Source: Nannocystis pusilla (GTDB taxonomy: Bacteria > Myxococcota_A > Polyangia > Nannocystales > Nannocystaceae). Taken from it: DNA of 64,000 bases. The stretch is taken from NCBI RefSeq assembly GCF_049060185.1, contig NZ_JBMEQO010000002.1. One strand, 5' to 3'. Each line of letters starts with the position of its first letter. Position 1 is the stretch's first letter. The translations under genes were made by a program, and so were the position numbers. Of this stretch, positions 1 through 64,000 are shown piece after piece. The notes under the pieces are model-generated. The model ran no database searches, was not told where the DNA came from, and worked only from the letters and a program-made list of their open reading frames with translations.

Positions 1-950
1 GCATGTGGGCCCCGTTCTTGCTGCTGGTGTGCCGGCTGTTCCAGGGCCTCTCGGTCGGCGGCGAGTACGGCACCACCGCCACGTACATGAGCGAGGTCGC
101 CCTCCAGGGCCGGCGCGGCTTCTTCTCCTCGTTCCAGTACGTCACGCTGATCGGCGGCCAGCTGCTCGCGGTGCTCACGCTCGTGGTGCTCGAACACCTG
201 CTGAGCGAGGCCGAGCTCAAGGCCTGGGGCTGGCGGATCCCCTTCGTCCTCGGCGCGGTCGCGGCGGTGGTCGCCCTGCTGCTCCGCCGCACCCTGCACG
301 AGACCCAGAGCGCCGCGGCCAAGGCCGACGCCGAGGCCGGCAGCGTGGCCGGCCTGCTCCGTCACCACCGCGCCGCGTTCCTGACGGTGCTCGGCTACAC
401 CGCCGGCGGCTCGCTGTTCTTCTACACGTTCACCACGTACATGCAGAAGTACCTGGTCAACACGGTCCACCTGCCGATCCGGACCGCCAGCTACGTGATG
501 ACCGGCGCGCTGTTCGTCTACATGTGCATGCAGCCGGCCTTCGGCGCGCTGTCGGACCGGATCGGCCGACGCACCTGCATGCTGCTGTTCGGCAGCCTCG
601 GCGCGGTGGCCACGGTGCCGATCCTGACCGCCCTGCAGCGCACCACCAGCCCGGTGACCGCCTTCTTGCTTATTCTCGCCGCGCTGTCGATCGTGAGCCT
701 CTACACCTCGATCAGCGGCATCGTCAAAGCCGAGATGTTCCCGCCGGAGGTGCGCGCGCTCGGGGTCGGCCTCGCCTACGCGGTGGCGAACGCGATCTTC
801 GGCGGCTCGGCCGAGTACGTCGCCCTTGCCCTCAAGTCACTCGGCCACGAGACGTCGTTCTTCTGGTACGTGAGCGCGATGATGGTCCTCACCACCCTCG
901 TCAGCCTGCGCCTGCCGCGGCATCCGAGCTACCTGCAGCACGATCCGTGA
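1..950 (+). CDS. MFS transporter, metabolite:H+ symporter family (KgtP/ProP-like), C-terminal part; 5' end lies outside the window
   Basis: ORF 3..950 translates to about 10 TM helices with MHS-family motifs (…[20 protein letters not shown]…, …[20 protein letters not shown]…). It runs off the left edge of the window. Confidence 0.8.
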
Positions 951-974
951 AGCGCGCCGCCGAGCGCGGCGAAT

Positions 975-1045
975 CACATGTCTCTCGGGACAGCCTCGCG
1001 CGACATCGTCCGCGTCGATCCATGCCTGTCCCCGAGAACAGGTCG
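975..1045. repeat. GGACATGTCC-family palindromic repeat cluster
   Basis: CACATGTCTCTCGGGACAGCC…CATGCCTGTCCCCGAGAACAGG. This is an internally inverted version of the 21-nt core GACATGTCCCGAGAGACAGCC seen at 28997. It is intergenic, lying after the MFS stop. Confidence 0.6.
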
Positions 1046-2129
1046 ATCCTCGTCTCCCGCATCGACCCGTCTCCAGGCGCAGGTCGGTCCTCTTGCTCCA
1101 TCCCCCGCGACATCGTCGGCCGCACCAGACCCATCGGCCCGGCGCGTGCGTGCTCTACCGCTGCATGCACCGCCGAGATTTTGCCCTCGGGCTCGTCGCC
1201 GCCGGCGCCTGGGCTTGCGGCGAGCGCCCCACCTCCGCGCCGCCCCTCCTCGCCGCGCGCTCGCGCCCGAGCCCGAGCCCGAGCTCCCCGCGCCCGGTCC
1301 GCCCCCGCCGCCGGTCGCAACTGCGGCCCTCGGCCCGCCCCTCATTACTCGCGCTGCCCTCGACGCCCGCGCCGACGAATTGCGCGAGCGCCACGCCGGC
1401 CGCGGCTTCACCGTCCTCGTCGAGCCGCCCTTCGTCGTCCTCGGCGACGAGTCGCCCGCCGACGTCCAGCGGCGGGCCGATCGCACGATTCACTGGTCGG
1501 TGCTGCGGCTCAAGCAGGACTACTTCGCCCGCGACCCGGCGCGCATCATCGACGTGTATCTGTTCGCCGACCGCGCCAGCTACGGCCGCAACACCCGCGA
1601 GTTGTTCGGCGAGGAGCCAGACACCCCCTATGGCTATTACTCGCCGCGGCACGCCGCCCTGATCATGAACATCGGCACCGGCGGCGGCACCCTCGTCCAC
1701 GAGATCGTCCATCCGTTCATGGCCGCCAACTTCCCCGCCTGCCCCGCCTGGTTCAACGAGGGCCTCGCCTCGCTCTACGAGCAGTGCGGCGAGCACGGCG
1801 GCCGGATCGTCGGCTACCCCAATTGGCGCCTGCCGCACCTGCAGGCCGCCATCCGGTCCCGACGCCTGCGCTCGTTCGCCGAGCTGTGCGCCACCGACTC
1901 CGACGAGTTCTACGGCGCGCGCTCCGGCCTCAATTACGCCCAGGCCCGCTACCTCTGCTATTATTTACAGGAGCAGGATCGCCTGCGCGACTACTATCAT
2001 GCCTTCGTCGCCGGCGCCGACCTCGATCCCGGCGGCTACGCCACCCTGCAGAAGCTCGTCGGCCACCGCGACATGCCCCGCTTCGAGCGCGAGTGGCGGC
2101 GCTTCGTCCTCGACCTGCAGTGGAGCTGA
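978..2129 (+). CDS. Secreted zinc metallopeptidase-like protein (HEIVH … NEGLASLYE, peptidase MA-like); lipoprotein signal in a different frame, so an apparent frameshift
   Basis: The ORF frame carries HExxH plus a downstream NEGLA-x-x-E, the third-ligand motif typical of MA-clan peptidases. A lipobox signal MHRRDFALGLVAAGAWAC starts at 1165 in the +1 frame relative to the catalytic domain. This implies an indel between 1165 and about 1330. Confidence 0.55.
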   Translation: MSLGTASRDIVRVDPCLSPRTGRSSSPASTRLQAQVGPLAPSPATSSAAPDPSARRVRALPLHAPPRFCPRARRRRRLGLRRAPHLRAAPPRRALAPEPEPELPAPGPPPPPVATAALGPPLITRAALDARADELRERHAGRGFTVLVEPPFVVLGDESPADVQRRADRTIHWSVLRLKQDYFARDPARIIDVYLFADRASYGRNTRELFGEEPDTPYGYYSPRHAALIMNIGTGGGTLVHEIVHPFMAANFPACPAWFNEGLASLYEQCGEHGGRIVGYPNWRLPHLQAAIRSRRLRSFAELCATDSDEFYGARSGLNYAQARYLCYYLQEQDRLRDYYHAFVAGADLDPGGYATLQKLVGHRDMPRFEREWRRFVLDLQWS

Positions 2130-2138
2130 GCCGGGCGG

Positions 2139-3257
2139 CTACAGCCCGGCCGCCGCCGCCACCGCCGCCGTCGTCGCCTTGATCACGTCGGTCGCGAACG
2201 CGCGGTCGAGCGTGTCCGGAGTGTCGAGCCCGACCGTGCAGTGATACGCCGGGTTGCGGAACACCCCGGTGTCGAACACGTGCAGCGCCGGCAGGCCGCG
2301 CTCCCAGGCTGCGGTGGTCCGACATGCTCAGCACCCCGAACGCGTCGTCGTCGAGCTTCTCCGCGTCCGTCAGCGTCATCACCCCCGTCAGCCGGCCGAG
2401 GCGCTCCGCCTGCGCCTCCAGCTCGAGCGCGAACGGCTCGGCGGACGCGTCGGCGACCACCGCGATGAAGTCGGCACGGCCCTTGTTCGCCGTCAGCTCG
2501 TCGGCCAGCCCGGGGAACCGCTCCGCCAGCGGCCCCGGGAAGATCTGCGAGTGCTCCGCCGCGCTCGCGTAGCCGATCATGTCGAAGTTGAACGCCACCG
2601 CCAGCTTCGCGCCCGTGAACGACTGCGCGAACGCCCGCGAGCCGCGCAGCCCCAGCTCTTCCTCGTCCCAGCAGGCCACCATCAGCGTGCGCGGCAGCCT
2701 CGCCTGCCCGAGCACGCGCGCCACCTCGAGCGCCCCGGCCACCCCGCTCGCGTTGTCGTCGGCGCCGGGGCAGCCGCTGACGTGATCGTAGTGGGCTGCC
2801 AGCAGCACCACCTCGGACACCGCCGCGGTGCCCTCGCGCGTCCCGATCACGTTGATCCCGGAGCCGTAGTCCTGGCGCTGCACCACGAAGCCCGCCTGCT
2901 CGAGCTCCGCCGCGCAGCGGTCCTGCACCTTCTGCCAGTGGATCGATCCGGGCGGCCGCGGCTGGGCCATGAACGCGACGTCCTCGGCCCAGCGAACCGG
3001 GTCGACGCAATCCATCAGCGCCTCCGGGCTGTCGTGGCCGCAGAGGGACGCGATCCCGACGTCGGGCCCCGGCCCCGTGGTCGTCGGCGCCGCCGTCGTC
3101 CCGCCCGAGCTGCTCGAGCTGCTGGTCCCGCCGGGCGCGCCCGTCTCCGCCGCACCGCTCGTCGTCGTCGCCGCGTCGCTCTCGCCGCTCGTCGCCGGCG
3201 ACGGCACGCACCGAGCCCGAGCCACAACACCCCGACCGCACCGCGGACCGCTCGCAT
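2139..3257 (-). CDS. M28-family zinc aminopeptidase lipoprotein; disrupted by about 2 frameshifts
   Basis: AHYDHVSGCPGADDNASGVAGALEVARVL and EEELGLRGSRAF are M28 hallmarks. The true C-terminus (…WERGLPALHVFDTGVFRNPAYHCTVGLDTPDTLDRAFATDVIKATTAAVAAAAGL*) is in another frame, ending at 2139. The lipobox signal MRAVRGAVGVLWLGLGAC (ATG at 3257) is also out of frame with the Thr/Ser-rich linker. Confidence 0.7.
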
Positions 3258-3292
3258 CGCCGTCACTATAGCACCGGCCCGACCCCTCGCCG

Positions 3293-3775
3293 GTGGATCG
3301 CCCGCCGCCGATCGCTTATGACCGGCGTCATGGCCCACCCCTCACCGAACTCACAGGCTCATGGACCGGCCCCGCGCGCACCTGGCTCGACCCGACTGGC
3401 GGCGAGCCGGACGTCGGCGACTGGCGCGTCCAGATCGAGTCGCTGCTCGACGGCCGCTACGCGCGCCTCCGCTACGACGGCGTGTGCACCGGCAAGCTGC
3501 ACCACGGCGAGATGACCCTCGGCGTCGACGACCACGAGCACACCCTGTACTGGATCGACACCTTCCACACCGGCGCCTCCCCTGTGGTCGATCGGGCCCG
3601 CGGGCCCGCCGTCTCGGTCCTCGGCAGCTACCGCGCCGGCGACCAGCGCTGGGGCTGGCGCACCGCCTTCCGCCGCGACGGCGACGAGCTCGTGATCGAG
3701 GCCACCAACATCGAGCCGAGCGGCGAGGAGACGCGCGCCATCGAGGTCCGCCTCGTCCGCGTCGCGGCTGCCTGA
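3293..3775 (+). CDS. Hypothetical protein (about 160 aa)
   Basis: Clean ORF with coding-like composition (…WRVQIESLLDGRYARLRYDGVCTGKLHHGEMTLGVDDHEHTLYWIDTFHTG…). I recognise no named domain. Confidence 0.45.
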   Translation: MDRPPPIAYDRRHGPPLTELTGSWTGPARTWLDPTGGEPDVGDWRVQIESLLDGRYARLRYDGVCTGKLHHGEMTLGVDDHEHTLYWIDTFHTGASPVVDRARGPAVSVLGSYRAGDQRWGWRTAFRRDGDELVIEATNIEPSGEETRAIEVRLVRVAAA

Positions 3776-3790
3776 TCGACCATGCTCCTC

Positions 3791-3845
3791 GGGACATGCC
3801 CGTTCGGCCATGCCCGCACGGACATGTCCCTCACGGACAGGCGAC
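3791..3845. repeat. GGACATGTCC-family repeat, 14-bp periodic (3 to 4 units)
   Basis: GGGACATGCCCGTTCGGC CATGCCCGCACGGA CATGTCCCTCACGGACAGG. It lies between the convergent gene ends 3775 and 3831. Confidence 0.7.
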
Positions 3846-4983
3846 TATCTGCACGTCGTAGCTGAACGGCTGCGGCACCCCGTTCACCGCCACCGTGTAG
3901 GTCTTGCCGGCCTCCGAGGTCCAGCCCTGCGGTGTCATGGCGATCGCGCTGGCCGAGCCGAACCCGCCCATGAGCGCCGTCGTCTTGACCGGCCGGTCGA
4001 CCCCGCCCTCGCTGATCGTCACCTGCGCCGCGCCGAGGTCGATCGCATCGCTCTGGATCGTCCAGCCCGTCTCGTCGACGTCGGACCACGGCACCTCGGG
4101 CACGTGGATCGCGTCGATCGGCACCACCCGGGCGGCGGCCAGGCCGTCCACGCCGCGTCGCCGCCGCCCTGCCCGCCGATCACCCACATGCACGAGTTGA
4201 CGGCCGTCGATCCGAGCCCGACCGGCCCGAGCCCGTTCGAGAGGATCCACCGCCGGTGGCCGAAGGTCGTCGCATTGCCGGGGTCGACCATGTAGAGGTC
4301 GACCGCGACCACGCCCGGCGTCGACGAGATGTTGCTGTTCTTCGCCGCCTGCGCCCGTCGGCGCTGTAGCAGTCCCACTGCATCGGCGGGTCGTGCGACA
4401 GCTGCCCGTTGGCGTGCATCATCAGCGCGCACTGCTGCGCCTTGGCATTGAGCCCCGCGTCGTGCCCGACCGCCGGCAGCCCGGCCAGCCAGCGGTACAG
4501 GTTGATCAGCCTGAGCGCGTTGTCGCGGCCCGGCGCGCCCGTGTCGCCCGCCTGACAGCCGGCGACCGCCCCGCTCCATGTCCCTTCGGACATGTCCGCA
4601 CGGTCCGCCGTCCAGCGCGCGCACCTCCGCCGCCGGATCGATCGGCTCGCCGGTGGTGGTGATGTCGCCGGTGGTGGTCGTCGAAGCCGCGCTGGACGTC
4701 CCGCTCCCGGTCGGACCTGGCCCCGAGGACACCTCGTCCGGGCCCGTGGTCGTCGTGCCCGCGACGCTCGTGCTCGTCGGCTCCCCGCGGTCGACGCCTC
4801 GCTGGTGCCCGGCGCGCTCGCATCGCTGGTCCCCGGTCCGGTGCTCGCCGCGCTCGCGCCGGTGCTCGTCGCCTCGCTCGCGGTCTCGGGCATACCGATG
4901 CTCTCGGTCACCTCCGCGACGCCCGAATAGCAGCCGACGACGAGCACGGACATTGATGCGAGGACGACGCGAGAGGGCAGCAT
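3831..4983 (-). CDS. CAP/SCP/PR-1 domain lipoprotein with Ser/Thr-rich linker; at least 3 frameshifts
   Basis: Lipobox signal MLPSRVVLASMSVLVVGC. CAP-domain motifs (…NALRLINLYRWLAGLPAV…, …TTFGHRRWILSNGLGP…) are spread over three overlapping ORF fragments (4180..4983, 4019..4732, 3831..4250). Confidence 0.6.
4576..4606. repeat. GGACATGTCC-family repeat (2 units) inside the linker region of the CAP lipoprotein gene
   Basis: CCATGTCCCTTCGGACATGTCCGCACGG. It lies between the Thr/Ser-rich linker and the CAP domain and coincides with a frame change. Confidence 0.6.
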
Positions 4984-5218
4984 CTCATCTCCGCATACGA
5001 CCTGACCGCCGCCGCAGTCAACCGGCGCGCGCCAGGCGACTCGCGCCCGCTCGTGGGGTCGACGAGCCGCGATGCGATCGCGCGACGTCCTCGCTTCACT
5101 CGATCGCGCTCGCGCTCGCCGCCTGCAGACCTGCCGACTCCGGGAGCGAGACGTCGACCGACGACGCGCACCGCTCCACCGCGCCCATGCGCGCCTGCTT
5201 GCGTCGCGCGCCGCGCCG

Positions 5219-7545
5219 TCAGCCCGGCGGCGCGGCCTTGCGGCTCTCGGCCACGATCCGCACCAGGTCGGCCTCGTCCTCGCACAGCGCCACGATCAGG
5301 TCGCCCGGCACCAGAGTCTCGTCCGGCCGCGGGTTGACGATCAGCCGCCGCCGCAGCTCCGCGTGCGACGTCCCGCCCGCCGGCGCCTTGCCGCCCGGAT
5401 CGGCCGTGCGATACAGCCCCAGCGGCACCGCGCCGCCGCGGCCTTGCACCTCGAGCAGCGCGCGTCGGGCCTTGCGCCACGACTGTCCGATGAGCCAGGT
5501 CGGCGCCGGCGCCGTGTAGACCTCGGCGTTGTCGTCGGCGAACGCCACCAAGCGGTTGAACAGCTCCGCGAACGCGCGATCGCGGCACGCCATCACCAGC
5601 CAGCGGTGCGCCAGCGCCTGGCAGTCGACCGGCACCAGCCAGGCCGCGAACGGCGAGAACACCTCCTCGCGCTCCGCCTCCGACGTCTCGACCAGAGTCA
5701 CCGGCAGCGCCGGCGCAGTGCGGGCGATCTCCACCGACGTCGCCGCCACCCCGAGCGTCCGCGCCCGCTGCCCCCGCCGATCGGGTCGCGCGCGCACGCC
5801 TGGTGCACTGCGCGGGCGATCCGCAGCGGATCGTAGCTCGCCCCCGATCCATCGCCGTCGCCGAGCACGATCACCCGGGCGGCCCGCGGCAGCCGCAGCC
5901 CCGCCAGGTCCTCCGGCACCTCCGGGTTCGAGTGGTGGATCGTCAGCGCCTTGACCCGCGCCAGCTGCAGCCGCACCGCCGCGGCAGCGCGTCGGACACC
6001 ACCACGTGCAGCGGCCGGTGTCGCGTCGGCCCCGGGCTGCGCAGCAGGCGGATCAGCGGCAGCATGTCCTCGCGGAAGTTCAGCACCACCAGGTGCCGGT
6101 TGAGCCGCCGCCACAGCCGCGTCTGCTCCTGCGCGAAGATGTTGGTCAGCGTCGCGGTGAACCACGCCAGAAGGCCGAGCCCGAGGATCGTCGCCGCCGC
6201 CCCGACCAGCCGCGCCGTCGGCGTCTTCAGCGTCTCGGTCGTGAAGTTGCCGGTGGCGAACGTGTTCATCTCCCAGAACGAGTCATTCAGCGTCCTGAGC
6301 CTGGCGTTCGAGTCATGTTCCAAGGACCAGACGATGAACGTCGACAGCGTCACCACGCACGCGAACGCCGCGAACGGCACCAGCGGGTTCGAAGCTGGCT
6401 CTCGATCCCCGCGCCCGGGACTCGCCGCCGCCGCAGCGCCCGGCGCACCAGGTACAGCACCACCCCCAGCGCCGCCGCGAACGCCCGCCCTGCAGCCACG
6501 CCTGCCGGCGCTCGCTGGTCTCGTGCAGCTCGGCCACCGGGTGCAGCGGGATCGGCTCGCGCTCGGCGAACCCGCGCCACTCCACGCGGACCTTGAGGCT
6601 CGCGTACTGCTTGTCGCGCGCCAGCTTCTTGAGCCCCTGGACCATCGCCTCGACCGCCAGCCGGCGGTCGGCCAGAAGGCCTCGTCTTCCACCCGCTCGC
6701 GCGGCGTCGCCACCAGCACCACCGAGCTCACGCACACCGTCGGCATGCTGTACTCGAGGCCCGGATAGGTCCCGGTCTCGATCGGGCAGATCCGGTAATA
6801 CGGGTAGCCGTCGATCAGGCGGTTCAGCACCGCCTCGGGCAGCGGGTTCAGGGTCGCCAGGCCGGACGCCAGCACGTCGCGGATCTCCGTGTGCCCGGGC
6901 TCGGTGGTCCGCAGCATCGTCAGCAGCTCGCGCCGGCTCATCGCCGCCAGCGCCTCGTCGGCAGTGCCCGTGAACAGCGGCAGCTGCTCCGCGGTGTGAC
7001 CGGCCGCGCCGAGGATCACCTTGGCCGTCTCGTAGCTGCCCGAGCCGTCCTTGCCCATGAACAGCGGCTCGCGGCCGATCTCGGCGAAGTCGTCGAGGCG
7101 CACCGGCCGGCGCACCAGCACGTGGACCGCCGCGTCGGACACCGCCGCGATCACCCGCAGCTCGGCCTTGTCGGCCTCCTCGGGCGACAGCTTGCACATC
7201 CACCCGCCCTTCGGGATCGCGCTGTCGCCCGCGTCCGCGTCGGCCTGCCCGGCCTTGAACGCCTCCGCCGCCACGTCGTACTGCACCAGCGCCGCGTCGA
7301 GCTCGCCCGACAGCAGCTTGTGCACGTTCTCGCACGAGCCCTTGGTCGACTCCGGCGCGATCGTCACCGCCCCTCGCCCTGGACCGCCTCGGCCAGCGCG
7401 TGCGCGGTCACGTCGAACCCGCCCTTCTTGGCCCCCGAGCCGAAGCGGACCACGATCGCCTCGCCCGCCCGCGCCGCACCTGTCTGCAGGAACATGCCCA
7501 AAGCACAGGCGCGATCGACCATGTCCTCGAGAACATGCCCTTACG
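5219..7545 (-). CDS. TAXI-family solute-binding domain fused to an ion-channel pore and RCK_N/RCK_C cytoplasmic domains (putative ligand-gated channel); several frameshifts
   Basis: TAXI motifs (…FGSGAKKGGFDVTAHALAEAV…, TIAPESTKGSCENVHKLLSGELDAALVQYDVAAEAF, …GYPYYRICPIETGTYPGL…). TM/pore segment (…PFAAFACVVTLSTFIVWSLEH…FATGNFTTETLKTP…LGLGLLAWFTATL…). RCK_N-like (HLVVLNFREDMLPLIRLL…HVVVSD, …RVIVLGDGDGSG…). RCK_C (…LIVNPRPDETLVPGDLIVALCEDEADLVRI…, ORF 5219..5797). The pieces lie in different frames. The N-terminus is not resolved. Confidence 0.5.
7477..7545. repeat. GGACATGTCC-family repeat cluster (about 4 units)
   Basis: CACCTGTCTGCAGGAACATGCCCAAAGCACAGG…CCATGTCCTCGAGAACATGCCC. It overlaps the putative 5' end of the TAXI-channel gene. 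Confidence 0.65.
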
Positions 7546-7616
7546 GCCAGCCCACTGCGCCCGCGACGAGCTCGCTCCGGCCGCGCCGTCCTGCCGCCGC
7601 TCCTTGCGCCCGCGTC

Positions 7617-8405
7617 TCACTCGGCCTCCCCGGTCAGCACCAGCAGCGCGCTCGCGTCGCGCAGCGGGCGGGAGGGCGGCGGGCTCAGCAGCATCGCGTC
7701 CGGCCCGCCTTCGCCGGGCGCGAACAGCCCGATCAGCGTCACCGGGCGGCCGCGGCGGTCGACCTCCACGTTCAGGCAGGCCTCGCGGAACGTCCCCGCG
7801 CGCAGCTCCGGCGGCACCGGCCAGGTCTCGACGCGCAGGCGCCCGCCGAGCAGCGCCAGCATGAAGCGGAACGCCCCGAGGTCGACGCACGCGTGGGCCA
7901 GCAGCGCCGCGCGGAGAAAGCCCGGGTAGAAGATCGTCGCCACCCCCAGGCCCTCGAACTCGTGGGTCGCCTCCGGGTCCTCGACCGCCACCACCACGTG
8001 CGGCGGCTTGCCCTTGCAGGCGCGCAGGATCGCCGTGCACACCAGGCGCGAGAACGCGTCGGTTTCGCCGTGGCCGCGCAGCGGCAGCACGATGATCGCG
8101 TCGGCCGCCGGCAGCCCGGCGGTGTCGGCGAAGAAGCGCGCCAGCGCCTCGACCCCGCCGCTCGCCGATCCCTGCCAGTACTTTTGGACATGTCCCGCGG
8201 GCAACTCGGCCAGCGCCGCCGCGACCGCCTCCACCGGCGCCGGCCCGATCAGCGTCAGCTCCGGCGCCGGCTCGGCCGCCGCGATCGCCCGCACCAGCCC
8301 GAGCGCCTCCGGCGTCCAGTGGATCACCACCCAGCGCGGCCTCGTCGGCCCCGGGAGCCCCGTTGCGAAGTCCTCCGCCGCCGCAGTGTCCCCGCGCTCC
8401 GTCAC
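7617..8405 (-). CDS. CASTOR/POLLUX-type RCK (TrkA-N-like) domain protein
   Basis: …AADAIIVLPLRGHGETDAFSRLVCTAILRA…HVVVAVEDPEATHEF…ACVDLGAFRFMLALLGG… aligns with the RCK region of CASTOR/DMI1-family channels. Stop at 7617. Start is tentatively GTG at 8405. Confidence 0.5.
   Translation of the reverse strand: MTERGDTAAAEDFATGLPGPTRPRWVVIHWTPEALGLVRAIAAAEPAPELTLIGPAPVEAVAAALAELPAGHVQKYWQGSASGGVEALARFFADTAGLPAADAIIVLPLRGHGETDAFSRLVCTAILRACKGKPPHVVVAVEDPEATHEFEGLGVATIFYPGFLRAALLAHACVDLGAFRFMLALLGGRLRVETWPVPPELRAGTFREACLNVEVDRRGRPVTLIGLFAPGEGGPDAMLLSPPPSRPLRDASALLVLTGEAE
8184..8198. repeat. Single GGACATGTCC unit inside the CASTOR-like CDS
   Basis: TTGGACATGTCCCGC encodes …AGHVQKYW… in frame. Confidence 0.5.
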
Positions 8406-8763
8406 GCCGCCGCAGCGTCCGCCCCCGCGCGCCCACCTGTCAAGCCGCCTCGCCGCCTTTCGTCGCCGACACGATCGCTCGCAACGGCGCCGATGAACGC
8501 GGCCGATTGTCCAGCCCGACGATCCAGCCTCACGCCGAACGCATGCGCTGCCGTTCGCCGCGCGCGTCCTTCGAGTGCCCTCGCTCATCGCTCCGCATGC
8601 GACTCGCCGCGGATGAACGCGGCCTCATGCTCTTGCCGCGCGCGAGGCTCCGACGCGACGATCGGTCGTGACACGCTCGCGTCGGCGCAGGGGCCCGCTC
8701 CTCCACGCGCGCTCGCATCGGCGCGGTTGCCCGGACTCGCCGCGCGCGTGATAGCGTCGGCGC

Positions 8764-9554
8764 CTGCGCTCCACCGAGATCCTCGCGCTGGCGCTCATCG
8801 CGCTGGTCTCCTTCGGCCTCAGCTACATCGGCGCCACCGTCGGGCTCGTGCTCGGTCAGCTGCGGGTGGCCCTCCTCGTCTACGCCCTCGGCAGCCCCGT
8901 CGCCGGGGCCGCCACCAGCCTCGCCATCTCCACCGCCGGCACCCTCACCGGCACCTGGCGCCACGCCCGCGACGGCCGCGTCAGCCTGTGGCTGCTGGCC
9001 AGCGTCGGCGCCCCCTCGGCCGTCGCCGCCTTCGCCACCGCGCGCTGGGCCGGCAGCGTCGACGCCCGCCTCCTCAAGGCCGCCATCGCCGGCGTCCTCC
9101 TGCTCACCGGCGCCGCCATGCTGCGCCGCCGGCCCGAGCCCACCGGTCCTTCCGAACATGTCCCTTCGCGCACCTTCGCCGTCCTCGCCGAGGTCGTCGT
9201 CGGCGCCGTCCTCGGCGCGATCTCGAGCCTCGTCGGCCTCCTCCTCGGCAGCCTGCGCCTGCCGGCCATGATCCGCTACGCCCGCGTCCCCCGCCCGTGG
9301 CCGTCGGCACCAACATGGCGATCGGCGCAGTCACCGGGCTGTCGGCCGGCGTCGCCACCTTCCTCGAGGGACAGGTCGACCTCACCGCCTTCGCGGTCGT
9401 CACCCCGCTCACCCTGCTCGGCGCCAACCTCGGCGCCCGCCGCACCGGCGACCTCGACCCCGACAGCCTGCGCCGCTGGATCGCCTGGATCCTGCTCCTG
9501 TCCGCCGCCCTGATGCTCGGCGAACTCGGCCTCGAGCTGCGCCGCACCGCCTGA
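8764..9554 (+). CDS. TauE/SafE (DUF81) family membrane exporter; 1 frameshift near 9295
   Basis: 4+4 TM halves with Gly-rich TauE motifs (…LVSFGLSYIGATVGLVLGQ…; …MAIGAVTGLSAGVATFL…LLGANLGARRTG…). Stop at 9554. Start uncertain. Confidence 0.65.
9148..9175. repeat. Single GAACATGTCC unit in the central loop codons of TauE
   Basis: CCTTCCGAACATGTCCCTTCGCGCACC encodes …GPSEHVPSRT… in the inter-half loop. Confidence 0.55.
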
Positions 9555-9723
9555 CCGGCGGCTCTCGTCGCCGGGCCTGCGCGACGACTCGGCCGCGAGC
9601 TCCACCGGCTCACCCAATCAGCCGCTCGCAGCGCCTGGCCCCACGCGACGATTCGGCCGCGGGCTCCACTCCCGGCTGGACCGGCCGCTTTCGTCGCGCG
9701 GCCCCGCGCGCTACCTTTCGCTC

Positions 9724-11615
9724 GTGTCCGAGCGCGACCGCTTCCTCGCCTTCGCCGCCCGGGCCGTGCCCGTCGCGTTCGGCGCCCGGCCGGCGCCCGG
9801 CGAGCTCGCCGCCCACTGGCGGGCCGCGACCCAGGCGATCGGCGCCCGCCTCGTCCTCGCCTGCGCGCGCGAGCGCCTCGTCGAATTCGACCTTCAGGAC
9901 ATGTCCCTTCGCACATGTTCCTTGAGCCTCCCGCTGCGACGGCGCCGGGCCTTCGAGCTGCACGCCGCCGACCTCGACTGCGCCGACCTCCCCGACCTCC
10001 CCGACCTGCTCCCACGCCTCCTGCCCGCGCTCGCCCCCGCCGCCCGCGCCCGGATCGCGCGCGAGCTCGCCGACAGCCGCTGGAACCTCGCCCTCGCCCG
10101 CCTCGCCGCCGACCTGCGCCATCGGACATGCTCTGAAGGCCAGCCTTGGCCTGCCCCGCTCGACCCCGAGAACCTGGTCGTCGACGGTCACCCGTGGCAC
10201 CCGATGAGCAAGACCCGGCTCGGCCTGCGCGCCTGGGAGAACCTGCGCCACGGCCCCGACCTCCTGGCCCAGGCAGCGGTCCACGCCGTCGACGTCGCCG
10301 CCGAACACGCCCAGCTGGCCGAGCCGGCCCTCTACGCCGACCTCGCGCGCGCCCTGTTCCCGGCCCCGCCGCCTGGCCTGGTCCGCCTGCCCGTCCACGC
10401 CCTTCAGCTACGCCGCCTCCCGCGCCTGCTCGGCCCGCTGTGGGGCCGCGAGGTCCGCCCCGCCGGCCTGCCCCCGCTCCACGCGCGGGCCCTGCTCAGC
10501 CTGCGCACCGTCGCCCTCGCCGCGCCCGCGCTGCACCTCAAGCTCGCCGTCGACATCCACACCACCAGCGCGCGGCGCCAGGTCTCGCCCGCCTCGGTCC
10601 ACAACGGCCCGGCGATCGCCGCCCTCCTGGCCGCGATCCAGGCCGCCGATCCGCAGACCCGCCGCGGCCTGCAGATCCAGCCCGACCTCGCCGCCGCCGG
10701 CCTGCACCTCGCCACGGCCCCGCCGCCGGCCAGCTCGGCGTCGTCCTTCGCCCCGATCCGCTCCCCTCGCCCGACAGCTCCACGCCGACCTCGCCGCACC
10801 CGCCGACCCGTCCCGCGCGACGTCGACCGCCCCGGACTCGCCCGCCGGCACACCTGCCTCTTCCGACCTGTCCTCCGAGACATTACCCTCACGACATGCC
10901 CCCTGGGACCTGTCCCGCGCGACATATTCATTCAATCATGTCCGATCGCGCACCCCGCAGCTCGTCGTCTGCGCCGCCCTCGGCGAGCGCCGGCCCGGCG
11001 GCGACCTCCTGTTGCGCGAGCTCGCCGCCGACTACCCCGGCGATCCGCGCGCGCGTCTCGCGGCCTTCTTCCACGACTACCTCGACCTCCTCGTCCCCGC
11101 GGCCCTGCGCCTGCTCACCGCCCACGGCGTCGCCCTCGAGGCGCACCTGCAAAACACCCTCCTCGTCCACGCCGGGCGCCCTGCGGCTTCGTCGTCCGCG
11201 ACCTCGGCGGAGTGCGGCTCCACCGCGGGCGGCTGGCCGCGGCCGGCCATGCCCCCGCGCTCGCCCCCGACTCCTTCACCTTGACCTCCGACCTCGCCGA
11301 GGCTCAGGGCAAGCTGCTGCACACCCTCGTGCACGCCCACCTCGCGGCTGTGATCGGTTGGGTCGACGACGCCGGCGGCCCCGACCCCGACGTCCTGTGG
11401 CCCGCGGTGCGACGGATCTGCCAGCGCGAGTGGGATCGCTGGGCCGCCGATCCGGCGCTCGCGCGCGCGTGCGCCGACGATCGCGCGTTCTTCTTCGCGG
11501 CCACCTGTCGCAGCAAGGCGCTGCTGCGCATGCGCATCGACGAACGCGTCAGCGATTACGCCTATACCGAGGTCGCCAACGCGCTCGCCGAGGGGTACTC
11601 TTCCCCGCCGCATGA
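9724..11615 (+). CDS. IucA/IucC-family NIS siderophore synthetase with C-terminal FhuF-like domain; frameshifted
   Basis: …[17 protein letters not shown]…, …[29 protein letters not shown]…, …[16 protein letters not shown]…[11 protein letters not shown]… lie in three frames. The stop overlaps the downstream ATG (ATGA). Repeat units sit inside it at 9891..9925, 10124..10135 and 10866..10945. Confidence 0.7.
9891..9925. repeat. GGACATGTCC-family repeat (2 units) inside the IucA/IucC N-terminal codons
   Basis: CCTTCAGGACATGTCCCTTCGCACATGTTCC encodes …[11 protein letters not shown]…. Confidence 0.55.
10866..10945. repeat. GGACATGTCC-family repeat cluster (about 5 units) in the middle of the IucA/IucC gene
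   Basis: GACCTGTCCTCCGAGACATTACCCTCACGACATGCCCCCTGGGACCTGTCCCGCGCGACATATTCATTCAATCATGTCCGATCGCG. It coincides with a reading-frame switch. Confidence 0.65.
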
Positions 11616-12540
11616 CGACCCGTCCGCTCGTGTTCGCCACCCCCGAGTACGGCTACTTGCAGGCCGCGCTGTGCGGCTCGGCCGCGCTGGAGGCCGGCGA
11701 GATCGACACCTTCGCCTTCCCTGACGGCGAGCGCTACCTCCGCCTCGTCACCCCGGTCGAGGGCCGCGACGTCGTCCTGATCGGCGGCACCGTCGACGAC
11801 GCCGCCGCGCTCACCCTGTTCGACCTCGCCTGCGGCGCCGTCCATTACGGCGCCCGCCGCCTCACCCTCGTCGTCCCCTACTACGGCTACGCGACGATGG
11901 AGCGCTCGACCAAGCCCGGCGAGGTCGTCACCGCCAAGACCCGCGCCGCGCTGTTCTCGGCCATCCCGCCGGCCTCCTACGGCAACCGCGTGCTCCTCCT
12001 CGACCTCCACGCCGAGGGCATCCCGCACTACTTCGAGGCCGGCCTGGTCGCCACCCACGTCTACGCCAAGCCGGTCATCCGCGACATCATCCTCGACATC
12101 GCCGGCGGCCAGCCCTTCGTGCTCGCCTGCACCGACGCCGGCCGCGCCAAGTGGGTCGAGTCGCTGGCCAACGACCTCGGGGTCACGGCAGCCTTCGTGT
12201 TCAAGCGCCGCCACGACGGCGAGCGCACCGAGATCACCGCCATCGACGCCCAGGTCGCCGGCAAGCCGGTCATCCTCTACGATGACATGATCCGCACCGG
12301 CGGCTCGCTGATCGGCGCCGCCCGGGCTATCAGCGCGCCGGCGCCGTCAGCCTGGCCGCGGTCGCCACCCACGGCATCTTCCCCGGCGACGCCCTGCACA
12401 AGCTGCAGGCCACCGGCCTGTTCTCCGCCATCGCCTGCACCGACAGCCACCCCGCGCGCGCGCCCTCGCGGCCGCCAGCGCCGGCGACCCGACCCCGCTG
12501 CGGGTCGCCTCGATCGCCCCCTCCTCGCGCCTCACCTCGC
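11612..12540 (+). CDS. Ribose-phosphate pyrophosphokinase (Prs)-family protein; 1 frameshift near 12330
   Basis: …[21 protein letters not shown]…, …[20 protein letters not shown]… (PRPP-binding loop). Confidence 0.7.
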
Positions 12541-12578
12541 AGGACATGTCCTTTAGACCCTGTCCCCGGAGACATTGA
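12541..12578. repeat. GGACATGTCC-family repeat immediately upstream of the nadE ATG
   Basis: AGGACATGTCCTTTAGACCCTGTCCCCGGAGACATTGA-ATG. It contains a GGAG that could serve as SD. Confidence 0.7.
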
Positions 12579-14556
12579 ATGCACCTCGTCCGCGTCGCCG
12601 CCGCCGCCCTCAACCAGACGCCGCTCGACTGGGACGGCAACCAGGCCCGGATCGTCGAGGCGATCCGCCTGGCCCGCCGCGAGGGCGTCGCCGTCCTGTG
12701 CCTGCCCGAGCTGTGCATCCCCGGCTACGGCTGCGAGGACGCGTTCTTCGGCCGCGGCACGATCCTCGAGTCGTGGCGGATCTTGCAGGAGCTGCTGCCC
12801 GAGACGAAGGGCATGGTCGTCGCGCTCGGCCTGCCGATCATGCACCGCGCCGCCAACTACAACGCGGTCTGCCTGGTCGCCGACGGCCACATCGTCGGCC
12901 TGGTCGGCAAGCGCTTCCTCGCCGGCGACGGCATTCACTACGAGCCGCGGTGGTTCAAGGGCTGGCCGGCCGGCAAGTTCGTGCAGTGGGAGCACGACGG
13001 CCACAGCTACCCGCTGGGCGACCAGATCTTCGAGGTCGGCGGCCTGCGGATCGGCTTCGAGATCTGCGAGGACGCGTGGGTCCCGAACCGCCCCGGCGTC
13101 GAGCTCGCCAGCCAGGGCGTCGACGTGATCTGCAACCCCAGCGCCAGCCACTTCGCGTTCGGCAAGCACGAGGTGCGCAAGCAGATCGTCCTCAACGCCT
13201 CACGCAGCTTCCGCGCCACCTACGTCTACTCCAACTTCATCGGCAACGAGGCCGGCCGCGTCATCTACGACGGCGAGTGCATGATCGCCTCATCCGGCCA
13301 CCTGATCGCCGAGGGCCGCGGCTCGGCTACAAAGACGTCTACGTCACCAGCGCCGTGGTCGACGTCGACCTCGCGCGCATGGTCCACGCGCGCACGACCT
13401 ACGCGCCCACGGTCGACGACAATGTCCGCCGGATCACCCGGTTCGACATGCAGCTGCCGACCGCCGACCTGCCGCCGCACGCCATCGCCCCCGACGACGC
13501 GCTGCGCAACGACAAGCGCGAGGAGTTCTCGCGCGCCGTCGCTCTCGGCCTGTTCGACTACCTGCGCAAGAGCCGGTCGCGCGGCTTCGTCGTCTCGCTC
13601 AGCGGCGGCGCCGACTCGGCCGCGGTCGCCTACCTCGTCCACCTCATGGTCACTCTGGCCACGCAGGAGCTCGGCGTCGCGGCCACCTGCGCCCGCCTCG
13701 GCCTGCCCGAGGGCTCGTGCACCACCCCGCGGGCGATCGTGCGGGCGCTCCTGACTTGCGTCTACCAGGCGACCGCCAACAGCTCCGACACCACCCGCAA
13801 CGCCGCCCGCGCGGTCGCCGAGGCCGTCGGCGCCGAGTTCCTCGAGTTCGACGTCGACCCGCTCGTGCGCGCCTACGTGCGCACGGTCGAGGGCGCGATC
13901 GGCCGCGAGCTCGGCTGGAAGAGCGACGACATCGCCCTGCAGAACATCCAGGCCCGCGCCCGCGCCCCGGCGTGTGGCTGCTGGCCAACCTGCGCGGCGC
14001 CCTCCTGCTGGCCACCAGCAACCGCAGCGAGGCCGCCGTCGGCTACGCCACCATGGACGGCGACACCTGCGGCGGCCTGTCGCCGATCGCCGGCATCGAC
14101 AAGGCCTTCCTGCGCCAGTGGCTGCGGTGGGTCGAGCTCGAGGGCCCCGCCGGCGTCGGCCCCACGCCGGCCCTGAGCGCCGTCAACGTCCAGGCCCCGA
14201 CCGCCGAGTTGCGGCCCGCCGGGGCCAAACAGACCGACGAGGACGACCTGATGCCGTACCCGATCCTCGACGTCATCGAGCGCGCCGCCATCCGCGACAA
14301 GCTCGCGCCGAAAGAGGTCTACCGGGTCCTCGCCAGCCGCTTCCCCGAGCACGGCCGCGACCAGCTGCTGCTGTGGATCAAGCGCTTCTTCCGCCTGTGG
14401 AGCCAGAACCAATGGAAGCGCGAGCGCTACGCCCCGAGCTTCCACCTCGACGACGAGAACCTCGACCCCAAGACGTGGTGCCGCTTCCCGATCCTCTCGG
14501 GCGGCTTCGTGCGCGAGCTCGCCGAGCTCGACAACGTCGTGCCGAAGAGCGGCTGA
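12579..14556 (+). CDS. nadE: Glutamine-dependent NAD+ synthetase (nitrilase + NAD synthase domains); about 2 frameshifts
   Basis: N-terminal CN-hydrolase (…LCLPELCIPGYGCEDAF…, …GFEICEDAWVPNRP…). C-terminal NAD synthase (…GFVVSLSGGADSAAVAYLV…). Pieces in ORFs 12579.., 12575.., 13717... Confidence 0.85.
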
Positions 14557-14565
14557 GCCTGGCTA

Positions 14566-14598
14566 GGGGCATGTCCCCGAGGACATCCCGCAGGACGC
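14566..14598. repeat. GGACATGTCC-family repeat (2 to 3 units) downstream of nadE
   Basis: GGCTAGGGGCATGTCCCCGAGGACATCCCGCAGGAC. Confidence 0.65.
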
Positions 14599-14756
14599 GC
14601 GCCCCCGCGATCGCGGTTGAGCCTGCCAGGCGATTCCGACCTGCCCGAAAAGACAGCCGCCCGACCGCCGGTAAAATCCCCGGCCTCCCGCGCCTGAGAT
14701 CGCCGCGGCGCAGCACCTGCGCGGGCGTGCAGCCGATCGCGCGCTAGCCTGCCCGT

Positions 14757-15458
14757 ATGCGCCGAACGAGCCTCTCGCTGTGCCTGCTCGTCGCGTGCGC
14801 CGCCGCCATGGACGAACCGTCACATGCCCGCAGCCGGATGGTCGAGCAGCAGCTCGTCGCGCGCGACATCACGGACGAGGCTGTCCTCTCCGCCATGCGC
14901 CGGGTCCCACGCGAGCGCTTCGTCCCGCCGGAGGATCAGCGCTACGCCTTCGGCGATCATCCGCTGCCGATCGGCCACGGGGCCACGATCAGCCAGCCCT
15001 ATGTCGTCGCGCTCATGACCCAGCTGGCGCATGTCAAGCGGGGCGACCGCGTCCTCGACGTCGGCACCGGCTCCGGCTATCAGGCCGCCGTCCTCGCGGA
15101 GATGGGCGCCGAGGTCTACAGCATCGAGGTCGTCACCGACCTCGCGGAGCGAGCCGCGACGCTGCTCGCAGAGCTCGGCTACGACAACGTCCACGTGCGC
15201 GCCGGCGACGGCTACCGCGGCTGGCCCGAGGCCGCGCCGTTCTCCGCCATCATCGTCGCCGCCGCCGCGCCCACCCTCCCGCGCCCGCTCACCGAACAGC
15301 TGGCCGTCGGCGGCCGCCTGGTGATCCCCATCGGCGAATTCGTGCAGGACCTGCAGGTCCTGGAGAAACGCCCGCGCGGCGACCTGCACGTCGAGACCGT
15401 CCTGCCGGTGCGCTTCGTGCCGATGGTCGGCGAGGTCGAATCGCAGCCGCGGTACTGA
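14757..15458 (+). CDS. pcm: Protein-L-isoaspartate O-methyltransferase with N-terminal signal/lipobox
   Basis: …GHGATISQPYVVALMTQ…, …VLDVGTGSGYQAAVLAEMG…. The ORF is intact. Confidence 0.85.
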   Translation: MRRTSLSLCLLVACAAAMDEPSHARSRMVEQQLVARDITDEAVLSAMRRVPRERFVPPEDQRYAFGDHPLPIGHGATISQPYVVALMTQLAHVKRGDRVLDVGTGSGYQAAVLAEMGAEVYSIEVVTDLAERAATLLAELGYDNVHVRAGDGYRGWPEAAPFSAIIVAAAAPTLPRPLTEQLAVGGRLVIPIGEFVQDLQVLEKRPRGDLHVETVLPVRFVPMVGEVESQPRY

Positions 15459-15502
15459 CGGCTGCCCCGACCCGTTGTGAATCACTCCGCGGAGAGCCGC
15501 CG

Positions 15503-16219
15503 TCAACCGCGACCCGCGAGCAGCCGTTCGGTCCAGCGCTGTAGCGCCGCGAGCCGGGCCTGCTGCCGCCCGTCGCCGGCCTGCAGCGCCGCGCGCGTCA
15601 TGCAGAACACGTCGGACGTGATTGTGCCGACCTCGGGGTAGTCCTCCTCGAGCGAGCCGAGCTCGACCGCGCCGACCGCCGCCAGCAACGGCCGGGTGAC
15701 CAGGTTGCGCACCGGCCGGGCGACGACGGTGGCGAACACGAGGTCGCAGCCGTCCTCGAGCAGCCGCGCCAGCGCCCGCCACGCCAGGGCCGGCGCGCAC
15801 AGCCTGTACTTCGGGTCAGGCAGCACCGCGAGCTGATCGAGGTAGCCGAGGCGCAGCCCCTCGAGCGCCGCGAGCTCGCCGGCGCCGAGGCCCTCGCCCC
15901 AGGCGATGTGGGCGCGGCGCTGCCACAGCGCGCTGTGGCGCAGCGACGGATCCGGCAGCGCGGTGACGAAGCCGACCACCCGCGGGCCGTCGAGCAGGAC
16001 ATCGACCTGTGCCCCGGCCAGCAGCGCCTCGTACTGCGCGCGCGAGGAGCCGAGCAGAAATCCGCCGCGGCTGCTCTCGGCGACCCCGGGGTCGGGCTGC
16101 ATCCGCAGCTGCTGCTTGATCTGCAGCATGGCCTCGGCGTCGCCGAGGACGCCCGCCCGCAGGCGCAACACCGGCGATGGTGTTTGGGACATGTCCATCC
16201 GGTCAGCTTCGAGGTTCAT
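15503..16219 (-). CDS. GNAT-like acetyltransferase-family hypothetical protein
   Basis: The ATG at 16219 overlaps the desaturase stop (ATGA). Weak GNAT-like pattern. A GGACATGTCC unit lies in codons 6 to 12 (…DRMDMSQT…). Confidence 0.4.
   Translation of the reverse strand: MNLEADRMDMSQTPSPVLRLRAGVLGDAEAMLQIKQQLRMQPDPGVAESSRGGFLLGSSRAQYEALLAGAQVDVLLDGPRVVGFVTALPDPSLRHSALWQRRAHIAWGEGLGAGELAALEGLRLGYLDQLAVLPDPKYRLCAPALAWRALARLLEDGCDLVFATVVARPVRNLVTRPLLAAVGAVELGSLEEDYPEVGTITSDVFCMTRAALQAGDGRQQARLAALQRWTERLLAGRG
16184..16200. repeat. Single GGACATGTCC unit at the desaturase/GNAT junction
   Basis: TTTGGGACATGTCCATCC. Confidence 0.55.
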
Positions 16220-17180
16220 GGCGCCGCCTCCGGGCGGTCGACGAAGATGGGTCCGCGCAGCTGCTGCAGCACCGCGCCGAGGACCGTGCGGACCTCGCCG
16301 GGCGCCGGCCCGCGCAGGCGCCTCGCAGGCAGCATGTACCACGGCAGCCGCGGGTCGCCGTGGTGGGTGCTGTGCTCGTGGAAGTTGAGAAGCAGCCAGC
16401 TGAACAGCCGCCCCGGCGCGAGCGAGCGGACGTTGCCGCGGACGTCGGCGCCGAGCGGCGTGCGGTAGTGATAGATGTAGACCAGCAGCGAATAAATCCA
16501 CGCGAACGCGAGCGTGGGCAGCCCGAGAGTGGCGAGGTACACGTCGCGGCCCCAGACGCGCCACACCAGCGCGTGCACTGCGACGCCGAGGCCGAGCTCG
16601 ATCCAGGCGCGCAGCCGATGCCGCCCGCGCCAGCCCTTGAAGGCCGGGGAGATCCGGCAAGCCACGCGGACCGGCATCAGCAAGAAGAGGACGACCGAGA
16701 CCAGCCCGTGGATGTAGAAGCCTCCGAAGAACACGCCGAGCAGCCACCCCGCCCAGCCGATCGCCCACGCGAGGCTCCGCCGCCAGCCGGGCGCGCGGCA
16801 GCAAGACGACGTCGAGCGTGGCGATCTTGGGCGCTCGCCGGTTGTGCCCGTGATGGAAGGCGTGGATCTTGCGCACGACGGTCAGCGGCGCGAGCAGCGG
16901 CGCGAGCATCAGCGTGCCGACCAGATCGTTGAGGCGGGCGTGGTCGGGGAACAGCTTGCGATGCACGGCCTCGTGCCCGACCGTGAACATGCGGTCCATC
17001 CACAGCCCGAGCGCGAGCACCAGCGGCGCCTGCACCCACGCCCCCGCCCCCGCCTGCGCGGCCCATGCCGCCGCGCCGAGGAGGACGCCGTAGAGGCTGA
17101 CGGTCTCGAACACCAGCGCCGCCGACAGCCAGTTGTGCGCCGGCGACCGTGCCGACGCCCCGAACACCTCATTCGCCATG
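16216..17180 (-). CDS. Membrane fatty-acid desaturase family protein; 1 frameshift near 16750
   Basis: Three His boxes are present: HEAVHRKLF, HAFHHGH and HEHSTHHGDPRLPWYMLP. N- and C-halves lie in ORFs 15503..17203 and 16216..16734. Confidence 0.7.
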
Positions 17181-17440
17181 GAGCCCTCTCCCCGCCGCAT
17201 CACGCCGGCCTCCGGAACGTTGTGACGACCGCGTCCGCCGGCGCATGCGCCGACGTGGAGCAGTCCACGAGGACAGACCGATCGTCCGAGTCATCATGTC
17301 TCGAGGCTCGAGCGAGGAGTCGCCGGAGCAGCCCGAAAATTGCCGTGCCTGGCGATTTTCTGCGCGGATGCAGCAGCGCCGGCCGGCGCCCACGGCCGCA
17401 GCTCGCGCCGGCCGGCAGGCGCGCCGCCGCTCCGCCAAGC

Positions 17441-17923
17441 TCAGGTCGCGGTCGCCTTGTCCCAATTGCCGAACGGCATCGGCTTGCCGGTCTCGAGGAA
17501 CGTCTTGAGGTTGGAGAGAATGCCCGGCCACCCGCGCGACACGCCTGCCAGCACCTTGCTGTCGGGGATGAACTCGTCGTGCGTCAGCGTCAGTCGGACC
17601 ATCGGCCCGAGCGGCTTGAGCTCGAACGTCACGCGCGAGGCCGGCTCGGTCGCCGCGCCGTGGTCGACCCCGAACGTATACGAAAGCACCGTCGTCGGCT
17701 CGCAGCGCAGCACCTCGCCGGTGATGTCGGTCTTGCGGCCCTCGTCGTAGCGGTACACGATCGGCGCCCCCGGCTCCCACGTCGATTCGACCCGACGCCC
17801 GCCCCAATACTTCTCGGTGAAGTCGCCCCGCGTCAGCGCCTCCCACAGCTTCTCCGCCGTGGTGGTGATGAACGTGACATACACGAAGCTGGGTTTAACC
17901 GTTGTCGTCGTCGTCGTCGTCAT
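17441..17923 (-). CDS. SRPBCC/AHSA1 (Aha1-like) domain protein
   Basis: Intact ORF. It starts MTTTTTTTT and overlaps the arsR 3' end by 29 bp. Confidence 0.8.
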   Translation of the reverse strand: MTTTTTTTVKPSFVYVTFITTTAEKLWEALTRGDFTEKYWGGRRVESTWEPGAPIVYRYDEGRKTDITGEVLRCEPTTVLSYTFGVDHGAATEPASRVTFELKPLGPMVRLTLTHDEFIPDSKVLAGVSRGWPGILSNLKTFLETGKPMPFGNWDKATAT

Positions 17924-18236
17924 GATCGCGTCTCTCCTCGAGGCTCGTCTTGAGGGCGGACAGGGCCGCCAGGTGATGTTGTTGGTACTTGCCGATCCAC
18001 CGCTGGTAGATCTCGTGGATCGGCACCGGGTTGAGGTAATGCAGCTTCTCCCGCCCGCTGCGGACCACGACCACCAGGTTGGCCGCCTCGAGCACCGCGA
18101 GGTGCTTGGCCACCGCCTGGCGCGTCATGTCCAGCTGCTCGCACAGCGCGTGCAACGTCTGCCCGTTCTCGCAGAACAGCCGGTCGAGCAATTGCCGCCG
18201 CGTCGCGTCGGCCAGCGCCTTGAACACCTCGTCCAT
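17895..18236 (-). CDS. ArsR/SmtB-family transcriptional regulator
   Basis: HTH motif …LHALCEQLDMTRQAVAKHLAVLEAANLV…. It ends …DHDDDDDDNG*. Confidence 0.8.
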   Translation of the reverse strand: MDEVFKALADATRRQLLDRLFCENGQTLHALCEQLDMTRQAVAKHLAVLEAANLVVVVRSGREKLHYLNPVPIHEIYQRWIGKYQQHHLAALSALKTSLEERRDHDDDDDDNG

Positions 18237-18257
18237 GGTGCGGATGGGATAGTCCTA

Positions 18258-18284
18258 TCATGCAACTTATTGGTTGCATGTCAA
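18258..18284. promoter_or_regulatory. Candidate ArsR operator (inverted repeat ATGCAAC-N6-GTTGCAT) upstream of arsR
   Basis: TCATGCAACTTATTGGTTGCATGTCA lies 22 bp upstream of the arsR start, in a locally AT-richer stretch. Confidence 0.4.
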
Positions 18285-18399
18285 GACCAGGCAAGCGCTC
18301 CGAGCATCGCGCGATCCGCCCGCATCGCGCGACGCCCGCGATTCGTCTCGCAGGCGCAGCCCCGAATGCTAGCGAGCGCCCGAGGCCCGCCTCGTGGCC

Positions 18400-19641
18400 T
18401 CAAGACAGCTTCAATGTGAAGCTCGCGGATGTGCCATCAGCGACGCCATCCGCCGCGCACTCGCAAGCGCCGACCTGCAGCCGGCGCCACGCTTCGCCGC
18501 TCACTTCGGCGCTTCGGAGCGCCGGTGCCCGCCGAGCTTGAGCTTCATCCCCCTGCCCCGGGTCCGGCGCCGGCGCCTGCGGCTCGCTCGGGGTCGTCGT
18601 CTCCTCGCCCGCGCTCGCCGTCGGCTCCGTGCTCTCGCTCGGCGTCGCCGCGGGTTCTTCGCTCGCGCGCGGCTCTGCGATCCCGAGCCCGCGGTCGACC
18701 TCTGCCAGGCGGTCTTCGCGGGCCGCCTTCTCTTCCATCAGGATGAGGTTGATCCAGCGCTCGTCGGCGAACGACACCGTGCCGTCGGTCGCCACCGTGT
18801 ACTCGACCTGCGGCGAGATCGGGCGGACGAACGAGTTGGGCGCGCGCGGCATCTGGATGTCGCGGAGCACCACCGACAGACACTCCTGGACCTTCTGCGG
18901 CAGCGAGTTGGGCTCGACGCGGCTGACCAGGGTGTTGCCGTCGCGGTCGACCAGGTTGAGGCCCTCGACCGGGTACGTCCCGGCGCCGACGCGGCGCTCG
19001 AGGCAGCCCTTGCCGCGGATGGCCGCGATCGCCTGTTGCCGGCGCAGCTCGGCCTTGGCTTGCGGCGACTTGTCCTCCGAGCCGTCGCCGAGGCTGACCC
19101 AGTAGATCACGTCGAGGTACTGCACCACCCCGCTGCGGTTCTTGATCCACTTGCGGCCCTGGATCGCCTCCATGATGCACGGCTCGATCTCGGGGTCCTT
19201 GAAGCCCGTGTCGAGCACCTCCGTGCGCAGCACCTCGCCGTCGGGCGACAGGCGGGTGCGGATCTTGACCTGACCCTCGGGCACGTCGAGGTACGCCTCT
19301 TCGCCGTCGCGCTTGCCTCGCTTCATCGTCTCGATCGCCCGGTTGACGAAGCAGGCCGCGGCGGGCGGCCGCAGGGCCTGGGCGATCTCGTTCAGGCGCT
19401 GCAGGTCGAACAAGTTCTCGGCGCGCTTCGACGGCAGGATGATCACGCCCTCGCTGCTGCTGCGGACCGCCTTTTGGATGTAGCGCGTGCCCTGGCCGAA
19501 CGAGTTGAGGCCGGTCGGCGGCGCGCCTTGCGGGCCGCGCACGCGGGGCCAAAAGGGCGAGGCACGACGCCAGCGCGGCCATCGGCGCGAAATGCGCCGC
19601 ACGCCCTCGCGGTTTGCTTCCGGGTTCCTCTCGGAGCGCAT
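18400..19641 (-). CDS. Hypothetical protein with Glu/Thr/Pro-rich C-terminal tail
   Basis: Long coding-like ORF (…[40 protein letters not shown]…). No domain recognised. Start uncertain. Confidence 0.4.
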
Positions 19642-19711
19642 CGCCCCGGGGTGTAGCACGCCGCGGCCCTTCCCGCGGCGGCCGAAGTTGGCTATGGGAA
19701 CGGGGCAGCAC

Positions 19712-20832
<1,121 letters not shown>

Positions 20833-20848
20833 AGCCTGCTGTCGCTTC

Positions 20849-20903
20849 GTACCTGTCCCCGCGTACCTGTCCCCGAGTACCTGTCCCCGACAACCTGCCC
20901 CGA
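20849..20903. repeat. 14-bp tandem repeat x4 (TACCTGTCCCCGNG) between gcvT and gcvH
   Basis: TACCTGTCCCCGCG / TACCTGTCCCCGAG / TACCTGTCCCCGAC / AACCTGCCCCGAAG. It ends 9 nt before the gcvH ATG. Confidence 0.8.
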
Positions 20904-20912
20904 AGTTTCACC

Positions 20913-21302
20913 ATGAGCAACGTACCGAGCAACCTCCGCTACACCAGAGACCACGAGTGGGCCCGCCTCGAGGGCGACGGCACCGTCGTCGTCGGCATCA
21001 CCGACCACGCGGCCAACACCCTCGGCGACATCACCTTCGTCGACGTGCGGGTCGCCCCCGGCGCCAAGGTGACCGCCGGCGACCTGTTCGGCACGGTCGA
21101 CTCGGTCAAGGCCGTGAGCGACCTGTTCGTCCCGGTCGACGGCGAGGTGGTCGAGGTCAACGGCGAGCTCGAAGCCACGCCCGAGGACGTCAACACCGAC
21201 TGCTACGGCGACGGCTGGATGGTCCGGATCCGCCCGAGCGACGCCGCCGCGTTCGAGCGGCTGCTGACCGCCGCGCAGTACGAGGCTCTCCTCCAGGAGT
21301 GA
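20913..21302 (+). CDS. gcvH: Glycine cleavage system H protein
   Basis: …[24 protein letters not shown]… (lipoyl-lysine region). Confidence 0.9.
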
Positions 21303-22285
21303 CCGCCGTGGCCGCCTGGCTCGCGCTCGTCGCTGTGTTCGGCCTCGCGCCGCCCGCGACCTCGACGCCGGCCCCGCAGGGCCCGGCGCCCGCGAGCCCG
21401 TCGGCCAGCGCCACCCCGGAGGGCCCGAGGCCGGCGCCCCCGAGCCCGGCCATCCCCGCCGCGCCCGCGCCCGAGAACATCGAGGCCGAGGGCAACGAGC
21501 GCGCCGAGCCTCCGGGCGGGGTGCCGAAGATCCCCTCGCCGCGGTCCCTGCGGACTTACGGGACAGGTGCTTTCAAACCTGTCTCGGAGGACACCCTCGG
21601 CTCGCTCGGCCTCAAGCGCCAGCGCGACGGCACCATGATGTACGTCGACGCCGGCAAGCGGTTCACCGCCGTGTTCAACGCCGACGGCACCGTGCGCTTC
21701 GGCGACCGCTGGAACCGCGACCAGAACGGCAACAAGGTCAAGGGCTCGCGCGCCGCCCTGCGCCAGATCAACATGGCCGGCCTCGGCGTCACGGGCCCGT
21801 CGGAGTGGCTGGTCAAGCTGCAGGACCTGCTCGGCGGCCCCGAGACCGACGCCGCCGCCAAGCGCGAGTTCCTCAACCGCACGCGCGAGCTCCGGACGCA
21901 GATGGCGATCGAGTTCACCCTGCGGACCTTGACCTACCGCCTCGGCACGCTCGAGCGCGAGCTGTTCGAGCTGTGGAACGCCGGCGACGACCCGGCCAAG
22001 AAGCGCGAGCTGCTGTTTCAGCGCTGGGACGAGTGCGACGAGGCTTATCGCGTCGAGTTCGCCGGCGAGATCCCCGAAGAGGCCATGTCGGAGATCGATC
22101 GCACCCGCGCCGACGTCGCCGAGCAAGCGCGCCGGATCATCGAGACGTTCGTGCGCCGCCAGCTGCCGCGGTCCGGCCCCAACGGCTTCAGCAAGCGCGA
22201 GCTCGCCGACATGAACGGCCGCCGCACCAGCCGGCAAGAGTTCCGCCCCTACGACATCCACGCGACCCAGAGGACCGCCCAGTGA
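21299..22285 (+). CDS. Hypothetical secreted protein (signal peptide, Pro/Ala-rich linker, charged helical C-terminal domain)
   Basis: GTG start overlaps the gcvH stop (GTGA). Signal peptide [20 protein letters not shown]. Carries an internal palindrome at 21543..21590. Confidence 0.55.
21543..21590. repeat. GGACAGGT variant inverted repeat (GGGACAGGTG-N7-ACCTGTCTC) inside the CDS
   Basis: CGGTCCCTGCGGACTTACGGGACAGGTGCTTTCAAACCTGTCTCGGAGG. Confidence 0.55.
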
Positions 22286-23451
22286 CCCCGATCCTTCCCG
22301 AACTCCAGCCGCAGCTGGCCCGCTACCGCGACGACTATCCGATCCTCGCCCACTCGATCTACATGAACAGCAACAGCATGGGCGCCATGCCGCGGCAGGC
22401 CGCCGAGATGCTGCAGAAGTACGCCGAGGACTGGGCCAGCGAGGGCGTCGAGGTGTGGCCGCACTGGCTCGACGTCATGCGCGACACCGCCGACAGCGCC
22501 GCGCGCTTCTTGAATGCGCCGCCGGGGCAGACCATCCTCAACCAGAACGTCGCCTACTTCCAGGCCGCCATCGCCTCCTGCCTGGACTACTCGCGCGGCA
22601 AGAACCGCGTCGTCGTCGAGTCGCTGCAGTTCCCCAACGTCCTCTACGTGTGGGAGCGCTTCGGTGACCTCGGGGCCGAGCTCGTGCAGGTGCCCTCGGA
22701 CGACGGCATGACGATCCCGACCGAGCGCATGCTCGCGGCCATCGACGAGCGCACCGCCATCGTCCCGCTGTCGCACGGCATCTACGTCTCGGGCGCGCTG
22801 CAGGACATCACCGCGATCACGCGCCGGGCCCACGAGGTCGGCGCGCTCGTCATGGTCGACGTCTATCAGACCGCCGGCACCGTCCCGATCGACGTCGCCG
22901 AGTGGGGCGCCGACATCGTCGTCGGCGGCAGCCACAAGTGGCTGTGCGGCGGCCCGGGCACCGCCTTCATGTGGATGAAGCCCGAGCTGCGCGAGCGCCT
23001 GCAGCCGCGCCTCACCGGCTGGATGGGCCACCAGGACCCGTTCGCCTTCGAGCCGCCGCCGATCCGCTTCGCCAGCGACCACCGCCACTTCCTCGCCGGC
23101 ACCCCCTCGATCCCCGCCTATTACGTCGCCCTCGCCGCCTACAAGAACCTGCACGAGATCGGCGTCGAGCGGATCCGGGCCCACAACCTCGCCCTGTGCC
23201 AGCGCATCATCGACCGGGCGCAGGACGCCGGCCTCGTCGTCCATTCGCCGATCGACCACGAGCGCCGCACCGGCTTCGTCGCCGTCGACTTCGAGGGCAG
23301 CGAGGACGCCAGCAAGCAGCTCATCGAGGAGCGCTACAAGCTCGACTGGCGGCCCAACTGCGGCCTCCGGCTCGGCCCGCACTTCTACAACACCGAGGCC
23401 GAGGTCGAGCGCCTGATGGACCGCGTGGTCGCCCTCGCCGGCCGCAGCTAG
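22282..23451 (+). CDS. kynU: Kynureninase (PLP-dependent, aminotransferase class V fold)
   Basis: Intact 389-aa ORF (…LSHGIYVSGALQDI…, …VVGGSHKWLCGGPGTAFMW…). GTG start overlaps the upstream stop. Confidence 0.8.
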   Translation: MTPILPELQPQLARYRDDYPILAHSIYMNSNSMGAMPRQAAEMLQKYAEDWASEGVEVWPHWLDVMRDTADSAARFLNAPPGQTILNQNVAYFQAAIASCLDYSRGKNRVVVESLQFPNVLYVWERFGDLGAELVQVPSDDGMTIPTERMLAAIDERTAIVPLSHGIYVSGALQDITAITRRAHEVGALVMVDVYQTAGTVPIDVAEWGADIVVGGSHKWLCGGPGTAFMWMKPELRERLQPRLTGWMGHQDPFAFEPPPIRFASDHRHFLAGTPSIPAYYVALAAYKNLHEIGVERIRAHNLALCQRIIDRAQDAGLVVHSPIDHERRTGFVAVDFEGSEDASKQLIEERYKLDWRPNCGLRLGPHFYNTEAEVERLMDRVVALAGRS

Positions 23452-23452
23452 C

Positions 23453-23773
23453 ATGCACCCCGACTACGCCCGGATCTACGCCACCATCCAGCGGATCCCC
23501 CGCGGCCGCGTCGCCACCTACGGGCAGATCGCCGAGCTCGCCGGCTTGCCCGGGCGCGCCCGCCAGATCGGCTACGCCCTCCACGCCTTGCCCGGCGGCA
23601 GCCTCGTGCCGTGGCAGCGGGTCCTCAACGCCCGCGGCGAGATCAGCCTGGCCGGCCCCTCCGGCGACCGCCAGCGCGCCCTGCTGATCGCCGAGGGCGT
23701 CGAGTTCGGCGACGACGGCCGCATCGACCTCGGCGCATATCAATGGCGTCCGCGCGCCGCCCGGCGCCGCTGA
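23453..23773 (+). CDS. MGMT-family DNA-binding protein (alkyltransferase-like, Atl-type; no PCHR active site seen)
   Basis: …IPRGRVATYGQIAEL…PWQRVLNARGEIS…. Confidence 0.65.
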   Translation: MHPDYARIYATIQRIPRGRVATYGQIAELAGLPGRARQIGYALHALPGGSLVPWQRVLNARGEISLAGPSGDRQRALLIAEGVEFGDDGRIDLGAYQWRPRAARRR

Positions 23774-24275
23774 CCTCGCTGTGGCCAGGCACTGGCCGGC
23801 CCGACGTCCGACCTGTCCCGAAAACCGGTCCATCGAGACGTAACATTCGAGCAGGCTGCTGCGAATGGTCTGCGCCGACGGGCGTATCGCCATTGCTCGT
23901 GGCCATCGAACGGCGCTCGGACGATTGCTCGCACCACCCCGACGGCGCGCGTAAGGTCCGTGCAATGCCGTACCGCTTGTGCAGCGAGCCACGTTCTCAC
24001 ACCTTGGGGTTTCCCTGAATCAGTTCGCGTACATCCACCGACTGCGCCGGGGCGTAAAACACCTCCATCTTGTTTGCGCCCGAATCGGCCTGGAACGCCT
24101 GATTTCCCGCGAATTCACCGTTTCGCGTCGGCGCCGGAGCCGCAGTCCCAATTGACCCACTTCTGGCAGGCGCGGGGTCACCCGATACGTCGTTCTTGCG
24201 GCGACACCCGTGACGACCCGAGCCGACCTCGCCGCGATCACAACTTTCGCCGCGGTCGCCGCGAATGAACGGAGC

Positions 24276-26881
24276 ATGCGTAATCGTCTGTGTGGATGGT
24301 TCTCCACGCTCGCATGCATGGGCATAGGTTTCGGCGCCTTGGCGACGACCGCATGCGATTTCGTCTTCACCTGGAACGGCGACGGGGCCCCGGTCCTGGC
24401 TCGCCACCGGACGAGCCGGACGGACCGGACACGCCGGACGACGGCATCCCCGGCTCTCTGGCGAAGGAGAAGCTCCCGCCGCTGTTCGATCGGATCACCG
24501 GCAAGCCCGTCGAGCCCGACCTGATCGTCGACAACGACGCCGCGATCGCGCTCGGCAAGGCGCTGTTTTGGGACATGCAGAGCGGCAGCGACGGCCAGGC
24601 TTGTGCCAGCTGTCACTTCTCGGCCGGCGCCGACAACCGCTCGCGCAATCAGCTGACGCCGGGTCTCATCGGCGGCAACGGCAAGTTCGATCCGACCCGG
24701 ACCGGTGGCCAGGGCCCAACCTGCAGCTCGTCGCGGGCGACTATCCATTTCACGTCTTGAAGGACCCCAAGGACCGCGACTCGAAGGTGCTCTTCGACAC
24801 CGACGACGCCACCTCCTCGCAGGGCGTCCGGCGCGCCGACTTCGAGGCCGTCAAGCCCGGCGCGCTGGACGACAAGTGTGAGACCGTCCCCGATCCGCCG
24901 TTTCAGGTCGACGGCATCAACGTGCGCCGGGTCGAGCCGCGCAACGCCCCGACCGTGATCAACGCCGCCTTCAATTTCCGCAACTTCTGGGACGGCCGGG
25001 CCAACCGCTGGTTCAACGGCGTCGACCCGTTCGGCCGCCGCAACAAGGACGCCTTCATCCTCGAGGTCAAGGGCGGCAAGCCGGTCAAGCGCAAGCTCGA
25101 GATCGTCAACGGCTCGCTCGCCTCGCAGGCTGTCGGTCCGGTGCTCAGCCCGTTCGAGGCCTCGTGTCAGGGGCGCACGCTGCCCGACGTCGGCCGCAAG
25201 CTGGTGCGCCCGCCCACCGTCCCGCTCGCGTTCCAGAAGGTCCACCCCGACGATTCGGTGCTCGGCCCGCTGGCCGCGCCGAACAAGGGCTTGGAGACCA
25301 CCTACAGGAAGATGATCGAGGCCGCCTTCGCCGCCAAGCTGTGGCAGTCGGATCAATGGTTCGACGCCGACAAGAACCTGCTGAAGAACCCCGACTCCGT
25401 CCCGGCCGACCAGCGCTTCAGCCTGATGGAGATCAACTTCAGCCTGTTCTGGGGCCTCGCTATCCAGGCCTACGAGCGCACCCTCGTCTCCGACGACAGC
25501 CCGTTCGACAAGTACCGCGACGGCCGCGATGCCAAGGCGCTCGGCAAGCGCGAGCTCGCCGGCTTCGACGTCTTCCTCAATCAGGGCAAGTGCGTCAACT
25601 GCCACAAGACCGCCATGTTCACCGGCGCCTCGACCCTGCACCTCATCGACGAAGAGGAGGAGGACGGCCTGGTCGAGCGCATGCTGATGACCGAGGAGCA
25701 CTACCACTACGGCGTGCGCACCAACCCGCCGTTCAAGGTCCTGCCATTTTCGCAATGGAAGCCCGGCAAGGGCCAGCGCAGCCTCTCGATCGACGTCGAG
25801 GCCACCCCCACCGCCAAGAAGGACGACATCGTCCCCGGCAAGGCCGTCGGCCGGATCGTCCTCAGCAAGGTCGACGACGATGCCAGTTGCACCTACAAGC
25901 CCGAGACCATGACCTTCGGCGTCGACGACTCCGCCACCCGCGACGCCCGCATCGACGTCAAGCGGATCGACGGCAAGGGTTGCCCCTCGGCGCTGCGGAT
26001 CTCCGTCCTCGACGACGTCAAGGTCGCCAACGCCTGGCTCGACTTCGTCCTCGTCTACGACGACGAGGGCACCCTCGCGTTCGTCGGCCAGGGCCCCAGC
26101 ACCCTCGTCGAGCTGCGCCAGCCGGCCCTCTACGACAACGGCTTCTACAACATCGGCGTGCGGCCGACCGCCGAGGACATCGGCGTCGGCGGCGAGGACC
26201 CGTTCGGCTTCCCGCTGTCGTTCACCGAGCAGTACGTGCAGATGCTGCTCGGCAAGGACGCGCCCGACCCGTTCGAGGTCGACCCGTGCACCTTCGACGT
26301 CCCGTGGAACATCGTCGTCGACCGCCCGCTGTTCCCCGGCGGCTTCAGGGACAAGACCGACTGCAAGGACAAGCTCAAGACCCCGACCGGCGAGCCGAAG
26401 AACAACGCCGCCAACAAGCGCTACATCCAGCGCCTGCGGACCGCCGTCGGCGGCGCCTTCAAGACCCCGACCCTGCGCAACGTCCAGCTCACGGCCCCAT
26501 ACATGCATAACGGCGGCATGTCGACCCTCGAGCAGGTCGTCGAGTTCTACAACCGCGGCGGCGACTTCCACCGCAACCGCGAGCTCGACCCCGACATCAC
26601 CTTCCTCGACCTCGACGCCGAGCAGCGCAAGGATCTGGTGCTGTTCATGCAGTCGCTCACCGACCCGAACGTCGTCTACCAGCGGGCCCCGTTCGACCAC
26701 CCGCAGCTGTTCGTCCCCAACGGCCTCGACGACGTCGACGACGAGAAGCCGGACGACGGCCGCGCCGACGAGGACCTGTTCAAGGGAGACGGCCTCGAGA
26801 TCCCGCCGTCGGCGCCGCCGGCAGCCCCAAGCCGATCCGCACCTTCCTCAACCTCGAGGGCAACGACCTGCCCCCGCCCTG
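24276..26881 (+). CDS. Large di-haem cytochrome c peroxidase-family protein (about 860 aa) with signal/lipobox; about 3 frameshifts
   Basis: Two CxxCH motifs (CASCHF, CVNCHK). CCP-like motifs (…TPTLRNVQLTAPYMHNGGMSTLEQVVEFYNRGG…). Signal MRNRLCGWFSTLACMGIGFGALATTAC. True stop at 26881 (…LNLEGNDLPPP*). Confidence 0.7.
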
Positions 26882-26901
26882 ATCGACGCTGGCTTATACA
26901 T

Positions 26902-26940
26902 GTCTGCGAGGACATGTCCTAATGACATGTCCTCGCAGAC
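26902..26940. repeat. Near-perfect 18-bp-stem hairpin built from two inverted GGACATGTCC units
   Basis: GTCTGCGAGGACATGTCC-TAA-TGACATGTCCTCGCAGAC. It lies 20 bp after the CCP stop. Confidence 0.8.
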
Positions 26941-27058
26941 ATTCGGCGTCTCGCCCCGGCCGACCGCGCGCGGCTGCTCGCCCAAGCGCACGGCGCGCGG
27001 TCCGCTCCGACCGGCGCCGGCGGGTCGCGGTCTGCGCTAGGATGGATCCGGTCCGACG

Positions 27059-28143
27059 ATGCCGTCCGCGCTCCTCGCCGCAGTGCTCGCGTTCCAGGTG
27101 CCCGAGCCCCGTCTGCCGGCGCGATCGAGTGGCAGGCGCCGGCGGGCTGCCCCGATCGCCGCGCGCTGGCCGGGGCGATCGCCGGCCGCCTCGGCCGCGA
27201 GCCCGCCGCCGACGAGCTCTCCTGGTCGGCCGGGTCGAGCGGGACGGCGCCTCGCAGTACCACCTCGACCTGCGCCTCACCGTCGGCGGCCACGCCCAGA
27301 CCCGGCGCCTCAGCGCTCGGCGCTGCGCCGCGCTGGTCGACGCCGCCGCGCTCCTGGCCGCCCTCGCGCTCGACCCCACCGCCGCCGAGCGCGGTGGGCC
27401 GACCGACCGGATCGCGCCGGAGGTCGAGTCCACGCCGCCCGAGCCCGAGCCGCCTCCCGGCCCCGAGCCGGCCCCTGGCCCCGAACCCGCCCCACCCGTC
27501 GCCCTCGCCTCCGAGGCCGTCGTCGACGCCCCTGCCGCGCCGCTCCAACCCCCGAACCCGCGCCCGAGCCCGCCGTCGTCACCGCCGACGAGCCGCTCGC
27601 CCCGGCCCCGCCGCCGCGCAGGCGAGGTCCCGGCGCGCTGCTCCGCCTCTCGGCCGGCTTCGAGGTCGGCACCGTCCCCGCGCCGACCGCCGCGCTCGAG
27701 CTCGTCGCCGGCGTCCTGTGGCGGCGCGCTCGCCTCGAGTTCCACGGCGTCCACCTCGTCCCGCAGACCGAGGCGCGCCTGCCCAACGAGGTCCGCGTCT
27801 ACCTGCTCGGCGGCGGCGCCCGCGGCTGCGCTCGCCTGTCGCGCGGCCGCTTCGAGTTCCCTCTGTGCGGCGGCGCCGAGCTCGGCGGCCTGCGGGGCCA
27901 GGGTCGCGGCCCGGCGCGCGCGCGGCCACCGGCCTGTGGGCGGCGGTGCTCGTCTCGGCCGGCGCCACCTGGCGGTTTCACCGGCTGCTCGGCCTCAGCC
28001 TGGCCGCCCAGGGCCTCGTGCGCCTGGCCGCCCCGAGCTTCGACCTGGAGGACACCCCGGAGCCGGTCAACCTGTTCACCAGCGCGCCTGCGAGCCTGCG
28101 CCTGCTTCTCGGCCTCGAAGTGCGCCTCGGAGACCCGCGGTGA
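27059..28143 (+). CDS. Conserved hypothetical protein immediately upstream of the ECF sigma factor; frameshifted
   Basis: …IEWQAPAGCPDRRALAGAIAGRLGREPAADEL / [53 protein letters not shown]… and a C-terminal part ending …LGLEVRLGDPR* at 28143. Confidence 0.45.
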
Positions 28144-28181
28144 CGGAAACCGTCTCGGCCGGGGACAGCCCCCACAGCCCC

Positions 28182-28761
28182 ATGCTGCTCGCCACCGACC
28201 GCGAAGCGCGCTTCGCGCCATCTACGACCGAGAGTTCCACTTCGTGTGGTCGGCCGCGAAGTACTTCGGCGTCCCCGCGGCCGCCCGCGACGACGTGGTC
28301 CAGGACGTCTTCCTCACCGCCTACCGCCGCTTCGACCAGGTCCACTACCAGGTCTCGGCGCGCGCCTGGCTGTACGGCGTCACCCGCCGCGTCGCCTCGC
28401 ACTGGCACCGCGGCGTCGCCCGCCGGACCCGCCGGATCGCCGCCCTCGGCGACCTCACCGGCCACGTCGGCGAGGCCCTGCAGGAGCGCCACGACGCCGC
28501 CCGCCTGCTCGAGCGCCTGCTCGCCGGCCTGCCTCGCGGGACCCGCGAGGTGTGGAGCTGACCGAGCTGCTCGGCATGAGCGGCCCCGAGATCGCCGCCG
28601 AGCTCGAGCTGCCGCTCAACACCGTCTACTCGCGGCTCCGCCTCGCGCGCGCCCGCCTGCTCGAGCTGGCCGCCAGCCCCGAGCTGCTGGCCTCCGAGGT
28701 CGCCGAAAGCCGCCGCCGCGAGGCGCCCCGGCCGACGCCGCCTCGCGCACCTGGGCCGTGA
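28182..28761 (+). CDS. ECF (sigma-70 family) RNA polymerase sigma factor; about 2 frameshifts
   Basis: Region 2 (…IYDREFHFVWSAAKYFGVPAAARDDVVQDVFLTAYRRFDQ…). Region 4 (…ELLGMSGPEIAAELELPLNTVYSRLRLARARL…). Confidence 0.75.
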
Positions 28762-29665
28762 TGGTCCCGCTGTTCGGCCACGGCAAGCTCGCCACCGTGG
28801 CCGCCGCCTGGACCACCGCGCGCGCCGGCGTCATGACCACCCTCGTCGTCGCCGGTGCCACCACCGTCGTCGCGGTCGCCCCCGCCAGGCCCCGGGCCGG
28901 GCCACCGCCGCGCACGTCGAGGACCTGTCCGCAAAGCCAGCTGGCTCTCGTTCCAGCGGTGACATGCCTCGAGAGACTGCCGCGCCATCGCCCGCCGACA
29001 TGTCCCGAGAGACAGCCTCTCTTCCGCCCGACGACATGTCCCGAGAGACAGCCTCTCTCTCGCATTGTCATGTCTCGAGAGACCGCCTCGCCTCCGTCCG
29101 CCGACCTGTCTCGAAAGACAGCCCCGCCCCAGCCCGCCGGCACGTCGCGAGAAACAGCCGCGCCCCGCCCGACGCTGCCGGCCCGCAGCGGCCGCCCGCC
29201 CCGCCTCCCCGTTCTCGTTCTCCCACCTCCGCGCGCGGGTCTCTGCCCTCTGGACCCGCATCCCCTGTCGCCGGGCCCCGCGGCCGACCTGTCCCCGAGG
29301 ACAGCCTCTCCCGCGCCCGTCACCCGCCCTGCCTACGAGCAGCTGCTGTCCCGAGAGACATCCGCGCGCGCCCCGCCCGCGACGACCTCGCCCTCGAGGT
29401 CGGCCTCCTCGACCGCGCCCGCGCCCGCCTCGACGCCCGCGACCCGGCAGGCGCCGCCCAGCTCCTCGACGCCCACGCGCGCCAGTTCCCGCGCGGCGCC
29501 CTCGTCGACGCCCGCGAGGCTGCCGCTGTCGAGCTCCTGTGCCTGCAAGGCCGTCCCACCGACGCCGCGACCGCCGCCCAGCGCCTGGCCGCGCGCCTGC
29601 CCGACTCGGTGCTCGCCCGCCGCTTCGAGCGCTTCGTCTGCCCCGACGACGACGAGCCGCGCTGA
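28761..29665 (+). CDS. Membrane-anchored putative anti-sigma factor; the linker is occupied by a 36-bp tandem-repeat array
   Basis: ATG overlaps the sigma stop (TGATG). TM helix …GVMTTLVVAGATTVVAVAP…. C-terminal domain …DLALEVGLLDRARARLDARDPAGAAQLLDAHARQFPRGALVDAREAAAVELLCLQGRPTDA… in another frame. Confidence 0.5.
28921..29370. repeat. 36-bp tandem-repeat array (about 5 good units at 28961..29143, then degenerate units to about 29370)
   Basis: Units: GACATGCCTCGAGAGACTGCCGCGCCATCGCCCGCC / GACATGTCCCGAGAGACAGCCTCTCTTCCGCCCGAC / GACATGTCCCGAGAGACAGCCTCTCTCTCGCATTGT / CATGTCTCGAGAGACCGCCTCGCCTCCGTCCGCC / GACCTGTCTCGAAAGACAGCCCCGCCCCAGCC…. Further copies at 29287 (GACCTGTCCCCGAGGACAGCCTCTCC) and 29346. 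Confidence 0.85.
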
Positions 29666-29865
29666 GCTCCGAACCCGCAGAGATCTGCGCCGCAAGATCG
29701 CCGCAGACCGACGCGCTAGCCCGCTGGTCTGCGCGCTCCAGCTCCCGAGCCCCTCGCGGCGAAGCCGCGGAACACGCCGCGAGCACCCCGCCGCGCGTGA
29801 CCCTTGCGAGCGCGTACGAGTTTGCTGTCCGTGCCCTCACAGCCGCACCTCGAGCGCAGCCGAAC

Positions 29866-29888
29866 TCACCTGTCCTTCAGGACATCTT
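29866..29888. repeat. GGACA/TGTCC inverted unit (ACCTGTCC-TTCA-GGACATC)
   Basis: Intergenic. Confidence 0.55.
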
Positions 29889-30107
29889 TGCAATTCTCAA
29901 AGATCGCCCTGCCGGCCGGGGCCGGTGGCGGCCAGCTGTCCGCAGCGCCCGAGGTCGCCCGCAGGCCGCCGCGCCGCGCTCGCCGGACGGTCGCGCCTCT
30001 TGCGCTCACCGCTCCAAACGCGCTCCCAAGGCCCCGACCGTCGCTTTCGCCGGCGTGCGAGCCAGCGGCGGCTTGCCCTGCCCGGGGCCCCGCTCAATGC
30101 CTCGAGC

Positions 30108-30510
30108 ATGACGGCACCGACGAACCCGGAGCGTGACCGCGAGGTCGACGCGTTCTTGCACCTCCTCGGGCGCGCGCTGGTGGAAGGCGACGCCCTCACG
30201 GTGGCGACGCTGTACGAGACCCCGCCTTCGTGCTGGCGGACTCCGGGCGCAGGCCGTCGCCCGGCGCGAGGAGATCGAGCGCTTCTTCGCCGGCGCGCGG
30301 GCGCAGTACCTCGAGCGCGGCGTGACGATGACGCGCCCGGAGGTCGAGTCGCGCGAGTGGGTCGGCGACCGCGTGGTCCTCGTGCGCGTGGCCTGGCCCT
30401 ACATCGACCGCGACGGCCGCGAGGTCGGCCTCGAGCGCTCGACCTACGCCCTCCGCCGCGACGACTCGGGGGCCCTGCGGATCCGCGTCGTCATGCCCCA
30501 CCGCGACTGA
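30108..30510 (+). CDS. NTF2-like (SnoaL/DUF4440-like) small protein; 1 frameshift
   Basis: …EEIERFFAGARAQYLERGVTMTRPEVESREWVGDRVVLVRVAWPYIDRDGREVG…. Confidence 0.5.
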
Positions 30511-30529
30511 CCTGTCCCCTGGGACATCC
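30509..30529. repeat. GGACA/TGTCC inverted unit (ACCTGTCC-CCT-GGGACATCC)
   Basis: Lies between the convergent genes 30510 and 30544. Confidence 0.55.
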
Positions 30530-30543
30530 TCGCGTCTCCGCGT

Positions 30544-31031
30544 TCACTCGCTGGGCTCGTCGGGCGTGAACTTTCCCCACGAATAATCAGGGTGGTCCAC
30601 CGCGATCATGGTCCACGCCTCCACCTCGGTGTCCTCGTCGACCTCGAACAGCAGGCGGGCGCCGCCCGGATCGCCAGCATGCGACGGCCGTCTCGGTCGC
30701 GTCCGGTGGCGAAGGCCACCTGCTCCGCGGTGAGTCGCGCGACGACGGCGTCGTAGTCGGGCGCCTCCGGGCCGCCGAGGATCCACGCGTCGACCTCGCG
30801 CTCCCCGTCGGCTTCGAGCTGGAGCAGATAATCGTGATACAGCGTGTAGACGAGGTCCCCGTCGAAGAACAGCTCGAAGTTGCCGTAGCGCCAGACCTCG
30901 AGGCCGCCGCCGCTGGCCATGCGCTCGCTGGGTGGGCCGAGCCGCTCGAGGACGGTGGCCCGGTCGTCGCCGGGTCGCACCCCGCCGAGCTGACCTTCGA
31001 CCACGAGGCTGCGGATCGAGAACGCGATCAT
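30544..31031 (-). CDS. Hypothetical protein; 1 frameshift
   Basis: Two coding-like fragments (30606..31031 and 30544..31050). Confidence 0.35.
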
Positions 31032-31078
31032 CGTCCGTCGACGCTACCACGGAGCCGCGAGCGCGCCGCGACCGGCCT

Positions 31079-31330
31079 TCAGAACCGCAGCGCGCAGCCG
31101 CCTGGATCGCACTGCACCCGCTTCCGCTTGAGCCGCATCGCCGTGATCGACGCCGTGAGGAACAGCGCGCTCGAGATCAGCAGCAGCGACACGGTCACTC
31201 CCAGGCCCTGACGGGTCAGGCGCAGCTCGGCCTCCTCGCGCGGGCTCACCGGCTCGCGCATCGTCACCGCCGCGACCACCCTCCGGCCGCGAACCCGAGC
31301 GCCGGCACCCCGAACGCCGCGAGCCACCTG
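31079..31330 (-). CDS. Hypothetical small membrane protein
   Basis: C-terminal TM segment …GVTVSLLLISSALFLTASITAM…. Weak support. Confidence 0.25.
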   Translation of the reverse strand, partial: QVARGVRGAGARVRGRRVVAAVTMREPVSPREEAELRLTRQGLGVTVSLLLISSALFLTASITAMRLKRKRVQCDPGGCALRF

Positions 31331-31564
31331 GATCTTCGCCGCCATCTCCTCGTCGGTGGGCGTCGGCGGTGACGCGGCGACATCGGGCCGCGGCGGGGTG
31401 GGCGGCGGGCACGGCTCCCCTGCAGGCACGCAGCCGCCCGCGCACGTCGTCGCCCCCTCCGACAGGACTCCGGCGGCTGCAGCAGCAAAGCGACCGAGAC
31501 CAGCGCGGCGACGACCATGCCGCCCAGAGTACTCTATCGGCGGCCGCCCGTCACCGGTCCCTCG

Positions 31565-31630
31565 GAGCATGCCCTCACGGCCATGTCCTGACAGACATGT
31601 CCCCGACGACATGTCGCCGGGGACATCCAG
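31565..31630. repeat. GGACATGTCC-family repeat cluster (about 5 units, 12 to 14-bp period)
   Basis: GAGCATGCCCTCACGGCCATGTCCTGACAGACATGTCCCCGACGACATGTCGCCGGGGACATCC. Intergenic. Confidence 0.75.
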
Positions 31631-31636
31631 ACCGCC

Positions 31637-34600
31637 TCACACCGCGTCGCTGACGCTGGCGAAGTGGAAGTCCTTCGCCACCAGCGGCGGCACCACCGCG
31701 ACCATCCCGTCGCCGGCCGTGCGCTCCGGCTTGCCGATCGCCACCAGGTTCTTCAGCAGCGCCGCCGGGCTCTCGTTGTAGCGCATGTTCTTGACCGGCC
31801 GCGCGATCTTCCCCTGCTCGATGAGGAACGTGCCGTCGCGGGTCAGCCCGGTCGCCAGGATCTGCCGCGGGTCGAGCATGCGGTTGTAGAAGAAGCGCGT
31901 CACCAGCACCCCGCGCTCGACCCCGCGGACCAGCTCGAGCAGGTCCTTGCCCTCGGCCGGGTCGGCGGGCGCGAGGAAGATCGAGCGCGGCCCCGGCAGC
32001 GCCGGCTTGCTCTGCTTGTGGGCCCAGAACCGGCTGTACGCCAGCGCCTTCAGCATCCCCCGATCGATCCACGTCGTCGCCGGCAGCGGCAGCCCATCGC
32101 CTGCGAACGGGATCGACGGCCAGCGCGGGTCGGCCGGGTCGGAGCGCAGCGTCACCCGCGGGTCGAACAGCGCCTCGCCGATCGCGTTGCCGCCCGGGCG
32201 GCTGAAGAAGCTGCGGCCCTCGTCGGCCGCGCGGGCCTGCAGCGCCGACACCAGGAAGCCGAGCAGGTCGGCCACCGCCTGCGCCTCGAGCACCACGGTG
32301 TACGCCCCCGGCGCCAGCGCGTCCGCGCCCTGGCTCGACATCGTCGCCTTGTCGGCCGCCCGCCGCGCCAGCGCCGGCGCGTCGAGCTCGGCCAGGCGGT
32401 GCGACGCGCCGCCGGCCCAGCCGCTGCCCTTGCCGTCGGGTGTGCGCATCGTCGTCGTCAGCGACGCCTCGGTCGCCGCGTGGAGCGCGAACAGACCTGT
32501 CCGATTGGCCAGGACAGTCACCCCGTCCTCGTGCTCGACGATCCCCGACGCCACCAGCTTGGCCTCGCGCGCCACCTTCAGCACCCGCGCCACCACCTCG
32601 GTGCGCCCCTCGGGTCCGACCTCCGCCGTCTTCGCGTCACGGGCCGCCACCTTCGCGTACTGCTGCGGCCCCAGCGGCGGCTCGTGCTCCGGGTCCTTCG
32701 GCGCCAGCTTGGCCAGCGCCTCCGCCTCGCGCACCAGCGCCTGCAGCGACGCCGCGTCGCGCCCGGTGCCGGACACCGTCGCCACCCGCCCGTCCTTGGC
32801 CGCAGTCACCGACACCTCGAAGCGCGCCGCCTCACCGGACGTCGTCGGCGCGCCGGCGGCGAACCGCAGGTACGCCGTGCGCCGCGCGGTCACTCGCAGG
32901 CTCACGTCCTCGAAGCTCGCGGCGGACAGCGCCGACTTGATCAGCGCCCGCGCCTCGGCCGGGCTCAAGGAGACTGCGCGCTCACTTGTCACCCCGGTGT
33001 TGAGGATGTTGACGACGAAGCGCGCCGGCGGGCACCCGTGGCTGACCGCGTTGCTCTGCGACGGCTCGCCCTTGCCGTCGCTCATGCTGCCGCCGAGGCG
33101 GTACGTGTCTGTCCCTCCGAGCATGTCACACGAGCTCCAGAATTCGACCGTGTTGGCCTGATACGCCACGTCTCGCAGCGGCCGCGTCAGCCGCCCGTGC
33201 TTGATCTCCCAGAAGAACTGGCCCGAGAACTGGAAGTTGTAGCGCTGCTGGTCGATCGACCAGCTGCCGCGGCCCGTGATCAGCACCCCGTCGTCGGTCG
33301 CCGAGATCAGGTCCTCCGTCGTGTAGCCCTCGCTGCCCGGCTGCAGGCTCACGTTCGGCATGCGCTGGAACGGCACGCTCGCGTAGCTGTCGGCGTAGCT
33401 GCAGCCCCGGCTCGCCGGCTCGCCGGCCGCCGCCGCCAGGTCGCGCGTCGTCTGCCAGCCGACGAACGTCCCCTTCTTCACCAGGTCCCAGCGCTGCGAC
33501 GCCACCGCCTCGTCGTCCCACGCGGTCGTCGCCAGACCGCCGGGCTGCGTGCGGTCGGCCGCGAGGTTCACGATCTCGCTGCCGATCTTGACCTTGCCCG
33601 CCTTGTCGGGCCCGAGGAAGCTCGTGCCGGCGTAGTTCGCCTCGTAGCCGAGCGCCCGGTCGAGCTCCGTCGAGTGGCCGATGCTCTCGTGGATCGTCAG
33701 CCACAGGTTCGACGGCGCCAGGATCGCGTGCTTCTTGCCCGGCACCGCCGGCGCCGCGTGCAACTTCTGCAGCGCCTCCTCGGCGATCTTCGGCGCGCTG
33801 CCGACCAGGTCGGCCGCGGTCACGTGCTCCCAGCCGGCCAGCATCGGCGCCACCTCGTGGTCGCGCCCCGCGAAGCGACCGCGCCGGCGATCGATCGCCG
33901 TCGCGGTCAGCCCCGGAATCACGCGGAAGAAGATCTGGTGGACCCGCGAGCCCTCGCTCGTCATCACCAGCTTCTCCTCGCGCACGCACGCCACGTTCGC
34001 GTCCACGTGCGCCACCCCGGGCACCGCCAGCGCCGCGCGGGCCGCCGCCAGCAGCAGCTCCGCCTTCTCGGCCGGCGCGATCGAGAACGGGTCGACCTGG
34101 AACGGCGACACCCAGCCGCCCTGCAGCACCGGCGCCGGCGCCAGCGTCACCGGCTGCGGCATCAGCAGCGCGCTCTGGCGGGCCATCGCCACCGCCGCCT
34201 TCGCGATCCCCTCGACCGCCTTCGCGCTGCGCTCCGCCGTCGCCGCGAAGCCCCAGCCGCCGTCCGCGATCACCCGCAGACCGACCCCGTAATCCTCGCT
34301 GCGACCGATCCCGCTCACGTGGTCGTCGCGCACGCCGACCCGCTCGCGGCGCATCAGCACCAGGCGCGCGTCGGCGTAGCTCGCCCCGGCCTTCGTCGCC
34401 GCCTCCAGCGCAGTGCGCAGCAGATGCTCGTCGGCCAGCAAGCGGCTCGCGGCCAGCAGGGCCATGCCCGCGTCTGCGCTCGCGGGCGCCGACTTCGGCG
34501 CCGGGATCCGGCTCGGCGGCGGGCCGGCCCAGGCCGCGCGCGAGCCGTGGACCAGCGCCTCGGCCCCACAGAGCCCCGTGAGCGCGAGGAAGGAGCGGCG

Positions 34601-34660
34601 AGAGCTCGACATCGGCGCGATGATACCCATCCCGCCCGCGGCGCCGCGCCCGAAATGCAC
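31637..34660 (-). CDS. Secreted TldD/PmbA (peptidase U62) double-module metalloprotease with twin-arginine signal
   Basis: Intact 1007-aa ORF. Tat motif SRRSFLALTG. Two TldD/PmbA-like modules (…HESIGHSTELDRALGYEANYAGTSF…; …GVLVTRFFYNRMLDPRQIL…). Confidence 0.8.
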   Translation of the reverse strand: MHFGRGAAGGMGIIAPMSSSRRSFLALTGLCGAEALVHGSRAAWAGPPPSRIPAPKSAPASADAGMALLAASRLLADEHLLRTALEAATKAGASYADARLVLMRRERVGVRDDHVSGIGRSEDYGVGLRVIADGGWGFAATAERSAKAVEGIAKAAVAMARQSALLMPQPVTLAPAPVLQGGWVSPFQVDPFSIAPAEKAELLLAAARAALAVPGVAHVDANVACVREEKLVMTSEGSRVHQIFFRVIPGLTATAIDRRRGRFAGRDHEVAPMLAGWEHVTAADLVGSAPKIAEEALQKLHAAPAVPGKKHAILAPSNLWLTIHESIGHSTELDRALGYEANYAGTSFLGPDKAGKVKIGSEIVNLAADRTQPGGLATTAWDDEAVASQRWDLVKKGTFVGWQTTRDLAAAAGEPASRGCSYADSYASVPFQRMPNVSLQPGSEGYTTEDLISATDDGVLITGRGSWSIDQQRYNFQFSGQFFWEIKHGRLTRPLRDVAYQANTVEFWSSCDMLGGTDTYRLGGSMSDGKGEPSQSNAVSHGCPPARFVVNILNTGVTSERAVSLSPAEARALIKSALSAASFEDVSLRVTARRTAYLRFAAGAPTTSGEAARFEVSVTAAKDGRVATVSGTGRDAASLQALVREAEALAKLAPKDPEHEPPLGPQQYAKVAARDAKTAEVGPEGRTEVVARVLKVAREAKLVASGIVEHEDGVTVLANRTGLFALHAATEASLTTTMRTPDGKGSGWAGGASHRLAELDAPALARRAADKATMSSQGADALAPGAYTVVLEAQAVADLLGFLVSALQARAADEGRSFFSRPGGNAIGEALFDPRVTLRSDPADPRWPSIPFAGDGLPLPATTWIDRGMLKALAYSRFWAHKQSKPALPGPRSIFLAPADPAEGKDLLELVRGVERGVLVTRFFYNRMLDPRQILATGLTRDGTFLIEQGKIARPVKNMRYNESPAALLKNLVAIGKPERTAGDGMVAVVPPLVAKDFHFASVSDAV
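32497..32525. repeat. GGACAGGT variant inverted unit inside the TldD/PmbA CDS
   Basis: GACCTGTCCGATTGGCCAGGACAGTC. Confidence 0.4.
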
Positions 34661-35197
34661 GCCCCTGCAGCCGCCCCGCGGACCCGCGCCACGCGGAGGA
34701 TCCCCTGCCCGGCGGCAGCTCCGGGTCCTCCGGCCCCGACTGTCCCCGTACTGGTGCCTCGGTCATCGCCCCCAGCGCGACCCACGCCGGTGAGCAGCCC
34801 CTGCGGAGATCCCCGCGTCCGGTCCGCGCTCCCGACGCCGGCCCCCGCGCCGGCCCGCAATGCATCGACCCTCCGTCCTCCCCGCAATCACCACAGCCGC
34901 CCGGACTCCCCGCGAACCTCGCCGCAAGCCCTCCTGTCGCCCTCTCGCGGCCTCTCCTCGCATTCGCCCGCGCCCCGGCCCTCCGCGCATTCGTCTGCGC
35001 CCGTCGCCTGGCGACCCCGCCTCCGTCTCGCTGCTCGTGCCGGACACATGCTCGTCGCGAGCGCGTCGACGACGCGACATCGGACCCCCGCATGCGGGGC
35101 CCTCGGCGCTCCCCCGACGATGGATCCGAACATCCCCGTCTCGATCGCTTCGGTCGGGTACTTGCCCTCATGAGGGTGATCGTGCGTTCATCGCCCC

Positions 35198-36647
35198 ATG
35201 GTCTCCCCTCGTTTTTCGGTCGCATCCATGGCCGTCGCCGGTCTCCTCGTCGCCTGCGGTGACAGCGGGCGCGCCGACTCGGCCAGCGCCACGGCTCCGA
35301 CCACGGTGGCGACCAGCATCGGCAGCCTCACCCTGCCGCCCGAGACCACGATGACGGACCCCACGCAGGGTGGTTCGATGAGCGCCACCGAGGGCACCGA
35401 CGGCACCGTCGGTCAGACCGAGAGCGCCAGCGGCGACCCGCCGACCACCACCAACGGTTCGATGTCGGGCATGACCATGACCACCAACGGCGGCCCCAAG
35501 TTCGACCTCGGCGTCACGCCTGACGGCGGCATGGGCTGCGCCGGCGACATGGACATCGACGAGAGCTTCATCTGGATCCCCGCCACCAGCGACGGCCTCG
35601 TCTCCAAGATCAACACTCGCACCCTCGTCGAGGAGGCCCGCTACCTCACCGGTCCGAGCGGCGCCGCCGAGAGCGTCTCGCGCACCGCCGTCTCGGGCGA
35701 CGGTCGGTTCGTCGTCGTCAACGCGCGCGGCACCGGGCGTTCCACCGCCGTCGCCGCCAACATCGCCGATTGCATCGACTTCAACGGCGACGGCCAGATC
35801 ACCACCTCCACCAGCGTCGCCGACATCAAGCCGTGGGGCACCGACGAGTGCGTCGTGTGGACCCTCGTCCACCCCAACTGGTCGGGCCAGTACATCGAGG
35901 GTCCGCGCGGCATCACCTGGACCATCGGCGACTACGACAAGGCCACCTGCACGTACAAGAACCAGAAGGTCTGGCTCGGCTTCGGCGCCCTGCAGGCCGG
36001 CTCGGCCAACATGGTCCGGCTCGACGGCGCCACCGGCGTCATGGAGCAGTCGCTCGAGGCCGTGGCCTGGAACGGCAGCGGCTACGCCCCCTACGGCGGC
36101 GCCCTCGACCCGCTCGGCAACGCCTGGTTCACCGGCTTGCGCGGCGAGCTCGCGCGCGTCAACGCCAACGAGAACCCCATCAGCCTCACGCGGATCCCCA
36201 GCCCTCCAACATCCAGACCTACGGCATGACCGTCGACCGCAACGGCAACCCGTGGCTCGCCGGCTGCTCCGGCCCGGTCTCGACCTACGACGTCGCCACG
36301 AGCCAGTGGATCTCGGTCGCCGGCACCAACGCCTGCCACCGCGGCATGGCCATCGACCACGACGACCACGCCTGGGTCGCCTCCAACAGCCCGTGCGGCC
36401 TCGTCGAGATCGACGTCCCCACCCGCACCCTCGTCGCCCAGCACACCCTCGCCCAGTGCTCGACCCCGATCGGCGTCAGCGTCGACGTCGACGGCTTCGT
36501 GTGGCTGGTCGACCAGCAGGGCTGGGCGTGGAAGATCGACCCGCTCAACGTCCCGGCCATGCAGAACATCCCCGTCGCCGGCGACCACTACGTCTACTCC
36601 GACATGACCGGCGGCCAGCTCAAGAGCGTCACTCCCCGCCGGGCTGA
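35198..36647 (+). CDS. Beta-propeller lipoprotein (Vgb/NHL/SMP-30-like blade repeats) with Thr-rich linker; 1 to 2 frameshifts
   Basis: Lipobox MVSPRFSVASMAVAGLLVAC. Repeated blade motifs (…LDPLGNAWFTG…, …DRNGNPWLAG…, …DHDDHAWVAS…, …DVDGFVWLVD…). Confidence 0.6.
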
Positions 36648-37115
36648 TCGCGCCGGCACGGCGACGAGGACCGTCTACGCACGCGATTCGACGCGCACGT
36701 CGATTCGCGCAGCCCTTCGCGGGCGAATGGCAGCATCTCGGCTGCCATGATTCGCCGGGACGATTGTCCCGAACTACTCCGACCACGCGCCCGCTCGAAC
36801 GGTGCATCGACCTGCACCGCGACCCCGGTGATTCGTCCCGGCCGCGATCACGCCCTCTATTGATTGCGCCATCGAGGCAATCATCCGAGCACTGGATGCG
36901 ACCGCGCCGAAACGATGATTGCTCGGAGAACAATCGGAGCATTCGTCCTCTCATGATCGCCGCGACGCGCTTCGGGATGACCTGGCTCTTCGAGCAGCTC
37001 CGCCAGCCGCTCGGAATCGTCGGTCGGCGCTCCGCCCGCCCCTCACCGACATCCTCCGGTCCCGCCCGCCCCTGAAGCCCCGAGCCCGGCCCTCCTTGCT
37101 ATCCTCGCCTGCGCG

Positions 37116-38809
<1,694 letters not shown>

Positions 38810-39555
38810 CGGCGCATGGTAACCGCCGGCGCGGCCCGCAACCAGGCCGCCCGCGCGCCTGCGCGACCGCCTCCGACCCGCGCGCGGATCAGCCCCACAC
38901 CACCATCGAGCGCGACGCGCCGAGGCTGCACGTGATGCGGTCGGATCCCGGGCCGGACCGCCACGGCCCCAGGCGCTCGCCCTGCCACCTGCAGCGCACC
39001 TGCAGGCGCCACTTCACCCCGGGCGTGCCGCCGCATTCGTGGCCCCCCAATCGTCGGCCCAGCGGTTGCTGCACGTCAGGCCGTGCTGCGATTGCATCGA
39101 GCTGCCGCCGCGCGGGCCGCAGGCTCCGCCTCGTCGAGCTCGCTCGTCGCCCCTCGTCCCATTCGTCCGCCTCGTCGACGAATGACTGCACCTCCTCGCA
39201 ACCCGGCGAGACCATCAATGGCAGCACTCCGACGAACACGAGCCCGCGACGACAACGACGAATCTCCATGGCGTGGCCCTCCCCGGCCGCCTCGCGCTCG
39301 CGCCCCCGCGACGTCGCCAGCGCCTCGGCGAAGGCTATCGACGCTCCCCGTACGTGCCAGTCCGCCCTCGCCGCCGCACGACCGGCGGACGACCCGCCGG
39401 CGCCTCGGCCCCGACATCGACCCACTTCCTCCCCGGCCGCGCGCCCGCGTCTGCCCGCCTCGCCCGGCGCTCCGGCCCCGCCCTGCACTGAGCGGCCCGC
39501 GCCGCCCCGACCTCGAGCGCGCCCGCAGTGCACCCCGGTGATTCGCCGCCTTCGA

Positions 39556-39606
39556 TACATGCCCCCGAGGACATGTCCATGTAAACATGTCCATTCGAGC
39601 ATGCCA
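39556..39606. repeat. GGACATGTCC-family repeat cluster (4 units) upstream of the hybrid kinase gene
   Basis: ACATGCCCCCGAGGACATGTCCATGTAAACATGTCCATTCGAGCATGCC. Confidence 0.75.
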
Positions 39607-39778
39607 CCAACCCATCCGGTCCCCTCCTGACCCGCGGACACCGGCCTCCTCGCGCCGGGGCGGGGCGGCGGGCCCGCCCGCCGGTCGGCGTCGCGGCCGC
39701 GACGACACGGGCGCGGACGACCTCGTTCCTGCTCGCCCGCTTCGAACAACCTGCCCGCCTCACGTATTCTTGGCGAGC

Positions 39779-42700
39779 GTGCTGCCGGGGGCCGAGTTCA
39801 CCGAGTTGATGGACGACGCGCTCCTCGTCGTCTCGCCGGCCGGCGCCGTCGAGGCCGCCAACGCCGCGGCCGAGCGCGTGCTGGGGCCTCTCGCGCCGCC
39901 CTGATCGGCCGCGACCTCGCCGCCCTCTTGCCCGACTCGACGCTCGGCCAGGCCTGTCGGGGCGCCGAAGAGGTCCGCTTCTGCATCGACGACGGCCGCG
40001 GCGCCCGGCTCGCCGTGCGCGTCATCCCGCGTCCGGAGGGCGCCTGGGTCGTCCTCCGCCCCGAGCCCGCCGCGCTCGTCGCTCCCGACCTCAAGTCGGA
40101 CCAGCACCTCCGCGCGCTCCTCAGCCACGCCCCGGTCGTGCTGTTCGCCTGCGACGCCCGCGGCGTCCTCACCTTGAACGAGCCCCACGGCCTCAGCCCG
40201 CTGCGCCCGCACCCCGGCGACGACGTCGGCCGCTCGATCTTCGAGACCTACGGCGACATCCCGTGGGTGGTCGACGCCGCCCGCCGGGCGCTCGCCGGCG
40301 AATCGTTGACGGCGGTCGGCGCCCTGCGCGGCGTGATCTACGAGGCCCACTACAGCCCGATCCGCGTCGACGGCCGGGTGCAGGGCTTCATCGGCGTCGC
40401 CCTCGACGTCACCGAGCGCGAGCAGACCATCGCGCGCTACGCCAGCCAGCAGGCGGTGTTCAAGTACGTGCTGGCCAACGTCCCGCAGGCGATCTTCTGG
40501 AAGGACCGCGACTCGCGCTACCTCGGCTGCAACCAGCACTTCCTGCAGAGCACCCGCTTCACCAGCTTCGAGGAGGTGATCGGCAAGACCGACTACGAAG
40601 TCGTCGCCTCGCGCGAGGAGGCCGACTTCTTCCGCATGATGGACGACCGGGTCATGCGGAGCGGCGTCCCGATCTACAACATCGAGGAGCCGCTGCGCCT
40701 GTCCGACGGCACTGACTCGTACCTCTTGACCAGCAAGGTCCCGATCCGCGACGACAGCGGCGAGGTCACCGGCCTCCTCGGCATCCACGTCGACATCACC
40801 GAGCGCAAGCGCATGGAGCTCGAGCTGCAGCGGGCCAAGGAGGCCGCCGACGCCGCGCTACGGGCCAAGAGCGAGTTCCTCACCACCATCAGCCACGAGC
40901 TGCGGACCCCGCTCGCGCTGATCCTCGGCCCGCTCGAGTCTCTGCTCGCCGGCGCCGACGATCTGCGCAGCGAGCAGGCCCGAGCCTTGAACCGCATGTG
41001 GCGCAACGCCTCGCGGCTCGGCCGGCTCGTCGACGACATCCTCGACTATCAAAAGCTCGAGGCCGGCAAGCTGCGGCCCACCTGGGAGCCGGTCGACCTC
41101 CACGCCCTCGTGCTCGACATCGTCCTCGACGCCGAGCCGGCCGCCCAGGCCGCGGGCATCGACCTGCAGCACGCCCTGGCGGACGACCTCGGCGTCGTCC
41201 CGCTCGACCGGCGCATGTTCGAGAAGATCCTGCTCAACCTCCTCGGCAACGCCCTCAAGTTCACCCCCGCGGGCGGCACCGTCACAGTCACGCTCGCCGG
41301 TGATCGCGGGCGGCTGCGCCTCACCGTCCGCGACACCGGCCCCGGCATCGCCCCCGACGAGCACGAGCGGGTGTTTCAGCGCTTCGAGCAGCTCGACAGC
41401 TCGATCAGCCGCAAGCACGAGGGCACCGGCCTCGGCCTGGCGATCGTGCGCGAGTTCGCCGCGGAGCTCGGCGGCGCCGTCGAGCTCCATAGCGCCCTCG
41501 GCGAAGGCGCCTGCTTCGTCGTCGAGCTGCCGATCGACGCCGATCGCCTCGTCGACCTCGCCGCCGCGCGCGAGCCCGTCGTCGCCCGCCGCGGCCGCTT
41601 CGACGTCGTCGCCGACGAAGCCCGCCCCGAGCCCGCGCCCGACCTCCCGCGCCTCCTCGTCGCCGACGACAACCCCGACATGCGCGCCTACATCGCCGCG
41701 GTCCTCGGCCCCGACTACGCCGTCGAGCTGACCGCCAACGGCGTCGACGCCCTGCAGGCCGCCCGCGCTCGCCCGCCCGACGTCATCCTCGCCGACGTCA
41801 TGATGCCGGAGATGGACGGCTACGAGCTCGTCACGCGGCTCAAGCGCGACGACGACCTGCGCCACGTCCCCGTCGTCCTCCTCAGCGCCAAGGCCAGCCG
41901 CGAGGAGACCGCGCGCGGCCTCGACGTCGGCGCCGACGACTACCTGCCCAAGCCGTTCGCCGCCGTCGAGCTGCGCTCGCGCGTCCGCGCCGCCCTCCGC
42001 CTGCACCGCACCCACCTCGAGGTCGTGCGCCAGAAGCAGGCGCTCGAGCAGGCCCTGCAGGCCCTCCAGGACGCCCAGGAGCAGCTCGTCCAGTCGAGCA
42101 AGATGGCGGCCGTCGGCGCCCTCGTGGCCGGCCTGTCGCACGAGCTCAACAACCCGGTCGCGGTCATCCGCATGAGCGCGCAGATGCTGCTGCGCCGCAG
42201 TCCCCGCGACCCGTTCGTGCGCCGCGCCCTCGAGCGGATCGAGCGTCACTCCCAGCGCTGCGCCGCCCTCGTCGACGCCCTGCTCGCCTACACCCGCCGG
42301 CGCCCCCGAGCGCCGAGCGCTGCGAGCTCGCCCAGGTGCTCCGCTGGCTGGTGGAGCTCGCCCGGCCCGAGGCCGACGAGCGCGGCGTCCGCCTGATCGG
42401 CGGCTTCACCGGCGCCTCGCTGCCCGCGCTGGTGGTCCACCGCCCCTCGCTCGAGTCCGCCCTCCTCAACGTGTTCGGCAACGCCGCCGACGCCACCGGC
42501 CCCGGCGGCGCGATCGAGATCGAGGCCCGCGGCGCGCCCGGCGGCGACGGCCGCGAGGGCGCCGAGATCGTCATCCGCGACAGCGGCGTCGGCATCGCCG
42601 CCCACGACCTCCCGCACGTGTTCGAGCCGTTTTACACCACCAAACCGCCCGGCAAGGGCACCGGCCTCGGCCTGTCGATGGCGCAGAAGTTCGTCCGCGC

Positions 42701-42836
42701 CCACGGCGGCACCATCCGCATCGACAGCGAGCTCGGTCGCGGCACCGTCGTGCGCATGTGGCTGCCCCTGATCCCGCCCGACGCGGCCGCGGCCGACTGC
42801 CCCGCCCCCGCCGCAGCCGCCGAGCAAGCCCGATGA
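39779..42836 (+). CDS. Hybrid sensor histidine kinase: PAS–PAS–HisKA–HATPase–REC–HisKA–HATPase; about 2 frameshifts
   Basis: H-box [10 protein letters not shown] boxes …[13 protein letters not shown]…DTGPGI…GTGLGLAI…. Receiver …[11 protein letters not shown]…[14 protein letters not shown]…. Second H-box …LSHELNNPV… and second ATPase …[33 protein letters not shown]…. Confidence 0.75.
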
Positions 42837-42914
42837 ACCGCTCCGCGCTCGTGTCGCCGCCCCGGACCGCCTATCCTCGAGCGAGCGCTGCGACCTCCGT
42901 CGCCGCCGTCCGCG

Positions 42915-43532
42915 ATGAGGAAGAAGACCGTCCGCATGCTGCCGAGCCCGGGCAGCGCCCTCGTCAGGTCCCCCGCGGACGCGCTCGCCCATCACGAGCC
43001 CGGCCGTCCCGCTGCGCCCGCGCCCGGCGCCTCCGACTGCGAGTGGCGCCCCTGCGACGCCGAGCTCCCGGTGGTCATGGACGCCCTCGAATCGCTGGCC
43101 GAGAGCCTCGAGCTGCACGACCGCTCGTCGGCCGCCGGCCTGCACTGGCACCTCGACGCCAGCGACATCGGCCTCTGGGTCGACGTCACCGCCCTGGCGA
43201 CCGACAGCGGCACCACCGTGGGCCTGCAGATCCGCCCCGCCGGCGGCTCCTTCGCCGACAGCCCGTGGTGGCACAACGACTCCTACTTCTGGGGCGAGAT
43301 CGTGTTCGGCGCCGCCATGATCCTCGCCCTGTTCCTCGTCACCGGCGACCTGTGGGTGCTCGCCTTCATCGGCCTCATGACCAGCGCCTTCTTCGTCAGC
43401 GTCCTGCTGCTCCTGGTCGTGATCCCCGAGCACCGGCGGGCCCTCGCCCAGCGGGCCTGGACCGACCGCTGGCGCCGCGACTTCTGGCCCGCCCTCGAGG
43501 CCCGCCTCCACCAGCGCGCCCTCTACCGCTGA
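42915..43532 (+). CDS. Hypothetical membrane protein
   Basis: Intact ORF with a C-terminal 2 to 3 TM region. Confidence 0.45.
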   Translation: MRKKTVRMLPSPGSALVRSPADALAHHEPGRPAAPAPGASDCEWRPCDAELPVVMDALESLAESLELHDRSSAAGLHWHLDASDIGLWVDVTALATDSGTTVGLQIRPAGGSFADSPWWHNDSYFWGEIVFGAAMILALFLVTGDLWVLAFIGLMTSAFFVSVLLLLVVIPEHRRALAQRAWTDRWRRDFWPALEARLHQRALYR

Positions 43533-43533
43533 A

Positions 43534-43612
43534 AGGACATGTCCCGAGGGTCATGCCCCTTGCGCATGCCCGAGAGAACATGCCCCCGAGGTCATATCCC
43601 GAAGGACATATC
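43534..43612. repeat. GGACATGTCC-family repeat cluster (5 to 6 units) between convergent genes
   Basis: GGACATGTCCCGAGGGTCATGCCCCTTGCGCATGCCCGAGAGAACATGCCCCCGAGGTCATATCCCGAAGGACATATC. Confidence 0.8.
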
Positions 43613-44303
43613 ACAGCACGCACCCGAGCTCCACCAGCTCGGGCGGCGCCGACAGCGTCACCAGGGCGTCGACCGCCAGCGGTCCGTCGGGCGTCTCGAC
43701 CTCGACGTGGACCTGCGCCGCCAGCCCGTCGACCTCCGCCAGCTTGGCCAGCTCGTCGGGCGGGAACACCGGCACCACCCCGGTCACCCCGCCGTCGAGC
43801 TGCTCGCAGCCGATGTAATACGACTCCCCGTCGCGCTGGTAAAAGTGCCCGGTCGGCCCGATGTCGTAGCCCTCGACGTCGACGACCACCGACACCTGCG
43901 GGTGATACCCGCCGGGGTCGAAGCCGCCGAGCGACGGGTACAGCCCGAACATCCACAGGCCCTGCCCGCCGCACTCGAGCGGAAGCACCGCGCCGTCGAC
44001 CAGCGGCGCCCCGCCCATCACCGCCAGCTCGAAGAACGGCGCCGGCGCGTCGCGCTCGAACCCCTGGCAGTACACCACCGGCTCCGACGTCGTCGACGAC
44101 TCCTCCGTCGACGCCACCCCGGTCGACGTCGTCGGCGTCGGCTCGGTCGACGAATCACCGCTCGTCGTCGCACTCGACCCCGTCTCCGTCGTCTCGCCCG
44201 TGCCGGCTGTCGCCTCCGACGTCGCCTCGCTCGCCCCCGGCGACGCCGGCCCGCCCGAACATCCCACCACCACCACGATCCCCACGACCTGCAACCGGCG
44301 CAT
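43611..44303 (-). CDS. Hypothetical lipoprotein with Ser/Thr-rich linker
   Basis: Lipobox MRRLQVVGIVVVVGC. Intact. Confidence 0.55.
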   Translation of the reverse strand: MRRLQVVGIVVVVGCSGGPASPGASEATSEATAGTGETTETGSSATTSGDSSTEPTPTTSTGVASTEESSTTSEPVVYCQGFERDAPAPFFELAVMGGAPLVDGAVLPLECGGQGLWMFGLYPSLGGFDPGGYHPQVSVVVDVEGYDIGPTGHFYQRDGESYYIGCEQLDGGVTGVVPVFPPDELAKLAEVDGLAAQVHVEVETPDGPLAVDALVTLSAPPELVELGCVL

Positions 44304-44408
44304 GCGTCCACCCTATCCGCCGCCCGGCCTCCCGACCACCCGCGCGGACGCGAGCGCGACGAGAACTCGGGTTCGTCCGTCGCCCCCGCGCTATCCTGAT
44401 CCCTCCGC

Positions 44409-45504
44409 GTGCGACGCTCCTCCGCCACCGCCTCGCTGGCCGCGCTCCTCGCCTGCAGCGGCCCGCAAGTGCCCGAGCGGCCGCAGCCGCCCCCGATCTC
44501 GGAGTGCGCCGCGATCCTGGCCACGATCCCCTACGCCGCCACCGCGATGCCCCTGCAGCTCGACCGCGACGGCGCCGTCGAGCTCGACGAGTGGATCGCC
44601 CGCCTGCGCGCCGACCCGCAGGTGCGCGTCGAGCTCGGCGTCCACATGGCCGCGGCCGCGCGCCGGCGCCGACCCGCAGCAGGTCTCCGCGCAGATGCGG
44701 GCCCTCGGCGCCGACCTGCTCGCGCGCGTGCGCGCCGAGATCCGGCCCGCCGCGCGCGTCGGCCTGGTCGTCCACGGCGTCCCGGGCGGTCCTGCCGACG
44801 ATCTGTGGGCCGGCAGCTGGGTCCAGCTGCGGCGCGTCTGCCCGCCCTTCGCCCCCGACCGCGACGCCGACGGCCTCGCCGATGCCGTCGATCGCTGCCG
44901 CGACGATCCCGAGGATCACGACCGCTTCGCCGACGACGACGGCTGCCCCGATCGCGACAACGACGGCGACGGCGTCCTCGACGCCGCGCGCTGGACCGGC
45001 AGCGAGTGGATCAACTGCGACGGCAAGTTAGAGCGCGGCATCCATCGCCGCGACTGCCGCGATCAACCCGAGACCATCAACGGCGAGCAGGACGACGACG
45101 GCTGCCCCGAGGCCTTCGTCGCCGACTGCGGGCGCTTCGTCGTCCGCCTCGCCTACGACCCCGCCACCCGCGAGCTCGATCCCGAGGGCTTCCGCGAGCT
45201 CGACGCCCGGCGCAAGCAGCTCGGCCAGCGCCTCTCCACCCGCGGCGTGTTCGTGCTCGAGGGCCACACCGCCGCCGGCATGCCGCCCGCCGAGGCCCGC
45301 CAGCTCGGCCTCGACATGGCCGACAAGGCGCGCGCCGCCCTGATCGATCGCGGCTTCATCCACCACACCCTCGAGGTGCGCAGCCACGGCGCCGACCAGC
45401 CGATCGCCGACAACGACAGCGAGGAGGGCCGACGCGCCAATCATCGCGTCGAGATCGTCGCCGGCCTCGCCTGCCTCGAACCGTCGAGCCCGCTGTGCCC
45501 GTAA
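44409..45504 (+). CDS. OmpA-family lipoprotein with thrombospondin-type-3-like Asp-rich Ca-binding repeats; 1 frameshift
   Basis: Lipobox …LAALLAC. DxDxDGxxDxxD repeats. OmpA C-terminal motif …EEGRRANHRVEIV…. Confidence 0.7.
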
Positions 45505-45720
45505 GCCCGGGCAGCGCCGCGATCGCCCAAGGGACTCGCCGGGTGCGAACACCGAGGCCCTCGCTCGCCGCTTCTTCATCCACGAAGCGCCGTGCGCCGG
45601 CGCCTCGTCAGCGAGGCCCCAGCCCCGCGCGTGCGCGGCGCCGGGCGACGAATTGCCGGCAAGCGGCTGGCGCCGCGCGGCCCGCCCAGCCAAAATGGCC
45701 GCCACTCGGAGGAAGAACCC

Positions 45721-46422
45721 ATGCTCACCACCCGTTCGAGCCTCGCCCTCGCCGTGATCCTCGCTGCTGCTTGCGGCGGTGAGGCGGCCACCAAGCCCGC
45801 CCCCGTCGAGGCCGCCAAGCCGGCCGCGCCCGCGCCCGCCGACAAGCCCGTCGAGGCCGCCCCGGCCAAGCCCGCCGAGGCGCCCGTCCTCGCCGACAGC
45901 GGCCTCGGGGTCGGCGGCAAGTTCAAGCCGTTCGAGATCGTCAACTGCGACAGCGGCGAGAAGTACTGCCAGGTCTGCAAGTTCGGCGGCAGCCCCAAGA
46001 TCATGGCCGTCGGCACCATCGACGACGAGGCCTTCCGCAACGACATCAAGAACCTCGACGCCCTGGTCCAGAAGTACGGCGAGGACAAGGTCAAGGCGTT
46101 CGCGGTCATCACCGACATCAAGGACGGCAAGGCCACCACCCCGACCGGTGACCGCGCGGCCCTCGAGGCCAAGGTCAAGGCCCTGCGCACCGAGCTCGGC
46201 GTCAACATCCCGCTGGTCGTCCCCGCCGACGAGGGCGGCAAGAACGACGCCTTCGACGGCTGGTACAACATCACCAAGAGCCGCACCGTCATGTTCGCCG
46301 ACGGCCGCAACGCCGTGAAGTACTCCGGCGTCGCCCCGGCCGACCTCTCCGGCCTCAACACCGCCATCCAGGAGGTCCTCGGCGTCCCCGCCGACGCCGC
46401 CGAGCCGCCCAAGGCCGGCTGA
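45721..46422 (+). CDS. Hypothetical lipoprotein (Ala/Pro/Lys-rich linker, thioredoxin-fold-like C-terminal domain possible)
   Basis: Lipobox MLTTRSSLALAVILAAAC. Intact. Confidence 0.55.
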   Translation: MLTTRSSLALAVILAAACGGEAATKPAPVEAAKPAAPAPADKPVEAAPAKPAEAPVLADSGLGVGGKFKPFEIVNCDSGEKYCQVCKFGGSPKIMAVGTIDDEAFRNDIKNLDALVQKYGEDKVKAFAVITDIKDGKATTPTGDRAALEAKVKALRTELGVNIPLVVPADEGGKNDAFDGWYNITKSRTVMFADGRNAVKYSGVAPADLSGLNTAIQEVLGVPADAAEPPKAG

Positions 46423-46443
46423 GCGCCCGTACCTGCTGCCCTG

Positions 46444-46485
46444 AAAGACATGTCGCCCGGGCCATGCCCCTGGCGACATGTCTTT
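46444..46485. repeat. 14-bp-stem hairpin with CATG-centred arms (AAAGACATGTCGCC-N14-GGCGACATGTCTTT)
   Basis: The loop itself carries a CATGCCC half-unit. Lies 22 bp after the lipoprotein stop. Confidence 0.8.
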
Positions 46486-46519
46486 AAAGGCCCCGCACTC
46501 CTTCACGCGCGGCCCCGAG

Positions 46520-46780
46520 CGCGCCGTCCCTCGCGCCGCATCGGTGCTTCGCCCGCGCTCCGCAGCCGTCGCCTCGCTCGATCGCGCCGCCCCACGTCAG
46601 TTCGTCGCCGTCCCTCGGTCGCGCCGCCTTACGTAACTCTTCGCCTCGCTCGCGCCGCCCCAGTCCGTCGCCCGCCCTCGCTTGCGCCGCCCCGGTCGGT
46701 CCGTCGCCCGCCCTCGCTCGCGCCGCCCCAGTCCGTCCGTCGCCCGCCCTCGCTCGCGCCGCCCCACGCCCCATGTCCCT
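46520..46780. repeat. 36–40-bp GC-rich tandem repeat array x7 (GTCGCCCGCCCTCGCTCGCGCCGCCCCAGTCCGTCC)
   Basis: Direct tandem copies. The best three lie at 46657..46770; more diverged copies lie upstream. No unique spacers. Confidence 0.8.
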
Positions 46781-46850
46781 CAGGACATGCCCATCCGGCC
46801 ATGCCCATCCCGACATGTCCGTTCCGACATGTCCTCTCGCCCTCTCGCGA
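46775..46850. repeat. 14-bp tandem repeat x5 (CATGYCCNTYCSGR)
   Basis: CATGTCCCTCAGGA / CATGCCCATCCGGC / CATGCCCATCCCGA / CATGTCCGTTCCGA / CATGTCCTCTCGCC. Confidence 0.85.
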
Positions 46851-46857
46851 GCCAGCC

Positions 46858-47662
46858 TCAGGGCACCAGGTACGGCAGCCCCGGCGGCGGCGTGTAGCCG
46901 GGCAGCTCGCCGAGCGTGAGCACGGCGCGGAGCACCTGCGTCGCGGCGAACATCGCCGCCGGCACCAGCGCGACCACGAACCCGCGGATCGCCGGGATCT
47001 GGTGCGTCCCCGTGAGCGCGTTGCCGGCGACCACGAACGTCAGCAGGGTCAGCGCCCCCAGCCCGCCGAGGTAGACCGGCAGCGTCAGCTGCCCCAGGTA
47101 CAGCGGCAGGTCGAGCAGCGCGACCCCCAGCAGCGCGGGCGCCAGGGCGTAGCCGGTGGCCCGCAGGGTCGCCGCGATCGAGCGCGGCGCCCCGCCGGTC
47201 AGCGCCAGGGCCACGTGGGTGGCGATCCCCAGGCTCGCGTAGAGCAGCGGCACCCCGACCGGCGCCATCAACAGCAGCCACAGCGACAGCGCCTCGACCA
47301 GGCGCGCGTCGAACAGCGGGATCCCCTCCTGGATCGCGGCTGTCGGGCCTGCAAGGCCCAGCGTCACCAGCAGCGCCGCCCACAGCGGCAATCTCACCGT
47401 CAGCAGCAGCCGCAGCGCCGCTGCGTGGTCGACTGGTTCATGGACGTGTTGAAAGCTCCGGCGCGGCCGCAGCAGCAGCGCCGCCAGCGAGCGACGCACC
47501 CGCCAGCCCCAGCCCGGCAGCGCCGCGGCCGACCCGCCTTCGGCCTCGCGCGGCCACTCCACCGGCAGCGCGCTCCACAGCGCGCCCGAGTCGGCCAGCA
47601 GCTCGCGACCCTTCGCTTCCTGGCGGACGCGCGCCGCGCTCGCTGTTCCGGGCTCAGCCATC
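46858..47662 (-). CDS. Yip1-domain family membrane protein
   Basis: Five TM helices in the C-terminal 180 aa. Start tentatively at Met MAEPGT…. Confidence 0.5.
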
Positions 47663-47749
47663 GGCCGCGGAGTGTAGCCGACTCGGGCCGTCCTCGAACT
47701 GGCCTCGGGCACTTCCCGCGGGGCCGGGCTCGCGCGTAAGCTGACGGAC

Positions 47750-48411
47750 ATGTACCGCCCCCTCCTCGCCGCCGTGCTCGTGGTCGCTGCCGTCGGGTGT
47801 CGCAAGCGCGAGGTCGTCGCCGACATGGACTACGACGACCCCAAGGCGGCGATCGCCACCATGGAGAGCGAGGGGCGCGAGTCGTGGGAGATGCCCGACC
47901 GGATCGTCCGCGCCCTCCCGATCCCCGACAAGGGCGCAGTGATCGCCGACATCGGCGCCGGCTCCGGCTACTTCTCGCGCCGGCTGGCTCAGCAGGTCCC
48001 GACCGGCACCGTCTACGCCGTCGACATCGACGACGAGTTCCGCTCCCACATCGAGTCGCAGCGCGAGAGCTGGGGCACCCCAACATCCAGCCGCACCTCG
48101 CCTTCTACGACGACCCGGCGCTGCCCGAGAAGGCCATCGACCTGGTGTTCGTCGCCAACACCTACGCCTATCTGCGCGACCGCGTGCGCTACTTCAAGAA
48201 GGTCCACCAGGCGCTCAAGCCCGGCGGTCGCCTGGCGATCGTCGACTTCCGGCCCGACGCGCAGCCGCCGGAGAAGTTCGCACCTGACCCGAAGTACAGG
48301 CTCTCGCGCGACGCCATCGTCGCCGAGCTCGCCCAGGCCGGCTTCGCCCTCGAGCGCGAGGAGGACTTCCTCCCGCACCAATACTTCCTCATCTTCGCCA
48401 TGAAACCTTGA
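47750..48411 (+). CDS. Class I SAM-dependent methyltransferase with N-terminal lipobox; 1 frameshift
   Basis: SAM-binding motif …VIADIGAGSGYFSRRLA…. Confidence 0.65.
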
Positions 48412-48417
48412 CCATGC

Positions 48418-49210
48418 CCGCGCAGCGTCCGCCCCGTTTCCCCGGCCTCGTCGACACCCACTGCCACCTCGACTACCCGCCGATGATCGACGACCTCGCT
48501 GCCACCTTGCAGCGGGCCGCCGACGCCGGCGTCGTGCAGATGATCCACGTCGGCTGCTCGCGCGCCAGCGCCCGCGGGCCGTCGCCCTGGTCGCCCCGCA
48601 CGCCCACCTGTTCGCCGCCGTCGGCATCCACCCGCACGACGCCAAAGAGGCCGACGAGGTCGCCCTGGCCGAGATCGCCGCCCTCGCGCGCGACGCCAAG
48701 GTCGTCGCCGTCGGCGAGACCGGCCTCGACTACCACTACGACAACAGCACGCCCGAGGCGCAAAAACGCGCCCTGGCCGCCCACCGCGAGATCGCCCGCG
48801 ACCTCGACAAGCCGCTGGTCCTGCACATCCGCGAGGCCCACGCCGACGCCCTCGCCATCCTCGACGACGCCCCGGCCCTCCCGCGCGGCGGCGTCGTCCA
48901 CTGCTTCACCGGCACCCCCGCCGAGGCCGAGCAGTGGCTGGCGCGCGGCTACCTCCTGTCCTTCTCCGGCATCGCCACCTTCCCCCAGGCCGAGGCTCTG
49001 CGCGACGCGGCCCGCCTGTGCCCCGCCGATCGCCTGCTGCTCGAGACCGACGCCCCGTACCTCGCCCCGGTGCCCGTGCGCGGCCGCAAGAACGAGCCCG
49101 CCAACGTCGCCTTCACCTGCGCGCACCTCGCCGGCGTCCGGCGCGAAGATCCGGCCGCCCTGGCCGTGCAGGCCGGGGCCAACGCCCGCGCCTTCTTCCG
49201 CTTGCCTGCC
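48418..49210 (+). CDS. tatD: TatD-family metal-dependent DNase/hydrolase; 2 to 3 frameshifts
   Basis: …LVDTHCHLD…, …VVAVGETGLDYHY…, …LVLHIREAH…, …LLETDAPYLAPVPVRGRKNEPANV…. Confidence 0.7.
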
Positions 49211-49392
49211 CCGCCGGCGCGTGAGGCAAATCCGCCGCCGCCCCGGCCCCGGCGCGCCCGCAGGTTGACGCCCGGCGCGATCGCGGGCACCTTCCCCGTC
49301 CCTGCGGCGCCTCGCTCTTCGCTGATTCCAACGTGAAGGAAGCCGCGCACGCAGTTCCTCATACGGCCCTTCGGGCCTGAGTTCCGAGCCAA

Positions 49393-50064
49393 ATGAACTT
49401 CCAGATCGGTCTCATCGCCAAAAAGCTTGGAATGACGCAGGTGTTCAAGGACGAGGGCGACCGCGTCCCCGTCACCGTCCTGCACGTCACCGGCAACACC
49501 GTCACCGCCCACCGCACCGCCGAGCGCGACACGTACACGGCCCTGCAGGTCGGCTTCGCCGAGAAGAAGGCCAACCGCGCCAGCAAGCCCGAGAAGGGCG
49601 CCGCCGACGCCGCCAAGGTCGGCACCTTCTACGTCCACAAGGAGTTCCGCGTCCCCGCCGCGGCGCTCGCCGCCCACCCGGTCGGCAGCCAGCTCGGCGC
49701 CGACCTGTTCAAGGAGGGCGCCCGCGTCGACGTCACCGGCACCTCCAAGGGCAAAGGCTACCAGGGCGTCATCAAGCGCCACAACATGGAGGGCGAGAAG
49801 AACAGCCACGGCCAGCACGAGTTCTTCCGCCACGGCGGCTCGATCGGCTGCCGCAAGACCCCCGGCCGCGTCCACCGCGGCAAGCGCATGACCGGCCACA
49901 TGGGCCACGAGCGCGTCACCCTGCAGAACCTCGAGATCGTCAAGATCGACGCCGAGCGCGGCCTGATCCTCGTGCGCGGCCCGATCCCCGGCGCCAACAA
50001 CGGCTTCGTGACCATCCGCGCCGCCGTCAAGCCCGCCATCAAGGCCGGCAACAACAAGGGCTGA
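49393..50064 (+). CDS. rplC: 50S ribosomal protein L3 (divergent, located outside an S10 operon)
   Basis: MNFQIGLIAKKLGMTQVF…VPVTVL…, …KGKGYQGVIKRHNMEG…HGQ…, …GKRMTGHMGHERVTLQNLEIVKID…. Confidence 0.8.
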   Translation: MNFQIGLIAKKLGMTQVFKDEGDRVPVTVLHVTGNTVTAHRTAERDTYTALQVGFAEKKANRASKPEKGAADAAKVGTFYVHKEFRVPAAALAAHPVGSQLGADLFKEGARVDVTGTSKGKGYQGVIKRHNMEGEKNSHGQHEFFRHGGSIGCRKTPGRVHRGKRMTGHMGHERVTLQNLEIVKIDAERGLILVRGPIPGANNGFVTIRAAVKPAIKAGNNKG

Positions 50065-50082
50065 GACCCCGGTTCCGAAGGC

Positions 50083-50108
50083 CCTGTCCTTCGAGACATG
50101 TCCTTGGA
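50083..50108. repeat. GGACA/TGTCC units between rplC and rlmE
   Basis: CCTGTCCTTCGAGACATGTCCTTGGA. Confidence 0.6.
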
Positions 50109-50159
50109 GCCACACCGCTCGAGCCGGCCACGCGCCGGCTCGGCTGCTAGCCGCACGTC

Positions 50160-50779
50160 ATGACCCGCCACCGCCTCAGCGACAAGGCCCACCGCAACGA
50201 CGCCGCCTACCTGCGCGCCAAGCAAGAGAACTACGCCGCGCGCGCGGTCTACAAGCTCGAGGAGATCGACAAGCGGTTCCACATCCTGCGCCAGGGCGCG
50301 CGGGTGCTCGACCTCGGCTGCTGGCCCGGCTCGTGGATCCAGTACGCCGGCGACCGCGTGACCGAGACCGGCTACGTCCTCGGCATCGACCTCAAGCCGG
50401 TCGTCCTCAGCTTCCCGGCCCACGTCGAGCACCGCGTCGCCGACGTGTTCGAGTGGACCCCGCGCCCGAGCTGCAGCCGTTCGACGTCGTCCTCAGCGAC
50501 ATGGCCCCGCACACCACCGGCGACCGCCACACCGACGTCGTCCGCAGCGAGGGCCTGGCCGAGCGCGCCCTCGACATCGCCTGCATGGTCCTGCGCCCCG
50601 GCGGCCACTGCGTCGCCAAGGTGTTCCAGGGCGGCGGCTTCGGCGAGCTGCTCAAGCGCTTCCGCGCCACCTTCCAGGAGGCGCGCCCCTACCACGCCAA
50701 GAACTCGCGCACCACCAGCACCGAGCAGTACCTGGTCGGCCGCGGCCTCAAGGCCAACGCCACCGTCCGCCGGCCCTGA
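50160..50779 (+). CDS. rlmE: 23S rRNA (uridine-2'-O)-methyltransferase RlmE (FtsJ); 1 frameshift
   Basis: …RAVYKLEEIDKRFHIL…LDLGCWPGSWIQY…, …VVLSDMAP…GD…. Confidence 0.8.
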
Positions 50780-50789
50780 CGGGGCGCGC

Positions 50790-50858
50790 GGGACATGTCC
50801 TCCGAGACATGTCCCGACGCACCCTGCCGCCGGGACATGTCCTCCGCGACATGCGCCG
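50790..50858. repeat. GGACATGTCC-family repeat cluster (4 units): two GGACATGTCCTCCG-GACATG pairs
   Basis: GGGACATGTCCTCCGAGACATGTCCCGACGCACCCTGCCGCCGGGACATGTCCTCCGCGACATGCGCC. Confidence 0.85.
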
Positions 50859-50870
50859 AACGCCCGTCCG

Positions 50871-51718
50871 TCACAGCCCGGTCGGCAGCGGCCACGACTG
50901 CAGCGCCCCGGCGTTCAGGTACTTCACGGGCGTGAACCACAGCGCCCCGCTCGGGCTGACCGCCACCCGGCCCTTCGCCGGCATGGTCTCGAACGGCTCG
51001 ACCGCGCCGGTGAACGGGTGGACCCGCACCACCTCGAGCGTCGACAGGCTCGCGTACACGTGGCCGTCAAACGCGTCGTGGCGTAGGCCCGTGACGTCCG
51101 CCATCAAGTCGACCACGAACTCGGCCTCGTGGGTGACCACGTTGAAGCGGTACAGCTCGCCCCCGAGCAGCGCCACCAGGTTGTGCACCGGGCTGACCGG
51201 CGCGCTCGCGCTGACCCGGGCGACGAAGGTGAAGATGCACCCGCCCCGGCCGTCGCACGCGCTCCCCGGCCCGCACTCGGCCGCGTCGCACGCCGTGCTC
51301 GGCCCGGCCAGGGTGCAGCCGTCGCCGCCGTCCTTGCACTCGCCGCTGATCACGTCGCACACCTGTCCCGGCCCGCACGCGTCCGGCGAGCCCTGGCAGC
51401 CGCTCACGCACTCGCCCTCGACGCACTGCTGATGCGGCTGCGTGCAGTCCTGGCAGCCCACCGCGCTCGTGGTCGTCGGCGCGGTCGTCCCCGCCGTCGT
51501 CGCTTCGCTGGTCGACTCGCTGTCCGCCCCTGCCGTCGTCGGCGCGGTCGTCCCGCCGTCGTGATCGTCGCAGGCTCCGTCGCAGTGCCCGCCCCGGTCG
51601 CAGTCGTGACCGGGCTGCTCGCCGAACCAGTCGCGCCAGTGTCCCCCGCCCGTCGTCGCCGCAGCCCAGCACCGCCCAGGCCGCCGCCGCCGCCACCCCT
51701 GTCCGAACCCTGTGCATC
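50871..51718 (-). CDS. Cys-rich lipoprotein with beta-propeller-like C-terminal domain; frameshifted
   Basis: Lipobox MHRVRTGVAAAAAWAVLGC. Cys-rich segment (…CTQPHQQCVEGECVSGCQGSPDACGPGQVCD…). Confidence 0.45.
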
Positions 51719-52508
51719 ACCAGCCCGCGATGCTAGCGGGCCCAGCGCGCGGCGCCCGTCGCTTTCGCCGTCGCGCCCGTTGAGCCCACGGCGGCCCGCG
51801 CTTCCGTTTCGCGTAACCCGGAACCCCTGTCCCGGCGTCCGCGACGCCCCGCGAGGCGATCTCCCTGTCCCGAAGACCAGCTCGGCGCGCTGCCGCGCCC
51901 GCCCTTCGCGCCGCTCCACGCGCGTCTCCGCCCCGGCCCCGAAACGGCCCGCGGGCCGCTACAGGGGCCTATCTGCTCTTTCGCGCAGTTTTGCGCCGCG
52001 CGATTTGGTTTGTCTGCCTCTGATCAAGAGTTCAGGGCAGCCTCGGTGATCGCTGGACACTGATTGGGTGTTCAGTACAGATCCGATCCCATGCAACGCC
52101 GTCGCCGACTGCGGATCACCCCCACGCCGGTCCGTGGATACCGTCTCCGGACGACCCAGGTCTGCCGGACGTGGCGCCGCGGCCCGAGCCCGAACCGGAG
52201 CGCGCCCCGCCGGAGCCGAGTGGGCCGGATCTGCCCGCCCCGGTGCCACCGCGCGATCCCCGCGATTACCTCGGGGCGACCGTGGCCGAGCCGCACCTAT
52301 GGGCCGTCATGCGGACCCAGATCGACGCCGATCGCCGGAGGACGGCCGCTTTCGCGGCTGCGCGGCGACCGAACCGACCCCTGTTCGCCCCCGATTCACT
52401 CCTGTGACCGTCCTGTCGCCCGAAAATAAGCCCGCGCCGCTCACATCGGCGCGACTTGCCAGCGCAGCGCCGCCGGGTTACTTCCCGCCGCCGCCCAAAA
52501 CGGCGTCT

Positions 52509-54373
<1,865 letters not shown>

Positions 54374-54401
54374 GCCGACCTCCACCCTCGCCTGCGACGA
54401 A

Positions 54402-54438
54402 GCGCGACCCTCTTCCAAAGAGGGTCGCGCTTTCTTCG
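54402..54438 (+). terminator. Rho-independent terminator of typA
   Basis: GCGCGACCCTCTT-CCA-AAGAGGGTCGCGC gives a 13-bp stem. It is followed by TTTCTTCG, 29 bp after the stop. Confidence 0.7.
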
Positions 54439-54440
54439 CG

Positions 54441-54693
54441 CAGCGAGCGACGACAGTCATCGCAACGCAGCGCAGCGCATGACAGAGTCCTTCCCTCCGG
54501 AAGGCCGTTTTCGGGCTGCGAGCGACGCCCGCAACGCAGCCCAGCGCATGAATCGGCCTTCCGAAGGCCGTTCTTTTGGAGCTGCGAGCGACGCCCGCAA
54601 CGCAGCCCGGCGCATGACTCGGCCCTCTCGAAGGCCGCTTTTTCGAGCTGCGAGCGACGCGACGCAGCGGGGCGCATGACTGGCGTCCCGCGT
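54441..54693. repeat. About 66-bp tandem repeat x3.5, each unit with a small GC hairpin plus T-tract (terminator-like module)
   Basis: Unit: GCTGCGAGCGACGCCCGCAACGCAGCCCRGCGCATGAMTCGGCCYTCYGAAGGCCGYTYTTTTSGA (units at 54441, 54516, 54582, 54648). Confidence 0.8.
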
Positions 54694-54844
54694 CCCGCTG
54701 GCGCTGCGCCCCGCCCGCGAGCGCCTGGCCTCGCCGCTTGTGGCTCCTCGCGTGCCTCGCCGTGCGCCTTCGTCCCTGCCGTTGTATTGTCCATCGCAGA
54801 TGCTCGCTTCGCTCCCGTTCGCGCCGCGCCGTCGCTCGCAAGGC

Positions 54845-56149
54845 ATGGGTCGAAGCCTGGTGGTCCTCCTCGTCCTGCTCGCGGCCTGCCGACGCAGCGC
54901 CGAGACCACTGCTCCTGCCAGCGTCGACGCCCCTCAGGACAAGCCGACGAGCGAGCTGCGGCGGACCTACGACCTCCCGGCCGCCGACGCTCCCTGGACC
55001 GCGCAGGATTATCAAAGAGCCCGCGACGCCTTCGTCCGCCTCGAGCGCGAGCGCCCCGAGCTGCTGCCGCGGCTCGACGGACCAGACGCCGAATGGCTCC
55101 GGCGCCTCGTCGCCCTCGACGGCATCGAAGCCGCCGTCCGGAGCACCGCCGGCCCCGACGAGCTCACCGCCCTGCACCTCGCCCTCGCCGACATCCTGCA
55201 GCTCTACGCCGCCCGGGCGCTCTCGCGCGGCGAATACGGGCACGAGTACCTCGCCGTCGCCGCCGCCTTTTTCAAAGAGTCCGCCCTGCGCGTCGACCGG
55301 CTCGCCGGCGACGACGCCTCTCGCCGCACCTTCGTCGAGGCCCGCTTTCACCTCGCGCGCGGCGTTCACGACGTCCTCGCCAGCGCCCTCTCCCTCCCGG
55401 ACACCATCGATCCCGCCGCCGCGGTCGCCACCCTCGGCCCGCTCCGCGACCTCGTCGCCCCGTGGTTCCTCCCCGAGGAACGCGACCGGATCCTCGACCT
55501 CGCCGATCGCCTCGCCGCCGTCGACGTCCCCGCCACCGAGCTCGCCGCGCTGCGCACCGCCTTCGCCCCCGATCGCGAGCCTCACCCGCGCGTCGACGCC
55601 CTCGCCGAAGAGCTCCGCGAGCACCTCGATCAGCAGGAGGCCGTGCTCGCCGCGGTCGCGGCCGGGGCGCTCCAGCCGGTCGAGGTCGGGCGCGAGGGCT
55701 CGCAGGTCCGCTGGGCCTTCCCCGACGTCGGCTTCTCTGCCGCCTTCCCCCGGCGGCCCAACGCGCAGCGCCAGAGCTTCACCACCGCCGACGGCGTGGC
55801 CATGACCACCCGCATGCTCGCGCTCAAGCAGCCCGGCGACGTCTCGCGGCTCGTCACCTGCAGCGCGCGCGCCAGGCCGATCGCCGGGCGCACGCCCGCC
55901 GACGAGCTGCGCGGCATCGCCGACACCATGCACCTCCAGGGCGTGCGTGCGATCGACGTCGACGGCACCGCCGGCCTCGAGGGCACGCTCACCACCGACA
56001 AGGCCCACGGCCTCGTCCGCGTCGTCACCGTCGCCGACGCCACCTGCGTGATCGTCGGCGAGGTCCCGCGAGCGCAGGCCCGCGAGCACGCCGACGAGCT
56101 GCGCCGCTTCGTCGATTCGTTCCGCCCGGGCTCCGCCAGCGGCCGCTGA
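54845..56149 (+). CDS. Hypothetical lipoprotein (alpha-helical N-domain, alpha/beta C-domain)
   Basis: Lipobox MGRSLVVLLVLLAAC. Intact 434-aa ORF. Confidence 0.55.
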   Translation: MGRSLVVLLVLLAACRRSAETTAPASVDAPQDKPTSELRRTYDLPAADAPWTAQDYQRARDAFVRLERERPELLPRLDGPDAEWLRRLVALDGIEAAVRSTAGPDELTALHLALADILQLYAARALSRGEYGHEYLAVAAAFFKESALRVDRLAGDDASRRTFVEARFHLARGVHDVLASALSLPDTIDPAAAVATLGPLRDLVAPWFLPEERDRILDLADRLAAVDVPATELAALRTAFAPDREPHPRVDALAEELREHLDQQEAVLAAVAAGALQPVEVGREGSQVRWAFPDVGFSAAFPRRPNAQRQSFTTADGVAMTTRMLALKQPGDVSRLVTCSARARPIAGRTPADELRGIADTMHLQGVRAIDVDGTAGLEGTLTTDKAHGLVRVVTVADATCVIVGEVPRAQAREHADELRRFVDSFRPGSASGR

Positions 56150-56182
56150 CCGGCCCGCCCCGCCGCTCGATCGTGGCCTCGA

Positions 56183-56232
56183 AGACATGCCCTCTCAAGC
56201 ATGTCCGAAAGACCATGTTCGATAGGACATAC
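56183..56232. repeat. GGACATGTCC-family repeat cluster (4 units)
   Basis: AAGACATGCCCTCTCAAGCATGTCCGAAAGACCATGTTCGATAGGACATACC. Confidence 0.7.
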
Positions 56233-56350
56233 CGGCCGTCGCCGCAACACATCCATGTCCTCGTTCTGCTCGCACCGCCGTCCGAGCGCGGACGCCTGCG
56301 CGTGGTGTCCTCAGGACTTCGCGCCATTCGCGCATGGCTCACATTTAATT

Positions 56351-56379
56351 TTGACAGCGCAGTCAAGAACGCTTAGCTT
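56351..56379 (+). promoter_or_regulatory. Candidate sigma-70-type promoter (TTGACA-17-TAGCTT) with an overlapping palindromic operator TTGAC-N6-GTCAA; implies leaderless tetR mRNA
   Basis: ACATTTAATTTTGACAGCGCAGTCAAGAACGCTTAGCTTTCCATCCATG. The -10 element ends 7 nt before the ATG at 56387. Confidence 0.4.
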
Positions 56380-56386
56380 TCCATCC

Positions 56387-57040
56387 ATGCCCCGGCCACG
56401 CGAGTTCGATCGAGACGAGGCCATCGAGCGGGCCATGGCCGTGTTCTGGGAGCACGGCTACGACGGCACCTCGACCGATCAGCTCCTCCAGGCCATGGGC
56501 ATCGGCCGCCAGAGCATGTACGCCGCCTTCGGCGACAAGCACGGCCTCTACCTCGCCGCGCTGGAGCGCTACCAGGCGCGTCAGGGCGCCGACCTGCTGG
56601 AGCGGCTGCGGGCGGTGTCCTCCCCGCTGGGCGCGATCGAGGACATCCTGCTCGGCGTGGCCGGAGACACCGCCGAGGGGCGTTCGCGCGGCTGTTTCGG
56701 CATCCAGTCGATCATCGAGATGGCCGGGCGCGACCCCGAGGTCGTGACCCTGGCCCGCAGCGCCACTGCCCTGTGCGAGGCCGCCTTCGAGCGCATGGTC
56801 GCCGAGGCCAAACGCCGCGACGAGGTCGGCGCGCACGTCGACGAGCGCAGCGCCGGCCGCTTCCTCCTCTCCACCCTGCAGGGCCTGCGGGTCAGCGCTC
56901 GCACGGGCGCCACGCCCGAGGCCCTGCGGGCCGTCGCCGGCTTCGCCATCGCCGCCCTCCGGCCGCGCCGCCCGCCGCAAGTTCTTGACTCCATGGTCCA
57001 CAACCCTACCGCTCGCGGCAGCCAGCGACGCACCGCGTGA
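56387..57040 (+). CDS. TetR/AcrR-family transcriptional regulator
   Basis: HTH motif …FWEHGYDGTSTDQLLQAMGIGRQSMYAAFGDKHGLY…. Confidence 0.8.
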   Translation: MPRPREFDRDEAIERAMAVFWEHGYDGTSTDQLLQAMGIGRQSMYAAFGDKHGLYLAALERYQARQGADLLERLRAVSSPLGAIEDILLGVAGDTAEGRSRGCFGIQSIIEMAGRDPEVVTLARSATALCEAAFERMVAEAKRRDEVGAHVDERSAGRFLLSTLQGLRVSARTGATPEALRAVAGFAIAALRPRRPPQVLDSMVHNPTARGSQRRTA

Positions 57041-57200
57041 GCGGCCCGTCGTCGACTGCATCGTCTAAAAACTCACCGCTCGCGACAGCCCGCGACGGAC
57101 CGCATGCGCGGCGTCGTCGACTGCATCCTCCACAACCCACCGTTCGTGACAGTCGACGCCCACCGCCTCGGGCGGCCGTCGTCGACAGGAGTGATTCGTC

Positions 57201-58286
57201 ATGTCTCTCGATCAGTACTACCTGCTCGGCCGCTCCGGCCTGCGCGTCAGCCCCTTCGCGCTCGGCACCTTGACCTTCGGCACCGACGGCCCGTACGGCG
57301 CCTGGGGCTCGAGCAAGCAGGCCGCGCGCGCCGTGTTCGACCGCTACCTCGCGGCCGGCGGCAACTTCATCGACACCGCCGATCTGTACACCCGCGGCAC
57401 CAGCGAGTCGCTGCTCGGCGAGTTCATCGCCGACGGCAACCGCGATCGCCTCGTGCTCACCAGCAAGTACAGCTACAACCTCGCCGAGCGCGACCCCAAC
57501 GCCGGCGGCAACGGGCGCAAGAACATGATCCGCGCGCTCGAGGCCTCGCTGAAGCGCCTGCGGACCGACTACCTCGATCTCTACCTGCTTCACACCTGGG
57601 ACCGGATCACCCCCGCCGAGGAGGTCGTGCGCGCCTTCGACGACCTCGTGCGCGCCGGCAAGATCCGCTACGCCGGCCTGTCCGACGTCCCCGCCTGGTA
57701 CGCCGCGCGGGCCCACACCTACGCCGAGGCCCACGCCCTCGCGCCGATCGTCAACCTGCAGCTGCAGTACTCGCTGGTCGAGCGCGGCATCGAGGCCGAG
57801 TTCACCTCGCTCGCCACCAACCTCGGCATGGGCATCACCGCCTGGAGTCCGCTCGCCAGCGGCCTCCTGTCGGGCAAGTACCGGCCCAACAGCGACGGCG
57901 GCAGCGGCCGGCTCAGCACCGGCACCGGCAAGTCGCTCAGCCTCTTCACCGAGCGCAACTGGCAGATCGTCGGCGCGCTCGAGGCCGTCGCCGCCGAGCT
58001 CGGGCGCAGCATGGCCCAGGTCGCGCTGCAGTGGGTGCTCACGCGTCCGGGCGTCACCTCGGTGATCCTCGGCGCCACGCGGCCCGAGCAGCTCGAGGAC
58101 AACCTCGGCGCGCTCGACCTCCGGATCCCGCCCGAGCTGCTGCGCCGCCTCGACGAGGCCAGCACGCCGCCCCTCACCACCCCGTACGCGATGTTCGGCG
58201 ACCGCTACCAGGCCGCAGTGCACGGCGCCGCAGTCAGCGATCGCCCGCCCGCCTTTGCCCCGCCGGTCCGCGTCAGCCTCGGCTGA
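57201..58286 (+). CDS. Aldo/keto reductase (AKR family oxidoreductase)
   Basis: Intact. AGGAG SD 8 nt upstream. …GTLTFGTD…, …NFIDTADLYTRGTSE…, …IRYAGLSDVPAW…. Confidence 0.85.
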   Translation: MSLDQYYLLGRSGLRVSPFALGTLTFGTDGPYGAWGSSKQAARAVFDRYLAAGGNFIDTADLYTRGTSESLLGEFIADGNRDRLVLTSKYSYNLAERDPNAGGNGRKNMIRALEASLKRLRTDYLDLYLLHTWDRITPAEEVVRAFDDLVRAGKIRYAGLSDVPAWYAARAHTYAEAHALAPIVNLQLQYSLVERGIEAEFTSLATNLGMGITAWSPLASGLLSGKYRPNSDGGSGRLSTGTGKSLSLFTERNWQIVGALEAVAAELGRSMAQVALQWVLTRPGVTSVILGATRPEQLEDNLGALDLRIPPELLRRLDEASTPPLTTPYAMFGDRYQAAVHGAAVSDRPPAFAPPVRVSLG

Positions 58287-58484
58287 AATCATTCGTGTCG
58301 GTCGAGGTGGGCCGTCGCCGCGGAACGTCGATTGCCGCGGCGCACGGGCGTCGCCCGCGACCCGGCGAGTCGCCCCGACCACCACGAACCATCACGAACC
58401 GCATCGGTTCGAGGCCTCGCCGATCGCTGCGCGGAATCGTCGCGCCCCGCACCGACGTGGTACCTCTCGTCGCCATGGGATTCT

Positions 58485-58974
58485 TCGACAAGGCCAAGCA
58501 GTTCCTCGGCGGCAAGAACATGGCGAGCGTCGCCATCACGGTCATCGAGCGTCAACCGGCGGAGACCGCCACCTTCCCGGTCACCGACTCGGTCCTCAAG
58601 GGCACCATGGTGATCACCGCGCAGCAGGAGTGCACCTTGCTGGCGACCAAGTACGAGGTGTGGCTGTACATCAAGAAGGACGACATCGACTCCCGAACCT
58701 CGCCCGCGCCGAGAAGGATCCCGATCCGAACGTCAGCTACTCGGACAGCTGCCTCAAGATGCCTTGCGACCTCAAGCCCGGGCAGGTCATCACCCAGCCG
58801 TGGATGGTGAGCGAGGTCGACCTCGCCGGCATCCTCGCGCGCAACGGCTTCTCCGACCCGAACGCCGCCACGCGTGATCCGCGGGTGCGGCTCGTCGTCA
58901 AATGCATCGCCGACGTCAAGGGCTCGCCGTTCGATCCGAGCGCAGAGGTCACCGTCCGCCTCGCGCCGACCTGA
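58485..58974 (+). CDS. Spo0M-like (SpoOM/arrestin-fold) protein; 1 frameshift
   Basis: MGFFDKAKQFLGGKNMASVAITVIERQP…VTDSVLKGTMVITAQQECTL…. Confidence 0.5.
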
Positions 58975-59042
58975 ATCGCGCGCGCCGGGACATGGGCCCC
59001 GCGCGCCCCTGCGCGCCGGCCCGTGGCACATTCGCCGGCACG

Positions 59043-59653
59043 ATGAACATCGACCTCGCCGATGCTTGTCCGTCGCCGCCCTCATGAGCCAGGGCGTCGC
59101 CACAGCCGGCTGCACGATCAACCTCGGCGGTCTCTCCGATACCAACATCGGCCCCGAGTCGACCACGACCACGAGCACCGCCGGCACCACGGACGACACG
59201 ACCAGCACCGGCACGGCGGGCGAGACGACCGACGCCACCGAGACCGACCCCGGCACCAGCGTGCCGACGACCACCGAGGCCCCGACCAGCACCACCGAGG
59301 CCACCGCGGGCACCACCGAGGCCACCGCGGGCACCACCGGCGACGCCTTCGTCTGCAGCGACGGCACCGCGCTCGCGGACCCCGCCTGGGTCTGCGACGA
59401 GAACCCCGACTGTCCCGACGGCTCCGACGAGGTCAGCGGCTGCGGCCTCGAGGCCTTCACCTGCACCGACAAGAAGGAGATCCCCGCGACCTGGGCCTGC
59501 GACGAGGTCCCCGACTGCCTCGACAACTCCGACGAGGTCAGCGGCTGCGGCCTCGAGGCCTTCGTCTGCACCAACGGCACCGAGATCCCGGCGACCTGGA
59601 AGTGCGACATGGCCGAGGACTGCCCCGACGGCTCCGACGAGGCCGACTGCTGA
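59043..59653 (+). CDS. Secreted/lipoprotein with Thr-rich linker and 3 LDL-receptor class A (LDLa) Cys-rich repeats
   Basis: The pattern C..G…W.CD…DC.DGSDE..C occurs three times (…FVCSDGTALADPAWVCDENPDCPDGSDEVSGC… and two further copies). Lipobox …ATAGC. Start uncertain (59043 or 59084). Confidence 0.55.
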
Positions 59654-59663
59654 GATGACCGCA

Positions 59664-59752
59664 GGGACATGTCCTAAAGGGCGTGTCATGTCCCACGCGC
59701 GGCCGCTCCCGACGACCTGAAAGTCCACATGACCTCTCGGTCATGTCCCTTC
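59664..59752. repeat. GGACATGTCC-family repeat cluster (about 5 units) between convergent genes
   Basis: GGGACATGTCCTAAAGGGCGTGTCATGTCCCACGCG…GTCCACATGACCTCTCGGTCATGTCCCTTCAGG. Confidence 0.8.
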
Positions 59753-61035
59753 AGGCACACGCCAGCCGCCGACGAGCCGCCGCACTTCCGCCACGTCGGA
59801 GAACGGCCGCGTCTGGCCGCGCGCCGTCTGGCCCTCCTCGTGGCCCTTGCCGGCGATCACCACCACGTCGCCGGCCCCGGCCGCCGCGATCGCGTCCGCG
59901 ATCGCCTGCCCGCGGTCGAGCACGATCGACCAGCCCGCGCGGCCGCCCTGCAGCCCTTCCACCACCGCGGCCGCGATCGCCTCCGGCGCCTCGTCGCGCG
60001 GGTTGTCGCTCGTCACCAGCGCCACGTCGGCCAGCGCGCCGACTGCCGCGCCCATCGGCGCGCGCTTCTCCGGCGTCGAGTTGCCGCCGGCGCCGAACAC
60101 CACGAGCACCCGCCCCTGCGGCCCGCGAGCCGCCGCGCCGTCGCGCACGTATGCGTCAGCGCGTCGGGCGAGTGCGCATAGTCGACCGCGATCGTCGGCC
60201 GGCCGGGCCCGTGGGCCAGCACTTCGAAGCGCCCCGGCACGATCGGGCACTCGGCGATCCCACACGCCACCGCCTCGCCGGGCAGCCCGGCCGCGAGCCC
60301 CGCGAGCGCGGCCGCCAGCGCGTTCTCGGCGAACACCTCGCCCACCATTTTTGTGGAGAGCGCCCCGCCGAGCGCCGTTGCGGCCGGCGACGGGCGCAGC
60401 ACCACTCGCGTCCCGGTCGCCTCGACCTCGATCGTCTCGGCCTCGAGGTCCGCCGCGCGCAGCCGCGGTCCGCGACCCGGCGCCGCGAACCACCGCCGCT
60501 CCACGTCGGCGGGGATCGCCTGGTCGACGAACAGCGCGTGCTTGTCGGCCGCGTTGAGCACCGCCACACGCCCGGGCCCCAGGTGCATGAAAAGCTGGGC
60601 CTTGGCCGCCAGGTAGTGCTCCCAGTTGCCGTGCGTGCCGAAGTGATCGACCGACAGGTTGGTAAACACCCCGAGGTCGAACCGCCAGCTGCGCGCGTAG
60701 CCCTGCGCCAGCGCGTGGCTGGTCGTCTCGATCACCGCGTGCCTGGCCCCGCGCTCGTGCGCCCGCGCCAGAGTGGCGACAAAGTCGGTGAACCGCTTAC
60801 CGCGCGGCCACGCCTCGTCGTCGAACGCGACCCCGAGCGTCGACACCCGCAGCGCCGACAACCCGGCCGCCCGCACCGCCGCCGCCAGCATCCACGTCGT
60901 CGAAGTCTTGCCGTTGGTGCCGGTGACCCCGAACGAGAACATCGACTCCGCCCACGGAGCCGCCGCCGCCACCGGCCGCGAGACGCTCGTCACCCGGCGA
61001 GCATAACCCGGACCATGGGCACTGGTCTCGCGCAC
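59741..61035 (-). CDS. Mur ligase-family protein (central ATP-binding plus C-terminal domains; short N-terminus); 1 frameshift
   Basis: …FGVTGTNGKTSTTWML…, …DHFGTHGNWEHYLAAKAQLF…, C-terminal …VLVVFGAGGN…DVVVIAGKGHEEGQT…. Confidence 0.65.
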
Positions 61036-61364
61036 GAGGGTCCGGTCGCGGCACGACGATCACCGCCGCCCATGCTCGCCGCGACAGCGCCCGCTCCCGA
61101 CCGCGCCTCTCGTTCCGCTCGCGCTGCGCCCTCTCCGCGAGCGAGCGCTCCCTCCACCGCCCGCGCGTTGCTCGTCCCGGCTCTCGCCTCCGCGCCGTCC
61201 GCAGTCTTGGCCCGCGCGTGCCCGTCACGAGCGGGCGCTCGCCTCGACGCCCGCGTCGCTCGCCACGTCTCCTGGCTCGCACGAGCCTGTCCTCGAGCCA
61301 CACCTCGCCTCGAACGCCCGCGCCCGCCCGCGAGCAGCGGCGCCGGCACCGTCACGGCCTTGCG

Positions 61365-61460
61365 AGAGGACATGTAGATTCAAACATGACCTTTCGCGCA
61401 CGTCCTTTCGCACATGCCCCATCGGACATGCCCACTCGAACATGCTCAATCAGACAGACC
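61365..61460. repeat. GGACATGTCC-family repeat cluster (about 6 units) downstream of trpF
   Basis: GAGGACATGTAGATTCAAACATGACCTTTCGCGCACGTCCTTTCGCACATGCCCCATCGGACATGCCCACTCGAACATGCTC. Confidence 0.75.
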
Positions 61461-62075
61461 GCGACAGGCCGCCAGCAGCGCCACGATCGCCGCGCGGTCC
61501 TTCTCCCGCGGCGCGCTCCCGGCAACTCCGTCCCGCTGGCGACGTCGAGCCCGGCCGGGCGGACCTGCGCGATCGCCTGCGCCGCGTTGGCCGGCGTGAT
61601 CCCGCCGGCCAGCCACACCTCGAGCCCCGCGAGCTGCTGCACCGCCGCCGCGGCCCATGCCCAGTCGGTCGTCTGGCCTGCCCCGCCGTAACCGGGCACC
61701 GCCGCGTCGAGCAGCGCGCGGGCCGGCCGGGGTTAGGCGGCAGCAGCTCGGCCAGGGCAGGCGTGCCGCGGACCACCCAAAGGTACGGCAGCCCGTAGCC
61801 CGTCACCTCTTCGGCGCCGACGATCTGCACGAGGTCGAGCGCCAGCGTCTCGGCCGCGCGGCGGACCTCGTCGGCCGACGGCTCGACGAACACCCCCACG
61901 CGCTCGAGCGAGCGCGGCGGGTCGACCGCGCGCAGCAGCGCCTCTGCCTCGGTCAACGACAGCCCGCGGCGCGACCCGCTCCACAGGTTGATCCCGACCG
62001 CGTCGACCCCCAGCTCGACGCAGGCCGCCAGGTCCTCGGGGCGGGTCACCCGCACACCTTGAGCTTCACCGCCAT
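61446..62075 (-). CDS. trpF: N-(5'-phosphoribosyl)anthranilate isomerase; about 2 frameshifts
   Basis: MAVKLKVCGVTRPEDLAACVELGVDAVGINLW…, …PGYGGAGQTTDWAWA…, …GGITPANAAQAI…VASGTE…KDRAAIVALL…. Confidence 0.75.
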
Positions 62076-62084
62076 GCGCGCACC

Positions 62085-62122
62085 GACCTGTCCTTCTCGC
62101 CCTGTTCGGAGAAACATGTCCT
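62085..62122. repeat. GGACA/TGTCC units in the trpC–trpF intergenic spacer
   Basis: GACCTGTCCTTCTCGCCCTGTTCGGAGAAACATGTCCTG. Confidence 0.6.
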
Positions 62123-62184
62123 GAAAGCCAGGCCCCACGCGACCTCGCTCGCGCGCTCGCCTCGCCCCCGCGCACCGGCCAGCC

Positions 62185-62990
62185 TCACAGCGCCATCACC
62201 AGGTCGCGCAGCGCCTCGCCCGGCTGGTCGGCGGTCATGAAGTAGCTGCCGATCAGCAGCGCGTCGGCCCCCGAGTCGCGCAGGCGGAGCGCGTCGTCGA
62301 TGGTGCGGACCCCGCTCTCGGCCACATACGTAAAACTCTTGGGCACGTACTTGCGCAGCTTGGCCGCGCGGTCGGGGTCGAGCTCGAACGTCTGCAGGTC
62401 GCGCGAGTTGACCCCGATCAGCTTCGCCCCGGCTGCCATGGCGCGATCGATCTCCGCCTCGTCGCGGGTCTCGCACAGCACCTGCATCTCGAGCGTGTGG
62501 GAGAACTCGATCAAGTTGCGCAGCTGCGGCGCCGGCAGGGCGGCGACGATCAGCAGCACGCAGTCGGCCCCGACCCGCTTGGCCTCGACGATCTGGGTCT
62601 TCTCGAGGATGAAGTCCTTGGCCAGGAGCGGCAGCGCCACGCTCTGGCGCACCGTCCGCAGGTCTTCGAGCGAGCCCTGGAAGTGCCGGTCGCACAGCAC
62701 GCTCATGCAGGTCGCGCCGCCGGCCGCGTAGAGCATCGCGATCTGGCGCGCGTCGGCGCCTTCGCGCAGGACGCCGGCGCTGGGCGACGCGCGCTTGAAC
62801 TCGGCGATGATCCCCGGGCGCGGGCCCTCGCGCAGCGCGCCGATGAAGTCGCGCGGGCGCGGCAGGCGGGCGCCGAGCTCGATCAGCTCGCGGTCGGTCA
62901 GCGCTCCCGAGCGGGTCGCCCGGGGGCGGCGAGCTCGGCCCGCTTGGCGGCCAGGATCTTGTCGAGGTACGTGCTGCCTTTGTCGCTCAT
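62185..62990 (-). CDS. trpC: Indole-3-glycerol phosphate synthase; 1 frameshift
   Basis: …IIAEFKRASPSAG…, …CMSVLCDRHFQGSLEDL…, …LIGVNSRDLQTF…. Confidence 0.8.
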
Positions 62991-62999
62991 GTCCTGCCC

Positions 63000-64000
63000 T
63001 CAGGGTAGCGCAGCGCGGCTGGCGGCGACGAGCCGGTCGAGCACCGCCGCGGCCCGGCCGTCTTCGAGCGCGGCGCCGATCGCCCGCGCCTTGGCCGGCA
63101 GCGTCTCGATGCCGTCGTCGCCGGCCGCCAGCAGGGCCAGCGCCCCGCTGTACTGCACACTTGTACGGTAGGCCCCCGGCTCGCCGGCCAGAAGGCCCGC
63201 AGCGCGCTCGCGTTGCCGGCCGCGTCGTCGCCGGCGATCGCCGCGATCGGCACCTCCGGCAGCTCGGCGTCGGCCGGGCGCAGCGTGTACGTGCGCAGCG
63301 CGCCGCGGTGCCACTCGGCCACCGTGCTCGGCCCCTCGGGGCTGAGATCGTCGATCCCGGGCCGGTCTGCGCCGGCGAAGAAGCCGTGGACCACGAACAC
63401 GCGCTCGCTCCCCAGGGCGCCCAGGGCCGCGGCCATCGCCTCGACCTTGCCCGGGTCGAACACGCCGATCACCTGCCGGCGCACCCCCGGGTTGCACATC
63501 GGCCCGACCAGGTTGAACAGGGTGCGCAGCCCCAGCGCCTTGCGCGGGCCGGCCGCGTGGCGCATCGCCGGGTGCAGGCTGGGCGCGAACATGAAGCCGA
63601 CGCCGACCTCGTCGACGCACTGGCCGACGCGCTCGGGCGGCGCCGTGATGTCGACCCCGAGCGCGGCCAGCACGTCGGCCGAGCCGCACGGGCTCGAGAT
63701 CCCGCGGTTGCCGTGCTTGGCCACCCGCGCCCCGCAGGCCGCCGCCGCGATCGCCACCGCCGTCGACACGTTGCGCCGGGCCACCCCGCTGCCGCCGGTC
63801 CCGCAGGTGTCGATCGCGCCGCTCGCGCAGCGGCACCGGCACCACCGCCTCTCGCATCGCTCGCACCGCCCCGGCGATCACCGGCGCAGTCTCGCCGCGG
63901 ATCGCCAGCGCCACCAGGAGCCCGCCGATCTGGGCCGGGTCGGCCGCCCCGGCCACGATCTCGCGGAAGATCGCCAGCGCCTCGGCCTCGCCTAACGCCT
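63000..64000 (-). CDS. trpD: Anthranilate phosphoribosyltransferase, C-terminal about 330 aa; N-terminus lies outside the window; 1 frameshift
   Basis: …CGTGGDGIDT-like region, …GNRGISSPCGSADVLAALGV…, …LFNLVGPMCNPG…. Confidence 0.8.
   Translation of the reverse strand, partial: ALGEAEALAIFREIVAGAADPAQIGGLLVALAIRGETAPVIAGAVRAMREAVVPVPLRERRDRHLRDRRQRGGPAQRVDGGGDRGGGLRGAGGQARQPRDLEPVRLGRRAGRARGRHHGAARARRPVRRRGRRRLHVRAQPAPGDAPRGRPAQGAGAAHPVQPGRADVQPGGAPAGDRRVRPGQGRGDGRGPGRPGERARVRGPRLLRRRRPARDRRSQPRGAEHGGRVAPRRAAHVHAAPGRRRAAGGADRGDRRRRRGRQRERAAGLLAGEPGAYRTSVQYSGALALLAAGDDGIETLPAKARAIGAALEDGRAAAVLDRLVAASRAALP

Follow-up and report, generated by a model that had tools for sequence, protein, structure and literature searches.

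Palindromic repeats in the Nannocystis pusilla window

The region analysed is a 64,000-nucleotide stretch of Nannocystis pusilla DNA (hereafter the window), in which a CATG-centred 10-bp palindrome, GGACATGTCC, and its variants recur, often as short arrays. A degenerate array (TCACATGTCT ctcg GGACAGCCTC ...) at 975–1045 directly follows the stop codon at 948–950, and a 3-unit array in a convergent region (3792–3829), which folds on both strands (z = −3.7), lies 17 nt past the stop of a DUF1579 gene (3293–3775). Next come a doublet (4574–4597), two doublets between two minus-strand genes (7476–7540) and a 6-unit array in which CATG and CCTG units are mixed (10864–10943). The doublet at 12542–12565 overlaps the final codons of prs and its stop (ORF 11612–12556), with the nadE start 14 nt on; another doublet (14567–14590) is found 11 nt past the nadE stop, and a single perfect unit (16187–16196) sits between two minus-strand genes. 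From the gcvT stop (20831–20833) to the gcvH ATG (20913), the plus strand carries four units of a non-palindromic variant, GTACCTGTCC-CCGA (20849–20903), an array present in all Nannocystis species in 2–6 copies. A single plus-strand CGACCTGTCC (23809–23818) follows a gene with a DNA_binding_1 (MGMT-type) domain, and the matching region in other species holds 1–6 units.

Further along, three units after a di-haem peroxidase gene form a near-perfect long hairpin (26896–26932; z = −10.5) that is kept in Nannocystis RBIL2 and Na p29. A 36-bp repeat on the plus strand (28961–29171), made up of a unit, its lattice partner and 12 bp, lies in the gene of an ECF-sigma-like membrane protein, within its Pro-rich linker, and codes for D-M-S-R-E-T-A-type peptide repeats. 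The doublet TGACCTGTCC cctg GGACATCC (30508–30531) occupies a convergent region, a 4-unit array (31565–31616) is near-identical in Nannocystis sp. RBIL2, and a 3-unit array (39555–39592) lies in the long region upstream of a hybrid histidine kinase gene. Six units lie in a convergent region at 43535–43613, the first of them 3 nt past the stop at 43530–43532. Another convergent region holds both a 3-unit array (46446–46483), which begins 24 nt past the stop at 46420–46422 and forms a 14-bp-stem hairpin followed by TTTAAAG (z = −7.3), and a 5-unit array (46769–46834). A doublet (50080–50103) lies 16 nt past an rplC-like stop (50064), before rlmE/FtsJ, and five lattice positions comprising two doublets 28 bp apart (50791–50856) are found in a convergent region 12 nt past the rlmE stop. 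The remaining loci are four weak units after the stop at 56149 (56183–56234), a group of units (59651–59748) surrounding a perfect copy at 59665 between convergent genes, a 6-unit array (61368–61447) and three lattice units between two minus-strand genes (62084–62121).

A sequence-only reading had described these repeats as a pervasive family, and the counts bear this out: the window holds 12 exact copies of GGACATGTCC, against 0.04 expected from dinucleotide shuffles and 0.13 under an order-3 Markov model. With up to one mismatch there are 30 copies (1.7 expected), and with up to two there are 89 (26 expected). About 27 of the 30 loci listed in that reading have a unit matching at least 8 of 10 positions at or adjoining the coordinate; those at 975 and 17255 hold degenerate units only. 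Among its period-14 arrays, TRF recovered those at 3792, 20849 and 46771–46831, and it found the same period at 61408 as well as the 36-bp array at 28961. The palindrome is indeed free of stop codons in all frames by inspection, and intragenic units are genuine in the case of the 36-bp repeat, but most isolated matches within coding sequences are at chance level. Arrays occupy orthologous positions in at least eight independent Nannocystis assemblies, which rules out an artefact. No Rfam covariance model matched the window at the gathering threshold, and a prior description of the element was not found in the searchable literature. The GGACATGTCC repeats form a REP-like family, so far undescribed, in the genus Nannocystis (Myxococcota), whose genomes contain copies in the thousands.

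Unit anatomy and the 14-bp lattice

Each unit consists of the 10-bp palindrome and four free bases; sequence logos contain zero information in these four bases or elsewhere beyond the 10-mer, and a conserved GTAG-type tetranucleotide at the flank is absent. Units are joined head to tail with a lattice period of exactly 14 bp, and the largest arrays contain six. Unit-to-unit distances of 14, 28, 42 and 56 bp were observed 231, 74, 59 and 19 times, and other spacings are unused; a neighbour at exactly ±14 bp accompanies 71–76% of strong units, and off-lattice neighbours 1%. The sole half-site spacings are GGACA-N0-TGTCC, TGTCC-N4-GGACA and direct N9, and the variable spacing of 0 or 3–6 bp that had been proposed does not hold. 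The doublet is the modal form. Singletons, for which a stable hairpin is impossible, make up 25–29% of strong units; their flanks are complementary no more often than by chance, and the palindrome is not extended beyond 10 bp. Symmetry of the spacers was looked for across arrays and not seen, and adjacent units carry shared variants above expectation.

Placement relative to genes

Placement was assessed over ~0.9 Mb of Nannocystis DNA. Units peak 10–40 nt past stop codons, and their frequency before start codons is flat and low. Of the convergent intergenic regions 65% contain units, against 28% of the tandem and 11% of the divergent ones, with densities of 8.6, ~2 and 0.6 units per kb, respectively (~14-fold higher in convergent than in divergent regions), and in long tandem regions they lie close to the upstream stop. 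Perfect doublets are distributed still more unevenly, with 2.8 per kb in convergent regions, 0.12 in divergent regions and 0.025 in coding sequence. The sequence-only reading had considered the units not to be placed like classical REPs, partly on the strength of copies 5′ of nadE and gcvH and between rplC and rlmE; the statistics do not support this, and these copies merely appear to precede a start because they lie 0–20 nt past the upstream gene's stop in short intergenic regions. The placement is classical for REPs and terminators, and the GGACATGTCC family is a marker of gene and transcription-unit 3′ ends.

Conservation, turnover and taxonomic range

Orthologous arrays compared between species showed mismatches at 9 of 240 core positions and 16 of 48 adjacent spacer positions (Fisher p = 2e-8), so that cores are conserved ~9-fold better than spacers, which diverge by 33%. 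Arrays are present at the same sites throughout the genus, and their copy number shifts by whole units. Neither clean presence/absence insertions nor target-site duplications were seen among the orthologous regions compared, and higher-order duplications of 125–150 bp include units. In a pattern search of 185,579 species genomes, at least 113 of 120 matches belonged to Nannocystis or Nannocystaceae; six unbiased Nannocystis loci all carried units, and a syntenic outgroup of equal GC content had none. Taxonomically, the motif is restricted to Nannocystis and its near relatives. A tblastn search of 1.1 Mb of sequence for a RAYT-like ORF, using an approximate E. coli query, returned nothing significant, the best match being a methyltransferase-like ORF.

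Folding and termination signals

Arrays fold on both strands with z scores of −3 to −10, and the analysis confirms the long hairpins noted at 26902 and 46444. In convergent regions that contain units, the median folding z is −3.8 and 91% fall below −2, compared with a median of −0.84 where units are absent; the family supplies most hairpin-forming sequence at Nannocystis gene ends. A scan for canonical terminators found 8 against 4.6 ± 2.3 expected, i.e., no enrichment, and a U-rich tract after the array stems was absent from the sequences inspected. The ratio of CCTG to CATG units is lowest in convergent regions (0.11), higher in tandem (0.20) and highest in divergent ones (0.35); hairpin-incompetent CCTG-type units are thus relatively commoner where terminators are unwanted, which we counted in favour of a terminator role. 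Although folding is strong, compensatory covariation between adjacent units was looked for and none was found, from which it follows that the sequence itself is maintained. The gcvT–gcvH array is unstructured (z = +0.2) though kept genus-wide.

Comparison with known systems

The evidence supports the suggestion that the element is of the REP/BIME type, an intergenic palindromic repeat that is dispersed and forms tandem arrays. Like the REP, BIME and REPIN elements of Enterobacteria and Pseudomonas, the Nannocystis family is lineage-specific, consists of extragenic palindromes numbering in the hundreds to thousands, and occurs downstream of stop codons and where genes converge, in the form of singlets, doublets and regular clusters; hairpin-forming doublets, vertical inheritance and variable copy number at orthologous sites are also shared. 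The REP/REPIN element is, however, an imperfect palindrome of 20–40 nt with its own stem-loop and a conserved GTAG-type flank used by the transposase, whereas the Nannocystis unit is a perfect 10-bp palindrome without that flank. REPs pair in inverted orientation with longer linkers, and the unit of REPIN replication is a hairpin-forming doublet; Nannocystis doublets are likewise modal and fold, but their palindromes stand in tandem, separated by N4 on a lattice fixed at 14 bp, and show no covariation. REPINs are further associated with a single-copy RAYT (Y1 HUH transposase) gene flanked by repeats, for which our approximate search found no significant counterpart in 1.1 Mb.

Other systems share individual features. 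HIP1 (GCGATCGC) of cyanobacteria is also a short perfect palindrome, hugely over-represented and lineage-specific, with no settled function, but it occurs in coding and non-coding DNA without fixed-period arrays, whereas the Nannocystis unit hardly occurs outside 3′ intergenic DNA, as the doublet densities in coding and convergent DNA (0.025 versus 2.8 per kb) attest. Intrinsic (Rho-independent) terminators, including bidirectional ones, resemble the arrays in placing a GC-rich hairpin 10–40 nt past the stop, on both strands and mostly between convergent genes; they differ in having a U-tract and idiosyncratic stems, where Nannocystis has no U-tract and one stem sequence genome-wide, without covariation. 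The MetJ met boxes (8-bp palindromes in runs of 2–5), an example of operators to which dimers bind cooperatively, are similar head-to-tail short palindromes of fixed period and potential dimer sites, although they are local operators at few promoters, unlike the thousands of gene-end sites seen here, which are depleted in promoter-bearing regions. The STRR repeats of cyanobacteria and MIRU-type repeats are likewise dispersed intergenic arrays of short units with strain-variable copy number, but their units differ in length and sequence, are non-palindromic and follow no comparable 3′-end rule. The family does not fit the DUS/USS class, whose members are non-palindromic, evenly spread 9–12-mers recognised by the competence machinery, in contrast to a palindromic, lattice-bound and 3′-restricted unit, nor the KOPS/Chi class, which needs an asymmetric motif strongly skewed to one replication strand throughout coding DNA, whereas GGACATGTCC is palindromic and intergenic.

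Discussion

The explanation that we favour for these observations, at roughly even odds, is that the arrays constitute a new REP-like 3′-end family of bidirectional hairpin modules, acting as terminators or 3′-exonuclease barriers and probably read by a putative sequence-specific factor. In single-stranded nucleic acid, two adjacent units would pair to give a 10-bp stem with a 4-nt loop, and longer arrays could form nested hairpins. Because the unit is palindromic, transcripts of either strand would contain the same hairpin, and we therefore infer that the arrays most likely serve as bidirectional modules, in an organism that has hardly any canonical U-tract terminators. That sequence and spacing are identical at thousands of loci, with no compensatory changes, points to a factor that recognises the core, possibly a RAYT-like enzyme acting on single-stranded DNA or a binding protein that works as a dimer; the dimeric binder suggested by the sequence-only reading is viable. 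Arrays would expand and contract locally through whole-unit slippage. Several features nevertheless sit poorly with a hairpin role: a hairpin loop does not need strict N4 spacing, the non-palindromic, unstructured gcvT–gcvH array is kept across the genus, singletons are frequent, spacers are asymmetric, and covariation and a U-tract are missing. A terminator role also leaves the replichore-linked asymmetry of the units unexplained.

One may postulate instead that the function lies in double-stranded DNA, a possible though doubtful scenario in which a sequence-specific dimer binds each palindrome and polymerises cooperatively along the 14-bp lattice at gene ends as a transcription roadblock or insulator, a nucleoid-structuring site or a gyrase/topoisomerase docking site, the last serving where positive supercoils accumulate as convergent genes are transcribed towards each other; the ability to form hairpins would merely come with the palindrome. 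It agrees with conservation of sequence rather than pairing (no covariation, and the ~9-fold advantage of cores over spacers), with the rigid spacing, with the commonness of singletons, with the persistence of half-site-only arrays at gcvH and with an architecture like that of tandem palindromic operators such as met boxes; gyrase, moreover, targets the BIME-2 REPs of E. coli. Against it, no candidate protein can be named, half-site centres 5 bp apart are atypical for helix-turn-helix dimers, hairpins account equally well for the strong folding and the doublet mode, and we know of no bacterial precedent for a sequence-specific DNA-binding factor at most gene ends. A more specific form, in which a dimeric factor binds GGACATGTCC cooperatively along the lattice to create a bidirectional terminator/insulator or topoisomerase-recruitment site at most transcription-unit ends, with replication-coupled maintenance, would explain the replichore-linked asymmetry, and we regard it as rather improbable.

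Absence of any host function is unlikely in our view. The element would in that case be a micro-repeat, selfish or neutral, that was seeded in permissive stretches downstream of genes; slippage during replication or a single-strand enzyme of the HUH/RAYT type could have multiplied it, and templated (quasi-palindrome) repair or repeated re-copying could keep the copies uniform. Whole-unit indels, local homogenisation with shared variants in adjacent units, carriage in the 125–150-bp duplications and a replichore-linked asymmetry befitting a single-strand process at the fork all agree with this, and the convergent > tandem > divergent ranking is also seen for other non-functional small repeats. 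Yet orthologous cores stay intact beside spacers that are 33% diverged, arrays hold the same sites genus-wide, clean insertions and target-site duplications were not seen, and no RAYT emerged from the 1.1 Mb searched, although tblastn with an approximate E. coli query is a weak test. The asymmetry itself is modest: asymmetric variants in N. pusilla lie on the C-rich strand, changing over with the replichore, position 1 varies more than position 10 (92 versus 36 variants; p = 8e-7), and ACCTGTCC is found 28 versus 3 times on the C-rich strand regardless of gene direction. A replication-polarised architecture or repair signal (KOPS, Chi or related), read directionally by a translocase, would predict such a bias, but composition-matched 8-mers already show a 2:1 strand bias, the skew is confined to degenerate positions, the consensus has no direction because it is a perfect palindrome, and restriction to intergenic 3′ regions and tandem arrays is unlike KOPS or Chi; we consider this the least probable of all. 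Scarcely more credible is a highly iterated palindrome driven by a methyltransferase together with short-patch repair, the mechanism proposed for HIP1, or a sequence that directs DNA uptake in natural transformation. The motif is short, hyper-abundant, genus-specific and contains CATG, and uptake sequences also gather after genes in terminator-like pairs; however, the strict 14-bp lattice and near-absence from coding DNA are unexpected for either, CCTG variants lack the CATG site, and uptake sequences are not tandem palindromes.

To our knowledge, myxobacteria and other high-GC bacteria mostly do without canonical U-tract terminators, and little is understood of how their genes end. In Nannocystis, one short sequence on a fixed lattice makes up most of the structured DNA at gene ends across the whole genus, and its conservation at the sequence level without structural covariation suggests a putative reader protein or enzyme. 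If a dimeric factor does act on the lattice, this would represent factor-dependent, sequence-coded termination or insulation without a described bacterial counterpart. Whole-unit differences in copy number make the arrays ready-made markers for strain typing, and the arrays are also candidates for portable terminator parts with which to engineer natural-product producers among the myxobacteria. With this family, the range of known REP-like elements takes in the Myxococcota and a unit of unusually small size; the family also offers a defined handle on 3′-end formation in genomes of 11–13 Mb.

Abundance and anatomy of the repeat

The sequence-only reading had described the palindrome GGACATGTCC as far more abundant than chance would allow, and our counts bear this out: the window (72% GC) holds 12 exact copies, compared with an expectation of 0.04 from dinucleotide shuffles and 0.13 from an order-3 Markov model. 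Sites with one mismatch number 30 (1.7 expected), and those with two mismatches number 89 (26 expected). Tandem Repeats Finder independently called 14-bp arrays at 3792, 20849, 46771-46831, and 61408, as well as the 36-bp array at 28961. About 27 of the 30 loci that had been listed contain a unit at a match of at least 8/10, but those at 975 and 17255 proved to be degenerate arrays only; overall, the window carries approximately 37 arrays, or about one per 1.7 kb.

A logo anchored on CATG alone recovered GGACATGTCC followed by four information-free positions, and we refer to this 10-bp core with its 4-bp spacer as a unit, and to two such units as a doublet. Units lie 14, 28, 42, or 56 bp apart (n = 231, 74, 59, and 19, respectively) and at essentially no other distance, and the half-sites GGACA and TGTCC, which are the two arms of the palindrome, are permitted only as GGACA-N0-TGTCC, as TGTCC-N4-GGACA, or as direct repeats at N9. 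These three arrangements are a single rigid lattice. A second unit precisely 14 bp to one side or the other accompanies 71-76% of strong units in unbiased samples, vs 1% at off-lattice controls; roughly half of the arrays are doublets, 25-29% are singletons, and the remainder have 3-6 units. The 5-unit array at 46769 is immediately preceded by a second and different 36-bp tandem repeat (46567-46768; consensus CGTCGCCGCCCTCGCTCGCGCCGCCCCACGTCAGTT, 5.8 copies). Two further tandem repeats, both intergenic, have periods of 66 bp (54493-54660; 2.6 copies) and 67 bp (56997-57186; 2.9 copies), and the former contains hairpins with T-runs that resemble terminators.

Degenerate variants such as ACCTGTCC and ACATGCCC occur on the C-rich strand, swapping strand with the replichore on the 11.9-Mb N. 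pusilla contig, and this switch follows GC skew. As 8-mers of matched composition are already strand-biased 2:1, most of the asymmetry is compositional; a replichore-polarised signal was downgraded given this unaided bias and the palindromic consensus. We regard the residual asymmetry as real: core position 1 has 92 variants vs 36 at mirror position 10, in all three substitution classes (p = 8e-7), and ACCTGTCC is found on the C-rich strand 28 times vs 3, independent of gene direction. This residual would be consistent with a process acting on single strands at the replication fork.

Taxonomic range and turnover

The GcvH protein of the window is 100% identical to an N. pusilla protein in NCBI whose gene lies on a 12.7-Mb contig. 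Using two units 14 bp apart as the query, we searched 185,579 species, each represented by a single genome. This yielded at least 120 loci, and all listed matches bar a handful belonged to Nannocystis species or Nannocystaceae MAGs, with N. pusilla, N. exedens, N. punicea, N. bainbridge, N. radixulma, and Nannocystis sp. RBIL2 among the matches listed. Loci were also chosen via gcvH rather than via the motif, providing an unbiased sample; at these loci units were present in 6/6 Nannocystis genomes, and none were found in a syntenic outgroup of equal GC content, which argues both for genus specificity and against an assembly artefact. The repeat family is specific to Nannocystis and its close relatives. 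An assembly or adapter origin, which the sequence-only reading had raised as another explanation, is further ruled out by arrays that are orthologous and conserved across many independent assemblies. A viral scan returned one 66%-GC contig with one doublet and one unrelated 44%-GC phage contig, IMGVR_UViG_3300044464_000029. In the latter (2557-6259 of comparison stretch L128), small ORFs are separated by a total of 12 GGACATGTCC-like sites, many of them followed by TTTGTCCGAT and two of them forming a 14-bp-spaced pair; these are probably a phage regulatory motif.

Within the genus, orthologous regions of RBIL2 (93% identity) and N. pusilla Na p29 have identical array positions. All Nannocystis species have the gcvT-gcvH array, at a copy number between 2 and 6, the region past a gene with a DNA_binding_1 (MGMT-type) domain has 1 to 6 units in arrangements that differ among genomes, and a two-unit indel separates a species pair of 97% identity. 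Bias from local alignment and the turnover of units confounded a comparison of cores with generic non-coding identity, and we therefore replaced it with a comparison within arrays: in orthologous doublets, mismatches affect 9/240 core positions vs 16/48 positions in the 4-bp spacers between them (Fisher p = 2e-8). Variants are common to adjacent units more often than chance. Taken together, these comparisons show that arrays are inherited vertically and are gained or lost as whole units, with the core sequence strongly maintained. In comparison stretch L108 (Na p29, 5.89 Mb), higher-order tandem duplications of ~150 bp and ~125 bp were observed at 3181-3720 and 5941-6420, each copy with a stop-like TGA that is followed after ~20 nt by a doublet or single unit; segmental duplication of gene ends can thus also spread units.

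Placement relative to genes

Genes for the placement analysis were predicted from codon bias, with a caller for which 0.9 Mb of Nannocystis DNA served as the training set. Unit density peaks 10-40 nt past stop codons, and the profile upstream of starts is low and flat. Intergenic regions have 8.6 units per kb when convergent, ~2 when tandem, and 0.6 when divergent, and units are found in 65%, 28%, and 11% of these regions, respectively; in long tandem regions they occupy the first fifth, adjoining the upstream stop. The density of perfect doublets in convergent regions is 113 times that in coding DNA, and the publicly annotated gcvH loci agree with this distribution. As this is the placement of classical REPs and terminators, the earlier claim of an unusual distribution fails, and the units said to sit 5′ of the nadE, gcvH, and rlmE start codons lie in short intergenic regions, 0-20 nt past the previous stop. 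The claim of intragenic units narrows to one genuine case, the 36-bp repeat at 28961-29171, where the coding blocks on either side share a single frame in their alignment to an ECF-sigma-like protein of N. exedens (419 aa); the encoded peptide consists of D-M-S-R-E-T-A-type repeats, which the N. exedens protein also has. This ECF-sigma-like membrane protein (28692-29450 in the window; 10933-11628 in comparison stretch L124) has a variable-length linker after its transmembrane helix, ~130 codons in the window vs 36 in N. exedens, composed of D-M/L-S-x-E-T-A repeats with the underlying DNA on the repeat lattice.

Several single genes in the window switch frame without stops (12615-14520, 19764-20818, 27276-28862, 47750-49189, and 50169-50767), with nadE coding spread over three frames and gcvT over two; gcvT is intact at 373 aa in six other Nannocystis genomes. 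Long-read assembly indel errors are the most likely cause, and ORF-based annotation of the window is consequently unreliable. Exact-sequence look-ups of window proteins gave no match, probably owing to differing start codons or indels in the window assembly. The divergent region upstream of gcvT (19543-19778, with equivalents in comparison stretches L121-L127) is near-invariant across all Nannocystis species and partly kept in the outgroup; it has no repeat units and no Rfam match at the gathering threshold, and may serve the glycine-cleavage operon as a conserved leader or regulatory element.

Known repeat families

No papers on Nannocystis repeats were found in the searchable literature, and an Rfam scan of the window gave no match, in agreement with the initial impression that the element belongs to no described family; a tRNA scan also found none. 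The sole appearance of GGACATGTCC in the literature searched is the p53 half-site consensus, which is irrelevant to Nannocystis. HIP1, DNA-uptake sequences, KOPS/Chi, and ordinary operators each differ from the repeat in distribution or symmetry. Over the whole window, 10-mers with GCGATCGC, the core of cyanobacterial HIP1, are also over-represented (CCGCGATCGC, 10 vs 1.6 expected; GGCGCGATCG, 9 vs 1.1). The closest family is REP/BIME/REPIN as defined in PMC6006769, which resembles the repeat in copy number, confinement to a lineage, placement, the occurrence of doublets and clusters, and persistence by vertical descent; however, the Nannocystis unit measures only 10 bp and is perfectly palindromic, in contrast to the imperfect palindrome of 20-40 nt that defines a REP, and it has no conserved GTAG-like flank, a second defining REP feature. 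For the third, a RAYT gene, a weak test with an E. coli query gave no significant match in the ~1% of genus DNA searched.

Folding, sequence, and possible roles

Arrays fold much better than shuffles on both strands (z of -3 to -10), and the median folding z of convergent regions is -3.8 with units vs -0.84 without, such that the repeat family provides most 3′ hairpins in Nannocystis genomes. A scan for canonical U-tract terminators revealed no enrichment. Structural selection on an RNA or DNA hairpin was rejected, as complementarity was not in excess in any of four tests: covariation analysis of adjacent units revealed no compensatory variants in the neighbouring unit, whole-stem complementarity of adjacent units was no higher than for shuffled partners (z = 1.3), spacer symmetry was absent across arrays, and no extended palindrome surrounds single units. 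Although neither palindromic nor structured, the gcvH array is retained genus-wide. The maintained feature is sequence and spacing, which points to a putative reader, protein or enzyme, that would recognise the core sequence.

Such a reader could belong to a protein-binding lattice that acts purely at the DNA level, a scenario in keeping with the rigid spacing; we consider it rather unlikely. One may also postulate a repeat without function, driven by slippage or a transposase. Whole-unit gain and loss and the variants common to neighbours sit readily with slippage, and on the other side stands the contrast between cores and spacers; we judge this scenario improbable, and all other readings are minor. 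The reading we favour, at about an even chance, is that the repeat would be a hairpin module that works in both directions, either in termination or in protecting 3′ ends, with its uniform sequence kept by a putative sequence-specific factor. The Nannocystis repeat family is real, abundant, and undescribed, and is best filed under REP-like 3′-end elements.

Follow-up and report, generated by a model that had tools for sequence, protein, structure and literature searches.

Frame-breaking deletions across a 64-kb stretch of a Nannocystis pusilla genome: very probable errors of a Nanopore-only assembly

Genes of the window and their frame breaks

The window, a 64,000-nucleotide stretch of a Nannocystis pusilla genome, contains approximately 54 genes, of which approximately 37 (~70%) are frame-broken; the preliminary description had put the number at 20 or more, which was correct but too low. 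Without correction, the ORFs of the window yielded no full-length homologous proteins; with the missing base put back, they aligned over their full length with Pfam models and with hundreds of distant homologues. Nucleotide alignment of 50 orthologous CDSs (46.7 kb) with relatives at 94–99% identity revealed, after curation, at least 66 frame-breaking deletions (one base in 63 cases, two bases in 3), or approximately 1.4 per kb of CDS. Pfam scans of ORF fragments placed consecutive parts of one model in adjacent frames of the same strand for nadE, IucA/IucC-FhuF, TauE, fatty-acid desaturase, gcvT, CCP, ECF sigma, the hybrid kinase, a SAM methyltransferase, tatD, rlmE, typA, a Mur-type ligase, trpF, trpC and trpD, and tblastn brought in two more broken genes, the M28 peptidase and a DUF1570-like gene at 1165. 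One to four single-base indels per gene had been proposed: the frame breaks stand, but all are deletions, some are of 2 nt, and a single gene has up to 6 sites.

The DUF1570/peptidase-MA-like gene (1165–2126, plus strand; 318 aa in N. radixulma; Pfam match) is split: in tblastn with the protein of L087, another Nannocystis assembly, residues 1–27 matched frame 1 (1165–1245) and residues 58–318 matched frame 3 (1344–2126), and at least one frameshift therefore lies within 1245–1344. The M28 peptidase (2142–3231, minus) has one frameshift near 2260–2306, with L087 protein M28_372 matching frame –2 (3231–2260) and then frame –3 (2306–2142) and with Pfam Peptidase_M28 covering only model positions 1–108 of 193 in the first ORF. 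CDS alignment of the CAP-domain lipoprotein (3834–4983, minus) to L083 (N. pusilla Na p29T) showed three one-base deletions (4129, 4356 and 4784), in agreement with the earlier estimate of at least three, and the L087 protein CAP356 matched in three frames. For the NMT1_3/TAXI-type solute-binding protein (5222–7495, minus; 761–775 aa in relatives), also expected to have at least three, alignment showed six (5773, 5977, 6392, 6486, 6675 and 7367), and tblastn gave six pieces in alternating frames. A deletion at 9291 breaks the TauE/SafE exporter (8764–9554, plus; Pfam in two frames, L083 alignment and tblastn), and four deletions (10707, 10757, 11179 and 11603; L083 alignment) break the IucA/IucC-FhuF siderophore synthetase (9724–11615, plus), with Pfam FhuF model positions 2–43 in one frame and 42–156 in another. 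Next to it, prs (ribose-phosphate diphosphokinase, 315 aa; 11612–12556, plus) carries deletions at 12327, 12453 and 12517 in a five-genome alignment, and nadE (glutamine-dependent NAD synthetase, 659–660 aa; 12579–14556, plus; Pfam in three frames) carries deletions at 13316 and 13965 that are specific to the window versus four genomes. The fatty-acid desaturase (16219–17137, minus) lies in a strain-specific stretch outside the coverage of the close references, and its frameshift or frameshifts (at least one, near 16775–16826) were located by Pfam only, with FA_desaturase model positions 2–80 in one frame and 94–234 in another. CDS alignment placed a deletion at 17907, affecting only the last codons, in an ArsR-type HTH regulator (17901–18236, minus) and, together with tblastn, two (19526 and 19548) in a hypothetical protein (360 aa; 18501–19582, minus). 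In gcvT (19713–20833, plus), a G3 run is reduced to G2 at 20481 (L083 alignment), and the Pfam models GCV_T and GCV_T_C match in different frames.

Further downstream, alignment to L086 showed deletions at 24388, 24712 and 26802 in a di-haem cytochrome c peroxidase (CCP, 855 aa; 24318–26882, plus; CCP_MauG model positions 2–39 and 46–148 in different frames) and at 28212, 28554, 28728, 28883, 29063 (2 nt) and 29372 in an ECF sigma factor with a long C-terminal extension (511 aa; 28140–29665, plus; Sigma70_r2 and Sigma70_r4_2 in different Pfam frames). CDS alignment identified deletions at 27107, 27222, 27551 and 27910 in a hypothetical protein between them (364 aa; 27059–28143, plus); at 30224, 30247, 30669, 31281 and 31461 in three small hypothetical genes (30108–31518), the third of which (31079–31518) is also missing stretches of 18 nt and 53 nt that RBIL2 has; at 36196 (C5) and 36632 (C7) in a hypothetical protein of 481 aa (35198–36647, plus); and at 37978 (2 nt) in one and at 39035 and 39116 in the other of two hypothetical genes (37789–39269, minus). 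The hybrid histidine kinase (1019 aa; 39779–42833, plus) has deletions at 39883 and 42306 in the L086 and L082 alignments, and its second HATPase_c domain is in another Pfam frame. Alignment also showed a 2-nt deletion at 44657 in an OmpA-domain protein (44409–45504, plus), a C5-to-C4 change at 48078 in the SAM methyltransferase (47750–48411, plus; Pfam in two frames), deletions at 48571 (C4) and 49209 (C5) in tatD (48414–49224, plus; TatD_DNase model positions 1–40 and 43–253 in different frames) and a C5-to-C4 change at 50458 in rlmE (FtsJ; 50160–50779, plus; FtsJ model positions 1–76 and 90–180 in different frames). In typA/bipA (52509–54373, plus), tblastn, alignment and direct reading of the sequence placed the break at 53523 (AAG to AG), and after correction the protein shares 99% identity with the intact 621-aa TypA of Nannocystis. 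A TetR regulator (56961), a 166-aa hypothetical protein (58693) and an LDL-receptor-A repeat protein (59061) within 56387–59653 (plus; alignment and Pfam) have one deletion each, as does a Mur-ligase-family enzyme (417 aa; 59741–60993, minus; alignment) at 60124 (G4 on the coding strand), with Mur_ligase_C model positions 1–39 and 31–127 in different frames. Within 61448–64000 (minus), split Pfam frames and alignment revealed deletions in trpF (61505, 61732 and 62051, with 61459 doubtful), trpC (62926, C6 to C5) and trpD (63193, and 2 nt at 63822). Core essential genes are thus affected, as had been claimed for typA, rlmE and trpF/C/D, and prs, nadE and gcvT are added to them.

Other genes have no frame-breaking gaps and a full-length Pfam match in a single frame: pcm (14757–15458, plus), which served as an intact control, gcvH (20903–21299), kynU (about 22282–23451), MGMT (23453–23773), rplC (49393–50064), a lipoprotein (54800–56149) and, between broken neighbours, AKR (57201–58286). 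The earlier listing of kynU, AKR, pcm and the lipoprotein as intact was therefore sound, but that of a 3-kb TldD/PmbA gene was not. Alignment showed that TldD (543 aa) and PmbA (449 aa) are joined as a 991-aa ORF (31637–34612, minus) by deletions at 32995 (G5 to G4) and 32968. In all relatives these are two genes with a 4-nt overlap, and homologues span just 54% of the 991-aa ORF, which is an artefact produced by the two deletions. A deposited 991-aa N. pusilla protein (P0394) is 100% identical to window positions 34612–31640, and the artefactual fusion thus already has a RefSeq-style accession, WP_421059619.1.

Direction, sequence context and relatives

The 66 deletions compare with three apparent one-base insertions relative to relatives, each of which was traced to a base missing from the reference L083 or to alignment at a gene end. 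In-frame indels (multiples of three) numbered 10 and included both gains and losses, the pattern that natural variation would produce.

The rate of deletion per run was 0.08% for runs of length 1, 0.10% for 2, 0.73% for 3, 3.5% for 4, 13% for 5, 29% for 6 and 50% for 7. The proposed link to high-GC homopolymers thus holds in that the rate climbs with run length, but G/C runs of at least three bases contain just 31 of the 63 one-base deletions. Another 23 of the 63 removed a lone base, in most cases a single G or C with runs of the other base on either side (CCCGCCC becoming CCCCCC, for instance), and the typA break (AA to A) also lies outside G/C homopolymers. Natural slippage mutations likewise prefer homopolymers, and context dependence alone therefore does not decide the cause.

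A comparison with close references, which the preliminary description had suggested, showed all orthologues to be intact in PacBio or draft assemblies of relatives, among them ILAH1 and RBIL2 (both PacBio) and N. radixulma. In the five-genome alignment of prs–nadE, four deletions (including 12327 and 12453) were found only in the window and three only in L083, whereas 12517 (C6 to C5) was common to exactly two assemblies, the window and L083, both derived from Oxford Nanopore (ONT) data; the other three genomes had none of these deletions. L083 was sequenced with ONT R9.4.1 (PMC10435759). Between L087 and L088, two other Nannocystis assemblies of similar divergence, approximately 13 kb of CDS contained no uncompensated frameshift, and ILAH1 and RBIL2 (L081 and L082) showed zero gaps across 21.9 kb.

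Origin of the assembly and rival readings

P0394 is located on a 12,694,743-bp N. pusilla contig, and the same figure is given as the N50 of Nannocystis sp. MIELM, for which 14,925 CDSs in 12.73 Mb were reported (PMC12766979, Table 1); its sister isolate UBH4 has 11,265 CDSs in 12.21 Mb (PMC12766979). The exact match of 12,694,743 bp, the species label and ANI point to the window being part of the MIELM assembly, deposited as N. pusilla. MIELM was sequenced with ONT R10.4.1 and processed with Guppy, Flye and medaka, without short-read polishing (PMC12766979).

We consider it very probable (approximately 0.96) that the frame breaks are deletion errors of a Nanopore-only assembly and not gene decay. 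This assessment takes the sequencing method from the literature, and the deletions, their direction and context, the intact orthologues and the lack of a decay signature from our comparisons; provenance, direction, context, missing decay signal and intact relatives all agree with the earlier preference for long-read-only indel error over pseudogenisation. The consensus would lose single bases, mainly within G/C homopolymers of 3–7 bases and at lone G or C positions flanked by runs of the other base; given that each lost base shifts the frame, gene calls would be split, truncated or wrongly fused. The strain's own DNA would contain the missing bases, and the real genes of the organism are almost certainly intact. 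Counting against this reading, deletions affect 13% of 5-mers, a high rate for R10.4.1 with medaka that calls for some additional cause, perhaps low coverage or a fast basecalling model, and 23 of the 63 deletions lie outside homopolymers.

There is a slight chance that a minority of the lesions are real and strain-specific, such as the 53- and 18-nt deletions at 31079–31518 and part of the lone-base losses that fall outside runs, or, at the extreme, that MIELM is a mutator with real homopolymer deletions. Real and very recent pseudogenisation throughout, for instance in a mismatch-repair-deficient lineage losing bases in homopolymers, is less likely still. Natural slippage indels also increase with homopolymer length, so the pattern is compatible in kind, and the 53- and 18-nt deletions are atypical of consensus errors. 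However, 1,408 substitutions had introduced not one stop codon into the 14,812 restored codons, and pN/pS was 0.24 in frame or upstream of breaks and 0.26 downstream, where 52% of the codons lie; selection is not relaxed past the breaks, although these pN/pS values are compatible with very recent events. Decay would also have to account for approximately 66 deletions with zero credible insertions, for damage to approximately 70% of genes in a culturable strain, with essential genes (prs, nadE, typA, trpC, trpD, trpF, gcvT and rlmE) not spared. It would further have to explain why only one other assembly, also ONT-only, shows deletions of this class, one of them at an identical site, and the genome itself is known to rest on unpolished ONT data. 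The host is a cultivated, free-living bacterium with a genome of 12.7 Mb and 72% GC.

In some endosymbionts, transcriptional slippage makes up for frameshifts, and many of the sites here are homopolymers, but it is highly implausible that the frameshifts are real and tolerated through such slippage or programmed ribosomal frameshifting. The frame is uninterrupted at every site in relatives (95–99% identity), and no site is therefore a conserved recoding signal; slippage needs long A/T tracts, whereas these sites are lone bases or G/C tracts of only 3–7 nt, with as many as six sites in one gene. Just as implausible is that the window is right and the relatives' assemblies contain insertion errors: L083 does have errors of its own, but four or five independent assemblies of different technologies agree against the window, and it is the restored sequence that matches Pfam models and distant homologues in full.

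Given that the frame breaks are in all probability assembly errors, annotation from this genome is unreliable until polished. The expected relevance to downstream annotation was borne out, with approximately 70% of the window genes mis-annotated in a public genome. The CDS count of the assembly is inflated (14,925 versus approximately 11,000 expected), at 1.4 deletions per kb of CDS the whole genome would be expected to contain over 10,000 such errors, and inclusion of the strain would distort pan-genome, orthologue and biosynthetic-gene-cluster comparisons. Biologically there is nothing new here; the practical relevance for annotation is real.

Comparison with known systems

The high share of disrupted frames in the window resembles mass pseudogenisation in Mycobacterium leprae and recent endosymbionts. 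Unlike such reductive genomes, however, the window lacks nonsense mutations and relaxed selection and has hardly any large deletions, its essential genes are equally affected, and its host is a free-living cultured organism with 12.7 Mb of DNA. The Na p29T assembly (L083, GCA_026626665.1) has one-base deletions of the same kind, with prs split into 225 and 119 aa, NMT1 split and nadE truncated, but it has fewer errors per kb in the same region (four versus five in prs–nadE) and most of its other genes are intact. Under-calling of homopolymers in ONT consensus sequences resembles the window in its long-read-only origin, near-exclusive deletion bias, rate rising with run length, fragmented genes and inflated CDS count. 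The window differs from usual ONT errors in a rate unusually high for the stated R10.4.1/medaka chemistry, and from pure homopolymer shortening in that a third of its errors drop a lone G or C between runs.

Reading-frame breaks in the window and in related genomes

The GC content of the window is 70–75% throughout, and no tRNA genes were found in it. Plain ORF lists, GC3 frame plots, and stop-to-stop ORF filters were too noisy or uninformative at 72% GC. A codon-usage Viterbi model with an explicit frameshift state suggested approximately 35 frame switches within one strand, most of them the kind that a one-base deletion would produce; this model mistook gene boundaries for shifts, as at gcvH (21299), assigned some genes to the wrong strand, and was used only to pick fragments. 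Pfam scanning of 90 stop-free ORF fragments revealed many genes in which successive parts of a single family model fall in adjacent frames: NAD_synthase (model positions 6–110 and 116–216), TatD_DNase (1–40 and 43–253), FtsJ (1–76 and 90–180), FhuF (2–43 and 42–156), CCP_MauG (2–39 and 46–148), Mur_ligase_C (1–39 and 31–127), PRAI (6–82 and 120–181), and FA_desaturase (2–80 and 94–234). GCV_T and GCV_T_C, as well as Sigma70_r2 and Sigma70_r4_2, lie in separate frames. TauE, TrpD, and an SAM methyltransferase are also split, as is the hybrid kinase, whose second HATPase_c lies in another frame. The frameshifts are therefore real features of the sequence as deposited.

The typA gene contains a single frame switch (53519–53525), at which the window reads GAG GGC AGT GGG, whereas every TypA has GAG GGC AAG TGG; one A is therefore missing. 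A protein search with the corrected sequence identified an intact TypA of 621 aa in Nannocystis sp. ILAH1, at 99% identity. Comparison of the TypA N-terminus with representative genomes (GTDB) had yielded 65% identity for the closest of the matches listed, with no Nannocystis among them; given the 99%-identical Nannocystis protein, this apparent lack of a close relative was a search artefact. Window 41985–64000 is syntenic with contigs of ILAH1 and RBIL2 (L081 and L082) at 95–97% nucleotide identity. Further references, from RBIL2 (L086), ILAH1 (L085), N. pusilla Na p29T (L083), a Logan contig (L084), N. radixulma (L087), and an N. pusilla draft (L088), covered most of the remainder (3.7–15.5, 17.4–21.8, and 23.2–42.5 kb), and 1.2–3.8 kb was covered at the protein level only. 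For the loci of N. radixulma and the N. pusilla draft, which are more distant (85–91% identity), blastn gap placement was noisy, and these loci were used via tblastn and multiple alignment only.

Alignment of 50 reference CDSs, with clusters of compensating gaps excluded, showed 66 frame-breaking deletions in the window (63 of one base and three of two bases) over 46.7 kb of CDS, and all genes of the ILAH1 and RBIL2 contigs are intact over the region syntenic with 41985–64000. Three one-base insertions were apparent, one being a deletion in the Na p29T locus itself (at 6036) and two being alignment effects at gene ends. The other gaps were 10 in-frame indels of 3–18 nt, in both directions, together with a deletion of 53 nt and two insertions, of 16 nt and 2 nt. 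Approximately 37 of approximately 54 genes are broken, so that the unusual density of frameshifts noted in the preliminary description, for at least 20 genes, is larger than was claimed. The breaks are spread over the entire window but unevenly, at 1 to 18 per 8 kb. With N. radixulma proteins as tblastn queries, we found one shift in the gene at 1165–2126, a shift at 2260–2306 in the M28 peptidase, three in the CAP protein, and five to six in the TAXI/NMT1 protein, at least three having been proposed for each of the latter two.

The clusters set aside, as noise of the alignment or natural divergence, were in nadE (12677/12682, 13404/13409, and 13480/13493), the IucA linker (10788–10930), the ECF sigma linker (29163–29319), and hyp481 (35470–35477). 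Those in nadE and the ECF sigma linker are short stretches with compensating +1/–1 or +5/–5 gaps, and the nadE clusters, which are also present between two non-Nanopore genomes, therefore reflect naturally diverged sequence or artefacts of alignment rather than assembly errors. A small hypothetical gene at 31079–31518 (minus strand), whose RBIL2 counterpart encodes 170 aa, is missing stretches of 18 nt and 53 nt that are present in RBIL2 and carries two one-base deletions in addition; the two larger gaps are atypical of consensus errors and may represent real variation or decay.

The tldD-pmbA junction and variable gene content

The 3-kb TldD/PmbA gene (31637–34612, minus strand), previously described as intact, did not prove to be so. 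All relatives have two separate genes, for TldD (543 aa) and PmbA (449 aa), with a 4-nt overlap. One window deletion, at 32995 (G5 to G4), lies 14 nt ahead of the tldD stop, and another, at 32968, lies in pmbA codon 6; together they carry the frame over the junction and give the deposited 991-aa fusion. This protein, "TldD/PmbA family protein [Nannocystis pusilla]" (P0394), was found in the cluster of a TldD homologue and matches window 34612–31640 at 100% over all 991 residues. It is present in public protein databases as MFY0532385.1 / WP_421059619.1 and is grouped there with genuine proteins of 543 aa and 449 aa.

Downstream of pmbA, the gene sets of ILAH1 (L085 13484–21632) and RBIL2 (L086 13097–21632) differ: ILAH1 has SIR2, PAD, and a Mu-type transposase, whereas RBIL2 and the window have ECF sigma, CCP, MGMT, and kynU. 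This difference points to an insertion or rearrangement in ILAH1. Gene content also varies among strains at 15500–17400 and 9554–9724. The former holds a fatty-acid desaturase and an unknown gene in the window, an EGF/FG-GAP protein in Na p29T, and an SPM-domain gene in both the N. pusilla draft and N. radixulma. In the tauE-iucA interval, Na p29T and the N. pusilla draft have three additional genes, AAA_16 plus two hypotheticals, that are absent from the window and N. radixulma. A 201-aa protein at 59043–59653 (plus strand), conserved in ILAH1 and RBIL2, contains three repeats of the LDL-receptor class A type (Pfam Ldl_recept_a, E = 3e-25), an unusual domain for a bacterium.

Natural divergence, gene decay, and assembly error

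The frame breaks of the window exceed natural divergence. The N. radixulma and N. pusilla draft loci, which show a comparable divergence (94–98% identity), have no uncompensated frame-breaking gaps between them over approximately 13 kb of CDS, and the ILAH1 and RBIL2 contigs L081 and L082 have no gaps over 21.9 kb. In a five-genome alignment of prs-nadE, the window alone carries four one-base deletions and Na p29T alone carries three deletions, with C6 to C5 at 12517 common to these two only; the other three genomes are free of frame-breaking gaps, the sole natural indel being one of 3 nt at a gene end.

Under real decay, insertions and nonsense codons would be expected, along with a relaxation of selection. 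The reference-restored frames contain no stop codons in 14,812 codons, pN/pS is flat (0.24 in the in-frame part of the window and 0.26 in the out-of-frame part), with 52% of codons lying downstream of an uncompensated deletion, and the one-base insertions are otherwise explained. Core genes are affected, as had been pointed out for typA, rlmE, and the trp genes: prs, nadE, typA, trpC, trpD, trpF, gcvT, and rlmE are all broken. Decay on this scale would be incompatible with a cultivable 12.7-Mb myxobacterium. Two other explanations, programmed frameshifting and faulty reference sequences, were also considered and rejected.

Indel errors of a long-read-only assembly, the explanation favored in the preliminary description, are supported by the deletion-only bias, the dependence on run length, the absence of stops, and the unchanged pN/pS, and we consider them almost certainly (probability of about 0.96) to be the source of the frameshifts. 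The deletion rate per run was 0.08% and 0.10% for runs of one and two bases, 0.73% for three, 3.5% for four, 13% for five, 29% for six, and 50% for seven. Runs of at least three bases hold 33 of the 63 one-base deletions, and 31 of these 33 runs are G/C; the suggested location in G/C homopolymers thus applies to about half of the deletions (31/63), but not to the 23 that removed a lone base. The lone-base rate climbs with the length of the run formed by the merged flanks, from 0.03% when the flanks differ to approximately 1% when they merge to five or six identical bases, as in CCCGCCC to CCCCCC. The broader rule for deletion sites is a G/C-rich, low-complexity context.

Sequencing technology of the assemblies compared

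The frameshifts are of no biological novelty; their consequence is a badly fragmented annotation, with artefactual proteins already in public databases. The assembly of Nannocystis sp. MIELM, to which the window is attributed, comprises 12,731,429 bp in three contigs with an N50 of 12,694,743 (PMC12766979, Table 1), and its ANI to N. pusilla is 94.9% (PMC12766979). All isolates of that study were processed with ONT R10.4.1, Guppy, Flye, and medaka, without short-read polishing (PMC12766979). For R10.4.1 this error rate is high, and low depth or the use of a fast basecalling model may be the cause. MIELM was assigned 14,925 CDSs, compared with 11,265 in 12.21 Mb for its sister isolate UBH4 (PMC12766979). 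Na p29T was sequenced on an ONT Flongle R9.4.1, whereas ILAH1, RBIL2, and the novel species were sequenced with PacBio Sequel and assembled with HGAP (PMC10435759). The deletions are therefore confined to the two Nanopore assemblies. The Na p29T type-strain assembly (GCA_026626665.1, ONT R9.4.1) likewise contains deletion errors, at L083 10001–12945, with prs split into 225 and 119 aa, NMT1 split into 518 and 260 aa, and nadE called as 594 aa rather than 660 aa.

Follow-up and report, generated by a model that had tools for sequence, protein, structure and literature searches.

REP/BIME (REPIN) elements are intergenic, clustered and hairpin-forming, and they often lie just after stop codons or between the genes of an operon. 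REP units are imperfect palindromes of 20–40 nt with a GTAG head; they alternate in orientation, are extragenic by definition and are mobilised by RAYTs. MIRU/VNTR loci are built from non-palindromic units of 46–101 bp, repeated in tandem at many loci and typically found between operon genes, that vary in copy number between strains and are sometimes translated. We describe here a repeat family, found in a 64,000-nt stretch of Nannocystis pusilla DNA (the window; positions are counted from its first letter), that recalls both. Its arrays are mostly intergenic and near stop codons, and adjacent units would pair like REPIN arms, but the units are 14 bp long, run head to tail, lack GTAG and are intragenic in ~10–25% of cases. 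Like MIRU/VNTR loci, the arrays are tandem, occupy many loci, vary in copy number and are sometimes translated, but the 14-bp unit has a palindromic core.

Rickettsia palindromic elements (RPEs) are interspersed palindromes that lie between genes and are also translated in-frame within unrelated genes, in a manner compatible with the protein fold (PMC10969869). Some Nannocystis sites, although not every one, are similar: an array in an IucA/IucC gene is translated at a fold-compatible position between two Pfam domains, and a sigma factor linker carries in-frame repeats. However, RPEs are ~100–150 bp long and encode one conserved peptide in one frame, whereas the Nannocystis unit is 14 bp, tandem, read in three frames on either strand and often present without any change in protein length. 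The hosts also differ, in that Nannocystis is a free-living myxobacterium with a genome of 12–13 Mb and the RPE host has a reduced intracellular genome. HIP1 (GCGATCGC) of cyanobacteria is an over-represented short palindrome that occurs within and between ORFs and is conserved between related genomes, with its function unresolved (PMC5861425; PMC4390886). The Nannocystis motif is also hugely over-represented, lies within and between ORFs, and is conserved across relatives (with a caveat for alignment bias), but HIP1 occurs as dispersed singletons, up to about one per gene, whereas the Nannocystis motif occurs mainly in arrays of 14-bp period near stops, shows directionality and often takes a non-palindromic form.

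A 14-bp repeat family at gene ends

The sequence GGACATGTCC is the core of a genuine repeat family. In the window, which is 72% GC, it occurs 12 times exactly and 30 times with at most one mismatch, compared to expectations of 0.04 and 1.7 copies, and a PWM scan found 70 units of at least 11 bits, compared to 4.5 in Markov-1 nulls. Each 14-bp unit combines a quasi-palindromic core of 10 bp, for which C(A/C)TG(T/C)CC is the best notation, with a variable spacer of 4 nt; its consensus contains no GTAG. Most units lie in arrays, head to tail, with a clear 14-bp periodicity. An Rfam scan of the whole window at gathering thresholds matched no family, and literature searches on the motif and on Nannocystis repeats returned only papers on p53 response elements and unrelated myxobacterial genomes, in which the family is undescribed.

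At least about three quarters of the arrays lie between genes, and most follow a stop codon by no more than ~40 nt. Among 17 arrays classified at loci with clean gene calls, 10 are at most 40 nt 3′ of a stop, one overlaps a 5′ end and four lie inside a CDS, as do, apparently, 9 of 75 perfect two-unit arrays from unrelated metagenome contigs, which fall in open, coding-like frames; the family thus departs from the strictly extragenic location of REPs. Between 39 and 64 kb of the window, every array is in a segment that is non-coding by codon bias. Three arrays illustrate the locations at gene ends:

3778–3833, no strand assigned: reference intergenic array of four to five units with 14-bp period, between convergent gene ends
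12542–12569, plus strand: array over the stop codon of a PRPP-synthetase-like gene, whose last codons are GGA CAT GTC CTT TAG
20849–20904, plus strand: intergenic gcvT–gcvH array, GTACCTGTCCCCGA ×4, of the non-palindromic CCTG variant

The first is flanked by the stop codon of a plus-strand gene at 3775 and that of the CAP gene at ~3853, and N. punicea (L003) has an expanded copy of it. In the second, the unit after the stop codon is intergenic.

Compared to shuffled sequences, RNA folding is in excess in intergenic arrays (z −2.7 to −4.7; for the 3778–3833 array, −2.7 on the plus and −3.8 on the minus strand), but CCTG-type and intragenic arrays are at about −0.3 to −0.4. The gcvT–gcvH array has no hairpin potential (z −0.3). 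Hairpin formation cannot be a universal constraint, because the common CCTG variant is non-palindromic and does not fold. No T-run (U-tract) was present 3′ of the array hairpins in the sequences inspected, and a strict reading as Rho-independent terminators, which would have both, was therefore dropped.

The best explanation, to which we assign a probability of roughly 0.6, is that this is a repeat family of the 3′-end type, that some copies inside genes are read through, and that the frame breaks in the window are separate assembly errors. Neighbouring palindromic units would pair to form a hairpin with a 10-bp stem and a 4-nt loop. Because neighbouring units can pair, the family is most likely REP/BIME-like, with the intergenic arrays marking transcript 3′ ends or binding a putative protein.

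Arrays also flank segments that are present in some strains and absent in others, in two cases. We considered arrays as breakpoints of such segments; both cases fit, but they provide no evidence of mechanism, since arrays sit at gene ends anyway.

Repeat units inside coding sequences

A reading of the sequence alone had placed units inside several genes. Taking as coding sequence the ORFs that sister Nannocystis genomes retain intact, we confirmed seven such sites:

4574–4601, minus strand: two-unit array in a CAP-domain lipoprotein gene, encoding ..RTDMSEGTWS..
7476–7544, minus strand: array of five units at the start of TAXI (NMT1_3), in the part that encodes a signal-peptide-like N-terminus in relatives
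8186–8195, minus strand: single exact unit in a hypothetical protein (the RCK protein; NCBI 262 aa, P0241), GGA CAT GTC read as Gly-His-Val
9154–9163, plus strand: single unit GAACATGTCC in the TauE/SafE central loop, read as Glu-His-Val
9897–9924, plus strand: two-unit array in the IucA/IucC N-terminal region, read as D-M-S then T-C-S, not an insertion
10864–10947, plus strand: six-unit array in IucA/IucC, between the IucA_IucC and FhuF domains, a translated insertion of variable length
28921–29310, plus strand: tandem 36-bp repeats that contain units and keep the frame, in the linker that follows the transmembrane segment of an ECF-sigma-like protein, encoding D[ML]SRETA-type peptides

Three further sites turned out to be weak or ordinary:

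10124–10133, plus strand: degenerate unit GGACATGCTC in IucA/IucC, encoding RTCS
21561–21598, plus strand: three degenerate unit-like 14-mers in a hypothetical protein, a weak match
32493–32502, minus strand: AGACCTGTCC, with two mismatches, in the conserved PmbA domain, encoding RTGL; ordinary coding sequence

The clearest case is the interdomain array of the IucA/IucC gene (~9724–11610), which falls between Pfam domains at residues 149–350 and 445–606. From the alignments, this is the only site shown to be an insertion: 14–55 aa are present in the Nannocystis clade only, in eight full-length aligned sequences (L005, four Nannocystis genome proteins and three metagenome proteins), and are absent from homologues of Enhygromyxa and other Nannocystaceae. 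The array is read in different frames in the N. pusilla Na p29 assembly (L001) and in L005, with an intact ORF in both, and it shows no excess folding (z −0.3). The array-coded residues, 386–411, coincide with the only internal segment of the AlphaFold (AF2) model with pLDDT below 50 (376–408), and the array is thus predicted to be disordered. The sigma linker is similar. The ECF-sigma-like gene (~28140–29665) contains a TRF repeat of period 36 in 5.9 copies, and its 433-aa orthologue in L006 has 27-bp repeats encoding RDLSAETAA; the linker region is 415 nt in the window versus 175 nt in L006, which fits a length-variable, in-frame expansion.

The proposal that the element enters genes and survives in loops or linkers is thus supported at the IucA interdomain region, and the sigma linker and the position of the CAP array at a linker–domain junction fit it, but it is not general: at the 9897–9924 pair and the unit at 8186, alignment to orthologues revealed no insertion and protein length is unchanged. 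In the former, a 12-residue array-coded segment aligns without gaps to QGMVLRAGPVRL, with residues replaced; these residues (62–73 of P0004) form beta-strands modelled at a pLDDT of ~95. At 8186 there are no indels, and GHV is restricted to the Nannocystis clade, with R-G-x in more distant homologues. (Exact-protein look-ups of P0241 and of the window's aldo-keto reductase gave no record.) No insertion is evident at 9154 either, in a loop that is hypervariable in the TauE/SafE family. Outside the IucA interdomain region and the sigma linker, intragenic sites have replaced residues, no change in length and very rare codons (GGA makes up 1.9% of the codons for Gly, CAT 8.3% of those for His, and ACA is at 2.5%).

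A further suggestion was that true starts lie downstream and that the clusters are 5′ UTRs, which finds no support at any of three genes. The N-terminal region of IucA can be aligned between genera. The CAP gene (~3853–4983, minus strand) has its array between an S/T/G/P-rich linker and the CAP domain, with a lipoprotein signal peptide upstream; in L005, one uninterrupted ORF of 385 aa has the lipobox LVVGC and matches CAP in Pfam at residues 158–259, and the array is conserved in all six species compared, with a core identity of 0.99. In TAXI, the array in relatives encodes M(F/S)xRTW..PVLLGMFLQTGAA(R/Q)A, and in five species the ATG stays in frame and a signal-peptide-like sequence is conserved through it, so that a 5′ UTR is unlikely. 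Across species the TAXI cores are 0.93 identical versus 0.60 for the spacers, and the array shows no excess RNA folding (z −0.4).

Could the intragenic units be ordinary coding sequence with a chance likeness to the motif? This applies well to the three weak sites, all of which look like ordinary coding sequence. The RTC[SA] at 10124 is kept in homologues down to ~64% identity, and the unit is most likely ordinary conserved coding sequence; the 14-mers at 21561–21590 have 2–3 mismatches and no indels, only one exceeds the 7-bit scan threshold (at 10.2 bits), and they could be a relic or chance; and the PmbA match, like the others, sits in a conserved protein context. As a general account, however, chance resemblance is highly unlikely. 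Exact or near-exact units recur at 14-bp spacing inside CDSs, and shuffling of synonymous codons yields 1.4 units of at least 14 bits and 9.7 of at least 11 bits, compared to 9 and 31 observed, a 3- to 6-fold excess. The rare GGA, CAT, ACA and TGT codons are nevertheless conserved in six species. It is the shuffle, together with the alignment of an IucA insertion composed of units, that refutes chance as the general explanation.

None of the six frames of the core contains a stop codon, and stops are rare at 72% GC, so arrays that arise in genes could be read through. Successive units move the frame by 2 and are read as D-M-S, T-C-(S/P) and (G/E)-H-V; frame is kept by three units (42 bp) or by derived modules of 27 or 36 bp. 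Intragenic arrays may arise by local tandem expansion, by insertion or by substitutions that convert near-matches. The larger ones are retained at positions that the protein can accommodate (disordered interdomain loop, linker and signal peptide), as the IucA, CAP-junction and sigma-linker arrays show.

Transposition into genes of a mobile REP/REPIN- or MITE-type element, with survivors only in permissive sites, would also account for the IucA interdomain array, which is a genuine insertion when compared with homologues that lack repeats, and for the variation in array copy number between species and the arrays beside strain-variable segments; the Rickettsia RPEs provide a precedent (PMC10969869). 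We nevertheless consider it unlikely. We saw neither target-site duplications nor terminal inverted repeats nor any fixed element length, RAYT-mobilised REPs carry a GTAG signature that is missing here, and several intragenic units leave protein length unchanged. Orthologous arrays hold their positions across species that are 84–98% identical, and a non-systematic search noticed no clean pair of filled and empty sites.

Frame breaks in the window

Alignment of 30.9 kb of coding sequence in the window revealed 59 frame-shifting indels in 21 genes, approximately one per 520 nt of CDS. Of these, 40 are one-base deletions, and 35 of the 40 remove C or G while 24 fall in runs of at least three. The frame breaks are absent from three to seven independent sister assemblies, and, on this comparison, they almost certainly reflect errors in the consensus of this assembly. 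They are separate from the repeats and unrelated to them: one indel lies within 15 nt of a unit compared to 1.15 expected, and four lie within 30 nt compared to 2.06 expected (P=0.15). The impression that repeats are often exactly at frame breaks therefore does not survive; only one break, at 7501, is inside an array, and the overall proximity matches chance. The breaks at the other clusters are:

4615–4625, no strand assigned: 2-nt deletion in a GC/CA dinucleotide run, breaking the CAP frame 14–24 nt from the array
10707–11182, no strand assigned: three one-base C-run deletions (~10711, 10760 and 11182), with the extra base present in L001 and L005
28883, no strand assigned: one-base deletion at the end of a C-run, 38 nt upstream of the first sigma-linker unit

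The apparent frame change near the cluster at 10866 is due to the three C-run deletions, and that assigned to 28921 is due to the deletion at ~28883; the ECF-sigma-like gene has at least three further frame changes elsewhere. The 1-nt deletion at 7501–7502, within the TAXI array, is not a simple homopolymer error. The 2-nt deletion at 4615–4625 is absent in four other species but may be real, because it is common to the window and the independent N. pusilla Na p29 assembly.

These two indels, as well as several compensating 1-nt indels in the 10864–10947 array relative to L001, are what one would expect if repeat clusters made the polymerase or the assembly slip, or programmed a frameshift, and so produced the adjoining frame changes. 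We regard this explanation as very improbable, because the breaks are scattered, homopolymer-type deletions, mostly of C or G, with no enrichment at repeats (one of 59 within 15 nt of a unit), and because the orthologues in L001–L007 are uninterrupted ORFs through every array. Since the ORFs of all relatives are intact, no recoding is needed, and programmed frameshifting was rejected. In this window, and probably across the assembly, about one frame-breaking indel falls in every 500 nt of coding sequence, and apparent pseudogenes, gene fusions (such as TldD-PmbA) and frame changes here should not be taken as biology.

Conservation of the core and its meaning

A single core is found in all arrays, and it is conserved while the spacers drift. 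Across five to seven relatives, with CDS sites included, identity is 0.84–0.99 for cores versus 0.57–0.68 for spacers, although core conservation may be inflated because aligners favour the matching of similar cores. As judged from these comparisons, a shared conserved core is easier to reconcile with sequence-specific recognition, by a putative protein or methylase, than with a role in structure alone. Nor is the tolerance of by-products an easy explanation for in-place units in structured regions (IucA residues 62–73 and the RCK GHV).

Selection for the sequence at the DNA level everywhere is a possible, if doubtful, alternative, in which a putative regulatory or nucleoid protein would bind the units, or an orphan methyltransferase would target them, as in proposals for HIP1, and intragenic copies would be maintained rather than merely tolerated. 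Exact units are retained despite very rare codons, with amino-acid replacements toward the motif in structured regions, and the non-palindromic CCTG arrays retain the TGTCC half. ACATGT is not avoided but is present in 32 copies compared to ~3 expected, a ~10-fold excess. Units are directional (CATGCCC occurs 25 times versus 3 for GGGCATG), and their direction tracks local GC skew (37 metagenome loci; rho −0.51, P=0.0013), but this strand asymmetry could be purely mutational. The uneven spread, with most arrays at 3′ gene ends, and the greater degeneracy of intragenic compared to intergenic arrays also argue against selection everywhere. The 14-bp unit might be a directional, sequence-specifically selected motif of genome architecture in the Nannocystaceae, like HIP1 or the polar motifs oriented by replication. 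If so, DNA-level function would outweigh codon preference and amino-acid cost in structured coding regions, and arrays at gene ends would be binding platforms rather than passive hairpins.

The family, which we read as a 3′-end-type repeat with some copies translated, provides clean, comparable cases of translated repeat DNA that range from a disordered loop and a linker to a signal peptide and even beta-strands, and is therefore a natural system in which to study the conversion of interspersed repeats into protein sequence. It could further reveal whether DNA-level selection can act on a short motif within genes, a question that is still open for HIP1. The family is abundant and spread across Nannocystis, and related uncultured Nannocystaceae carry it too. 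One match was also observed in a viral contig (L008) of 65–67% GC.

The 14-bp repeat family in Nannocystis

The repeats are a real family, common to Nannocystis and found also in related metagenome contigs. In the window (GC 72%, GC skew negative throughout), there are 12 exact copies of GGACATGTCC compared to 0.04 expected, and 30 copies with at most one mismatch compared to 1.7 expected; neighbouring copies lie at exactly -14 and +14 in the flanks of these sites, and TRF reports period-14 arrays at 3792, 20849, 31582, 46771 and 50792. With an iterated PWM, we found 70 units scoring at least 11 bits, compared to 4.5 in Markov-1 nulls. Each unit consists of a 10-bp core and a 4-nt spacer, and identity across species is 0.84-0.99 at core positions, a value possibly inflated because aligners favour core matching, and 0.57-0.68 in spacers. 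Rfam returned no match, and the literature searched holds no bacterial description of the motif. An exact two-unit array is present in a predicted viral contig (IMG/VR UViG_3300005675_000065, 59 kb, 65-67% GC).

We compared the window with five syntenic Nannocystis loci, recruited via one protein of the region: N. pusilla Na p29 (L001), N. bainbridge (L002), N. punicea (L003), N. radixulma (L004) and N. sp. RBIL2 (L005), which share 82-95% nucleotide identity with window positions 1-18 kb. Two more loci with called genes, from N. bainbridge (L006) and from a Logan assembly that is 93-96% identical (L007), cover 12-40 kb. One window ORF matches an N. pusilla protein at NCBI (P0241) with 100% identity, which assigns the window to N. 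pusilla. In L001 and L003, ~2.4 kb of additional DNA lies between the TauE gene and IucA/IucC; this segment is absent from the window (9560-9728), L002, L004 and L005.

Units run predominantly in one direction on the C-rich plus strand, irrespective of gene orientation: CATGCCC occurs 25 times and GGGCATG 3 times, and CCTGTCC 25 times and GGACAGG 4 times, while composition predicts a ratio of ~2.2:1. Unit orientation tracks local GC skew across 37 metagenome loci (Spearman -0.51, P=0.0013). This bias could arise from replication-linked polarity or from mutational skew.

Most arrays are intergenic, near gene 3' ends

In a census of 17 arrays, restricted to loci with clean gene calls, 10 start no more than 40 nt past a stop codon, four lie within coding sequences, one lies across a 5' end and the remainder are otherwise intergenic. 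Between 39 and 64 kb of the window, all arrays are in segments that are non-coding by codon bias. The unit itself contains a stop codon at 30505 (TGACCTGTCC) and at 26910 and 59665 (GGACATGTCCTAA), and at 12542-12556 (GGA CAT GTC CTT TAG) the stop codon is in or directly after the unit; thus, arrays often begin at the extreme end of an ORF.

Adjacent units of intergenic arrays pair as hairpins with a 10-bp stem and a 4-nt loop (z -2.7 to -4.7). No such folding is seen in intragenic arrays or in the CCTG-type array of the gcvT-gcvH spacer (z ~-0.3). In each of the three genomes examined, the latter array (window 20849-20904; L006 6875-6930) is made up solely of the non-palindromic CCTG form and lacks hairpin potential; thus, the palindrome is inessential to array maintenance. 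The intergenic arrays probably behave as REP/BIME-type hairpin or protein-binding elements.

Approximately 1 kb of the window (30508-31625), with a minus-strand ORF at 30606-31043, falls within a region that is one unbroken array in L007 (13345-13414), and the corresponding position in N. bainbridge is occupied by another gene (Hexapep). Two genes at 26970-29904, with arrays on the borders of the segment, are missing from L007. A 36-bp tandem repeat (46567-46768, 5.8 copies, consensus CGTCGCCGCCCTCGCTCGCGCCGCCCCACGTCAGTT) takes up the space that separates two GGACATGTCC-type arrays, one at 46446-46487 and the other at 46769-46838. Tandem repeats in non-coding segments at 54493-54660 (66-bp period, 2.6 copies) and 56997-57186 (67-bp, 2.9 copies) look unrelated to the 14-bp family.

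Reading-frame breaks are unrelated to the repeats

The sequence-only reading had placed units at reading-frame breaks, often exactly, but this association is artefactual, reflecting the abundance of indel errors in the window. A codon-bias frame plot has same-strand frame changes across the whole window. At 22 positions in 17.5 kb, the window is missing a single base relative to both L005 and L001, a pattern repeated in the comparison with L007. Aligning 30.9 kb of the window to relatives' coding sequences, we found that 21 genes carry a total of 59 frame-shifting indels; one-base deletions account for 40, of which 35 remove C or G and 24 lie in runs of at least three. The distance from these indels to units matches chance: one lies within 15 nt of the nearest unit (1.15 expected), four within 30 nt (2.06 expected, P=0.15) and five within 60 nt (4.2 expected).

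Among the four breaks that had been cited, 7501 alone is within an array. The break at 4615-4625 is a dinucleotide-run deletion common to the window and L001, and is possibly real since L001 also has it. The break assigned to 10866 traces to C-run deletions at 10711, 10760 and 11182, and that assigned to 28921 to a deletion at ~28883; the sigma-like gene has four frame changes by itself.

Two apparent fusions were rejected. A TldD-PmbA fusion (one 1041-aa ORF, 31637-34762, minus strand) results from deletions at 32969 and 32996, and L006 and L007 have two overlapping genes. A one-base G deletion at 20483 splits gcvT (19786-20792) over two frames, and the lack of a stop between gcvT and gcvH in one window frame creates a spurious 597-aa GCV_T + GCV_H ORF.

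Units inside genes and their translation

The intragenic units are not due to chance. In 53 clean coding sequences (52.7 kb) of L005, L006 and L007, we found 9 units of at least 14 bits compared to 1.4 in synonymous-codon shuffles, and 31 of at least 11 bits compared to 9.7. The codons that the units use are rare in this genome: GGA makes up 1.9% of Gly codons, and the shares of ACA (Thr), CAT (His) and TGT (Cys) are 2.5%, 8.3% and 12%, respectively. Since the period of 14 is 12 + 2, consecutive units translate as D-M-S, T-C-(S/P) and (G/E)-H-V, and the core has no stop codon in any frame on either strand.

Intragenic sites in the window
4574-4601, two-unit array in the CAP lipoprotein gene, encoding RTDMSEGTWS
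7476-7544, array at the N-terminus of the TAXI gene
8186, single unit in the gene for a hypothetical protein, GGA CAT GTC read as G-H-V, no indel
9154, single unit in the central loop of TauE, a hypervariable segment, read as E-H-V
9897-9924, array in the IucA/IucC gene
10864-10947, six-unit array between the IucA_IucC (149-350) and FhuF (445-606) domains
28921-29310, in-frame tandem repeats in the ECF-sigma-like linker, past the transmembrane segment

The earlier proposal of units inside genes holds for these seven sites; the matches at 10124, 21561-21598 and 32493 are weak or ordinary. At 10124, RTCS is kept in homologues of ~64% identity, as expected of ordinary coding sequence; 21561-21598 and 32493 are degenerate matches, within conserved protein context, that we treat as chance or relics.

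Some arrays are translated. The CAP gene of L005 is a single 385-aa ORF in which a lipoprotein signal peptide (lipobox LVVGC) is followed by an S/T/G/P-rich linker, RTDMSEGTWS and the CAP domain, and this array is found in six of six species. At 7476-7544, an in-frame ATG and M(F/S)xRTW..PVLLGMFLQTGAA(R/Q)A|GE, before the TAXI (NMT1_3) domain, are kept in five species; thus, the array most likely encodes the TAXI signal peptide.

The suggestion that the element inserts into loops or linkers is supported at some sites only. In IucA/IucC, the 10864-10947 array is clearly an insertion, in a loop predicted to be disordered: it adds 14-55 aa in the Nannocystis clade only, and is missing in Enhygromyxa and other homologues. 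L001 and L005 translate it in different frames with the ORF intact in both, and its residues 386-411 coincide with the sole internal segment of pLDDT<50 (376-408) in a model of mean pLDDT 91. The sigma-like linker carries an in-frame expansion, with 36-bp repeats (DMSRETASLPPD) in the window and 27-bp repeats (RDLSAETAA) in N. bainbridge; the region is 415 nt long in the window and 175 nt in L006.

Several other units, by contrast, are in place with protein length unchanged. GHV at 8186 is restricted to the Nannocystis clade, with R-G-x in distant homologues, and no insertion is evident at the 9154 TauE unit. The 12 residues encoded at 9897-9924 align gap-free with QGMVLRAGPVRL of homologues and fall in confidently modelled beta-strands; by this alignment and model, the site is not an insertion.

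Such in-place units within structured regions, together with the rare codons, the one conserved core common to arrays, the existence of a non-palindromic form and the directional bias of the units, are the observations that favour selection on the motif itself at the DNA level, as proposed for HIP1, the main alternative, which we consider rather unlikely. In the reading that we prefer, intragenic copies would persist because the core is stop-free and the host segments are permissive. We rate the family among interspersed palindromic repeats capable of translation. It most resembles the in-frame inserting RPEs of Rickettsia (PMC10969869), the cyanobacterial motif HIP1 (PMC5861425, PMC4390886), REP/BIME elements and MIRUs, although it lacks one or more of the features that define each of them.

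Among 75 testable perfect two-unit arrays on unrelated metagenome contigs, nine lie in frames that are open and coding-like on both flanks, and the peptides that these nine encode include GHVPxDMS and DMSRGTCP.

What the first reader, a model, noticed from the sequence alone, without database searches (positions are those of the whole stretch)
5219..8405. Putative ligand-gated ion-channel module: a TAXI solute-binding domain fused to a pore and RCK domains, plus an adjacent stand-alone CASTOR/POLLUX-like RCK protein
One minus-strand gene combines a periplasmic TAXI-family substrate-binding domain, a two-TM pore region and cytoplasmic RCK_N/RCK_C domains. In TRAP-associated transporters the TAXI domain is the extracytoplasmic receptor. 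The pore lacks a canonical TVGYG K+ filter; its sequence is TFATGNFTTETL. Immediately upstream lies a gene encoding only a CASTOR/DMI1-like RCK region. A substrate-binding domain coupled to a channel resembles the iGluR/GluR0 design but uses a TAXI domain instead. I am not aware of characterised TAXI-gated channels, so the architecture may be novel, although it is currently fragmented by frameshifts.
Basis: partly seen in the sequence, partly recalled or inferred. Interest (0 to 1): 0.6.

Follow-up and report, generated by a model that had tools for sequence, protein, structure and literature searches.

The report
TAXI-sensor cation channel with split RCK ring
A Nannocystis (myxobacterial) gene pair encodes what looks like an uncharacterised ion channel with a periplasmic nutrient-binding (TAXI) domain outside, a non-standard pore, and a cytoplasmic regulatory ring built from two separate proteins; the apparent frameshifts are sequencing errors.

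Summary
Gene B lies on the minus strand at 5219-7536. Once seven single-base deletions are repaired it encodes a 774-aa protein. Its order is signal peptide, TAXI solute-binding domain, TM0, a 2-TM pore with the invariant filter FATGNF, and one RCK domain. Intact orthologues exist, for example in N. exedens (774 aa, 91-93% identity). I found about 120 in Nannocystaceae.

The deletions are assembly errors. The same kind occurs in every neighbouring gene, and gene B's dN/dS (0.29) equals that of its intact neighbours.

Gene A (7617-8405, 262 aa, intact) is a stand-alone RCK protein. Its model matches MthK and CASTOR by fold, and its profile matches DMI1 and CASTOR by sequence. It is homologous to gene B's own RCK. 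It sits directly upstream in 37 of 37 loci that have upstream DNA.

My best reading is a tetrameric cation channel that is not K+-selective. It would be gated from outside by a TAXI-bound organic anion and from inside by a gating ring of four RCK domains from gene B and four from gene A. This is a split version of the CASTOR/BK tandem-RCK ring. The architecture is shown; conduction and gating are inferred.

Related TAXI-pore-RCK proteins occur in Acidobacteriota and Planctomycetota MAGs. I found no publication describing the architecture. Verdict: a new variant of a known kind, interest about 0.6.

The parts
5219..7536 (-). Gene B. After repair of seven 1-bp deletions it encodes a 774-aa TAXI / TM0 / pore / RCK protein. 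The stop codon is at 5219-5221.
   Evidence: Frameshift-aware alignment to P0001. 91% identity over 100% of the query for the first stitched protein; 93.4% for the repaired protein. Intact 774-aa ORFs in L006 and L007.
7466..7536 (-). Signal peptide, aa 1-24: MFSRTWSIAPVL(L)GMFLQTGAARA|G. It contains the deletion near 7500.
   Evidence: The cleavage site is inferred; no predictor was run.
6541..7465 (-). Periplasmic TAXI solute-binding domain, aa 25-333. It carries a family-specific insert at about aa 95-125 and four invariant cysteines.
   Evidence: PF16868 E 1.3e-23. TIGR02122 E 4e-23. PDB profile 1us4 3e-28. AF2 pLDDT above 90 and Foldseek 1us4 E 4e-19.
6446..6501 (-). TM0, aa 347-365. It continues the last TAXI helix into the membrane and spans the deletion near 6486.
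   Evidence: Hydropathy peak 1.84. It is followed by a loop with 6 K/R. AF2 predicts one continuous helix over 334-371.
6321..6383 (-). TM1, the outer helix of the pore domain, aa 387-407.
   Evidence: Hydropathy 2.13. AF2 helix 387-408. Translation.
6222..6320 (-). Turret, pore helix and filter, aa 408-440: EHDSNARLRTLNDSFWEMNTFATGNFTTETLKT. The filter FATGNF is at 6243-6260.
   Evidence: Translations. This is the most conserved segment of the family: 43 invariant columns in about 90. It aligns with TTVGYGD in canonical relatives.
6138..6221 (-). TM2, the inner helix, aa 441-468.
   Evidence: Hydropathy 1.89, followed by a segment with 5 K/R. AF2 helix 441-469. Translation.
5222..6104 (-). 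Cytoplasmic RCK domain of gene B, aa 480-774, with N-lobe and C-lobe. It has no GxGxxG motif.
   Evidence: hhalign to the gene A family: probability 96%, E 3.7e-9, 232 columns. Slo-like_RCK in 16/30, TrkA_C in 6/30 and Castor_Poll_mid in 4/30 homologues, all sub-threshold. AF2 confidence is low here.
7617..8405 (-). Gene A: stand-alone RCK protein of 262 aa with a GTG start. It is intact and is the proposed trans subunit of the gating ring.
   Evidence: 100% identical to the NCBI N. pusilla hypothetical protein P0121. AF2 pLDDT 85.6. Foldseek MthK RCK 8e-11, CASTOR 9e-9, DMI1 2e-7. Profile hits DMI1 at 6e-6. Directly upstream in 37/37 loci.
7537..7616 (-). 80-nt spacer between gene A and gene B. 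It is about 51 nt longer than in N. exedens. An imperfect dyad of the GGACATGTCC-like motif overlaps the gene B ATG.
   Evidence: Sequence. Insertions relative to L001. Motif enrichment.

Best explanation
Genes A and B together most likely encode a tetrameric P-loop cation channel with two sensors.

Shown:
- Gene B is a single polypeptide. Its order is a cleavable signal peptide, a periplasmic TAXI Venus-flytrap binding domain, a tether helix TM0, a short Arg-rich cytoplasmic loop, then TM1, pore helix, filter and TM2, and finally one cytoplasmic RCK domain.
- Gene A is a soluble paralogous RCK protein. It is always encoded immediately upstream. In many genomes its stop overlaps the gene B start.

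Inferred:
- Four gene B subunits form the pore.
- Their four RCK domains pair with four gene A subunits to form an eight-RCK gating ring. This is the arrangement that CASTOR/DMI1 and BK build from two tandem RCKs in one chain, and that MthK builds with a soluble RCK made from an internal start codon.
- The ring responds to a cytoplasmic ligand. Ca2+ or another cation is the guess by analogy. NAD is unlikely because the Rossmann glycine motif is missing.
- Closure of the TAXI domain around a periplasmic ligand acts on the pore. The route would be the rigid TAXI-TM0 helix and/or contact with the unusually conserved turret.
- The ligand is probably a carboxylate-type organic anion rather than glutamate. 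The key Gln and Ser of glutamate-binding TAXIs are kept. The Glu that binds the amino group is lost, and a Tyr lining the pocket is replaced by a nearly invariant Arg.
- The filter FATGNF lacks the glycines of TVGYG and the Asp of CASTOR. The channel is therefore expected to be a cation channel that is not K+-selective.

The frameshifts in the window are sequencing errors, so the gene is most likely functional in the organism.
For: Fusion and order of domains:
- Intact orthologues and Pfam/NCBIfam/PDB hits for TAXI.
- Three hydrophobic segments with K/R-rich loops on the predicted cytoplasmic side.
- AF2 secondary structure shows helix 334-371 running from TAXI into TM0, a pore helix at 418-429 and TM2 at 441-469.

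Pore homology:
- phmmer from the C-terminal part reaches canonical Ion_trans_2 + RCK channels. P0233 scores E 2.5e-12, and its Ion_trans_2 domain scores 1.7e-29.
- The filter aligns with TTVGYGD.
- Lig_chan hits occur in 27/30 family members, best 7.7e-4, sub-threshold.
- The pore is the most conserved region.

RCK domains:
- Gene A fold and profile hits to MthK, CASTOR, DMI1, Slo1 and GsuK.
- Gene A is homologous to the cytoplasmic domain of gene B.

Split ring:
- Gene A is upstream on the same strand in 37/37 loci, with overlapping stop and start in L002-L004.
- Gene A was not found apart from this neighbourhood. Many gene A hits share contig lengths with gene B hits.
- Distant relatives of about 1000 aa carry two RCKs in one chain.
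- CASTOR uses two tandem RCKs to form an eight-RCK ring (PMC6697748).

Ligand site: mapping of VcGluP residues (PMC11574862) through the HMM alignments.

Not a pseudogene:
- 1-bp deletions occur in all neighbouring genes.
- The same seven sites are intact in three other Nannocystis genomes.
- dN/dS is 0.285, against 0.29 and 0.27 for the neighbouring gene A and TauE.
Against: - No functional data exist for any member.
- No Pfam ion-channel or RCK model reaches its curated cut-off on this protein.
- The AF2 monomer model has only moderate confidence in the pore (pLDDT 60-78) and low confidence in the RCK of gene B.
- The A-B interaction and the 4+4 stoichiometry could not be modelled with these tools.
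- The TAXI domain has a single covalent link to the channel, unlike the three linkers of iGluRs. The mechanical coupling is therefore speculative.
- The ligand-site mapping rests on sequence alignment, not on a superposed structure.
- The distant single-RCK clade has no gene-A-like partner in the one locus examined, so a trans RCK is not a general requirement of TAXI-channels.
- Conserved synteny within one bacterial family may partly reflect shared ancestry.
Confidence: 0.6

Rival explanations
1. The channel is gated only from inside by its RCK ring. The TAXI domain does not gate. It could concentrate a solute near the pore, anchor the complex in the periplasm, or hand a ligand to another partner such as the divergently encoded TauE-family permease.
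For: There is only one covalent link (TM0) between the TAXI domain and the pore. A TauE gene lies divergently next to gene A in 33/37 loci. Some TAXI proteins are known to serve non-TRAP partners, for example TAXI-GltS (PMC12344293).
Against: The binding-site motifs of the TAXI domain are invariant across the family, and the extracellular turret is almost invariant. This fits a specific TAXI-pore interface. The fusion to a pore is kept in three phyla, including clades without TauE nearby.
Confidence: 0.17
2. This is a binding-protein-dependent uptake system rather than an ion channel. The TAXI domain would deliver its bound solute into a widened, non-selective pore, giving facilitated diffusion of an organic ion.
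For: All characterised TAXI proteins deliver substrates to transporters (PMC5812351; PMC12344293). The filter lacks the K+-channel signature.
Against: The membrane part is homologous to tetrameric P-loop cation channels and has a pore helix and filter of normal length. No member of that superfamily is known, to my knowledge, to conduct organic acids. RCK rings are regulators of ion channels and ion transporters.
Confidence: 0.08
3. Gene B is a decaying pseudogene in this strain, and the seven frameshifts are real.
For: Seven frame breaks lie in 2.3 kb. NCBI annotates only a 474-aa fragment, P0082.
Against: All seven are 1-bp deletions at G/C positions, mostly next to G/C runs. There are no in-frame nonsense mutations and no larger lesions. 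The same error type occurs roughly every 400-700 bp in NAD synthase, PRPP synthase, IucA/IucC, TauE and the CAP-domain gene nearby. dN/dS is 0.285, equal to the neighbouring gene A and TauE.
Confidence: 0.04

Closest known systems
CASTOR / POLLUX / DMI1 (plant nuclear-envelope RCK-gated Ca2+ channels)
   Same: Tetrameric P-loop pore with a non-TVGYG filter that contains a Gly-Asn pair. CASTOR has ADS(A)GNHA (PMC6697748); this protein has FATGNF. The RCK domains lack the Rossmann glycine motif. Gene A matches the DMI1 and CASTOR gating-ring structures by sequence profile and by fold. Castor_Poll_mid hits occur in the superfamily. The ring would have eight RCK domains.
   Different: There is no Asp in the filter; Asp is the residue proposed to give CASTOR its Ca2+ selectivity. 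The two RCKs are on two polypeptides instead of in tandem. A periplasmic TAXI domain and TM0 replace the N-terminal TM segments of the plant proteins. The host is bacterial.
MthK (archaeal Ca2+-gated K+ channel)
   Same: A 2-TM pore with one RCK per channel subunit, plus four soluble RCK subunits that complete an eight-RCK ring (established knowledge). MthK RCK is the best fold match to gene A, E 8e-11.
   Different: In MthK the soluble RCK has the same sequence as the tethered one and is made from an internal start codon. Here it is a diverged paralogue, about 19% identical over the hhalign match, encoded by its own gene. MthK has a TVGYG filter and no extracellular sensor.
iGluR / GluR0 (binding-protein-gated tetrameric channels)
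   Same: The concept is the same: an extracellular Venus-flytrap binding domain fused to a tetrameric P-loop pore. The family gives weak Lig_chan hits. The first TAXI structure, 1us4, was deposited as 'putative GluR0 ligand binding core'.
   Different: A different binding-protein family is used (TAXI/PF16868, not the class used by iGluRs). The domain is contiguous and N-terminal rather than split (S1/S2) around the pore. It has one tether helix instead of three linkers. The pore orientation is K+-channel-like, inferred from topology. An RCK ring is present.
TAXI-TRAP and TAXI-GltS transporters
   Same: Same binding-domain family and fold. Several ligand-site residues are conserved. A precedent exists for TAXI fused to a non-TRAP membrane protein, TAXI-GltS (PMC12344293).
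   Different: No DctQM or GltS membrane component is in the neighbourhood. The fused membrane part is a channel pore, not an elevator-type transporter.

Membership tests
TAXI solute-binding proteins (PF16868 / TIGR02122) | Sequence match above the curated cut-off | tested here: met
   PF16868 scores 84.5 bits against a cut-off of 27. All 30 homologues match, best 5e-31. TIGR02122 scores 81.7 bits, just under its 84.35 cut-off, on the stitched sequence.
TAXI solute-binding proteins (PF16868 / TIGR02122) | Two-lobe Venus-flytrap fold like TtGluBP/VcGluP | tested here: met
   The AF2 model of P0001 has pLDDT above 90 over the domain. Foldseek matches 1us4 at E 3.9e-19 with TM 0.74, and 8s4j at 8.5e-16.
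TAXI solute-binding proteins (PF16868 / TIGR02122) | Works with a fused DctQM TRAP membrane component encoded nearby | tested here: not met
   No DctQ/DctM gene lies within 6-8 kb on either side in L001-L004. The domain is fused to a channel instead.
TAXI solute-binding proteins (PF16868 / TIGR02122) | Glutamate-type binding site (VcGluP Y45, S75, Q93, E125, Y200, M201) | tested here: inconclusive
   Mapping through the HMM alignment gives Q93 to Q86 and S75 to S68 (both invariant), Y45 to F41 (F or Y in the family), E125 to A136, Y200 to R210 and M201 to T211. The site is partly kept. The ligand is probably different.
Tetrameric P-loop cation channels (K+-channel superfamily) | TM / pore helix / filter / TM unit homologous to known channels | tested here: met
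   phmmer from P0118 reaches Ion_trans_2 + RCK proteins, for example P0233 at E 2.5e-12. The pore regions align. Hydropathy and AF2 helices agree.
Tetrameric P-loop cation channels (K+-channel superfamily) | Pfam Ion_trans_2 or Lig_chan above the gathering score | tested here: not met
   Ion_trans_2 matches 1/30 at E 0.04. Lig_chan matches 27/30, best 7.7e-4. All are below cut-off.
Tetrameric P-loop cation channels (K+-channel superfamily) | T-V-G-Y-G K+ selectivity signature | tested here: not met
   The filter is FATGNF and is invariant in the family.
Tetrameric P-loop cation channels (K+-channel superfamily) | Tetramer that conducts ions | not testable with these tools
   This needs multimer modelling, cryo-EM or electrophysiology.
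CASTOR/POLLUX/DMI1 channels | RCK domains related to the CASTOR/DMI1 gating ring | tested here: met
   The gene A profile hits 7vm8 at 6.1e-6 and 6o6j at 4.5e-4. Foldseek matches 6o7a at 9e-9 and 7vm8 at 1.9e-7. Gene B's RCK is homologous to gene A.
CASTOR/POLLUX/DMI1 channels | Filter AD(S/A)GNHA with the Asp needed for activity | tested here: not met
   FATGNF shares only G-N. The Asp position is Ala.
CASTOR/POLLUX/DMI1 channels | Two tandem RCK domains in one subunit | tested here: not met
   Gene B has one RCK. The second is the separate gene A. Some distant relatives of about 1000 aa do have two in one chain.
CASTOR/POLLUX/DMI1 channels | Pfam Castor_Poll_mid above cut-off | tested here: not met
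   It matches 4/30 close homologues, best E 7.3e-3, below the cut-off of 26.7 bits. It is above cut-off only in distant relatives P0268 (31.1 bits) and P0248 (27.2 bits).
iGluR / GluR0 | Binding domain split into S1 and S2 around the pore, with the pore loop entering from the cytoplasm | tested here: not met
   The TAXI domain is contiguous and N-terminal. The topology places the pore loop on the periplasmic side.
MthK-type RCK channels | Soluble RCK subunit completing an eight-RCK ring | tested here: inconclusive
   A soluble RCK (gene A) is encoded next to the channel in 37/37 loci. Assembly into a ring could not be tested.

The most novel reading that the evidence does not exclude
This would be an independently evolved binding-protein-gated P-loop channel. 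An extracellular TAXI domain and an intracellular two-gene (split) CASTOR-type RCK ring would jointly gate a pore with a new filter type (FATGNF). It would give a tractable bacterial relative of the plant symbiosis channels CASTOR/POLLUX/DMI1, and a second natural solution, besides iGluRs, for coupling a Venus-flytrap receptor to an ion pore.
Probability: 0.4. Interest if true: 0.75.

Novelty: new variant of a known kind. Interest (0 to 1): 0.6.

Why it matters
Only one natural lineage, iGluR/GluR0, is known to couple a periplasmic-binding-protein fold to a tetrameric ion pore. A TAXI-fused channel would be a second, mechanistically different solution, with a single tether helix, K+-channel orientation and an added RCK ring.

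It would also be a bacterial relative of CASTOR/POLLUX/DMI1 that can be expressed. The selectivity and gating of those plant channels are still debated.

It would extend TAXI proteins from transport into electrical or ionic signalling, in social, predatory and often marine myxobacteria.

In practical terms, more than 100 such proteins are currently annotated only as 'TAXI family TRAP transporter solute-binding subunit'. That label hides the channel part.

Tried and rejected
- **Pseudogene reading: rejected.** The indel pattern, the neighbouring genes and dN/dS all argue against it.
- **The ~1100-aa homologues as fusions of gene A with gene B: rejected.** They carry two tandem TAXI domains instead.
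- **Direct Pfam or PDB sequence support for the pore and RCK of gene B.** I found only sub-threshold or non-significant hits: KCNQ at E 0.35 and DMI1 at E 0.85. I therefore used family-wide scans, hhalign to gene A, and distant relatives.
- **Foldseek with the full-length model.** It returned only binding proteins. The pore and RCK parts were swamped and have low pLDDT.
- **Riboswitch or other RNA family, sigma-70 promoter and intrinsic terminator scans of 5000-9800 and 5000-9000.** Nothing was found.
- **Literature.** I used eight searches. Six combined TAXI, TRAP, solute-binding, ion/potassium channel, RCK, fusion, PF16868/TIGR02122 and prokaryotic iGluR relatives; the other two covered CASTOR/DMI1 and VcGluP. 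None gave a description of a TAXI-fused channel. The library lacks most subscription journals, so absence is not proof.
- **A gene-A-like partner in a distant clade.** It is absent in the one locus I looked at, L045.
- **One look-up failed.** P0014 is not on record.


Full report
**Source and sequence quality**

The window is about 73% G+C. It comes from a Nannocystis pusilla chromosome. The 474-aa ORF at 5943-7367 is identical to the NCBI protein P0082, and gene A is identical to P0121. Both lie on a 12.69-Mb N. pusilla contig.

On the minus strand between 8405 and 5219, the coding signal for the second gene jumps between all three frames. I aligned the intact N. exedens orthologue P0001 to the DNA with a frameshift-aware method. 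The alignment gave one continuous 774-codon gene from the ATG at 7536 to the stop at 5219-5221. It is interrupted seven times, and each interruption is the loss of exactly one base.

DNA alignments to N. exedens and to three other Nannocystis genomes place the missing bases at about 7500, 7366, 6675, 6486, 6392, 5977 and 5773. Each missing base is a G or C, mostly next to G/C runs. In L006 and L007 the gene is an uninterrupted 774 codons.

The same kind of 1-bp deletion occurs every few hundred bases in the neighbouring genes: NAD synthase, PRPP synthase, IucA/IucC, TauE and the CAP-domain gene. Gene B's dN/dS against N. exedens is 0.285. Gene A (intact) gives 0.29 and TauE gives 0.27. I conclude that the frameshifts are errors of this assembly and not decay of the gene.

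**The fused protein (gene B)**

The repaired protein is 93.4% identical to P0001. A search of 5.8 billion proteins returned 120 hits. Nearly all are full-length at about 760-830 aa, and those with organism names come from Nannocystis, Enhygromyxa, Plesiocystis, Pseudenhygromyxa, Paraliomyxa and related MAGs. They are annotated only as TAXI or TRAP substrate-binding proteins or as hypothetical. A scan of GTDB species representatives found 40 loci, all Nannocystaceae or other Myxococcota. The versions of about 1100 aa carry two tandem TAXI domains.

The TAXI assignment is solid:
- PF16868 scores E 1.3e-23, 84.5 bits against a cut-off of 27.
- TIGR02122 scores E 4e-23, just under its cut-off.
- The family profile matches TAXI crystal structures 1us4/8u79 at 3e-28 and VcGluP 8s4j at 3e-18.
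- The AF2 model of P0001 has pLDDT above 90 over this domain. Foldseek returns 1us4 (E 4e-19, TM 0.74) and the other TAXI structures first.

After the TAXI domain there are three hydrophobic segments, at aa 347-365, 387-405 and 445-463. The loop after the first has 6 K/R, and the segment after the third has 5 K/R. Together with the N-terminal signal peptide, this gives the following topology:
- TAXI domain outside.
- TM0 crossing from out to in.
- TM1 crossing from in to out.
- A re-entrant pore loop on the periplasmic side.
- TM2 crossing from out to in.
- C-terminal domain inside.

AF2 predicts one continuous helix from the end of the TAXI domain through TM0 (334-371). It also predicts a pore helix at 418-429 and an inner helix at 441-469, with moderate confidence.

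The pore segment LEHDSNAR(L/V)RTLNDSFWEMN(T/M)FATGNF is the most conserved part of the family. About 43 of 90 columns are invariant, against about 16-18% in the TAXI and RCK parts. FATGNF is encoded at 6243-6260.

**Is it a channel pore?**

No Pfam channel model reaches its cut-off. Lig_chan gives weak hits in 27 of 30 homologues (best 7.7e-4), and Ion_trans_2 hits one.

An exhaustive phmmer search with the C-terminal part (P0118) against 1.84 billion representatives found only 74 proteins. Three groups stand out:
- Canonical Ion_trans_2 + RCK channels. P0233 scores E 2.5e-12, and its Ion_trans_2 domain scores 1.7e-29.
- A large, divergent set of proteins of about 700-770 aa.
- A smaller set of about 1000 aa.

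I scanned 51 of the longer, more distant hits. Of these, 40 carry the TAXI domain, 36 Slo-like_RCK, 24 Castor_Poll_mid, 21 TrkA_N and 14 Ion_trans_2.

In a joint alignment the filter position reads TT(V)GYGD in the canonical members, LFSGLEDR in the distant TAXI-channels and FATGNF here. The membrane part is therefore a diverged member of the tetrameric P-loop channel superfamily with a non-K+ filter.

The distant TAXI-channel clade occurs in Thermoanaerobaculia (Acidobacteriota) and Planctomycetaceae MAGs.

**Gene A and the RCK domains**

Gene A (7617-8405, 262 aa) has no Pfam hit above threshold. Its family profile matches the DMI1 gating-ring structure 7vm8 at E 6.1e-6 and CASTOR 6o6j at 4.5e-4. 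Its AF2 model (pLDDT 85.6) matches MthK RCK (8e-11), the CASTOR ring (9e-9), Slo1, GsuK and DMI1.

A profile-profile comparison aligns gene A over 232 columns with residues 480-758 of gene B, at 96% probability and E 3.7e-9. Gene B therefore carries one RCK of the same CASTOR-like type. Both lack the GxGxxG motif. In its place they have VVLNFREDM (gene B) and VVIHWTPEAL (gene A), as the sequences show directly.

Gene A is found immediately upstream on the same strand in all 37 related loci that contain upstream DNA. Its stop overlaps the gene B start in Plesiocystis, in strain ST9 and in the most distant metagenomic member.

CASTOR builds its eight-RCK ring from two tandem RCKs per subunit (PMC6697748). 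The TAXI-channels of about 1000 aa have two RCKs in one chain. Here the second RCK appears to be supplied in trans. That is the basis for the split-ring model. The model is inferred and not shown.

**Ligand**

I mapped the VcGluP glutamate-site residues (PMC11574862) through the HMM alignments:

| VcGluP residue | Residue here | Conservation in the family |
|---|---|---|
| Q93 | Q86 | invariant |
| S75 | S68 | invariant |
| G156 | G167 | invariant |
| Y45 | F41 | F or Y |
| E125 (binds the amino group) | A136 | not scored (consensus a/s/g) |
| D157 | S168 | invariant |
| Y200 | R210 | at least 90% |

The 1us4 alignment agrees on the Tyr-to-Arg change. The pocket is conserved within the family but differs from glutamate-binding TAXIs. 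An organic anion is plausible, but its identity is unknown.

The family also has an insert of about 30 residues (aa 95-125, with the invariant C115) and four invariant cysteines. This fits a periplasmic location.

**Comparison with known systems, and novelty**

The protein works most like an RCK-gated channel of the CASTOR or MthK kind with an added iGluR-like extracellular receptor. It fails defining features of each family:
- No TVGYG signature.
- No Asp in the CASTOR-type filter.
- No tandem RCK in one chain.
- No split S1/S2 binding domain.
- No TRAP membrane partner nearby.

Eight literature searches and checks of the TRAP/TAXI reviews and the prokaryotic iGluR survey found no description of a TAXI-fused channel. 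I rate it a new variant of a known kind.

The architecture has high confidence. The function as a channel with two inputs has moderate confidence.

Noticed in passing
whole window; e.g. 3820-3829, 4588-4597, 8186-8195, 26910/26923, 31579/31593, 46811/46825, 50791/50805: The palindrome GGACATGTCC, allowing one mismatch, occurs 30 times against 1.7 expected. It often appears as two copies 14 nt apart. One copy lies inside the gene A coding sequence. An imperfect dyad overlaps the gene B start codon. The motif explains the recurrent 'RTCPxGH' peptides in spurious ORFs. It could be a regulator binding site or a short repeated element.
   Followed up: partly
window about 8764-9554 (+), with a frameshift near 9290: A TauE/SafE-family permease gene is transcribed divergently from gene A. 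The same arrangement is found in 33 of 37 related Nannocystaceae loci. Any functional link to the channel is unknown. It hints at a sulfonate or sulfite-type ligand.
   Followed up: partly
window 1-15500, all genes compared: Single-base deletions relative to N. exedens occur every few hundred bases in coding regions: NAD synthase, PRPP synthase, IucA/IucC, TauE, the CAP-domain gene and M28 peptidase. The assembly is error-prone, so any 'frameshifted gene' in this window should be treated with suspicion.
   Followed up: yes
L002, L030, L036, L039 (Plesiocystis, Enhygromyxa and MAG loci); proteins P0014, P0015, P0030: Some marine relatives have channel genes of about 1100 aa with two tandem TAXI domains before the pore. 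This suggests two ligand inputs or a pseudo-dimeric receptor.
   Followed up: partly
L010 (N. pusilla Na p29), gene at 3501-5806: The GTDB representative of N. pusilla also shows a premature stop at codon 532 of this gene, caused by a single-base indel relative to the window. This is probably another assembly error.
   Followed up: no
window 7537-7616: The spacer between gene A and gene B is 80 nt here and 30 nt in N. exedens. In Plesiocystis, ST9 and a metagenomic relative the two genes overlap. The spacer is variable within Nannocystis.
   Followed up: partly

Follow-up and report, generated by a model that had tools for sequence, protein, structure and literature searches.

A 14-bp tandem repeat family in Nannocystis and its member in the gcvT-gcvH spacer

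MIRUs are tandem repeats with units of ~40-100 bp. They are dispersed over the genome of a high-GC bacterium, lie in operon spacers and vary in copy number, and their internal ORF is coupled to the downstream start at a spacing of -4 (PMC12548453). REP/BIME elements are short, high-copy extragenic palindromes typically located just after stop codons or between the genes of an operon, with ends that in some cases provide the stop codon (PMC3733652, PMC2817692). Termination, mRNA stabilisation, supercoiling and protein binding have been proposed as their roles (PMC3733652, PMC2817692), and the RAYT (Y1 transposase) gene is flanked by inverted REPs (PMC2817692). Stem-loops mark Rho-independent and Rho-dependent 3' ends alike, and in the terminators of high-GC species U tracts tend to be shorter and stems longer (PMC13613805). 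Rho itself loads at rut sites, which are ~78 nt long, unstructured and ribosome-free, with C/G > 1 and regularly spaced C (PMC6407284). Here we describe a 14-bp repeat family from a 64-kb stretch of Nannocystis pusilla DNA (the window, meaning the whole stretch analysed) and compare the member located between gcvT and gcvH with these systems.

The repeat in the gcvT-gcvH spacer

The original prediction placed a tandem 14-bp repeat between gcvT and gcvH, and inspection of the sequence, TRF and Markov simulations all bear this out. The locus comprises the following features.

19713..20833, + strand: gcvT (aminomethyltransferase), stop TGA at 20831-20833; Pfam GCV_T (2.5e-88) and GCV_T_C (3e-22), on two frame pieces
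20834..20848, + strand: first 15 nt of the spacer, GCCTGCTGTCGCTTC; on a reading of the sequence likely a decayed family unit (CTGCTGTCG against ACCTGTCC)
20849-20862, + strand: unit 1, GTACCTGTCCCCGC, 14 bp
20863-20876, + strand: unit 2, GTACCTGTCCCCGA, 14 bp
20877-20890, + strand: unit 3, GTACCTGTCCCCGA, 14 bp
20849..20890, + strand: units 1-3 taken together, GTACCTGTCCCCG(C/A), a form of the family core that is not palindromic (ACCTGTCC)
20891..20903, + strand: unit 4, CAACCTGCCCCGA, degenerate, 13 bp
20904..20912, + strand: tail AGTTTCACC, 9 nt, before the gcvH ATG (20913); no SD
20913..21302, + strand: gcvH (glycine cleavage H protein, 129 aa); Pfam GCV_H 7.1e-39

TRF reports the array at 20849-20903 with a period of 14, 4.0 copies, 90% matches and a score of 82. 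It starts 16 nt past the gcvT stop and ends, as predicted, 9 nt ahead of the gcvH ATG. Four 14-bp units had been claimed; three are near-identical, while the fourth is degenerate and has 13 bp. Nor does the array make up the entire spacer: it covers 55 of the 79 nt, with the first 15 nt resembling a further decayed unit. Matching at lag 14 reaches 36/42 positions in the array, the maximum of the 64-kb window. Since 200 first-order Markov simulations gave a mean lag-14 maximum of 25.7 (sd 1.1) and none above 31, the repeat is not a product of chance.

The gcvH product and N. pusilla GcvH are 100% identical; at its 3' end the gene shares 4 nt with the next one. In relatives gcvT is intact and encodes 373 aa; in the window, a G lost from a GGG run at ~20481, as located against the relative L086, puts it out of frame. 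The window is rich in indels that split many genes. Our in-house gene calls are approximate, yet annotated loci concur with them.

Orthologous spacers were compared between the window, N. sp. RBIL2, a second N. pusilla, a public-run assembly, N. punicea, N. exedens and two genomes at 65% GcvH identity. This comparison in related genomes, which the original prediction had called for, revealed an array of 14-bp period at the same site in 8/8 Nannocystis genomes. The gcv-type repeat was absent from the other Nannocystaceae and Myxococcota gcvT-gcvH spacers examined, which are short and A/C-rich. In one MAG this position is taken by a tandem repeat of 8 bp that is unrelated to it. Within Nannocystis the spacer measures 67-111 nt, and the number of units is lowest in N. 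exedens (2+1) and highest in RBIL2 (5+1). The orthologues together show an array that was in place before the sampled Nannocystis species diverged and whose turnover consists of gain and loss of whole units.

Conservation within the array is uneven. The ACCTGTCC core is retained in all eight arrays and every unit carries C, not A, at the palindrome centre, while the 4-6-nt linkers vary (CCCCGA, CCTGAA, CCGCAA, TCTTCA). In the alignment of the eight spacers the cores of the last two units are invariant and the last full unit is fixed in position; the degenerate last unit keeps its position in 6/8 genomes and is still recognisable in the other two. The last unit and the tail form a conserved proximal gcvH leader, CCCCGAC..GAAG..TTCA.C-ATG, defined by the invariant alignment columns. 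At the position of the 20834..20848 stretch N. exedens and N. punicea carry CTGCTGTCC. Mean column identity over the spacer is 71%, compared to ~92% for the 71 nt upstream of gcvT, which implies that most of the spacer length is weakly constrained. Judged from these alignments, weak constraint fits a permissive spacer, and likewise a neutral one.

The family across Nannocystis genomes

The gcv units belong to a family spread over the window and further Nannocystis loci. A position matrix of 48 units gives a 10-bp core, gGACATGyCC, followed by 4-5 variable bases, with a period of 14 bp; GGACATGTCC is a perfect 10-bp palindrome. The 9-mer GACATGTCC occurs 32 times in the window, compared to 0.4 occurrences expected by chance. 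From this consensus the gcv units depart at two positions only, with T at -2 and C at +1 (the palindrome centre). The exact gcv-type 12-mer recurs at 29287, and ACCTGTCC-type units are interspersed in other arrays of the family. In the window and the fetched loci the units follow each other head-to-tail, spaced nearly always by 14 or 28 bp. The density is ~1 array per 3 kb, with 21 arrays in the 64-kb window and 2-6 per ~20-kb locus elsewhere; extrapolated to the 12.7-Mb genome, this implies family copies that would number in the thousands.

Tandem core pairs were counted in three Nannocystis sequences, with 24:1 in the window, 8:0 in L001 and 5:2 in L002 (~0.35-0.4 per kb), and none were present in 78 GcvH loci of other taxa, many of them of similar GC. 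A description of the Nannocystis 14-bp repeat family was not found in the literature searched, and the main text of the REP surveys consulted does not mention myxobacteria. By these comparisons the family is apparently restricted to the genus Nannocystis and apparently undescribed. Arrays occupy five orthologous sites in several species, namely gcv, prs-nadE and the 3' ends of an MGMT-like gene, pmbA and the CCP gene. Judged by this shared occupancy the five sites are old; the number of units, and sometimes their orientation, turns over at orthologous sites. The following arrays of the window illustrate the range of contexts.

3792..3842, no strand assigned: palindromic array between convergent genes, 16-17 nt past the + strand stop; hairpin, z -3.7 / -3.5
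12541..12578, + strand: family units at the prs-nadE junction (GGACATGTCC, GACCCTGTCCCC, GGAGACAT); the first unit overlaps the prs stop TAG (12554-12556)
26897..26932, + strand: array overlapping the stop of a CCP_MauG-like gene; strong hairpin, z -6.7; orthologous array in L081 and L086
31566..31619, + strand: array 18-34 nt past the stop of a minus-strand pmbA/tldD-like gene; predicted to fold on either strand, z -2.7 (+ strand) and -3.6 (- strand)
43535..43612, + strand: array between convergent genes, 2-3 nt past the + strand stop; z -3.1
46770..46834, + strand: five-unit array, 23 nt from the stop of a minus-strand gene; z -4.2
50081..50103, + strand: two-unit array, 16 nt past a stop and 349 nt ahead of the next start
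50791..50853, no strand assigned: palindromic array between convergent genes, 11-12 nt past the + strand stop; z -4.6
56183..56206, + strand: two-unit array, 33-34 nt past a stop and 180 nt ahead of the next start; z -3.0

Each of the 21 arrays in the window lies outside genes or overlaps no more than a stop codon, and the gene calls in the fetched loci concur. A possible intragenic case lies at 28961-29171. In co-directional spacers with sufficient room 13 of 20 arrays begin ≤45 nt past the stop, compared to 2.8 expected under uniform placement (P = 7e-8), and many further arrays lie between convergent genes, ≤30 nt from both stops. The usual start is 0-40 nt past the stop, for genes of either strand, and often the stop codon is itself the beginning of the first unit (TGAC[AC]TGTCC). 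With its start 16 nt past the gcvT stop, the gcv array follows this rule, and since the family norm is a position just after stops, its tie to the 3' end of gcvT is no weaker than that to the 5' end of gcvH. The original prediction treated the array as a device of the gcv operon; it is instead one locus of a genome-wide family whose members usually lie just after stops.

Arrays close to a start codon were found at gcv and prs-nadE only, both in short spacers of the operon type, and operon-internal arrays are rare (~2 among at least 30 sites). The parallel drawn earlier with nadE is partly correct. Two related units are present at 12541-12578. The first one, however, overlaps the 3' end of prs, and the spacer does contain an SD, GGAG at 12568-12571, which is formed at a unit junction. 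A mini-ORF at 12546-12578 abuts the nadE ATG, and the junction is unstructured (z +0.2, -0.7 and -0.2).

The orientation of the arrays is not set by the gene strand. In the window nearly all have their C-rich strand on +, including those beside minus-strand genes; the array at 31566..31619 has + orientation despite its minus-strand gene, and its orthologues in L081-L086 have 2-6 units. The GC skew of the window is unusually strong (-0.13) and equal in + genes, - genes and intergenic DNA. A metagenome scan yielded 80 contigs with a two-unit pattern, which were used for orientation and skew only; their gene contexts were dropped because the codon model put many arrays 'inside' genes. Contigs with a skew < -0.03 carried 13 "+" and 4 "-" arrays, those with a skew > +0.03 carried 7 "+" and 16 "-" arrays (odds ratio 7.4, p = 0.0095). 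The opposite replichore was sought via kinase paralogues, and as 3/3 of these loci again had negative skew, the link between skew and orientation rests on the metagenomic contigs. Their split by skew indicates that array orientation follows strand composition, not transcription. The link may reflect mutation pressure on the palindrome or strand-specific insertion; strand-specific insertion is known for ssDNA transposons, which target the lagging-strand template (PMC6006769).

Structure and possible roles of the gcvH leader

Palindromic arrays of the family are predicted to form hairpins between adjacent units (z -2.7 to -4.6 in five examples), with stems of 8-10 bp contributed by neighbouring units. 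Over 38 arrays the median z is -3.2, and 71% lie below -2. For the gcv region (20820-20945, 126 nt) the MFE is -20.2 kcal/mol, compared to -24.4 for shuffles (z +1.3), and an equally good or better fold was obtained for 185 of 200 shuffled sequences. For the spacer by itself z is -0.3. For the core of the gcv array the z-scores are +1.9, +1.1, +0.7 and -0.4 in four species, in each of which all other arrays are more structured. Since every gcv unit has the central C, hairpins of the family type are impossible here. The original prediction had proposed that the repeats could sequester or present the ribosome-binding region and looked to a fold of the gcvT-3'/gcvH-5' RNA for support. This fold reveals no structure beyond that of shuffled sequence, neither over the region (z +1.3) nor in the spacer (-0.3) or the array core (+1.9), and speaks against sequestration. 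The gcv and nadE arrays together differ from the other arrays (Mann-Whitney p = 2e-4), a value to be read with the orthologues being non-independent and the independent sites only two. From these two sites, gcv and prs-nadE, comes the idea that operon-internal copies may lose their hairpins.

An SD scan confirmed that the gcvH start has no SD-like motif. The predicted significance of this lack did not hold up: an SD-like motif is present at only 17 of 50 annotated Nannocystis starts, at a background motif rate of 14%, and since the other 33 are likewise without one, the gcvH start is not special. The GAAG at -11 to -8 is conserved (GAAG or GAAAG, 8/8 genomes) but matches no core SD motif and was rejected as an SD. 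It might pair with the distant 3' tail of the 16S rRNA; no rRNA gene lies in the window. Initiation without SD depends on a local lack of structure (PMC3121790), and in the folding models the gcvH leader provides such a structure-free context.

Other signals were searched for at the locus. No sigma-70-type promoter was found in or near the spacer, and no intrinsic terminator in 19300-21500. The array has neither hairpin nor U-tract and is not terminator-like, in agreement with the original prediction. No glycine riboswitch or any other Rfam family was detected in the window at the gathering threshold, and in 19400-21000 at E<=1 the single match, Mcr7, is at chance level. A long-range pairing of CGGGGCAG, upstream of gcvT, with CTGCCCCG in the last unit was likewise judged to be at chance level, and is lost in L084/L085. 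On the sequence evidence a regulatory role for the gcv array is possible.

We propose that the gcv array is a REP-like 3'-end element that has been retained within an operon in a version without hairpins and leaves an open leader for gcvH, a reading on which our confidence is evenly divided. In this proposal, hairpin-forming members of the family would act like REP or terminator-type 3'-end elements, and the gcv member would persist within the operon because it is hairpin-free. RNA polymerase would read through the array, and the SD-less gcvH start would be left open for direct binding of the 30S subunit, presumably the normal mode of initiation in the genus. The exact number of copies would be of little consequence, making the array a permissive leader or spacer and not a coupling device or switch. 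The fixed central C could stem from a founder effect via unit duplication rather than from selection.

A bolder version is conceivable, which we hold to be unlikely as a whole. It would see a Nannocystis-wide, undescribed repeat system, probably with thousands of copies, that marks 3' ends on both strands, is polarised with the replication strand and offers shared hairpin building blocks or phased sites for a factor. The gcv copy would then be domesticated, having been selected to be hairpin-free as an SD-independent landing pad for ribosomes.

Alternatively, the array may be a neutral minisatellite, with an ancestral unit after the gcvT stop that expanded and contracted by slippage, ACCTGTCC as the founder state and no effect on gcv expression. 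The free copy number (2+1 to 5+1), the drifting linkers, the faster evolution of the spacer compared to the neighbouring gcvT leader, and the turnover of other orthologous arrays in number and orientation are all consistent with this. We nevertheless consider neutrality rather unlikely, since the array has been kept at one site in 8/8 genomes down to 65% GcvH identity, with invariant cores in the last two units and an invariant proximal leader. The G-depletion of the spacer is extreme (G count in the lowest 1.4% of windows), none of the species tested has an array with less structure than that of gcv, and arrays inside operons are otherwise rare (~2 of at least 30 sites).

Phased binding sites appear improbable as an explanation. 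Here a protein would recognise TGTCC or GGACATGTCC at a 14-bp/nt period, either on DNA, for instance by acting at gene ends as a nucleoid or topology factor, or on RNA, and the gcv units would be lower-affinity sites modulating gcvH or local transcription. A perfect 10-bp palindrome is what dimeric DNA-binding proteins typically recognise, the units recur almost without exception every 14 or 28 bp, and the independence of orientation from transcription would suit a function at the DNA level. A conserved ACCTGTCC core with free linkers fits a sequence-specific factor equally well, and REP/BIME elements do bind several proteins (PMC2817692). However, no candidate factor emerged, a dimer would bind the gcv units poorly because their palindrome is broken at two positions, and pairing of adjacent units already accounts for the conservation of the palindrome.

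Distinctly improbable, in our view, is a rut-like site at which Rho would load on ~80 nt of ribosome-free, C-rich, G-poor and unstructured RNA and, at times of slow initiation at gcvH, exert conditional polarity on this gene and those downstream. The published features of rut sites are present, with 67-111 untranslated nt, a C/G of 1.9-2.4 in the orthologous spacers, regular cytosine tracts and no structure (PMC6407284). At C/G = 2.1 the spacer of the window belongs to the top 2.8% of 78-nt windows. The + strand consists of 41% C, however, and C/G > 1 applies to 85% of its windows anyway, which makes this criterion nearly meaningless here, and random sequence is full of such features (PMC13613805). 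Arrays beside minus-strand genes would be G-rich in the transcript, so that Rho loading is not the general function of the family, and lowering the H protein relative to the T protein would have no obvious rationale.

Last, the original prediction favoured translational coupling of gcvH to gcvT, or a ribosome-binding region hidden or presented by the array. The array does take up the greater part of the spacer and stops 9 nt short of an SD-less start, the proximal gcvH leader is conserved, the prs-nadE junction has its mini-ORF abutting the nadE ATG, and MIRUs demonstrate that tandem repeats of operon spacers can serve coupling (PMC12548453). Coupling by termination and reinitiation requires that stop and start overlap or lie no more than ~10-20 nt apart, and in tested gene pairs is almost abolished at ~20-38 nt (PMC10666635); coupling by RNA unfolding requires an inhibitory structure at the downstream start that is melted by the upstream ribosome (PMC12548453). 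The gcv spacing of 67-111 nt greatly exceeds the 20-38 nt at which reinitiation disappears, and no ATG, GTG or TTG occurs in any frame of the spacer, which holds CTG codons only. A bridging mini-ORF over the array was rejected for want of a canonical start codon and because the ATGA stop/start overlap is found in only 4/8 genomes. With this spacing, no bridging ORF and no predicted inhibitory structure for an upstream ribosome to unfold, we rate this explanation lowest and very improbable.

Comparison with described repeat systems

In myxobacteria with genomes of 11-13 Mb and 72% GC, recognisable terminators or ribosome-binding sites are few, and the ends of transcription units are poorly understood. 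A short motif just past stops, every ~3 kb, would offer a testable handle on 3'-end formation in these organisms, and the arrays would be ready VNTR markers for typing Nannocystis strains. The gcv locus represents a natural experiment in which a palindrome-stripped repeat precedes an SD-less start. Should the gcv array turn out to be neutral, it would still be a clear case of a long-lived bacterial minisatellite within an operon.

With rut sites the gcv spacer shares a length of ~80 nt, a C-rich, G-poor and unstructured character and regular cytosines, on a 41% C strand where these criteria have low specificity; it differs in that the orientation of the family is not tied to the direction of transcription. 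The short- or no-U-tract terminators and 3' stem-loops of high-GC species resemble the family in having stable, GC-rich stem-loops at a distance of a few nt up to tens of nt past the stop, which between convergent genes are predicted to function on both strands. The family stems, known here as predicted hairpins, derive from one shared repeat and not from locus-specific palindromes, and the gcv array is entirely without a hairpin.

MIRUs are matched by the gcv and prs-nadE arrays, which also lie in operon spacers, and by a copy number that varies between genomes. In contrast to MIRUs, the gcv units measure 14 bp, a length not divisible by 3, and contain no canonical start codon, and most members of the family are located at gene 3' ends and not at start codons.

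Like REP/BIME elements, the family is extragenic, clustered, stop-proximal and hairpin-forming, with TGAC... units that provide the TGA. REP elements exceed 100 copies per genome, and the Nannocystis family has 21 arrays in the 64-kb window and 2-6 per ~20-kb locus elsewhere. A REP is a self-folding imperfect palindrome of 20-40 bp (PMC3733652), whereas the family unit has 14 bp with a 10-bp core; since a 14-bp unit with a 10-bp palindrome cannot fold alone, a hairpin needs two adjacent units. The end tag of REPs, GT(A/G)G or CGTC (PMC3733652, PMC2817692), is absent from the 48-unit matrix, in which the flanks are variable and C/T-rich. BIMEs alternate in orientation, whereas the family units run head-to-tail. 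No Y1_Tnp domain was detected among the 52 predicted proteins scanned in the 64-kb window. The host is a myxobacterium, and the gcv copy is non-palindromic. The family is closest in kind to REP/BIME elements, yet distinct from them in several features, and has the habit of a MIRU-like VNTR in operon spacers.

Position of the repeat arrays

In the 14-bp-period repeat family of Nannocystis, whose arrays lie mostly just 3' of stop codons, the first bases of a unit often form the stop codon itself (TGAC[AC]TGTCC), as seen at window 30508-30517 and in the Nannocystis loci L001, L002 and L082, 3' of an MGMT-like gene. The orthologous 3' end of this one gene carries from a single unit to 3-5 tandem units depending on the species, and in either orientation. 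One family array, conserved in both N. punicea and N. bainbridge, departs from this stop-proximal placement: it lies in a divergent promoter region (L208 9760-9797 and L210 9760-9797), where the two starts are 65-77 nt and 203 nt away.

Larger tandem repeats occur in the window as well:

Larger tandem repeats (window coordinates)
28961-29171: 36-bp higher-order repeat, 5.9 copies
46567-46768: 36-bp tandem repeat, 5.8 copies, adjoining a family array (46770-46834)
54493-54660: 66-bp tandem repeat, 2.6 copies
56997-57186: 67-bp tandem repeat, 2.9 copies

The unit of the first combines a conserved part of 21 nt that includes the family core (GACATGTCCCGAGAGACAGCC) with 15 variable nt. Since the DNA of 28961-29171 aligns to the C-terminal half of an ECF-sigma-like protein in the Nannocystis loci L081 and L082, the family units in this stretch may be located inside a gene.

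Split genes and base composition

Sequence comparison revealed many single-base indels that separate the window from close relatives, and several genes are interrupted:

Interrupted genes (window coordinates)
~20481: gcvT, one G missing from a GGG run
12579-14553: nadE, reading spread over three frames
24318-26879: CCP_MauG-like gene, split into four pieces
28140-29650: ECF-sigma-like gene, at least five frame switches

Further genes are present as fragments only (the BipA C-terminus and a partial FtsJ). This pattern suggests that the assembly is rich in indels, not that the split genes are true pseudogenes.

The GC skew of the window (1-64000) is very strong and uniform at -0.13, with 41% C and 31% G, and is equal in plus-strand genes, minus-strand genes and intergenic DNA. 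Values of -0.06 to -0.15 were obtained for all Nannocystis loci (the window, L001, L002, L081-L086 and L208-L210); in most GcvH loci outside the genus the skew is near zero.

The gcv cluster

The 71 nt 5' of the gcvT ATG (19642-19712) share ∼92% identity even in the most divergent Nannocystis pair and contain the inverted repeat GCCGCGG-cccttc-CCGCGGC. As this conserved region matched neither a glycine riboswitch nor any other family in an Rfam search, it may represent an uncharacterised regulatory leader or promoter.

Locus L006 from a Nannocystaceae MAG lacks the 14-bp family, and its equivalent gcvT-gcvH spacer (∼2740-2790) holds a different tandem repeat, four copies of the 8-bp unit GAGCAATC. 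The genes downstream of gcvH (21299-23773) encode, in an order kept across Nannocystis, a conserved protein of ∼330 aa that no Pfam family matches, then a class-V aminotransferase-like protein and finally a protein with an MGMT-type DNA-binding domain; overlaps or very short spacers join the genes from gcvH onward. The cluster contains no gcvP.

The prs-nadE junction

A mini-ORF of 10 codons spans the prs-nadE junction. The first repeat unit contains the ATG of this mini-ORF (12546), which precedes the prs stop by 8 nt; the TGA of the mini-ORF (12576-12578) abuts the nadE ATG at 12579. The mini-ORF is open in N. exedens too, and the junction of two units creates the nadE SD (GGAG, 12568-12571). 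This layout resembles the coupling arrangement of MIRU, the mycobacterial operon-spacer repeat with an internal ORF coupled to the downstream start.
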